DNA of 32,000 nt from Clostridia bacterium (GCA_022790575.1 JAAVXM010000062.1:1-32000); one strand, 5' to 3'. Positions 1 through 32,000 are shown, counted from the stretch's first letter. Translations and numbers: made by a program. The notes: generated by a model from the letters alone, not told the origin.

Positions 1-1269
1 ATTATAAAAAATTAAAAATAAGACTAAGTAATAAATTATATAAGACAAATTAAAAAACTAAGTATAAAAACCAAAATAATAAAAAACATTCTGAAGATGT
101 AAGTGAATTACCATTAAAATAAATTTATTTTATGAATAAAATATTAAATTTATTAATTGGTGTATTATTATAAATAAATTATAAGTAATTATTTATATAC
201 TTATATAACATATAAATTCAAATTGATAATAAAATAAAAAAATGCTAAATAATAAATTAATAATGTATGATAATATGAAAGTATTTTTGAATTATAGATT
301 AATAGAGTGTAATTTTAATAACAATTCGTAAAAGAGTACCAAAGAATTTTTTATATAATATAAGAATAGGAAACAGAAAAATTTTAGATTGAGTGTTACA
401 AAAATGATTCATTATATGTAGAAGATGAGTGATTAATTTTGATTAAAGTATATATATAAAAATCATGATAGGAATGGTATATTAAAAAGTATAGATGGAA
501 GTATGTATGCTAGGGAATCAATGGATTTAATGTAAAAAGTAGTATATAGACTCTGGTATTATATATGGTATAAATTCAATTCACTAAAATATTGGATGTT
601 ATATAAAAAACTATTTAGTTATTGGCGCCCTAAGGCAGAGGCATGTTCTTATAATGGAAATGCTATTATAAATCTGTAAAGAATGATAATAAAAATGGGA
701 ATAAATGTAAAAAAGTGGCGCAAGATATTAAGTAGAGTTACATGGAAACGCTTGGGAAATAAGAAGATAGTACATTTTAGCTAAATTAGACTATAATATA
801 AAAAAATATACAAAATGTATGGCAAAATAATTTTTGTATAGATAATATATTGTAACAATACAATAAAATAAATTGCTAAATGGTAACTTGAAATTATAAA
901 TAAGTATATAAATTTCAGACACTAAAAAAGGAAATTATAAAAAATAAATAAGTTTTATTTGAATTATAACAAATTGATGGATTATTTTATGAAAAATATA
1001 AGTTTAATAAATATAGATTAAATTATAATAGACAAATTATAGATTAAAATACAATAAAAGTTTGAATTGAAAATCATATATATTTTAAAATATTTATAAA
1101 GTTAAAAAATTTTTTATTATATGAAAAAGTAAATAGTTTAATTAAAATATTATTTAATAAAAGAGAAAATAAATAATTAATAAAAGGTTTAAAAAATAAA
1201 ATAATAATTAAATCAAAAAAAGATTAGGAGGTTATAAAAATAGAATTAGAAAATAATATAGAAATAAAA

Positions 1270-1947
1270 ATGGAAAATAATCAAAGTAAATTTTTAGATT
1301 CATTATTAGGAAAAACAATTAATGGAGCAATTGATATAGGTTTAAGAGCAATTTTACCAGATTTAATTGAAAATCAAATAATTGAAATTAAAAATAGCTT
1401 ATTCGAAAATGGGTTGAATGGTGGAATAAAACAGGCCATTAATACAATTGTAGATTTTACAAAAAGTACAACAGGTATAGTTACAGGTAGATTTGACAAT
1501 ATTGAACAAATTAATTTTGCAATTGGAAAAGGTGGACTGATAGACACAATATCAAATATTTTTGACTTTGCAACAAATAAAATTTATGAAAAGGGGTATA
1601 TTAATAGTACAATAAAACATATTATTAAAAACGGAAAAAATACTATATTAAATACAATATCTAATAATATAAAAAAAGAATTGGATAATCAAAATGATTT
1701 ATTAGGAGGTCTGGAGAAAAATATAAAGAAATGGAAAGATGCATATAATATTAAAGACTTAAATAGCATGAATAAAATATATAATGCTATAGAAAAGAAA
1801 TTTGATAAGATTATTCCAATAGAAAATATATGCAAGGAAATCAGGAATATAGAAGCAATACATGAGTTTATTAAGAATAATGGTAATAGTATCAGTATTT
1901 CAGATATTGAAAGAGAGGTTATTGAGAAATTTGCTAATATAACATAG
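1270..1947 (+). CDS. Hypothetical protein (225 aa). The N-terminal half is Gly/Asn/Ile-rich and the C-terminal half is Lys-rich and helical. No family recognised.
   Basis: It is the only long ORF here in stop-rich AT-rich DNA. A perfect AGGAGG (1226-1231) lies 38 nt upstream of the ATG, so the true start may be the in-frame ATA at 1240. Confidence 0.55.
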   Translation: MENNQSKFLDSLLGKTINGAIDIGLRAILPDLIENQIIEIKNSLFENGLNGGIKQAINTIVDFTKSTTGIVTGRFDNIEQINFAIGKGGLIDTISNIFDFATNKIYEKGYINSTIKHIIKNGKNTILNTISNNIKKELDNQNDLLGGLEKNIKKWKDAYNIKDLNSMNKIYNAIEKKFDKIIPIENICKEIRNIEAIHEFIKNNGNSISISDIEREVIEKFANIT

Positions 1948-2026
1948 GTATTGAAAAAAGAGCATATATGAGTGTTTTTATAATACACTACAAATATACT
2001 CCTTAAATACTCTATAAAGAATTTCA

Positions 2027-2377
2027 TTATTTAACATTTTCAGTAATTTTGTTACAAAAATCATTTGAACATAGAATTACATTATATATAAAGTCTGATG
2101 TAACATCTGAATTTAGAGATAAAATATTAGTAATCTTTTCTACAATTCCATTATTAGAGTCTTTACTAAAAAGTAAATAATCTGCAGATACACCAGTATA
2201 TTTAACTACTTTCTTTAGTGTTCTAACACTAAGAGCTCGCTCACCTCTCTCGATTTGACCTAAAAATGAATCTGTTATATCAATCTTTTCTGAAAATTCT
2301 TCTCTTGTCATGTGCATACCATCACGTATACTACGTAATCTTTCACCAATTTCTATGTCATCTTTATTATATTGCAT
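2027..2377 (-). CDS. XRE-family helix-turn-helix transcriptional regulator (116 aa)
   Basis: The N-terminal HTH_XRE signature is IGERLRSIRDGMHMTREEFSEKIDITDSFLGQIERGERALSVRTLKKVVKYTGVSADYLLF. A GAGGTG SD lies 8 nt before the ATG. Confidence 0.85.
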   Translation of the reverse strand: MQYNKDDIEIGERLRSIRDGMHMTREEFSEKIDITDSFLGQIERGERALSVRTLKKVVKYTGVSADYLLFSKDSNNGIVEKITNILSLNSDVTSDFIYNVILCSNDFCNKITENVK

Positions 2378-2589
2378 ATAAGTATCACCTCTAAAAATTT
2401 TTTTATATTATATAGCGAAAATTGTCAATATATAATAAGCAAAAAGCATATATTTCGTATATGCAATTGTGGTGTTTGTTGGGAAATATAATACTTTTAT
2501 AAATATTTTGTATTTTTATAGTGTATGAAAAGTAATTATATAAATTTATATTGTAAACTAAAATATAATTAATAAGGAGACTTGAAATT

Positions 2590-2808
2590 ATGATTAATGA
2601 TGAAGCGTTAGATAAAATTTATAGAAAGATGCAACCAAGTATTGAAGAGAAAATATATAAAGAGTATCATAGTAGGTTAAAACAAATTAATGAAAATGAT
2701 GAAGATGAAAGAAATAATATAAAAATGGGTATAATTAGTGAGTTATATTATAAACAAGGTTTTATTGACGGAATGAATTTTATGCTTAAAAATATGTTAA
2801 AAAAATAG
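2590..2808 (+). CDS. Small hypothetical protein (72 aa), divergent from the XRE regulator
   Basis: An AGGAGA SD lies 9 nt upstream of the ATG. The product is charged and helical, and no family was recognised. Confidence 0.5.
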   Translation: MINDEALDKIYRKMQPSIEEKIYKEYHSRLKQINENDEDERNNIKMGIISELYYKQGFIDGMNFMLKNMLKK

Positions 2809-2864
2809 TTGCTATTTATTTATAAAAATTATATATAAATTTAAAAAATAATTAGTTAAAAGCC

Positions 2865-2893
2865 TTGCAAAATAAGGATTGTTATAATATAAT
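2865..2893 (+). promoter_or_regulatory. Putative sigma-A promoter of gyrA
   Basis: TTGCAA (2865-2870), a 17-nt spacer, then TATAAT (2888-2893), about 37 nt upstream of the gyrA ATG. Confidence 0.4.
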
Positions 2894-2929
2894 ACTCATG
2901 TAAAAGATAAAGGAAAGAGGTAAAAAACG

Positions 2930-5395
2930 ATGAGTGAAAGACAAGATGGAAACATAATCAAAAGAGATATTGAACAAGAGATGAGAACAGCCTATATAGA
3001 TTATGCAATGAGTGTTATAGTAGCAAGAGCATTACCAGATGTTAGAGATGGTTTGAAGCCAGTACATAGAAGAATCTTATATGCTATGCATGAAGATGGC
3101 ATTACATCGGACAAACCATATAGGAAGTGTGCAAATACTGTTGGTGCAGTATTAGGAAGATACCATCCTCATGGTGATGCATCTGTTTATGATGCAATGG
3201 TAAGAATGGCACAAGATTTTTCAATGAGATATATGTTAATTGATGGACATGGAAACTTTGGTTCTATTGATGGAGATGGTGCAGCAGCAATGAGGTATAC
3301 TGAAGCAAGAATGTCAAAGTTATCAGAACAAATGCTAACAGATATAGAAAAGAATACAGTAGACTTTATGCCAAACTATGATGATAGATTACAAGAACCT
3401 TCTGTGTTACCAGCGAAAGTTCCAACACTATTGGTTAATGGTTCATCAGGTATTGCTGTAGGAATGGCAACAAATATTCCACCACATAATTTAACTGAAG
3501 TTATTAATGGTGTAATAAAAATTATTGATGAAGATAATGTAACTGATGAGGATTTAATGCAGATAATAAAAGGACCAGATTTTCCAACAGGTGGAATGAT
3601 ACTTGGAATAGAAGGAATAAAAGAGGCATATAGAACAGGTAAAGGCAAAATCATTATGAGGGCAGAAGCTGAAATCGAAGAAATGAGTGGAAATAGACAG
3701 AGAATACTAGTTTCATCACTTCCATACCAAGTAAATAAAGCTCGTCTAATTGAAAACATGGCAAGACTTTGCAGAGAGAAACGTATAGAAGGAATTTCTG
3801 AAATTAGAGATGAATCTGACAGAAATGATAGAGTTAGAATTGTAATAGAACTTAAAAGAGATGCTAATCCACAAGTTGTTTTAAATCAATTGTATAAAAA
3901 CACACAAATGCAAGAGACATTTGGAGTGATAATGCTTGCATTGGTTAATGGAGAACCCAAAATATTAACTTTAAGACAATGCTTGGATTGCTACATAGAA
4001 CATAGAAAAAAGGTAATAATAAGAAGAACACAATTCGAACTAGATAAGGCTTTAGCAAGAGCACATATATTAGAAGGATTGAAAATAGCAATCGATAATA
4101 TTGATGAGGTTATAGCAATTATACGTAATTCGTATGATGATGCAAAGGAAAGATTGATTGAAAGATTTGGACTTACAGATATACAAGCCCAAGCAATATT
4201 AGATATGAGATTAAAAACACTATCTGGATTGCAACGTGAAAAAATAGAAGAAGAATATAAACAATTAATGGAATTAATAGAACATTTAAGAGCAATATTA
4301 AATAGTGAAAAATTGGTTTTTGATATTATAAAAGAAGAACTTATAGAAATTAGGGACAAATTTGGAGATGAGAGAAAAACAAAGATTGTAGCTGCAGAAG
4401 GAGAAATTGCTATTGAGGATTTGATTAAAGAAGAACAAACAGTTATTGCACTAACTCATTTTGGATATATTAAAAGAATGCCAATTGATACATATAGAAG
4501 TCAAAAACGTGGAGGAAAAGGAATAACTGGAATAGCAACAAGAGAAGAAGATTTTGTAAAACAAATATTTACAGCATCAACACATGATACAATAATGTTC
4601 TTTACTAATAAAGGAAAACTATATAGATTAAGAGGATATGAAGTGCCTGAAGCTGGAAGGACAGCCAGAGGAACAGCTATAGTAAATTTACTAAGTCTAG
4701 ATGCAGGAGAAAAGGTGTCTGCAGTAATACCAATTCAAAATTTTGCTGAAGGAAAATATCTATTAATGGCTACTAAAAATGGACTTATAAAGAAAACTGC
4801 TTTATCAGAATATAATTCTGCAAGAAAAACTGGTTTACAAGGTATAACACTTAAAGAAGATGATGAATTGATTGCTGTTAGATTAACTGATGGAGAAGAT
4901 AATGTCGTTCTTGTAACAAGAAATGGTATATGCATTACATTTGACGAAAAAGAAGTGAGGCCAATTGGAAGAGTGTCACAAGGTGTTATTGGTATAAGAA
5001 TTGATGAAGATGATGAAGTAATAGGAATGGAATCTATAATATCTGGAGGAAAAGCGACATTGTTGGCAATTACTGAAAATGGATTTGGAAAGAGAACAGA
5101 ACTTGATGAATATAGAGTGCAACTTCGTGGAGGAAAAGGTGTTATAACATACAAAATAACTAATAAAACAGGTAAATTAGTTGGAGTAAGAATAGCGACA
5201 GATGAAGAGGATGTTATGCTTATAACAGATACAGGTACAATTATAAGATTAAAAGTTAAAGATATAAGTGTATTAGGTCGTTCAACACAAGGTGTTACAT
5301 TAATGAGAACTACTGATGGAGGAAAGGTCGTAAGTATAGAAACATTACTTCCTGAAATAGCAGAAACTGAAGATGAAGAAGAAATAAAAGAATAA
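2930..5395 (+). CDS. gyrA: DNA gyrase subunit A (821 aa)
   Basis: QRDR motif [21 protein letters not shown]. Catalytic region [10 protein letters not shown]. GyrA box QKRGGKG (4502-4522), which distinguishes GyrA from ParC. Acidic C-terminal tail. Confidence 0.97.
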
Positions 5396-5428
5396 AAATT
5401 TATAAATAAATAATTAAAAAATTAAGTT

Positions 5429-5468
5429 CCCCCCAATTTTTAAACAGGAAAGTCTAAAAATTGGGGGG
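5429..5468. terminator. Bidirectional rho-independent terminator between convergent gyrA and dnaI
   Basis: A 13-bp perfect stem pairs CCCCCCAATTTTT (5429-5441) with AAAAATTGGGGGG (5456-5468) around a 14-nt loop, with T-rich flanks on both strands. Confidence 0.75.
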
Positions 5469-5473
5469 ATTTA

Positions 5474-6481
5474 TTATTTTCTTTTAAATCGTAAATCATC
5501 ACCAAAGAAATAATACATATCATAGAAACCAGCTAAACGAGAGCCAATACGTTCTTCGTAATATTTAAAAATATTATCACTATTTAAATTAGTTGAAATT
5601 ATGGTTTTTGTAATTTTATTGTTTAAATTAAGTAATCGAGTATTTAATATTGTAAAGAGTTCACTTAGTTTCATGCTATTTAAACATTCTGTACCTAAAT
5701 CATCAATAATTAATAAGTCTGTTTCTAAAACATTTTTGTAAAAATTGTCTTGTGATGAATTTTTATATTTATTTATTTTATTATCTATAACTGTTTCTAG
5801 TAAAACAGGAGCTGTTTGATAAAGTACATTTTTTCTGTTTTTTATTAATTCATTTGCAATACAATTTGTCATAAATGTTTTACCAAGACCAGTATTTCCT
5901 GTAAAAAGTAAATTTTTATAATTAGGATTATCAAAGTTTTCTACAAATTCAATACATTTCTTTTTTATATCTAATATATTTTGCCTTGGTGAAATATTTG
6001 CATTATATTTCTGTGGATTTATACTGTCTGAAAAAATATTGGCATCAAAAGTGTTAAAGTTTTCTTTGTCAAGGTTTGATATATTAGATTTGTTACAAGA
6101 TATATTTAATAATTTTTGAGACAAGCAAGAACACATAGTTGAACTAGTATTTTCTTTTTGTATATATCCTGTGTCTTTACATAGATTACATTCATATTGT
6201 GGCTGTAAAATATCTTTTGATATTTTCTGTTGACTTAAAATATCTTCTTTTTCCTTTTTTAACATTGAAATGGTTTCATTCATATCTTTTAATGATACAT
6301 TGTTACCATTTAAAATGTTTTTCGCCATTTTTATTGCATAAGAATTTAGTTCATTATCTATCTCCTCAAGTCTAGGGAGTTGTTTATATAGTTCTTCTTT
6401 CTTTTTTTCTAAAGTTAGTTCGGCTTTGCGTTTTTTTTGTTCATATTCTAATAATAATGTTGATAACAATTCATTTGCCAT
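5474..6481 (-). CDS. dnaI: Primosomal helicase-loader ATPase DnaI/DnaC-like (335 aa)
   Basis: The N-terminal region has Zn-binding-type cysteines (CNLCKDTGYI...MCSC). Walker A is GNTGLGKTF and Walker B is LLIIDDLG. The start overlaps the upstream stop as TAATG at 6481, which indicates translational coupling. Confidence 0.85.
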   Translation of the reverse strand: MANELLSTLLLEYEQKKRKAELTLEKKKEELYKQLPRLEEIDNELNSYAIKMAKNILNGNNVSLKDMNETISMLKKEKEDILSQQKISKDILQPQYECNLCKDTGYIQKENTSSTMCSCLSQKLLNISCNKSNISNLDKENFNTFDANIFSDSINPQKYNANISPRQNILDIKKKCIEFVENFDNPNYKNLLFTGNTGLGKTFMTNCIANELIKNRKNVLYQTAPVLLETVIDNKINKYKNSSQDNFYKNVLETDLLIIDDLGTECLNSMKLSELFTILNTRLLNLNNKITKTIISTNLNSDNIFKYYEERIGSRLAGFYDMYYFFGDDLRFKRK

Positions 6482-7467
6482 TAATTCTCACCCTCTACAT
6501 TCAATATGTTAGAATTAGCATATAAATATGATAAATTATCGTATTTTCTTTGCTCAAAAGATGCTTTAGCAACCTTTTTTTCTAATTGTTTTGTGTCTTT
6601 CTTTTGTTTGTTTCTTTGTTCTATAAATGCAAGTACTTCGTTTGGAGTTTTTAAACCTCGCTCATGCCAGTCTGTAATTATATTATTGATATATTCAAAT
6701 GTTGGACTGGATTTAAAAAGTGTCCTCTTTAAAGCAATTTCAATAACATCTAATTCATATTTAAAGTCAATAACCCATTTTTCAATATATGCTTCTTCAT
6801 ATTGTGTAAGTGTTTGCTTTCCAAGTTTTTTTGCAATTGTTCGCTTTATTTTTATGAGTTTTTCTTGCTTTTGCTCATATAGTTCTAAGTCATTCCAGGT
6901 TCTAATTTTATTATTATACCACGCTTCTGCCACTGTTTGAATATAGTTTTTATGCAAAGCAGAACGTTTGAAACAATAATCAAAAAGTGCAATCATTACT
7001 GTGTCATCAAAATCATATTTAGTAAACCATAAATCAATGTCATTATACCAAGATGGTCCCATAATTCCTTGGAAATATCCGTTATTGATATGGTCAATTA
7101 CTTTTGCTCTTTCTTTATTTCTAGCTATTTCTTCAACCTTTTCTGGCGAAGCTGTTAAATTTGGCTTATATAATTTATTAAGAGTAATTTCTTGTAAATT
7201 AGGAACAATGTAGCCAGAAGTTTTCTTTATAATCAGTCCATTTGTGTCTAAATATGAAATAGAATCATTTATATCCTTTAATGGCAAAGATAGCCTCTTT
7301 GATAAATCATTTAGTTTTATTTCTCTATCAAATTTAGCCAAAAAAGACATGTATAAATAGACTTTTACACAATTTGCTGGCATTTGTGATAAGTATTCTG
7401 CGAAAAAGATGTCTGGGACAACTGTTTCAGAGAATAATAGTGGTAAATCTGTTTGTTCTAATTTCAT
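6481..7467 (-). CDS. DnaD-domain replication initiation/primosome protein (B. subtilis DnaB/DnaD family, 328 aa)
   Basis: Two DnaB_2/DnaD-type repeats are visible (..VMIALFDYCFKRSALHKNYIQTVAEAWYNNKIRTWNDL.. and ..DVIEIALKRTLFKSSPTFEYINNIITDWHERGLKTPNEV..). It is paired with dnaI as in Firmicutes. Confidence 0.8.
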   Translation of the reverse strand: MKLEQTDLPLLFSETVVPDIFFAEYLSQMPANCVKVYLYMSFLAKFDREIKLNDLSKRLSLPLKDINDSISYLDTNGLIIKKTSGYIVPNLQEITLNKLYKPNLTASPEKVEEIARNKERAKVIDHINNGYFQGIMGPSWYNDIDLWFTKYDFDDTVMIALFDYCFKRSALHKNYIQTVAEAWYNNKIRTWNDLELYEQKQEKLIKIKRTIAKKLGKQTLTQYEEAYIEKWVIDFKYELDVIEIALKRTLFKSSPTFEYINNIITDWHERGLKTPNEVLAFIEQRNKQKKDTKQLEKKVAKASFEQRKYDNLSYLYANSNILNVEGEN

Positions 7468-7496
7468 TCTAATTCCCCCAATAGATATTTTGTCAA

Positions 7497-7524
7497 ATTA
7501 TATCATTTTGAGAAATAAAATCAA
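7497..7524 (-). promoter_or_regulatory. Putative extended -10 promoter for the DnaD-domain gene and dnaI
   Basis: On the minus strand, TTGATT (7524-7519), a 16-nt spacer, then TGATATAAT (7505-7497). This is followed by a GGGGGA SD before the ATG at 7467. Confidence 0.45.
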
Positions 7525-7601
7525 ATATAAAACAAAAAGATTAAATAAGAAAAAATTAGATAAAAATAGTTAAAAAGAAATTAACTGGGGATTTCTAGAA
7601 A

Positions 7602-7886
7602 TTAAAACTTTTTAAATAAATATAACTTTGGCGATATTATATATTTAATAAGATATATAATAACATTTATAAAAGATTCTCCATTAAAACCTATTATACT
7701 TATTAATAGTACAGGAAAAGTAAGAGACACTAGTAAAAAGATTTTTATATTCCAACTTTCAAACAATATCTGCACAATTGATAATACTATACCAAACCAT
7801 ATTGCATCAAATATTAAATTAGAATAATCAATAACTCCAAAAAGTTTATTTTTAAAATTGTAATTTTGAGGTATTATAAATTTCAT
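7602..7886 (-). CDS. PrgI/VirB3-like small T4SS membrane protein (94 aa, 2 TM)
   Basis: The N-terminal pattern IPQNYNFKNKLFGVIDYSNLIF followed by two hydrophobic helices resembles PrgI-family proteins. An AAGGAG SD is present, and the gene sits in an operon with other T4SS-like genes. Confidence 0.5.
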   Translation of the reverse strand: MKFIIPQNYNFKNKLFGVIDYSNLIFDAIWFGIVLSIVQILFESWNIKIFLLVSLTFPVLLISIIGFNGESFINVIIYLIKYIISPKLYLFKKF

Positions 7887-7944
7887 AAAACTCCTTTCAT
7901 AAGATAATTGAATTGCAAAAAATAATAATTAATGAATGTTAAAG

Positions 7945-8817
7945 CTATTTTTTGAAAAAGTTATTCACATTTTGTGATAAAGTTGTGGAAACTCCACCAA
8001 TAAATTCACGTACAAAAGAATTAGATTTTATAAGTGCATTAATTGCACCAATATATATAAACTTTATCATTAAACTTCCAGATGAAAAATCTATAGAAAA
8101 AAGAATTAGCAAAACTATAGAGACTATAATTTGAATAAATAAAAGTGAAAAAATATTTCTAATCCAACTTTTAAAAAACCAAGAAGTGCTTTCTAATAAT
8201 AAAGATAAAAAGGCAAATGGAGATAAGAGTATAAAGACTTTTAACATGACATATCTAAAAGAATAAGTAAAAACTAAATTTAAAAGTGACATTGTTAAAG
8301 ATGCTTTAATTATTCCATCTAAAGAAAATACATTAAAAGATGCTTCTTCTATAGAAATAAAGTTATTTATATTTAATATAAGTTCTGAGAAACAAATACT
8401 TTTATTAAATAATTGCTCACCAATTCCTCTTATAGCTAATGTTATATTTGAGAAAAAATCTAATAATTGAGATATAAGAAAATATGAAGAATTTACACAA
8501 ACACAAAAAATAATACATTTAAATATGAATTGTGTGGGAGTCTCAATTTTGCTATATGTAAAATGTGAAAAAAGGTATTTTATTGCATAATATAAAACAA
8601 ACCCAAATAAAAGGGAATTTGCAATTAATAAAAGACCATTTGAAGAAGTAGTGCCTAAAATTTTTTCAAAATATGAGTCATTTAGTATGTCTGAACTAAT
8701 AAAAGTAATATCATCCAAAATTTCATATAAACTATTATCAATTGAAGAAAAAAGATTTTGCAAAATGGTGTTTATAGTATTAATTATGGATGTTGTAATA
8801 TTTGAAGTATTTTCCAT
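7945..8817 (-). CDS. Polytopic membrane protein, VirB6/TrbL-like by topology and context (290 aa)
   Basis: About 6 hydrophobic helices. It is tightly packed (14-58 nt gaps) between the pilin-like and PrgI-like genes. No diagnostic motif is present, so the call rests on context. Confidence 0.45.
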   Translation of the reverse strand: MENTSNITTSIINTINTILQNLFSSIDNSLYEILDDITFISSDILNDSYFEKILGTTSSNGLLLIANSLLFGFVLYYAIKYLFSHFTYSKIETPTQFIFKCIIFCVCVNSSYFLISQLLDFFSNITLAIRGIGEQLFNKSICFSELILNINNFISIEEASFNVFSLDGIIKASLTMSLLNLVFTYSFRYVMLKVFILLSPFAFLSLLLESTSWFFKSWIRNIFSLLFIQIIVSIVLLILFSIDFSSGSLMIKFIYIGAINALIKSNSFVREFIGGVSTTLSQNVNNFFKK

Positions 8818-8831
8818 TCTTTTTCCTCACT

Positions 8832-9146
8832 TTAGATTAAAGATTGAATTGCAGATAGTATAAGGTCAATTGCTAGAATAAATGCATAGGAAAATAATGA
8901 ACCTGTTATTAATTTTTTTCCTGTACGAATTTTTTCCTCATCTCCAAAACTGAATTTTCTCATCAAAGCACCAGTACATACTGCAACAGCAGCAGCAGGA
9001 GTGGAAACTTTTATAATCCAACCTTCAATATCCTCAAATGCACTGTTTAATTTTGTGACCAATTTTGGTGTTGCAGCAAAACATGATTGGGATAATAATA
9101 AAATAAAACAAAATATTAATAAAAATATAAATATGATTTTTTTCAT
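8832..9146 (-). CDS. T4SS pilin-like protein (VirB2/TrbC-type, 104 aa)
   Basis: Signal peptide ending SQSCFA/ATP. The mature part, about 80 aa, has two hydrophobic helices separated by a charged loop (RKFSFGDEEKIRTGKK). AGGAGG SD. Confidence 0.5.
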   Translation of the reverse strand: MKKIIFIFLLIFCFILLLSQSCFAATPKLVTKLNSAFEDIEGWIIKVSTPAAAVAVCTGALMRKFSFGDEEKIRTGKKLITGSLFSYAFILAIDLILSAIQSLI

Positions 9147-9170
9147 AAAACCTCCTTTTAGGGTAATTCC

Positions 9171-10814
9171 CTATTTAAAATATGGAAACATTTTCAGTTT
9201 TATTGGTTTTAAAATTTTACTTCCATCAGACAAAAAAGCTAAAGACGAAAATGTTTCCAAGTTTCTAGTGAAAAAATTAGTGTCAAAAATATAATCATTT
9301 TGATAATATGTGTTATAACTTTCAGTTATATTTGAACCTTTTGAATTTAAAGAATGAGTTATATAATTAAAACGTGTTTCTTTAGCATTTTCTGAAATAC
9401 TGGTGGAAGTTTTTTGCTTGTCTTCTTTACCTAACTGCTTTTGTGCTTCTTCAATAGTATAAATATCATCTGTACGATACCAGATTTTATTTATAAGATT
9501 TTGTATGATAACTTTTACAGAAGAGTCCTCTTTTAGTGTGTTTTTTAAAGAAGAGTAACTTTGCGTACATACAATATTTATACATTTAGCTTCACGACTT
9601 AGAGAAAAGAAGTTGGCATCAGTTTTTGTAACATATTCTGAATATTCATCACAAATAAATGCAGATGTTCTAACTTTATTGTGTGATAAATTATACATGA
9701 CTTCAGATTGGAAGTCTAATTTCAAATATGCTGCTATAGTTTTTGATAGATTTTGATATTCTGCAATATTCATATTAAGAACTACAATTTTTCCTTTTGA
9801 TAACATTGAGTGGAAACCTTTAAAATTTAATTCTGATTTTGGTGCACAAAAAGTTTTGGAAATGGAATAATCTGATACAAACAAGTTTGTAATTCTTGTG
9901 ATTTCTGATTTTAAAATAGATAGTGTACGAGAATCTAAATTGTTAAACTCTTTTTCAAAAAAGTTTAAGGCGGTATTTAATTCATAAATTTGTTCATATG
10001 AATATTTAGAGTTTAAAAATAACTTTTTTAATACCTGTATTTTTGAAGTGTAATAATCAGGCTCTGTAATTAATTTATGTATTTCAGTAAATGTTACATA
10101 TCCATTATTATATAATCTACAAAGTTTAATACTTTCTGCAAGAACTTGCTCTACTTTATCTAGCCAAAATGATTCTGAATTATTCTCAGAAAAAAGTAAT
10201 AGAATAGTTTTTAATCTATTAGCTAGAACCATAGGTGAGAGAAATGGTTTATGTAATGGATTGTATCTAATTCCAGAATTAAGACTTATTTCTATAATGT
10301 CATTATTTAAATTGTATTTTGAAGCTAAATGCTTTATATGATTAAAATAGTTACCTTTTACATCTAAAATTAATATAGCAATTTTATTATTTGGATTTAA
10401 AGAATTATATTGCATTAATTGTTCTGTAAAAGGGTACATTGCAGAGCTCGTCTTACCAGTTCCAATGGTACCAGTAATTAAGAAGTTTTGATATAACCCA
10501 GACTCAGGTATAAATACATTAGAATTTGTAGACTCATCTTTACCTATTAATAAGTTGAATTGATTATTATTTAAAGGAGAGATGGTATTTTCACTATTTT
10601 CATAGGCTGCTTGAAAAACAGAGAATAATGAAATGATTGAATTTAGTAATATTATATTAGAAGTAATATAAAAGAAGATAAATGAAATTTTAATATAAAA
10701 CCATAAAGTTGGATTATCATAACAAATATCAAATGGATGTAAACCAAAAGATATAATTAATTCTTCACATTGGAAAATAGGTAGAAATATTTTATATGCA
10801 TTTAGGCATGACAA
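9171..10814 (-). CDS. Type IV coupling protein-like ATPase (VirD4/TraG/TraD family, 547+ aa)
   Basis: N-terminal TM helices. Walker A is GTIGTGKTSS and Walker B-like is AFICDEYSEY, with the usual ...NIVCTQSYSSL... segment downstream. The listed start is TTG (10814) with no SD. AGGAGG at 10860-10855 followed by in-frame ATT at 10850 suggests the true N-terminus is 12 codons longer. Confidence 0.75.
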   Translation of the reverse strand: MSCLNAYKIFLPIFQCEELIISFGLHPFDICYDNPTLWFYIKISFIFFYITSNIILLNSIISLFSVFQAAYENSENTISPLNNNQFNLLIGKDESTNSNVFIPESGLYQNFLITGTIGTGKTSSAMYPFTEQLMQYNSLNPNNKIAILILDVKGNYFNHIKHLASKYNLNNDIIEISLNSGIRYNPLHKPFLSPMVLANRLKTILLLFSENNSESFWLDKVEQVLAESIKLCRLYNNGYVTFTEIHKLITEPDYYTSKIQVLKKLFLNSKYSYEQIYELNTALNFFEKEFNNLDSRTLSILKSEITRITNLFVSDYSISKTFCAPKSELNFKGFHSMLSKGKIVVLNMNIAEYQNLSKTIAAYLKLDFQSEVMYNLSHNKVRTSAFICDEYSEYVTKTDANFFSLSREAKCINIVCTQSYSSLKNTLKEDSSVKVIIQNLINKIWYRTDDIYTIEEAQKQLGKEDKQKTSTSISENAKETRFNYITHSLNSKGSNITESYNTYYQNDYIFDTNFFTRNLETFSSLAFLSDGSKILKPIKLKMFPYFK

Positions 10815-11151
10815 AAAAAGTAGTGTAAAAATTAAAAATTTTTTTATAATATGACCTCCTATTTTTTTGAAAGATGTTTTTTCAGATTTAATTTTGAACC
10901 TTGTAAATTATGAAATAAATGTATTTCAAAAAACGAATAAATTGAATATAATGTTACAAAACCATTGATAAAATATATTAAAAAGAACAAATTTATTAAG
11001 TTGTTTATAAAATCACCGCCTTAACTGATAAACATAATACAACATTATTTTGGGTTTGTCCATACTTTTTTTAAAAAATTTCAAATTTGTATTTTATTTT
11101 TTGAAAAACATGATATAATAAATAAGTAAAAGAAATTGAAGAAAGGAGAGT

Positions 11152-11376
11152 ATGATTATTTCAAGTTTGATATATCATACAATAAAGAAAATGAAATTTA
11201 ATAAAGATACTAAAATAGGAGAAATATTGGAAATATCGCCAGAAAAAGCAGAGATTTTAATGGAATGTGGAATGCATTGCATAGGATGTCCTGCATCACA
11301 AATGGAAACACTTGAAGAAGCATGTGAAGTACATGGAATAGATGTGAATGAAGTACTAGAAAAGCTAAATTCATAA
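11152..11376 (+). CDS. DUF1858 / hybrid-cluster-protein-associated redox disulfide domain protein
   Basis: Motif GMHCIGCPASQMETLEEACEVHGIDVNEVLEKL. The true start may be the internal ATG at 11191 (MKFNKDTKIGEI...), which fits the usual family length of about 60 aa. Confidence 0.75.
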   Translation: MIISSLIYHTIKKMKFNKDTKIGEILEISPEKAEILMECGMHCIGCPASQMETLEEACEVHGIDVNEVLEKLNS

Positions 11377-11414
11377 AAAAATTTTAGAAAAATAAAAAAA
11401 TTTGAAAAAATGTA

Positions 11415-11443
11415 TTGACAATTTGCAAAAAATAGTGTAATAT
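11415..11443 (+). promoter_or_regulatory. Sigma-A promoter of the tRNA cluster
   Basis: Consensus TTGACA (11415-11420), a 17-nt spacer, then TAATAT (11438-11443), about 28 nt before tRNA-Lys. Confidence 0.6.
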
Positions 11444-11471
11444 TAAAAGGCGTTGTTCAATACACGTATAT

Positions 11472-11547
11472 GGGCTATTAGCTCAGGTGGTAGAGCACTT
11501 GACTTTTAATCAAGTTGTCCCGCGTTCGAGTCGCGGATAGCTCACCA
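11472..11547 (+). tRNA. tRNA-Lys (anticodon TTT), CCA encoded
   Basis: Hand-folded cloverleaf. Acceptor GGGCTAT/ATAGCTC, anticodon stem CTTGA/TCAAG, loop CTTTTAA, T-arm CCGCG-TTCGAGT-CGCGG. Confidence 0.95.
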
Positions 11548-11592
11548 AGTGAATTCTAATCTATTTTATATGATATTAGAATTCATCATTAT

Positions 11593-11667
11593 GGCCCCGT
11601 GGTCAAGAGGTTAAGACATCGCCCTTTCACGGCGGAGACATGGGTTCGATTCCCGTCGGGGTCACCA
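11593..11667 (+). tRNA. tRNA-Glu (anticodon TTC), CCA encoded
   Basis: Acceptor GGCCCCG/CGGGGTC, anticodon stem TCGCC/GGCGG, loop CTTTCAC, T-arm ATGGG-TTCGATT-CCCGT. Confidence 0.95.
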
Positions 11668-11672
11668 CAAAT

Positions 11673-11749
11673 GCCACTTTAGCTCAGCTGGCCAGAGCAC
11701 CGCACTTGTAATGCGGGGGTCCCCAGTTCGAATCTGGGAAGTGGCTCCA
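11673..11749 (+). tRNA. tRNA-Thr (anticodon TGT), CCA encoded
   Basis: Acceptor GCCACTT/AAGTGGC, anticodon stem CCGCA/TGCGG, loop CTTGTAA, T-arm CCCAG-TTCGAAT-CTGGG. Confidence 0.95.
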
Positions 11750-11871
11750 TATAAGGTCAATAGTTTTGAGATAGCTCTTAATTATTGGCTTTTTATTTTG
11801 CCCAAAATACAAACTAAAACATCTAAGAACATAGAAAGTATTTGACAAATAAGTGAGGAAAGGTTTTGAAA

Positions 11872-12591
11872 ATGGAAGAAGTAGTATTAATAACAGGTGC
11901 ATCAAGAGGGATAGGAAGAGAGTTAGCAGACAAATTATCAAAGAAAGGATATAAAATAATAGCAAATTATAACAAGTCAGAAGAACAAGCAAAAAAACTG
12001 AAAGAAGAAAACAAAAATATTGATATATATAAAGCTGATGTATCAAAAAGAGAAGAAGTAAAAAACATGATTAATTATGTAATAAAAGAATATGGAAAAA
12101 TAGATGTATTAATAAACAATGCTGGAATATCTGGAAGTAATATATTTACAGATGTGACAGATATAGAATGGAATAATATAATAAATAACAATTTGTATTC
12201 GACTTTTTGTGTAACACAAGAAGTAGTGAAAAACATGATTAGTAGAAAACAAGGATGTATAATAAATATATCATCTATATGGGGAATGGTAGGGGCGTCA
12301 TGTGAGAGTATATATTCAGTAACAAAGGCAGGAATTGATGCAATGACAAAGTCATTAGCTAAAGAATTGGGACCATCAAATATTAGAGTGAATTCAGTTG
12401 CTCCAGGAATAATTGATACAGACATGAATAGAGACTTAAATGAAGATGATATTGAGAGAATAAAAGAAGAGATTCCACTGGAGAAAATTGGTAAAGTAAA
12501 AGATATATCTAAATGTATAGAGTGGTTAATAGAAGATGATTACACAACAGGCCAAGTTATTTCTATAAATGGTGGTTGGGTAATTATATAA
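11872..12591 (+). CDS. Short-chain dehydrogenase/reductase (3-oxoacyl-ACP reductase FabG-like)
   Basis: TGASRGIG cofactor motif, NNAG, and catalytic S...YSVTK (YxxxK). The ORF track starts at TTG 11866, but ATG 11872 sits 8 nt after GAGGAAAGG and is the more likely start. Confidence 0.9.
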   Translation: MEEVVLITGASRGIGRELADKLSKKGYKIIANYNKSEEQAKKLKEENKNIDIYKADVSKREEVKNMINYVIKEYGKIDVLINNAGISGSNIFTDVTDIEWNNIINNNLYSTFCVTQEVVKNMISRKQGCIINISSIWGMVGASCESIYSVTKAGIDAMTKSLAKELGPSNIRVNSVAPGIIDTDMNRDLNEDDIERIKEEIPLEKIGKVKDISKCIEWLIEDDYTTGQVISINGGWVII

Positions 12592-12622
12592 ATGTGTTAT
12601 GCAAAGATAATATGAAGTAAAC

Positions 12623-12648
12623 AAAAAAAGTGGCAAAGCCACTTTTTT
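12623..12648. terminator. Bidirectional rho-independent terminator between the convergent SDR and CBM-like genes
   Basis: A7-GTGGC-AAA-GCCAC-T6, a GC stem extended by A/T pairing. It overlaps the stop codon of the minus-strand gene. Confidence 0.65.
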
Positions 12649-13117
12649 ATTGTTCATTTGTAGTTTTTCTTTTATAGTTTCCAGAAATTAATTTTGGAAG
12701 ATAAGTTATTATCTTATATACAGCTAATCTGATTTTTTTATTCCATAAATATGTTTTTCTTAATTTCCTTACAGAACCTAAAGAAACAGGTTCATCATCT
12801 AAAACAATTAATTCATTTTGTTGTTTTTCAATAGGAAAAGAATAATTTGTTCCACAATTATTATCCCATTCACCTTTTTCATTGCAGAAACAGAAGTTAA
12901 AGGTATCAAAAGAACCTAATTCAATTTCTGTTTGAAAGCCAAGTTCTGTTTTTTCCATTTTTAAATCATTAAGCTCATCCCAATTATATCCAAATCCATA
13001 ATGAATAAAGACATCTTCTGAAGCATCTTGAAAAAACTGACCTGTATATGAAATTTTAATTTTACTATTTTCTACTAACTTATCTGTATTGAAAAATATG
13101 TTTTTTGTTAATTCCAT
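12647..13117 (-). CDS. Small protein with a CBM25/CBM53-like (starch/glycogen-binding type) domain and a basic C-terminal tail (156 aa)
   Basis: The pattern VFIHYGFGYNW...M......F..EI.L.....FNFCFCNEKGEWDNNCGTNYSF matches the ..hyG..W..../..F.F.....WDNN.G.NY.. signature of these modules as I recall it. Confidence 0.45.
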   Translation of the reverse strand: MELTKNIFFNTDKLVENSKIKISYTGQFFQDASEDVFIHYGFGYNWDELNDLKMEKTELGFQTEIELGSFDTFNFCFCNEKGEWDNNCGTNYSFPIEKQQNELIVLDDEPVSLGSVRKLRKTYLWNKKIRLAVYKIITYLPKLISGNYKRKTTNEQ

Positions 13118-13257
13118 TTCTTAAATCTCCCTCATCTTTTGTTAGCACAATTATAATATTAAATTACACAATATTCAAGTATTTTTTCAAAAAAAATGAA
13201 AAATTTTTGGGAAAAGTGAAAAAATAGCTAAAAATCTAAAGAAATATGCAAAAAAAA

Positions 13258-13286
13258 TTGTCAAAAAAGAAAAAATATGGTATGAT
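13258..13286 (+). promoter_or_regulatory. Extended -10 promoter of the A1-B1 giant gene operon
   Basis: TTGTCA (13258-13263), a 17-nt spacer, then TGG-TATGAT (-10 at 13281-13286). It has nearly the same architecture and flanks as the promoter at 23890. Confidence 0.55.
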
Positions 13287-13353
13287 AAAATAGAGGTAAA
13301 AAATAAATGGAGGAATAAACATCCAATTAAAATAAATCAAGGAGGTAAATGAA

Positions 13354-16300
13354 ATGGAGAAAACATTTTTCAAAAGAATAATAGCATTACTAACGGTGAT
13401 AGTAATAATGGCAGCAGATTTCGTTATACTAGGTACAAACTTAATAAGTTATGCTACAACATTTGATAGTTTAACAAACAATCCAAATGTTGAGTTTTCT
13501 GCGTATTTTAAAACAGAGGAAGGGACAAGAGTAGACAATATAAGCAAAAGTATCAAAAGCAATGGGATGAAATTATATGCAGAAATAAAAGTAAATAAGG
13601 AAGGGTACTTTAATGGAAGTATAGAATTGCAAGAAAGTAACTTTAAATTGAAAAGTAATGTATTGTCAGACAGGATTGCAAGTATAGAAGGGAACAAAAT
13701 CAATCTAAAACAAATAAATGCAGGAGAGACAGTAGAAATAGAAGTTGATATTGAACCAATAGTAGAAGATAAAATAGCAGTAGACATGATGTCAAAAGAA
13801 TCAACAATAAACCTTGCAGGTCAATATATGGAAACAACATATAAGGGAATAGATATAAAGGCAATAAAAACTGTGAAAGCGAACTTTGAGGTAGATGCAG
13901 AAGCACAAGCAGAAATAGAAACAGAAATAATAACAAACCAAGTACTACCAATAAAAGGAGAAAATAAAAGGATAGTACAACTTATGGTAAAATCAAACAT
14001 GCAAGGAAACCAATATCCAATAAAGCAAACAAATATAGATGTTGAAATCCCTGCTCTAAGTGGAAAAGAGCCAGAAGAAATCAAAGTATTATCATTGGGA
14101 ACAAAAGCAACAAATGGAAAAGAAAGTACAGTAATAGAAAGCTTTGACAAAGAAAATGGGAAACTATTATTAACACTAAAAAATGAACCAAATGAAGAAA
14201 ACAAGATAGAATGGAACAAAAAAGAAAAAGATGAGTTAATAATAACATTTATATATGATGAAATGGTAGAAGCAAATGCGATATCAGTAACAACAAATAC
14301 TGAGATAGAGTTATATAATGCAGAAGAAAAGAAAACAGCAACAGATACAAAAACAATAGAAAATCAAACAGTAAACAAAACAATAACAACACAAATAGAA
14401 AGAGACTCAGAAGAAATATATAAAGGTCAATTATATGTAAATGCTAAAACAGAAGCAAATACAGAAGTAAACTACAAAACAAATACAAAGATTAACATAA
14501 CAAATTCAGACATAGTAGACAATATTGTAGTAAATGAAGGGCCAGATATGTATGTAACACAAGAACTTGCTGAGATAGAAGCAAATACAAGATTTGTTAG
14601 CACAGAAATAAACAAAGAAAAGATGTTAAGTTTATTAGGACAAGATGGAACAATTCAAATAAATGATGGAACAAAAACAATAGAAATATCAAAAGATACA
14701 GAAGCAAATGAGAATGGGAATATTGTAATAAATCATGTTGAAAATGTAAACAGATTAGAAATAACACTTAGCAAGCCAGAAAAAGCAGGAGTACTTGAAA
14801 TAAGTCACAATAAAGCCATTGTAAAAAGTTCATATACAATTGAACAATTAAAAACAATAAGTGGGTTAGCATTAACAAGTACAATAAAAGGAAAATTAGA
14901 AGACAAACAAATAGTAGAAAATACAACAAAAAGTACAGTAGAATTAAAAGAAACAAAGACAAAAGCAGAACTAACAGTAAGCAAAGAAAGTTTATCAACA
15001 GTATCTGCAGAAAATGAAGTTATTTTAGGAGTAAAACTAATAACAAATGGAACACAATATGACTTATACAAAAATCCAAAAATAACAATACAATTACCAG
15101 ACACAGTAGAAGAAGTAACAGCAAATGGAGCTGTAAGCAAATTATATGACAATGAATTTAAAGTAAGAGCAATATATAATAAAGAAACAAGGATAATGGA
15201 AATAACATTAGAAGGAGAACAAACAACATATCCAACAGATGAAGCATTACAAGCATATTTACAATTTAACTTAAATTTAAAACTTAGAAAATTAGCACCA
15301 AGTAAAGTAGACAAAATTGTAATGACATATACAAACGAAAATGCAACACAATATGAAGGTGGAACAACAGAAGCTGGAATAGTTGAAAAAGCAATAAACA
15401 TTACATCTCCAAGTGGGCTAATACCTGTAAATACATTAGAAACATATAAAATAGAAGGAATAGCAGGAATAAGTGCAAATAAACAAGTAGCAAATATAGA
15501 CAGAAATACAGCAGGAGGAACAGACTTAACATACAAAATGGAATTAGCAAACAACACAGGAAATGATGTAAAAAATGTAAAAATATTAGGAACAATACCA
15601 GCAAAAGGAACAATAAAAGTAGGAGCAGATGATATTGAAAATACATTAGAAACAACATTAAAAGCAATAAATGCAGAAGGAGCAACAATATATTATAGCA
15701 ATAATATAAATGCAACAGCAGACCTAAATGACACAAACAATGGATGGAACTCAAACTTAGCAGAAGTTGCAAATGCAAAAGCATATTTAATAGTAGTAGA
15801 AAATATAGCAAAAGATGGAAGATATAATGCGACATATACAGTAACATTACCACAAGAACTAGAATATGACCAAACATCATATGCAGGATATAAAGTATTC
15901 TTCAATGAAGGAGAAAACACAATAGAACAAAAAGAAGAGTCAACATTAATAGGAATATCAACAGGAGAAGAATCAAATAATGGCGAGAGAGTTTCAGCAG
16001 GTTCATCACCTGTAGAAGGAATAAATATAGAAACTAGCTTAACAGCTAAAGTAGGAATGGATGAAATAAAAAATGGAGACACTGTAAAAGCTGGAGAAGT
16101 AATAAGATATACAGTAAGAATAAAAAATACAGGGTCAACACCATACACAAATGTTATAGCAAAAGCAAGTATTCCAGAAGGAACTGTATATGTAGAGCCA
16201 GATAAGGGAAATGCAACAATGGATGATTTATTTGATGAAAATGGTAATCCAATAGAAAATGATGAAGATTTAAACTTTGGATATGTATACTCAGGAGATT

Positions 16301-18324
16301 CATATTATATAGAAAAGCCAGAAATCAAAGAGGTAACAAAAACAATAACAACATTAGAACCAAACAAAGAATATATATTCAGTTATGAAGCAAGAGTAAA
16401 CATGGATATAACAGAAGGTACTCAAACATCAAATAAAGCAACAATAGTATGTAATAACAAAACAATAGAAAGTAATGAAATAAGTACAAAATTAGAAACA
16501 GCAAAAATAAGAGCAACATTAAAGAGTACAACTCCTGAAAATGTAGACAGAGTACCAAACTTAGATGTAGAATATTATTTCTTTATAGAAAACCTTTCTG
16601 AAGAAACAGTAAAAGATTTAAAAGTGGAAGTAATGACAGAAGGATTAAAAATATGGAAAACACTAGGAGAAACAATTGAAATTGTTGAAGATTTTAAAGA
16701 AGATAAAATAGAAAACATAGAAGGAAAGGGTATATATGGTAAAACTCTAGTAGCAAAAATAAATGAGGATGCAAAACAAATACCAGTAGCAGTAAAGATT
16801 ACAGATAAAGATGGAAATGTATATAGGTCAAATGTATTCTCAAATAACATTATAGGAGAAGGTGCAAAAATATCATTAACAACACCAAATAATGGGGGAT
16901 ATGTATCAATAGGAGATGAAATAAGATACAATTTCGCAATTGAGAACATAGGGGGACGCCAATCTGCAGTAGATATTATAGATAATATATCAGAATATTT
17001 AGAAATAGTAGGTATTGAAGTAAATGGAAAAACAGAACTTCAAACATTAGATAGAACAGATAAAGATACATATAAAAGCTCAATATCAAATAACCTAAGA
17101 TATACAGTGCCAGTACAACAAGGTGAGAAAGTTAATGTTACAATAGTAACAAAAGTAAAACAATCAGACAATATGTTTGATGTAAAAACAATAACAAATT
17201 CTGCAAAAGTAAGTATAGGTGGAAATGTATATGACACATCAGGAGAAGTTACACACTTTATAAAAGGAAATTACTTAGAATCAGATAAAAGTATTGTTAG
17301 TGGTGTAGCATGGTTAGATGCAAACACAAATGGACAAAGGGACTTAGAAGAACAAACATTATCAGGAATAAAAGTATTATTATATAATACAATGACAAAT
17401 TCTATAGCAACAGATAAAGATGGAAACAGAGCAGAAACAACAACAAACGAAAATGGAGAATATACATTTAGAAGAATGGAATCAGGACAATATATTGTAC
17501 TATTTGAATTTGATACAACAAAATATGAATTAACAGACTACAAAAAAGAAGGAGTACAAGAAAGTCAAAATTCAAAAGCAATATTAAAATCAATTGTAGT
17601 AGATGGACAAGAAAAACTATATGGTGTAACAGACATAATTAACTTAGCAGAAATAGCAACAAATATTAATATGGGATTAAAAGACAACTATACATATGAT
17701 TTAGAATTACATAAATATATAAGCAGAATAGTAGTACAAAATGATAAAGGAACAAAATCATATGATTATTCAGGAAAAGACTCAACATTCCAAAAAATAG
17801 AAATAAATAGAAAACAATTAAATAATTCAACAGTAATATTAGAATATACAATAAGGGTTAAAAATACAGGAGCTATAGCAGGAAACGTAAATAGTATAGT
17901 AGACTATTTACCAAAAGAAATGAACTTTAACTCAGAACTAAATCCAGATTGGTACTTATCAGGAGAAAGCCTACATACAAAAAGTCTAGCAAATGATAAA
18001 ATACAACCTGGAGAAACAAGAGAAATAAAACTAGTATTAACTAAAGCGATGACAGAAAATTCAACAGGACTGGTAAACAATAGAGCAGAAATAGAAGAAA
18101 GCTTTAATGATTTAGGAAAAGCCGATATAGACTCAGTAGAAAACAACCAAGTAAAAGGTGAAGACGACATGGGTTCTGCAGATGTTATAATAAGTGTAAG
18201 TACAGGTGGAAAAACAATATCATATGCAATAATGATAATAATAAACACAATATTAATAGGATTTGCAATATATTTAATATTCAAAAGAGAAATCAGGGAA
18301 AAACTTATGGAAAGGAGGAAATAA
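13354..18324 (+). CDS. Giant surface protein A1 (1656 aa): signal peptide, about 860 aa of unassigned beta-rich region, DUF11-type repeats, SdrD-B-like domain, C-terminal sorting-like signal
   Basis: Signal peptide ending ISYA/TT. DUF11-like segments include GDTVKAGEVIRYTVRIKNTGSTPYTNV..IPEGTVYV, GDEIRYNFAIENIG and ILEYTIRVKNTGAIAGNVNSIVDYLP...NRAEIEES...DIDS..N...GEDD..SADVII. SdrD-B-like segment: SGVAWLDANTNGQRD...TTTNENGEYTF. C-terminal SVSTG, then a hydrophobic stretch and a KR-rich tail. Confidence 0.9.
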   Translation: MEKTFFKRIIALLTVIVIMAADFVILGTNLISYATTFDSLTNNPNVEFSAYFKTEEGTRVDNISKSIKSNGMKLYAEIKVNKEGYFNGSIELQESNFKLKSNVLSDRIASIEGNKINLKQINAGETVEIEVDIEPIVEDKIAVDMMSKESTINLAGQYMETTYKGIDIKAIKTVKANFEVDAEAQAEIETEIITNQVLPIKGENKRIVQLMVKSNMQGNQYPIKQTNIDVEIPALSGKEPEEIKVLSLGTKATNGKESTVIESFDKENGKLLLTLKNEPNEENKIEWNKKEKDELIITFIYDEMVEANAISVTTNTEIELYNAEEKKTATDTKTIENQTVNKTITTQIERDSEEIYKGQLYVNAKTEANTEVNYKTNTKINITNSDIVDNIVVNEGPDMYVTQELAEIEANTRFVSTEINKEKMLSLLGQDGTIQINDGTKTIEISKDTEANENGNIVINHVENVNRLEITLSKPEKAGVLEISHNKAIVKSSYTIEQLKTISGLALTSTIKGKLEDKQIVENTTKSTVELKETKTKAELTVSKESLSTVSAENEVILGVKLITNGTQYDLYKNPKITIQLPDTVEEVTANGAVSKLYDNEFKVRAIYNKETRIMEITLEGEQTTYPTDEALQAYLQFNLNLKLRKLAPSKVDKIVMTYTNENATQYEGGTTEAGIVEKAINITSPSGLIPVNTLETYKIEGIAGISANKQVANIDRNTAGGTDLTYKMELANNTGNDVKNVKILGTIPAKGTIKVGADDIENTLETTLKAINAEGATIYYSNNINATADLNDTNNGWNSNLAEVANAKAYLIVVENIAKDGRYNATYTVTLPQELEYDQTSYAGYKVFFNEGENTIEQKEESTLIGISTGEESNNGERVSAGSSPVEGINIETSLTAKVGMDEIKNGDTVKAGEVIRYTVRIKNTGSTPYTNVIAKASIPEGTVYVEPDKGNATMDDLFDENGNPIENDEDLNFGYVYSGDSYYIEKPEIKEVTKTITTLEPNKEYIFSYEARVNMDITEGTQTSNKATIVCNNKTIESNEISTKLETAKIRATLKSTTPENVDRVPNLDVEYYFFIENLSEETVKDLKVEVMTEGLKIWKTLGETIEIVEDFKEDKIENIEGKGIYGKTLVAKINEDAKQIPVAVKITDKDGNVYRSNVFSNNIIGEGAKISLTTPNNGGYVSIGDEIRYNFAIENIGGRQSAVDIIDNISEYLEIVGIEVNGKTELQTLDRTDKDTYKSSISNNLRYTVPVQQGEKVNVTIVTKVKQSDNMFDVKTITNSAKVSIGGNVYDTSGEVTHFIKGNYLESDKSIVSGVAWLDANTNGQRDLEEQTLSGIKVLLYNTMTNSIATDKDGNRAETTTNENGEYTFRRMESGQYIVLFEFDTTKYELTDYKKEGVQESQNSKAILKSIVVDGQEKLYGVTDIINLAEIATNINMGLKDNYTYDLELHKYISRIVVQNDKGTKSYDYSGKDSTFQKIEINRKQLNNSTVILEYTIRVKNTGAIAGNVNSIVDYLPKEMNFNSELNPDWYLSGESLHTKSLANDKIQPGETREIKLVLTKAMTENSTGLVNNRAEIEESFNDLGKADIDSVENNQVKGEDDMGSADVIISVSTGGKTISYAIMIIINTILIGFAIYLIFKREIREKLMERRK
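18193..18321 (+). other. C-terminal cell-wall sorting-like signal of A1 (SVSTG motif, TM segment, basic tail)
   Basis: SVSTG (18193-18207), followed by GKTISYAIMIIINTILIGFAIYLIF and KREIREKLMERRK. The motif is conserved in A2 (30870-30884). Confidence 0.5.
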
Positions 18325-18327
18325 ACT

Positions 18328-21300
18328 ATGAAAAAAAGTATAATACCAAAATTGTTATTAATATTATTAATAGGAATTTTAATGGTAATATTAAAACCTA
18401 ATACATGTTCAGCTGCAGACATAATTTTTCAAGACTTTATTACTCAAGTGAAAAATAATCCAGATTATGTTCCTAATAAAAATATGATAACAAGTATGGG
18501 ACAATATGCATTAGAAGGTACAAATTATGTTTATTGTATTGCTCATGCAAATATGCTTTATAATAGCAGGTATGATTATCAGCTTTATGCAGCATATAGA
18601 ATAGAAGGAGATGTATGTGTTGATTTATATAATCCAAGCAATACAACAAAAAACTTTGATAATGCAATAATGGCAGGGATATTATCAAGTGGTTCTTTAG
18701 GATATGGACATTACAAAAGTGGTTATTGGAATACACAAACAGGAGTATATCGTCATTATAATAAATGGGTTAATGCAAATCCATCATTTGGACTAAGCAA
18801 TTGGGGGCAAGGAGTATTTGACAAAGGTGGAGGAGCTTATCGTAATTGGTATAATAATATAGTAGCAAATGCTGCAAATGGAGCATATACAAATGTGAGG
18901 GTAAATTTATTTATATTCAAAAACATAACTAAAGGAGCTTCATCACTTCAAAATCTAATGATAGCAGTACCATCAGAAGTTAAAGACACAGGAATTGAAA
19001 TAGTAAAAGTAAGTTCAACAGAAAAAGACCAAAATGGAAACAAAAAACCATTAGCAGATGTAGATTTTGTAATTAGAAGAGTAAGAGATGGAAAATATGT
19101 TTCTCAAGCCAAAAAGGTAAATGATGCTGCAAATGAATATGTAGTTACAAACTTTACTGATAATGGATTAGAATATGAAGAAAATGATGACAGAGGTACT
19201 GATGTAATTGACTTCAAATTAAATGAAGCATTGAAATTTACAACAAATGCAAATGGTAAAGTTAGAATAACAGGTTTAGAATGTGATACAGAATATGAAA
19301 TAATAGAATGTTCAGTAAAAAATATAGAATATGATAATAACAAAAATATAGGTAGAAAGTGGAAAATTACAACACAGGACAAAAAAGTACTACCAATAGA
19401 ATGTGAAAATATACGAGAAATAAAACCAGGACTAAAAATACTAAAAACATATAATCATGGAACATTGCTAACAGATGTAAAATTTACAGTAGCGAAACTA
19501 ACAGGTAAAAATGGAGTAATAGAAAAATATGTATCAGAAGCGGTAGAAATAGACTATGAAGATAGTGGTCTATATAGACAAAGAAGATATAGCAAAAACA
19601 AAAATGATGCATTTGTATTTAAGCTAACACCAGATGGATGGTTTCAAGTTATAGACTTAGAGCCAGGATGGTATAGAGTAACAGAGGTGGAAAACAACAA
19701 CCCTGGACTAGAAGGACAAGTAGGTAGAACAGAAGATTATCAAGTAGTAAAAGATGTAGTAGGAACATGGGAATTCAACAACACAGGACCATTAGTAACA
19801 CAATTAAGAATAAAGAAAGTTGACGCAGAAAATCCAAAGAAACCATTAGCAGGAGCAAGATTCACAATACAAATACAAAAACAAGTAAAAGTACATGAGA
19901 ATTTACGTTACTGTGATGGTATAGACTGCGAGGTTGACAGCCACTGGTCAGTAAGATGGGTAAGCACAGGAGAATATATCACAGGATATGGAAAATATAA
20001 TGGAGAATATAAAATAACAACAGGAACAACAGCAGTAGAGCTTATAACAGATAGTAGTGGATATATAAAATTAATAGGTACAAATTTTGCAGACTTGCTT
20101 AAAGCACAATCAGGAGAATATGCAAGAAGATTTGTAGTAAAAGAAACTGGAGCGCCAAGTGGATACATAATATCAAGTGGAGAACAATACATAACAGAAG
20201 ATAACTTTAAAGATGGGGATATCAATATAATTACAATTAAGAATAAACCAGATAACCCACCAGATGAACATAGAGGTTCAGTAACAATAAAAGGTTCAGT
20301 ATGGGAAGATGAAGCATTAGGAAAAGAACATAAAGGAAATAGTGTAAAAGATGTTCAAGAAAGAGGGCTTGAGGGAATAGTTGTATATTGGAAAGACCAA
20401 AATGGAAATATTTTGGATAAAACAATTACAGACTCAAGTGGAAACTATGAAATGACATACACAATAAGATGGACAAATCACACATATAGTTTAGATGAAG
20501 CTTCAAAATCAAGAATTAATAATTCATATGTAGAGTTTAAATATAACGGCTTAAAATATACAACAGTACAACATGCAGGAACAGGAGACAATACATCAAG
20601 GTCAATAGAAAGTGTTAATGAAAGAAACAACTTAAATGCAACATTTGGAGAAGTAAGAAATGAAGGTGTTATGAAAAATGGACAACTAACATCGATAACA
20701 TCAAACAGACTAAACTATAGAACAGAAGGAAATAAAGCAACATCAATACCAGTTGAAACAGATGTTACAAATAATACATTAAAAGAATTTCATGTAACAG
20801 CATCAACAAAAGATGTAGCGAAAAATCTTCTTTCAGATGGAGGATATCTACATCATAGAAACAATAAATCTAGTGTGTGTATAAGAGAAACATCAACAGA
20901 AGATGGAGGAGTAATTCATCATTATGGAAACAGAGAAACAAGCTGGGAAATCTGGAACATGAACTTAGGATTAGTAAGAAGAGAACAACCAGATGCAACA
21001 GTGGTATCAGATTTATACAAAGTAGTAGTAGAAATGAAAGGACAAAGATATACATACTACTATAACTCAAGAGGAATACAAACACCAACAGGAGTATATG
21101 ACTATAAAACAAAATTCACAGGGAAATATAATGAAACATATACAAGACCAATAAATCCAGCAGATATAGAATACATAAAAGACCCAGAAAATGCAAATAA
21201 TGCAGAAGATTTGAAAGTATATGTAGAATATCATATAAGAGCAAAAAATGAATCTGAAACATTATTGATGAAAATAGGTGAAATAGGAAACTATTATGAC

Positions 21301-23706
21301 AATCAATACATACTAGCAGGAAGCTCATTATTAAACAGCAAACTAGAAAAGACACAAGATGTAAATTGGAAGATTAATGGTCCAAAGAATGAACATGTAA
21401 ACTCAATGTCTACAAGAATATTTGAGAATAAAATGTTAAAACCAGGAGAACAATCAGATATATTATCAGTAACATTCCAAGTAGATAATGACTGCCTAAA
21501 AAATGTAATGAATGAAAAGACAACATTATTACATAATGTTACAGAAATAAATGCATATACAACATTACATGGAGCAGATACTGTAGTAGAAGAATACAAG
21601 AAGGCAAGTGAAGTAGGAAGAACAAACCAATTATATGCAGGACTAGATAAAGATTCACATCCAGGAAGTGTACAATTCAATATTGATACAAACCAAAATG
21701 GAAACTTAGAAGTATTTAACAAAGATTCATTTGAAGATGATACAGATATGGCGCCAACGTTTATATTAGTACGAGACCCAAATTATAAGACAATATCAGG
21801 AACAGTATTTGAAGATAAGACATCAGTATCAGCAGATAATGGAGGAAGAATAGGAGATGGTAAACTACTAGAGGGAGAACATGGTGTACAAAATGTAAAA
21901 GTTGAATTACTAAAAGTAAATCCAGATGGAACAACAGGGGAAGTGGCAAAAATATACACACCAAAAGGACCAGATTTAGCAGTAACAACAACTGACGAAA
22001 ATGGTAACTATACATTTGAAGGAGTAGTTGTAGATAATTACATTTTAAAATATACATATGGAAATGATACTAACGAAGCATCGAATGTAGGACTAAAAGA
22101 AGCGTCAAAAATAAACAAAGAATATGAAATAAATGCTAGAAATTATAAATCAACAATAATTGCAGATAAAGAAGTAATACCTGTAATGCAAGGAGCAAGT
22201 AATGATAAATGGCACTTGACGAAAGATGATGGAACTTCAATAGCAGTAGATGATTTAGAAGTAAGAAAAGCAATAGGCGAATTGAAATATGGAACATTTA
22301 ATACTGGAGTAGGTATGACAGCATATTCAAGACCATTTAAAGTTCAAGTAGAATATAGTACACCAAGTCAAGAAGCTACTGAAAAACAAGAAAAACCAGA
22401 TGCAAATGGAGGAACAAATATAGAAGGAAAAGAATTTGTTACAGAAGGAACAGATGCTACACTTGCAAGAAATCCAAAGACAGGAACAGTTGAAGGAAAA
22501 GGAGACAGTAATGTATTAACAGGAGAAGGTACTGATTATGAACATAACTGGAACAAATTTGATTTCGGTATAGCTGAAAGAGCACGTGAGGATATAATAC
22601 TAAACAAAACTATAGGACATTTAAAAATAACATTAGCAAATGGACAAATTCTAACAGAAGGTACACCATATGAAGATACTATGAACTATGTTAAAGCATT
22701 AGGAACAGGATTAGCAACAAATAGAGAAGACGCAGTAAAAGCAAAAGAGAAATTCCTATATATTGAAATGGATTCAGAATTAATTCAAGGTGCAAGACTA
22801 GATATACTTTATAAATTGACAGTAACAAATAATAGTGAAAAAGACTATGAATATGATTATGGTTATGATTATCAAAATAATATAACAACAAGTGAAAATG
22901 CAAAATATTACTATTATGGAGAAGTAACAACACCAGAAATAAATACAACAGTTGATTGGGTAGTAGACTACATGGACCCAGAACTAACTTGTACAGTAGC
23001 AAATAAAGTAAAAGAAATAGATGACAAAAAATTAACTTGGGAGAAACTAAATGTAGAGATGAGTAGAGATGACATACAAAGAGTAAACGAAAGAGAATAC
23101 ATTTACAGAGAAAACAAATTTACAGATGCAGAAGTTCATTCAAGACCAAACTGGATACAAGTAACTTCAGATATAGACGAAAACAATGAAGCAACAAAAA
23201 CACCAGCAGAGAAATTAGCAGATAAGAATTGGATATCAAAAGAGACTAAAAATACAGTAAAAGATAATAATTACCTTGTATTTATTACAAATTACTTCTA
23301 TGATGTAAAAACAGGAGAATCAAAAGACTTAGAGTTATTTGCAAGTAAATTAATAGGAAATCAAGCAGAAAACTTTACATATGAAAACCATACAGAAATA
23401 TTACAACTAAATGGAAAGATTGCAAGAACAATTGATAGAGTTGAAAAAGATGGAGAACAAGTTAGAAAGACATATAAATCAGGAAACTATGTACCAAGCT
23501 TAACAAGAAGCAATTTAGTTCAAAATACTACAACTATAAATGATAATGTTCCAGGAAGACATGAACAAGATGATGATGCAATAACAATAAAAATAACACC
23601 ACCAACAGGTTTAGAGAATAATGCAATAATATATATAGCAACAGGAGCAGTAGGATTAATAGTATTAGCAGGAGGAATATACTTTATCAGAAAAAAAGTA
23701 ATATAG
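18328..23706 (+). CDS. Giant surface adhesin B1 (1792 aa): signal peptide, thioester-domain-like N-terminal domain, multiple CnaB/SpaA-type and SdrD-B-like domains, TPPTG sorting signal
   Basis: Signal peptide ending CSA/AD. YCIAH and NTQTGVY motifs. CnaB-like segments include LRIKKVDAENPKKPLAGARFTI...VVKETGAPSGYII. SdrD-B-like segments include GSVWEDE...DSSGNYEM and GTVFEDK...TDENGNYTFEGV. The SD AGGAGG lies inside the last codons of A1, which suggests translational coupling. Confidence 0.9.
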   Translation: MKKSIIPKLLLILLIGILMVILKPNTCSAADIIFQDFITQVKNNPDYVPNKNMITSMGQYALEGTNYVYCIAHANMLYNSRYDYQLYAAYRIEGDVCVDLYNPSNTTKNFDNAIMAGILSSGSLGYGHYKSGYWNTQTGVYRHYNKWVNANPSFGLSNWGQGVFDKGGGAYRNWYNNIVANAANGAYTNVRVNLFIFKNITKGASSLQNLMIAVPSEVKDTGIEIVKVSSTEKDQNGNKKPLADVDFVIRRVRDGKYVSQAKKVNDAANEYVVTNFTDNGLEYEENDDRGTDVIDFKLNEALKFTTNANGKVRITGLECDTEYEIIECSVKNIEYDNNKNIGRKWKITTQDKKVLPIECENIREIKPGLKILKTYNHGTLLTDVKFTVAKLTGKNGVIEKYVSEAVEIDYEDSGLYRQRRYSKNKNDAFVFKLTPDGWFQVIDLEPGWYRVTEVENNNPGLEGQVGRTEDYQVVKDVVGTWEFNNTGPLVTQLRIKKVDAENPKKPLAGARFTIQIQKQVKVHENLRYCDGIDCEVDSHWSVRWVSTGEYITGYGKYNGEYKITTGTTAVELITDSSGYIKLIGTNFADLLKAQSGEYARRFVVKETGAPSGYIISSGEQYITEDNFKDGDINIITIKNKPDNPPDEHRGSVTIKGSVWEDEALGKEHKGNSVKDVQERGLEGIVVYWKDQNGNILDKTITDSSGNYEMTYTIRWTNHTYSLDEASKSRINNSYVEFKYNGLKYTTVQHAGTGDNTSRSIESVNERNNLNATFGEVRNEGVMKNGQLTSITSNRLNYRTEGNKATSIPVETDVTNNTLKEFHVTASTKDVAKNLLSDGGYLHHRNNKSSVCIRETSTEDGGVIHHYGNRETSWEIWNMNLGLVRREQPDATVVSDLYKVVVEMKGQRYTYYYNSRGIQTPTGVYDYKTKFTGKYNETYTRPINPADIEYIKDPENANNAEDLKVYVEYHIRAKNESETLLMKIGEIGNYYDNQYILAGSSLLNSKLEKTQDVNWKINGPKNEHVNSMSTRIFENKMLKPGEQSDILSVTFQVDNDCLKNVMNEKTTLLHNVTEINAYTTLHGADTVVEEYKKASEVGRTNQLYAGLDKDSHPGSVQFNIDTNQNGNLEVFNKDSFEDDTDMAPTFILVRDPNYKTISGTVFEDKTSVSADNGGRIGDGKLLEGEHGVQNVKVELLKVNPDGTTGEVAKIYTPKGPDLAVTTTDENGNYTFEGVVVDNYILKYTYGNDTNEASNVGLKEASKINKEYEINARNYKSTIIADKEVIPVMQGASNDKWHLTKDDGTSIAVDDLEVRKAIGELKYGTFNTGVGMTAYSRPFKVQVEYSTPSQEATEKQEKPDANGGTNIEGKEFVTEGTDATLARNPKTGTVEGKGDSNVLTGEGTDYEHNWNKFDFGIAERAREDIILNKTIGHLKITLANGQILTEGTPYEDTMNYVKALGTGLATNREDAVKAKEKFLYIEMDSELIQGARLDILYKLTVTNNSEKDYEYDYGYDYQNNITTSENAKYYYYGEVTTPEINTTVDWVVDYMDPELTCTVANKVKEIDDKKLTWEKLNVEMSRDDIQRVNEREYIYRENKFTDAEVHSRPNWIQVTSDIDENNEATKTPAEKLADKNWISKETKNTVKDNNYLVFITNYFYDVKTGESKDLELFASKLIGNQAENFTYENHTEILQLNGKIARTIDRVEKDGEQVRKTYKSGNYVPSLTRSNLVQNTTTINDNVPGRHEQDDDAITIKITPPTGLENNAIIYIATGAVGLIVLAGGIYFIRKKVI
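23596..23703 (+). other. Sortase-type sorting signal of B1 (TPPTG, hydrophobic segment, RKK tail)
   Basis: TPPTG (23596-23610), then LENNAIIYIATGAVGLIVLAGGIYFI and RKKVI. It resembles the clostridial (S/P)PxTG motif class. Confidence 0.6.
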
Positions 23707-23726
23707 AAATTACTTAAAATAAAAAA

Positions 23727-23758
23727 AGTTCACATACATTAAGTATGTGGACTTTTTT
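23727..23758 (+). terminator. Rho-independent terminator after B1
   Basis: An 11-bp stem pairs AGTTCACATAC with GTATGTGGACT (one G.U pair) around the 5-nt loop ATTAA, followed by a T6 run. Confidence 0.8.
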
Positions 23759-23889
23759 GTATTATTACAAAAAATAACAGTAATGGCACAAAAAGGACAA
23801 GCAATTTACAAATAATGTAAGAATAATTAAGGAAGTAATAAAAAAACATAAAAAACATATATATATAATATAAAAATTTAAAAGAAAAA

Positions 23890-23918
23890 TTGTCAAAAAA
23901 ATAAATATGTGGTATGAT
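23890..23918 (+). promoter_or_regulatory. Extended -10 promoter of the vanW-A2-B2 operon
   Basis: TTGTCA (23890-23895), a 17-nt spacer, then TGG-TATGAT (-10 at 23913-23918). The flanking sequence is similar to the promoter at 13258. Confidence 0.55.
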
Positions 23919-23944
23919 ATAATTAGAGGTCAAAGGAGAGAGAA

Positions 23945-25993
23945 ATGAAAGAAGAAAATAAGGAAATAGAAGAACAAAATGGAGCTGTAAAGCTATTAGA
24001 AAAGACGGAAGAAAAGGAGAAACAAGAAGAAAAAGAGACAAAAACTACACAGAATCCAGAAAATACGACCCAAAATAAGAGAAAAAGGGGAAAAAAGGCT
24101 AGAAAAAGAAAAAAAGCAATGAACAATAAAGAAAATGCAGAAAAATTATCAGATGTTCAGGAAGCAATTGGCAAAAAGGAGGAAGAACCAAAAGAACAGA
24201 AACAGTTAGAAACAAAAAAAGAAATCCAACCTAAAAAAAAGTTAGAAGTCAAAAAAGAAAGCCAGCCTAAAAAAGAATTAGAAGCCAAAAAAGAAAGTCA
24301 TCTTAAAAAAGCATCAGAGGAACAAAAAGAAAAACCAAAAAAAGAAACTAAACAAAAAGAAGAGCAAAAGGAAAAAGATGAAGATATAGAAAAGCAAGAT
24401 AAGCCTGAAAAAGAAGCTTCAAAAGAAGAAACAAAACAGGCATCCCCAAAAAACCGCTTAAAAACAACAATAATTCTAATAGTAACAGGAATAATAATAG
24501 TAATAATAGCAATAATGTCAACAATATTTGCAGTAATAAATATAAACAATCCCAAAATAATAAAAAAAATATCAATTGGAGGGATTGATGTATCAAATAT
24601 GACCAAGGAAGAGGCAAAACAAGTACTCGAGGAAAAATATGCTACAAAACTGCAAAACAAAATATACTTAAAACATAATGAATTTGAATCAACAATTACA
24701 TATCAAGCATTAGAAGTAAAATACAAAATAGAAGAAGCAGTAGAACAAGCATATAGTATAGGAAGATGTGGAAATGTGTTCAAAAATAATGCAGAAATAA
24801 TAAAAACTTGGACAAAAGGAAGAGAAATAGAAGTAAATATAGAGATAGACAAAGATATGATAAGTCAAGTCTCTCAAAATATAAACAATAGTATAAAAGA
24901 AGCAGTAGTTCAACCAAGCTATTATATAGAAGGAGAAAAACTAATAATAACATCAGGAAAAGAAGGCTCAAAGGTAGAAGAACAACAATTGTCAGATAGA
25001 ATATATGAAATATTAAAATCAGATGCAGAAGTAGAAAGCAATATAGAAATACCAATTATAATAGCAAAACCAGAAAAAATAGACATAGAAAAAATTCACC
25101 AAGAAGTATATAAAAAAGTACAAGATGCCTATTACACAAAAAATCCATTCACAATATACCCAGAGCAAAATGGGATAGACTTTGATGTTCAAAATGCACA
25201 ACAAATAATATCAGAAGAAAAGGCAGAATATGAAATACCACTAATAATTACGAAACCTACAAAAACAGTTAAGAACATTGGAACAGAAGCGTTTCCAGAT
25301 TTATTAGCTACATTTTCAACAAAATATGTAGCAAGTAATGTAAATAGAACAACAAATTTACGTTTAGCAGCAGGAAAAATAAATGGGACAGTATTATTGC
25401 CAAATGAAGAGTTTTCGTACAACAAAATAGTTGGGGAAAGGTCAATACAAGCAGGTTATAGAGAAGCGGCAATATACTCATCAGGAGAAGTTGTAAATGG
25501 ATTAGGAGGAGGAATTTGCCAAATATCATCAACATTATATGATGCAGTAGTAATGGCAAATTTACAAGTAACACAAAGGAGAAATCATCAATTTGTGACA
25601 TCATATTTACCAGCAGGTAAAGATGCAACGGTAGTATGGGGTTCTCAAGACTTTAGATTTAAAAACACAAGGAGCTATCCTGTAAGAATAGAAGCAACAG
25701 TTGGAGGAGGAATTGCAAAAATTTCTATATGGGGAGTAAAAGAGGATGTTGAATACGATATATCAATAGAAACTAGAAAAATAGCAACAATAGCATATAC
25801 AACACAATATATTCAAGACCCTAGTTTACCAGCTGGTCAAGAAGTAGTAATGCAAGCAGGAAGCAATGGTAGAAAGGTAGAAGCATACAAAGTTGTAAGA
25901 CTAAATGGTCAAGTGGTTTCAACAACACTACTATCAAAAGATACATATAATGCAATGAAAAGAGTAGTAAGAATTGGAACAGGAGGCCAGTAA
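23945..25993 (+). CDS. VanW-domain protein with a K/E-rich disordered N-terminus, a TM anchor and a C-terminal G5 domain (682 aa)
   Basis: TM segment TTIILIVTGIIIVIIAIMSTIFAVI. VanW core ...LPNEEFSYNKIVGERSIQAGYREAAIYSSGEVVNGLGGGICQISSTLYDAV...VVWGSQDFRFKNT, with Cys525 at 25517-25519. G5-like C-terminus QEVVMQAGSNGRKVEAYKVVRLNGQVVSTTLLSKDTYNAMKRVVRIGT. Confidence 0.9.
   Translation: MKEENKEIEEQNGAVKLLEKTEEKEKQEEKETKTTQNPENTTQNKRKRGKKARKRKKAMNNKENAEKLSDVQEAIGKKEEEPKEQKQLETKKEIQPKKKLEVKKESQPKKELEAKKESHLKKASEEQKEKPKKETKQKEEQKEKDEDIEKQDKPEKEASKEETKQASPKNRLKTTIILIVTGIIIVIIAIMSTIFAVININNPKIIKKISIGGIDVSNMTKEEAKQVLEEKYATKLQNKIYLKHNEFESTITYQALEVKYKIEEAVEQAYSIGRCGNVFKNNAEIIKTWTKGREIEVNIEIDKDMISQVSQNINNSIKEAVVQPSYYIEGEKLIITSGKEGSKVEEQQLSDRIYEILKSDAEVESNIEIPIIIAKPEKIDIEKIHQEVYKKVQDAYYTKNPFTIYPEQNGIDFDVQNAQQIISEEKAEYEIPLIITKPTKTVKNIGTEAFPDLLATFSTKYVASNVNRTTNLRLAAGKINGTVLLPNEEFSYNKIVGERSIQAGYREAAIYSSGEVVNGLGGGICQISSTLYDAVVMANLQVTQRRNHQFVTSYLPAGKDATVVWGSQDFRFKNTRSYPVRIEATVGGGIAKISIWGVKEDVEYDISIETRKIATIAYTTQYIQDPSLPAGQEVVMQAGSNGRKVEAYKVVRLNGQVVSTTLLSKDTYNAMKRVVRIGTGGQ
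24206..24313 (+). repeat. Three tandem 36-nt coding repeats inside the K/E-rich region of the VanW-domain gene
   Basis: The units 24206-24241, 24242-24277 and 24278-24313 each read ttagaaNNNaaaaaagaaa...ctaaaaaa..., encoding LE(T/V/A)KKE(I/S)(Q/H)(P/L)KK(K/E/A). Confidence 0.8.
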
Positions 25994-26015
25994 AATACAA
26001 AGGAGGTAGAATCAA

Positions 26016-29000
26016 ATGGAAAGAACAATAATCAGAAAAATAGTAGCATTAATAACAGTAATAATGGTTATGGCAGCTGATTTTGTTATACTAGGGTCAA
26101 ATTTAATAAGTTATGCTACAACACAGGACAGTTTGACAAATAATGAAAATGTAGAATTTTCTGCATACTTTAAGACATACGAAGGAACAAAAGTAGATAA
26201 TATAAGTAAAAGTATAAAAAGTTCAGAGATGAAAATGTATGCAGAAATAAAAATAAAGAATGAAGGATACTTTAATGGAAACATAGAAATATTAGAAAGT
26301 AACTTCAAAATCAAAAATGACATATTATCAGACAGTATATCTAGTATAGAAGGAAACAAAATTAATTTAAAGCAAATAAATGCAGGAAATACAGTAGAAA
26401 TAGAAATTGGAATAGAACCAATAACAGATGACAGAATATCATCAGATATGATGTCAAAAGATACAACAATAAAATTATCAGGTCAATATATGGAAGAAAC
26501 ATATGAAGGAGTAGACATAGAAGCAACAAAAACAATAAGAGCAAACTTTGAGATAGAACAAGGTGTTGAAGCAGAAGTTGGAACAGAAATAATAACAAAT
26601 GAGATATTGCCAATAAGAGGAGCAAACAAGAGAATAATACAACTTGCAATAAAATCAAACATACAAGAAAATCAATACCCAATAAAACAAACAAAAATAG
26701 AAGTTGAATTTCCAAAATTAAGTGAAAAAGAACCAGAAGAAATCAAAGTGCTATCATTAGGAACAAAAGCAACAAATGGAAAAGGAAGTTCAGAAATAGA
26801 AGATTTTGAAAGAAAAGAAGGAAAACTTTTATTAACAATAAAAAATGAGCCAGATGAAGAAAACAAAATAGAATGGAATAAAAAAGAAAGAGATGGATTA
26901 ATTGTAACACTAATATATGATGAAGCAGTAGAAGCAAATACAATTAGTGTGACAACAAATACAGAGATAGAATTATATAATACACAAGAGAAAAAGACAG
27001 CAACAGATACACAAACAATCGAAAATAAGACAATGAATAAAACATTAATAACACAAACAGGAAAAGATTCAGGAGAAATATACAAAGGACAATTATATGT
27101 AAATTCAAAAACAGGAACAGACACAGAAGTTAATTATAAAACAAAAACAAAGGCAAATATAACAAATTCAGACATAGTAGACAAAGTAATATTAAATGAA
27201 GGACCAGATGCATTTATAACACAAGATGAAAAAGAGGTAAGTGCAAATACAAGATTTATAAGTACAGAAATAAACAAAGAAAAAATGCTTGAAATATTAG
27301 GCGAAAGTGGAACAATTCAAATAAATGATGGAACAAATATTACAAGTATTTCAAAACAAACAGAAACAGATGAAAATGGAAATATTATAATAGAATATGC
27401 TCAAACAGTTGCACAATTAGAAATAACACTAAGTAAACCACAAAAAGCAGGGATATTTGAAATAGCACATAATAAAGCAATAACAAAAAGTTCATATAAA
27501 TTTGAACAGTTGAAAACAATAAAACAATTAGAATTAATAAGTACAATAAGAGGGTTAATAGGTGAAACGCCAGTAGTAGAAAATACAACAAAAACACCAA
27601 TAGAATTAAAGGAAACAGAGACAAAAGCAGAATTAACAGTAGATAGAGAAAGTCTATCAACAATTTCAACAGAAAATGAAGTAATATTAGGAATAAAACT
27701 AATAACAAATGGAGTACAATATGACTTATATAAAAATCCAAAAATAACAATACAATTGCCAGATACAGTAGAAGAAGTAACATCAAATGGAGCAGTAAGC
27801 AAACTATATGATGATGAATTTAAAATAAAAGCAATATATAATAAAGAAACAAAGAGAATGGAAATCTCATTAGAAGGAGAACAGACATCATATCCAACAG
27901 ATGAAGCTTTACAAGCATATTTACAATTTAATTTGAATCTAAAATTAAGGAAATTAGCGCCAAGTAAAGTAGACAAAATTGTAATGACATATACAAACGA
28001 AAATGCAAAACAATATGCAGGAGGTACAACAGAGGCAGGTGTTGTAGAAAAAGAAATAAATATAAGTTCTCCAAGTGGACTAATTCCTGTAAATAGTATA
28101 GAAGGATATAATGTTGAAGGAATAACAGGAATAAGTGCAAATAAACAAGTAGCAAACATAGATAGAAATACATCAGGTGGAGCAGACATTACATATAAAA
28201 TTGAATTAGCAAATAATACAGATAAAAATGTAAATAATATAAGGATTTTAGGAACAATCCCAACAAAAGGAACAGTTAAATTAGGAACAGAAGAAATTGA
28301 AAATACATTAGAAACAGTGTTAAAATCAGTAAATGCACAAGGAGCAACAGTATATTATAGTAGTAATGCAAATGCAACAGCAGATTTAAACAATTCAAAT
28401 AATGGTTGGAATTCAAATTTACAAGAAGTTGGAACTGCAAAATCATATTTAATTGTAGTAGAAAATATAGAAAGAGATGGAAGATATAATGCAACATATA
28501 CAGTAACATTATCAAAAGAACTAGAATATAATCAAACATCATATGCAGGATATCAAGTGTTTTTCAATGAAGAAGGAGATGTGGCAGAGAAAAAAGAATC
28601 ATCAACTTTGATAGGGATTTCAACAGGAAATGGACCAATAAAAACTGCCCCAGTAGCAACAGAGGAAGACCCAGTAAATATAGAGACAAGCTTGACTGCT
28701 AAAGTGGGAATGGATGAATTAAATGATGGTGATACAGTAAAAGCAGGAGAGGTTGTAAGATATACTTTAAGAGTGAAAAACAATGGTACAAAAACTCTTA
28801 AAAATATTTCAGCGAAGGCTGGTGTACCAGAAGGAACTGTATGGGTTGAGCCAGATTATGGAGATTTAACAGCAGATGATTTATATGGTGATGGAAAAGA
28901 CATGACAGAAGGCTTGACTGAAGAAGAATTAGAAGATTTAATTAAGAGACTAGGTTTTGTGTATTCAGGAAATGCATATTACCTAGAAAAAACAGACATA

Positions 29001-30983
29001 AAAGAAACTACTCAAACAATAGAAAGTTTGGAACCAGACCAAGAAGTTACATTTAGTTATGAAGTAAGAGTTAATATGGATATTACGAATGGTACTCAAG
29101 TTACAAATAAAGCAACTATAACATGTAATAAGACAACAATAGAAAGCAATGAATTAACAGCGAAACTATCAGAAGCAAAATTCAGAGCATCTATGAAAGT
29201 GACAAATGATTTAGCTATTGTACCACTTCCAGGAGCAGATAGAAGATATTATTTCTTTATAGAAAATGAATCTAATGAAACATTAAAAAATATAAATGCT
29301 GAAATAGTATCAGAAGGACTTGACTTTATATTTTCAAATGATGAAGATTATAATGATGCTGAGATTAAAGATGGAAAAATTAAAATTAAAGATATAGCGC
29401 CAAAAAGTAAATTTGGCTATGAAATTATAGCTAGAATACAGAGAGACACAGAACATATAGGAATGTCAGTAAAACTAACAGATGAAAATGGACAAGTATA
29501 CAGGTCAAATGTATATGCAGATGATGTAGGAGAAGAAGGTGCGACAATATCATTATCAACACCAAATGAAGGTGGACAAGTATCAATTGGAGAAGAAATA
29601 AAATATAACTTTACAGTTGAAAATACAAGTTCTGTTCTTAAAATGGTTGACATTGAAGATGAAGTACCAGAATATTTAGAAGTAGTAAGAATTGAAGTTA
29701 ATGGTAGAACTGAAATGCAAACACAAGAGATAACAAATACAGATACATATAAAAGAAAAATTGAAAACCATGTAAGATATGGAGTAGAATTACAACCAAA
29801 AAAGAAAGCGATTATAACAATAGTAGCAAGAGTTAAAGAAGAAGGAAATGAGTTTAGTGTAAAAACGATAACTAATTCTGGTAAAGTTTTAATTGGTGGA
29901 GAAGAATATGGAACATCAGAAGAAGTATCACATGTAATTAAAGGAAAGTATTTAGAAGAAGATAAAAGTGTAATTACAGGTTTAGCATGGTTTGACGGAA
30001 ATGGAAATGGAGCAAAAGACACTGGAGAACCAATGTTGCCAGGAATAAAAGTATTATTATATGATATTACCTCAAATAGTATAGCAAAAGATAAAGAAGG
30101 AAACAGAGCAGAAACAACAACAGATGCAAATGGAGAATATATATTTAAGAAAATTGAACCTGGAAAGTATTTAGTATTATTTGATTTTGATAAGGTAAAA
30201 TATGAAGTGACAGGATATAAAATGCAAGGAGTACCAGAAAGCAGAAATTCAAATGCAATATTAAAATCAATCACAATAGAAGGAAAAGAAGAAAAATATG
30301 GAGTAACAGACACAATAAACTTAGGAGATATAGTTGCTAATATTAATATAGGATTAAAAGACAATTATATATATGACTTAGAATTACACAAATACATAAG
30401 TAAAATAATAGTACAAAATCCAAAAGAGACAAAGACATATGATTATTCTGGGAAAGATTCAACATTCCAAAAAGTTGAAATAAATAGAAAACAATTAAAT
30501 AATTCAACAGTAATATTAGAATATACAATAAGAGTTAAAAATACAGGAATATTAGCAGGAAATGTAAATAGTATAGTAGATTATTTACCAGAAGGATTAA
30601 ACTTTAGTTCAGAATTAAACCCTGATTGGTATTTATCAGATAAAAATTTACATACAAGAAGTTTAGCAAATGATAAGATACAACCTGGTGAAACAAGAGA
30701 ATTAAAATTAATATTAACAAAGAAAATGACAGAAAATTCAACAGGATTAGTAAACAATAGAGCAGAAATAGAAGAAAGTTTTAATGAATTAGGAAAGAAA
30801 GATATAGATTCAACAGAAAATAATCAAGCACAAGGTGAAGATGATTTGGGTTCTGCAGATGTAATTATAAGTGTAAGTACAGGTATAAAAACAGTAACAT
30901 ACACAATAATAATGATAGCAAATATAACACTAATAGCATGTGCAATCATCCTAATATTTAAGAAAAATAAGGACAATATTTAG
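26016..30983 (+). CDS. Giant surface protein A2 (1655 aa), paralog of A1
   Basis: It is colinear with A1 over its full length. By eye, identity is about three quarters overall, higher at both ends and much lower in the centre. It has the same signal peptide cleavage context (ISYA/TT) and the same SVSTG C-terminal signal. AGGAGG SD lies 9 nt before the ATG. Confidence 0.9.
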   Translation: MERTIIRKIVALITVIMVMAADFVILGSNLISYATTQDSLTNNENVEFSAYFKTYEGTKVDNISKSIKSSEMKMYAEIKIKNEGYFNGNIEILESNFKIKNDILSDSISSIEGNKINLKQINAGNTVEIEIGIEPITDDRISSDMMSKDTTIKLSGQYMEETYEGVDIEATKTIRANFEIEQGVEAEVGTEIITNEILPIRGANKRIIQLAIKSNIQENQYPIKQTKIEVEFPKLSEKEPEEIKVLSLGTKATNGKGSSEIEDFERKEGKLLLTIKNEPDEENKIEWNKKERDGLIVTLIYDEAVEANTISVTTNTEIELYNTQEKKTATDTQTIENKTMNKTLITQTGKDSGEIYKGQLYVNSKTGTDTEVNYKTKTKANITNSDIVDKVILNEGPDAFITQDEKEVSANTRFISTEINKEKMLEILGESGTIQINDGTNITSISKQTETDENGNIIIEYAQTVAQLEITLSKPQKAGIFEIAHNKAITKSSYKFEQLKTIKQLELISTIRGLIGETPVVENTTKTPIELKETETKAELTVDRESLSTISTENEVILGIKLITNGVQYDLYKNPKITIQLPDTVEEVTSNGAVSKLYDDEFKIKAIYNKETKRMEISLEGEQTSYPTDEALQAYLQFNLNLKLRKLAPSKVDKIVMTYTNENAKQYAGGTTEAGVVEKEINISSPSGLIPVNSIEGYNVEGITGISANKQVANIDRNTSGGADITYKIELANNTDKNVNNIRILGTIPTKGTVKLGTEEIENTLETVLKSVNAQGATVYYSSNANATADLNNSNNGWNSNLQEVGTAKSYLIVVENIERDGRYNATYTVTLSKELEYNQTSYAGYQVFFNEEGDVAEKKESSTLIGISTGNGPIKTAPVATEEDPVNIETSLTAKVGMDELNDGDTVKAGEVVRYTLRVKNNGTKTLKNISAKAGVPEGTVWVEPDYGDLTADDLYGDGKDMTEGLTEEELEDLIKRLGFVYSGNAYYLEKTDIKETTQTIESLEPDQEVTFSYEVRVNMDITNGTQVTNKATITCNKTTIESNELTAKLSEAKFRASMKVTNDLAIVPLPGADRRYYFFIENESNETLKNINAEIVSEGLDFIFSNDEDYNDAEIKDGKIKIKDIAPKSKFGYEIIARIQRDTEHIGMSVKLTDENGQVYRSNVYADDVGEEGATISLSTPNEGGQVSIGEEIKYNFTVENTSSVLKMVDIEDEVPEYLEVVRIEVNGRTEMQTQEITNTDTYKRKIENHVRYGVELQPKKKAIITIVARVKEEGNEFSVKTITNSGKVLIGGEEYGTSEEVSHVIKGKYLEEDKSVITGLAWFDGNGNGAKDTGEPMLPGIKVLLYDITSNSIAKDKEGNRAETTTDANGEYIFKKIEPGKYLVLFDFDKVKYEVTGYKMQGVPESRNSNAILKSITIEGKEEKYGVTDTINLGDIVANINIGLKDNYIYDLELHKYISKIIVQNPKETKTYDYSGKDSTFQKVEINRKQLNNSTVILEYTIRVKNTGILAGNVNSIVDYLPEGLNFSSELNPDWYLSDKNLHTRSLANDKIQPGETRELKLILTKKMTENSTGLVNNRAEIEESFNELGKKDIDSTENNQAQGEDDLGSADVIISVSTGIKTVTYTIIMIANITLIACAIILIFKKNKDNI
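30870..30980 (+). other. C-terminal sorting-like signal of A2 (SVSTG, TM segment, basic tail)
   Basis: SVSTG (30870-30884), then IKTVTYTIIMIANITLIACAIILIF and KKNKDNI. Confidence 0.5.
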
Positions 30984-31001
30984 GGAAAGGAGGGTAATGC
31001 T

Positions 31002-32000
31002 ATGAAGAAAAATATAATAATAAAATTATTGATAATATTATTTATAAGTATATTAATAATATTATTAAAATCTGTAACATGTTTGGCAGTAGATTATGGG
31101 TCGCCTGCGGCTTTTGCAAATGCAGTTAGAGCAAATCCAGATCTTGGTTATAAAGGTACAACAATGTACATGAGCCAATATGCGTTAAATAGTAATAAGA
31201 ATACATATTGTATTGAACATACAAATACGATGTATTCATCAACACAAAGTTTAGTTTATGCATTTAGACTAGAAGGACAGAAATGTACAAATTTATTTGA
31301 TACAAGTCAGTCATATGAATTCTACTCAAATGTTGCACTTGCAGGAATGTTGTCAAATGGAAGCCAAACTTATGGATACTATCCAGTATATTCAAATACA
31401 CAATCTTATTTGTACATGTATTTAGACACATGGGTACAATGCCATAATGAAAGAATGGGTGGCTCAGGATATATTGCTAATTTTAAAGGACAAGGAGGAG
31501 GAGGAAACTGGACCCATATATTTAAACACAAACAACGATATCTTCAGATTCTTGCTGAAGCAGAGCAGGGAGTATATGATAACAAAGTAATAGATATGTA
31601 TCTTTTTAGGTCAACTAGAGCAGTTCAAACAATATTAGTCGCTGTAGATAGAGGTGATGCTCCAAGAGAGACAGCATTGGAAATAACAAAGGTAAGTGAA
31701 GGAGATAATAAACCGCTACAAGGTGTAGAATTCTTAATACAAAGGGGAGATGGAGCATATATTAAAGATGCTAAAGAAGTTAAACCAGGAGTATATAAAC
31801 CAGTTGGATATGCAGAAGTAGGATATGAGGGATTTGACGAGTTCATAGGAGAAGGTCAGGATTCATTTAAACAAACAGAGGCATATAAATTCAAAACAGA
31901 TGCAAATGGTAAATTAAAGATAGTTGGGTTAGAGGACTCAGTAGAATATACTGCAATAGAATATGCAACAAATATACAAGAATTTGATACGAGCCAAAAT
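31002..32000 (+). CDS. Giant surface adhesin B2, the N-terminal 333 codons only (runs off the window); divergent paralog of B1
   Basis: It is absent from the ORF track because no stop is reached. My own translation is MKKNIIIKLLIILFISILIILLKSVTCLAVDYGSP...NTYCIEHTN...SNTQSYLYMYL...ALEITKVSEGDNKPLQGVEFLIQRGDG.... A GGAGGG SD lies 7 nt before the ATG. The frame is open for all 999 nt. Confidence 0.85.
   Translation, partial: MKKNIIIKLLIILFISILIILLKSVTCLAVDYGSPAAFANAVRANPDLGYKGTTMYMSQYALNSNKNTYCIEHTNTMYSSTQSLVYAFRLEGQKCTNLFDTSQSYEFYSNVALAGMLSNGSQTYGYYPVYSNTQSYLYMYLDTWVQCHNERMGGSGYIANFKGQGGGGNWTHIFKHKQRYLQILAEAEQGVYDNKVIDMYLFRSTRAVQTILVAVDRGDAPRETALEITKVSEGDNKPLQGVEFLIQRGDGAYIKDAKEVKPGVYKPVGYAEVGYEGFDEFIGEGQDSFKQTEAYKFKTDANGKLKIVGLEDSVEYTAIEYATNIQEFDTSQN

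Follow-up and report, generated by a model that had tools for sequence, protein, structure and literature searches.

A tandemly repeated gene pair for two giant, predicted surface proteins of the fibrillar adhesin type in uncultured gut Clostridia

Tip adhesins with a thioester domain (TED) that are attached to a shaft are known, and Cpa is an example. The TIE adhesins used here for comparison (SfbI, FbaB, CpTIE/Cpe0147 and Cpa), as well as the definitions of TED motifs, were taken from Walden et al. (2015, PMC4450167). A central helical motif, TQxx-phi-W (TQxA[IV]W), is frequent in TEDs without being universal, and fibrillar adhesins have the CLIPPER (DUF11) domain as an isopeptide domain of their stalks. 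Of the sorting signals relevant here, (S/P)PxTG is cleaved by SrtB of Clostridioides difficile, and NVQTG is left uncut by this enzyme in vitro. VanW proteins, found in about 70% of Bacillota, are general cross-linking enzymes, and L,D-transpeptidases are reported to be able to attach proteins to peptidoglycan (PMC12274547).

The window analyzed here is a stretch of 32,000 nucleotides from a metagenome-assembled contig (Clostridia bacterium, GCA_022790575.1 JAAVXM010000062.1:1-32000), and the parts mapped from position 13258 onward lie on its plus strand. As claimed in an earlier, sequence-only reading, it contains two colinear copies of a pair of genes, A and B, with the A genes (ORFs starting at 13354 and 26016) 12,662 nt apart, start to start. 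A1 (13354–18324, 1656 aa) is followed after 3 nt by B1 (18328–23706, 1792 aa), and A2 (26016–30983, 1655 aa), its paralogue by ORF and alignment, is followed after 18 nt by B2, of which the N-terminal 333 codons (31002–32000, ATG at 31002) precede the truncation at the window end; these values agree with the approximately 1655 aa, 1790 aa and 3–18 nt reported in that reading. The Shine-Dalgarno sequence of B1 (AGGAGG, 18313–18318), 9 nt upstream of the ATG, had likewise been correctly placed inside A1, where it forms codons Arg1654-Arg1655. The A1-B1 unit is preceded by a promoter-like sequence, P1 (13258–13286; TTGTCA, 17 nt, TATGAT, with an extended TG), and closed by a hairpin resembling an intrinsic terminator (23722–23758; a 16-bp stem followed by a T run). 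P2 (23890–23918), with the same hexamers, spacing and extended TG and, like P1, a candidate located solely by consensus scan, precedes vanW (23945–25993, 682 aa), A2 and B2. The duplicated units contain no genes other than A, B and vanW. Upstream of the units, at 8832–10814, weak TraG/VirD4-like and TrbC/VirB2-like matches were observed.

A1 and A2 share 68% identity over 1654 aligned residues (78% at the DNA level, dS ~0.54), and B1 and B2 share 34% across the 330 residues available before B2 ends at the window edge; A and B show no relatedness to each other. With A copies this divergent, the duplication is old and not an assembly artefact. The only point in favor of an artefact is that the source is a metagenome-assembled contig, and a misassembly is exceedingly improbable in view of i) the differences between the copies (22% of nucleotides, 32% of residues) and a dS of this size, ii) the mere 34% identity of the B1 and B2 heads, iii) the different gene contents of the two units, and iv) the comparable diverged tandem A-B pairs present in independent MAGs (L007, L013, L015, L017, L020, L056 and L071). 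The duplication proposed earlier is therefore genuine, but it does not amount to a plain A-B tandem: the A-B pair is repeated, whereas unit 1 consists of promoter-A1-B1-terminator and unit 2 of promoter-vanW-A2-B2. Relatives show promoter-vanW-A-B to be the ancestral unit, with vanW as the first gene of the operon, and the window has an extra promoter-A1-B1-terminator inserted upstream of vanW-A2-B2. Treating vanW as a mere spacer between the copies was thus mistaken, since in the closest relatives it belongs, upstream of A, to the canonical unit. A 37-nt block around P1 recurs at 23885–23922, in the P2 region, and P1 is a copy of the promoter-like site preceding vanW. Independent duplications of the whole A-B module have occurred repeatedly in other lineages, giving in-paralogs; diversification may be the selective reason.

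From at least 316 relatives detected, 78 loci in distinct species-level genomes of uncultured gut Clostridia were surveyed. Wherever the contig was long enough, A was followed by a B homolog, except in L001, where a Peptidase_M23 gene comes next, and in L049, where a 497-aa protein without a recognizable family follows A. The distance from the A stop to the B start had a median of 18.5 nt (n = 84 pairs) and fell within -44 to +29 nt in 82 of them. The pairing suggested by the window is thus fixed, and the objection anticipated in the sequence-only reading, that A and B homologs might normally be unlinked in other genomes, fails for this reason. Such tight operon coupling shows co-expression only, and neither one common fibre nor a fixed stoichiometry follows from it.

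In at least 78 species-level genomes, the locus lies on the chromosome in conserved synteny, and it occurs in two stable contexts, dnaI-dnaB...SDR-CBM53-vanW-A-B and mreBCD-pbp2-minC-x-x-A-B-(A' or spoIIE); in L010 it lies within a complete chromosome of 1.55 Mb. These contexts bear on the possibility that a conjugative plasmid or ICE carries A-B, which would then encode an adhesin for mating aggregation in the manner of PrgB or the thioester adhesin of pLS20. Such a role would suit the weak TraG- and TrbC-like matches, the PrgB domains found as the top structural match of A (see below) and the reported requirement for a class II TED adhesin in Bacillus subtilis conjugation (PMC8092201). However, the neighborhood, including the four genes of this TraG/TrbC-like region, is syntenic with gyrA, dnaB/dnaI, tRNAs and SDR in many species, the second context adjoins mreBCD, no plasmid match was found by DNA comparison, and the L010 copy is in a small chromosome, leaving very little probability for mobile cargo. 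Rather, the A-B pair is probably a vertically inherited chromosomal operon.

The vanW product has a K/E-rich N-terminal tail and a TM helix, followed by the Pfam domains PG_binding_4 (PG4, residues 250–360), VanW (467–596; 162 bits, profile positions 1–130 of 130) and G5 (613–679), with a Cys in GGGICQ and His and Asp downstream in the sequence. On the basis of this Ldt4 architecture, it is predicted to be a VanW-type L,D-transpeptidase-like protein. The gene has an ortholog at this position in L002 and L004 as well as in 17 further loci, and all 19 loci of the close clade with enough upstream sequence have it co-oriented with A, 17–65 nt (typically ~20–30 nt) ahead of it; a more distant clade has kept A-B with no vanW nearby. 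The literature examined describes no connection of VanW enzymes with operons for surface proteins. It could be supposed that this enzyme is a dedicated anchor enzyme replacing sortase, linking A and/or B to peptidoglycan in parallel with the YkuD-type L,D-transpeptidases that attach Braun lipoprotein. The co-oriented position just upstream of A, the PG4-VanW-G5 architecture with its Cys and the sortase-free neighborhood are consistent with this, as is the reported ability of L,D-transpeptidases to attach proteins, but the distant clade manages without a nearby vanW, the A1-B1 unit has none of its own, VanW proteins are widespread as general cross-linkers, and the conserved xxxTG, TM and basic tail of A and B have the classic form of a sortase signal rather than that of an LDT acceptor. 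We therefore regard dedicated anchoring by VanW as quite improbable.

In A1, an N-terminal signal/TM helix is followed by about seven Ig-like domains (residues ~37–870, 13462–15963), CLIPPER/DUF11-type domains, an SdrD_B domain (1318–1409), a last CLIPPER domain and a sorting-like signal. The Pfam families detected in A were SdrD_B, DUF11/CLIPPER, DUF7927 and DUF7507, in line with the DUF11 and SdrD-B-like folds previously read in this part of the protein. Residues 1–860, for which the earlier reading could name no domain, matched no named family in Pfam or NCBIfam, but they are not novel: the AF2 model of residues ~37–870, built from a 52-sequence alignment, was all-beta with a mean pLDDT of 87.6, and its best match against the PDB by Foldseek was the Ig-like domains of PrgB (8beg, E 5e-19), with other matches to integrin alpha legs and C3/A2M MG domains. 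From this model, the N-terminal ~860 aa are confidently predicted to be an ordinary stalk of beta-sandwich (Ig-like/MG-like) domains. Since the N-terminus would itself be stalk, no adhesive domain was found in A; it has the stalk and the anchor of a fibrillar adhesin with no recognized adhesive head, so the name "adhesin" may not fit it. The C-terminal signal of A1 (18193–18321) consists of an acidic stretch, GEDDMGSADVIIS, and then V-S-T-G with a hydrophobic helix and a tail of basic residues; E1603, D1605, D1610, T1617 and G1618 are invariant, and [SG][IVL][KRSQ]TG is found in 96 of 97 A/A' proteins, the typical A form being S-I-[KRS]-T-G plus TM and basic residues. S-I-x-T-G is akin to NVQTG and lacks the proline of known sortase motifs.

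A is conserved over its full length in more than 660 proteins, and its near-universal, syntenic, single-locus occurrence suits a core envelope structure as well as an accessory adhesin. A coat resembling an S-layer, a fibril associated with cell shape or an appendage of the spore or exosporium, built from A together with B, instead of a host or ligand adhesin, would explain this conservation at fixed sites beside mreBCD, pbp2, minC, vanW and spoIIE, and also why a genome as small as that of L010 still spends ~10 kb or more on the pair. Gene neighborhood is weak evidence, however, as it differs between the two clades, and CLIPPER, SdrD_B and SpaA belong to the stalk repertoire of fibrillar adhesins, whereas no SLH, CWB2 or other S-layer anchoring domain was detected by Pfam in the window proteins. 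Together with the hypervariable head of B (dN/dS ~0.6), which carries adhesin-type thioester motifs, these points make a core envelope role unlikely.

B1 consists of a signal peptide, the hypervariable TED-like head, a stalk of SpaA/CnaB-type and SdrD_B domains, and a T-P-P-T-G signal. Its C-terminal two thirds are conserved; Pfam detected SpaA, SdrD_B and CarboxypepD_reg in B, as expected from the CnaB-type stalk proposed earlier, and the SpaA domain of B1 (492–639) contains an E-box-like FVVKETGAPSGY. The putative thioester domain (residues ~28–215, 18409–18972) was recognized from motifs and the order of secondary structure. The B1 head has Cys70 in VYCIAH, NTQTGVY (Gln137) in a predicted helix (model residues 112–127) and SLQNLMIAV (Gln208) in a predicted strand; the corresponding motifs in B2 are TYCIEH, NTQSYLY and AVQTILVAV. 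Among 84 B heads, the Cys is present in 83, inside [YF]C[VIML][EQ]H, and in the head model this residue lies on a predicted strand (model residues 45–48); the positions of xQxA[ILV][WY] are occupied by Q in 54, A in 54 and W/Y in 75. [quoted passage not shown] An ordered C..T..Q triple was found in 37 of 84 heads, compared with 1 of 1680 shuffles, and YCIDH and TQIAVW also occur in proteins bearing Pfam TED.

Pfam TED, the sole non-stalk family matched by several heads, was detected in 6 of the 84 (best E 6e-4). The B1 head matched neither this nor any other family, so the thioester-like head of the sequence-only reading stands as regards motifs but not as a family assignment. The AF2 head model (pLDDT 55.8) has the order beta/helices/beta described for TEDs. 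With this low-confidence model Foldseek returned nothing significant (TED 5a0n at rank 11, E 2.2), a profile search of the head against the PDB was empty, hhalign with six TED proteins aligned only the TQxAIW helix (12% probability), and a small TED HMM performed no better on the heads than on shuffled controls. The heads diverge rapidly (dN 0.6), and just three relatives, all weak, were found among 1.84 billion representatives. The motifs suggest that the B head is a putative thioester domain, probably capable of covalent binding. At the C-terminus (23596–23703), T-P-P-T-G (residues 1757–1761) precedes a hydrophobic helix and RKKVI; T-P-[PSNA]-T-G with TM and basic tail was found in 67 of 69 B proteins, 30–39 residues from the end, the nearest known motif being the (S/P)PxTG of C. 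difficile SrtB. B thus has all three elements of a fibrillar adhesin: head, stalk and anchor.

Searches by phmmer with two reference queries, SrtA and SrtB, detected no sortase in any ORF of the window or of the 78 loci, flanks of up to 10 kb per side included, and no TLxTC-type sortase candidate was present in the same ORFs. The window proteins include no sortase family and no small pilin, and the YPK pilin motif ([IVL][YFT]PK) is absent from A1, A2 and B1, which bears out the earlier statement that this is not a standard sortase-pilus operon. A two-component covalent fibre could nevertheless be imagined, in which a housekeeping sortase cuts B between T and G of T-P-x-T-G and transfers it to a lysine in A, which its own S-I-x-T-G/TM anchor would keep in place; such a minimal "pilus", with a single stalk protein and a single tip adhesin, would dispense with a dedicated pilin sortase and a backbone pilin. 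It would fit that A and B invariably adjoin and are translationally coupled in 82 of the 84 pairs, although coupling attests co-expression only, and two distinct, equally conserved xxxTG signals would suit two different fates, although A and B each have a full tripartite anchor. The head is in B and none is in A, and TED-bearing tip adhesins have a precedent in Cpa; on the other hand, no class C sortase lies within 10 kb in the 78 loci and neither protein has a YPK motif. We consider a covalent A-B fibre doubtful. The same low probability applies jointly to the proposal that A and B make up an undescribed minimal fibre as its two subunits, with the headless, highly conserved A anchored in membrane or wall by its proline-less S-I-x-T-G and the variable, thioester-tipped B covalently grafted onto A or docked to its conserved Ig-like half, and that grafting is done by a housekeeping transpeptidase, which could be a sortase from another part of the genome or, for the closest clade, the VanW of the operon. 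If true, tandem duplication would provide interchangeable tip/stalk sets, and a pilus-like heterodimeric adhesin without pilin sortase or polymerizing backbone would exist across a whole uncultured gut order.

We favor, as the probable explanation, a co-expressed fibrillar surface pair that combines a conserved stalk with a variable adhesin of the thioester type and has diversified through repeated duplications. A and B would be co-transcribed and translationally coupled, and displayed on the cell surface of an uncultured, small-genome lineage of gut Clostridia. A would be the conserved partner, with a Sec signal, about seven Ig-like domains, CLIPPER/DUF11-type domains (isopeptide-type) and SdrD-B, kept in the membrane or wall by S-I-x-T-G, TM and basic tail. 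B would be the variable partner, whose fast-evolving N-terminal head bears thioester-domain hallmarks and may, by analogy with the TEDs of characterized relatives, which bind ligand amines covalently, serve an adhesive function on a long SpaA/CnaB and SdrD-B stalk ending in T-P-x-T-G, a type cut by Clostridioides SrtB-type sortases, which suggests sortase anchoring. In the closest clade, the gene for the predicted VanW L,D-transpeptidase would lead the operon, and here A-B and its promoter would have been duplicated in tandem and diverged, so that the cell would have two fibre-pair versions differing in their heads.

Like the CLIPPER (DUF11)/SdrD-B fibrillar adhesins (Monzon & Bateman 2022, PMC9210967; PMC12617251), A and B are very long, predicted to be secreted and C-terminally anchored, and built on the same stalk families. 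Unlike them, A has no recognizable adhesive head, its Ig-like N-terminal half is its most conserved part, and its anchor, S-I-[KRS]-T-G, is proline-less and follows a conserved acidic GE[DN]D.G.AD. B resembles the TIE adhesins in its stalk of isopeptide/ester-type beta-sandwich domains and its wall-sorting signal, with the variant motif T-P-x-T-G in place of LPXTG, but its head has no significant sequence or structure match to a solved TED (nor, in B1, to Pfam TED), it is ~1300–2000 aa long with a large, conserved, non-repetitive C-terminal region, and an unrelated giant gene, A, always precedes it. The FCT pilus locus of Streptococcus pyogenes (cpa-sipA-fctA-srtC-fctB) also combines a TED-type tip-like gene and a headless shaft-like gene in one operon; in contrast, A-B lacks a pilin-specific sortase, a small polymerizing backbone pilin, the YPK motif and a base pilin, and A and B each exceed 1300 aa with a complete anchor signal of their own. 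The PrgB/antigen I/II-type Ig-like stalk (8beg), the best structural match of A residues 1–880, is matched as a generic multi-domain beta-sandwich chain (TM 0.16–0.20, 10% identity), and A, unlike PrgB, is chromosomal rather than plasmid-borne and has no polymer-adhesin domain. The VanW protein shares with C. difficile Ldt4 (PMC11348318) the TM-PG4-VanW-G5 order and a full-length VanW domain, but its disordered region is N-terminal (cytoplasmic) and its gene is co-operonic with two giant surface-protein genes. Both proteins are assembled from the standard parts of Gram-positive fibrillar/TIE adhesins; contrary to the undescribed system first suggested, the A-B pair is a new arrangement of a known bacterial adhesin type and not a new machine.

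Five long ORFs, all on the plus strand, fill the window from 13.2 kb to its end, and no other sizeable ORF was found on that strand. They are A1 (13354–18324, 1656 aa), B1 (18328–23706, 1792 aa), a gene for a VanW-domain protein (23945–25993, 682 aa), A2 (26016–30983, 1655 aa) and B2, whose ATG is at 31002 and which runs for 333 codons before the window ends; A1/A2 and B1/B2 denote the first and second copies of two giant surface-protein genes, A and B, whose products showed no relation to each other in sequence comparison. A1 is recorded at NCBI as a 'hypothetical protein' (48,421-bp contig of a MAG labelled Clostridia bacterium). As in the sequence-only reading, the starts of A1 and A2 are 12,662 nt apart and B follows closely behind A, with B1 starting 3 nt after the A1 stop and B2 18 nt after the A2 stop, while the Shine-Dalgarno sequence of B1, AGGAGG (18313–18318), is formed by codons Arg1654-Arg1655 of A1. 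Promoter-like sites with the same hexamers, spacing and extended TG are located on the plus strand before A1 (13258–13286) and before vanW (23890–23918), within a 37-nt block common to both, and a terminator hairpin with a 16-bp stem (23722–23758, plus strand) lies 3' of B1. These signals give the layout P-A1-B1-T, then P-vanW-A2-B2. Thus, the duplication of an A-B module proposed from the sequence was confirmed, but the two units are unequal, since vanW is present only in the second. A three-codon mini-ORF (ATG-CTA-TGA, 30997–31005), situated between the A2 stop and B2 and overlapping the B2 ATG, may be part of A2-B2 coupling or may be irrelevant.

A duplication of this kind might be an artefact of assembly. 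A1 and A2 can be aligned end to end with 68% identity and differ at 22% of their nucleotides (dS ~0.54, dN ~0.21, dN/dS 0.38 overall), and the N-termini of B1 and B2 are homologous with just 34% identity, their heads (the N-terminal variable part of B) having dS ~1.0 and dN ~0.6. Since assembly duplications would not show such divergence, the artefact was ruled out. Divergence along A is very uneven: identity reaches 87–90% at residues ~540–660 (A1 ~541–660, nt 14974–15333) and drops to 37% at residues ~1074–1132 (16573–16749), where dN/dS is highest, with a dN/dS of 0.55 for residues 840–1430. This pattern may be due to gene conversion affecting the N-terminal half or to diversifying selection acting on the middle of the protein.

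The A family comprises more than 660 full-length proteins of ~1600 aa. When one genome from each species was scanned, at least 316 genomes proved to encode an A relative, and the best 78 of these loci (given L numbers below, such as L001) were studied by calling ORFs in all of them and classifying the products by phmmer. Word-index homolog searches with B, using either one sequence or a 41-sequence profile, returned almost solely generic SdrD/SpaA proteins, and B homologs were therefore collected from the loci found through A. All 78 loci are from uncultured gut Clostridia of human and animal hosts, including Clostridium sp. CAG:343 and one complete 1.55 Mb chromosome; such names would place the lineage in the GTDB order TANB77. 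L018, L051 and L054, which have typical A-B genes, stem from bins labelled Candidatus Gastranaerophilales or Bacilli; noise in the binning or the taxonomy is the probable cause, rather than lateral transfer.

A B homolog is located 3' of A in essentially all of the 78 loci that reach far enough. L028 and L069 are apparent exceptions, in which the neighbour is B-like, with an SdrD_B domain, and clipped by the contig end; the gene after A has no family match in L049 and encodes a Peptidase_M23 protein in L001. Over 84 pairs, the median spacing from A to B is 18.5 nt, and 82 of the 84 values fall between -44 and +29 nt, bearing out the fixed pairing suggested earlier, as the homologs are adjacent and not unlinked. 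The chromosomal context is of two conserved kinds: in the close clade, the order is dnaI-dnaB-(four small or TraG-like genes)-...-SDR-CBM53-vanW-A-B, usually with one vanW-A-B unit, and in the distant clade it is M23-mecA-radC-mreBCD-pbp2-minC-x-x-A-B, followed by an A-like giant gene (~1800–1900 aa) or spoIIE. The window is peculiar in having an extra promoter-A1-B1 unit 5' of vanW-A-B. Further tandems of the form A-B-A-B or A-B-A are found in L007, L013, L015, L017, L020, L056, L065 and L071. Within most of these loci the two A copies are more closely related to each other than to any other A, so the module must have been duplicated repeatedly and independently. In many relatives a third A-like giant gene, A' (1600–1900 aa, 230–480 bits against A1, with the anchor S-I-x-T-G as in A), lies 3' of A-B after a gap of ~300 nt, e.g. 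in L010 (19004–24781), L035 (19223–24631), L041, L045, L048, L060 and many others; the window ends short of where A' would lie.

Upstream of A1, the window encodes GyrA-like, DnaI-like and DnaB_2-like proteins together with weakly TraG/VirD4-like and VirB2-like ones, neighbours that first suggested a plasmid or ICE origin, with A-B as conjugative cargo. This origin was rejected, as megablast against plasmids gave a distant gyrA match alone and the entire neighbourhood is syntenic in related, metagenome-assembled chromosomes. The four-gene cluster beside dnaB_2/dnaI (7602–10814, minus strand), found in close-clade chromosomes (L002 2674–5829, L006, L010, L011, L016, L020, L060, L067 and L081), encodes proteins of 94, 290, 104 (with a sub-threshold match to TrbC/VirB2 pilin) and 547 aa (with weak matches to TraG/VirD4 coupling proteins), and resembles a T4SS-like module that was domesticated or survives as a remnant among housekeeping genes. 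The region 5' of the gyrA-like gene (1–2900) is extremely AT-rich (19–21% GC) with short AT-rich tandem repeats; it contains a 225-aa ORF (1270–1947) without family match and no cluster of DnaA boxes above chance. Three tRNA genes in a row (11472–11746) are flanked by the TraG-like gene on one side and, on the other, by a gene for an SDR-family oxidoreductase (plus strand), which together with a gene for a 156-aa CBM53/CBM25-like starch-binding-module protein (minus strand) occupies 11866–13117. In the close clade these two genes are conserved directly 5' of the vanW-A-B operon (L002 6790–8016, L004 2320–3539).

[quoted passage not shown] The N-terminal half, the most conserved part of A, had been regarded as a possible novel module, and searches by sequence found no solved structure related to A1. 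A model of A1 residues 1–880 (52-sequence alignment, mean pLDDT 87.6) begins with a helix (signal/TM) and continues as ~7 all-beta domains, for which Foldseek against the PDB retrieved Ig-like chains, with the PrgB stalk 8beg at E 5e-19, as well as integrin alpha legs and MG domains of complement C3/alpha-2-macroglobulin. TM-scores were low, as expected of flexible multi-domain chains. The novelty was thus not borne out: this half is predicted to consist of Ig-like beta domains and, on the model, is an ordinary stalk with no new fold. No adhesive head could be recognised in A.

The stalk of B has a SpaA/CnaB-type domain with the E-box-like FVVKETGAPSGY, besides SdrD_B domains. Between species, identity is 36–46% over the C-terminal two thirds of B and 24–34% over its first ~300 residues, and B1 residues 25–225, compared exhaustively by phmmer with 1.84 billion representative proteins, had just three weak relatives. 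A Cys within [YF]-C-[VIML]-[EQ]-H is present in 83 of 84 aligned heads and a Trp is conserved in 78; about 65 residues past the Cys lies x-Q-x-A-[ILV]-[WY] (Q in 54, A in 54 and W/Y in 75 of the 84), followed further C-terminally by a hydrophobic-Q-polar-hydrophobic-hydrophobic stretch (LQNLM in B1, VQTIL in B2). Bacterial thioester domains (TEDs) are marked by [YFL]C-phi-zeta, TQxx-phi-W and phi-Q-zeta-phi-phi (Walden et al. 2015, PMC4450167), and the motifs of the B heads correspond to these three signature regions in the correct order. Of the 84 heads, 37 carry the ordered triple, as against 1 of 1680 after shuffling, and the strings YCIDH and TQIAVW of the B heads also occur in Pfam TED proteins. 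In profile and HMM comparisons, Pfam TED matched 6 of 84 heads weakly (best E 6e-4), B1 not among them; a B-head profile against PDB sequences and sequence searches for solved relatives of B1 gave no match; hhalign of the heads with six TED proteins aligned the TQxAIW helix alone (12% probability); and a small TED HMM scored the heads no better than shuffled controls. An AF2 model of the B1 head from a five-sequence alignment (pLDDT 55.8) has the strand/helix/strand order of the TED description, and Foldseek with this low-confidence model gave nothing significant, the pneumococcal TED 5a0n ranking 11th (E 2.2). The head is therefore described as thioester-type by motif, fold unconfirmed.

In the VanW protein, an N-terminal tail rich in K/E and a TM helix precede PG_binding_4, a complete VanW domain and G5. 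The VanW-type L,D-transpeptidase Ldt4 of C. difficile, which forms 3-3 peptidoglycan cross-links (PMC11348318), has the same architecture. The N-terminal (cytoplasmic) extension is of low complexity, spans ~180 aa (23945–24480) and includes ~4 copies of a 36-nt tandem repeat (24200–24346); the protein is 80–100 aa longer than its orthologues in L002 and L004. vanW shares one operon with A-B in the close clade only. A dedicated role of the enzyme in anchoring A and B is conceivable, although the data do not require it.

Both protein families carry a tripartite signal at the C-terminus. In A and A', [SG]-[IVL]-[KRSQ]-T-G is found 29–43 residues from the end in 96 of 97 proteins, with a conserved acidic GE[DN]D.G.AD stretch before it and a hydrophobic helix plus basic tail after it; 67 of 69 B proteins have T-P-[PSNA]-T-G 30–39 residues from the end, again with a helix and basic tail. 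C. difficile SrtB cuts (S/P)PxTG between T and G and leaves NVQTG uncut in vitro; the B motif resembles its substrates, whereas the proline-less A motif recalls the uncut NVQTG. No sortase gene was detected in the window, nor in the surroundings of the 78 loci to a distance of 10 kb, and the YPK pilin motif occurs in neither A nor B, which agrees with the initial view of a non-pilus module. The locus is also distinct from that of the published conserved TANB77 pilin (PMC11680825), a Tad-type cluster with pilins of 143–236 aa.

In the best-supported reading, A and B are giant fibrillar proteins of the cell surface that are expressed together as a pair, in which A would be the conserved headless stalk protein and B, judging by its motifs, a TIE-type (thioester-isopeptide-ester domain) adhesin with a hypervariable, probably thioester-forming tip. 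On this reading the pair is a core operon of the lineage, vertically inherited and occasionally duplicated, and the duplication here has given two diverged A-B sets. A rival and improbable reading makes A-B a core envelope structure; a single fibre built jointly from A and B is a hypothesis that seems similarly improbable to us. If they are independent adhesins sharing an operon, more than 600 'hypothetical proteins' would be usefully annotated but the biology would not be new. In abundant, never cultured, small-genome gut Clostridia, a conserved operon of ~10–20 kb in a genome of roughly 1.5 Mb is an obvious candidate for the main surface-contact organ, pairing an invariant stalk with a tip that combines extremely fast evolution and hallmarks of covalent (thioester) binding. 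It is also a source of strain-level markers and possible immune targets, and the pairing, unusual sorting signals and operonic VanW lead to testable hypotheses on non-canonical anchoring of surface proteins in Clostridia. Nothing that we found in the literature describes this module of two genes, obligate and conserved in hundreds of species, or its two distinctive sorting motifs, operonic VanW enzyme and recurrent duplication. Each of its parts belongs to a known type: stalks made of Ig-like, CLIPPER, SdrD_B and SpaA domains, heads resembling TEDs, and signals of the sortase type.
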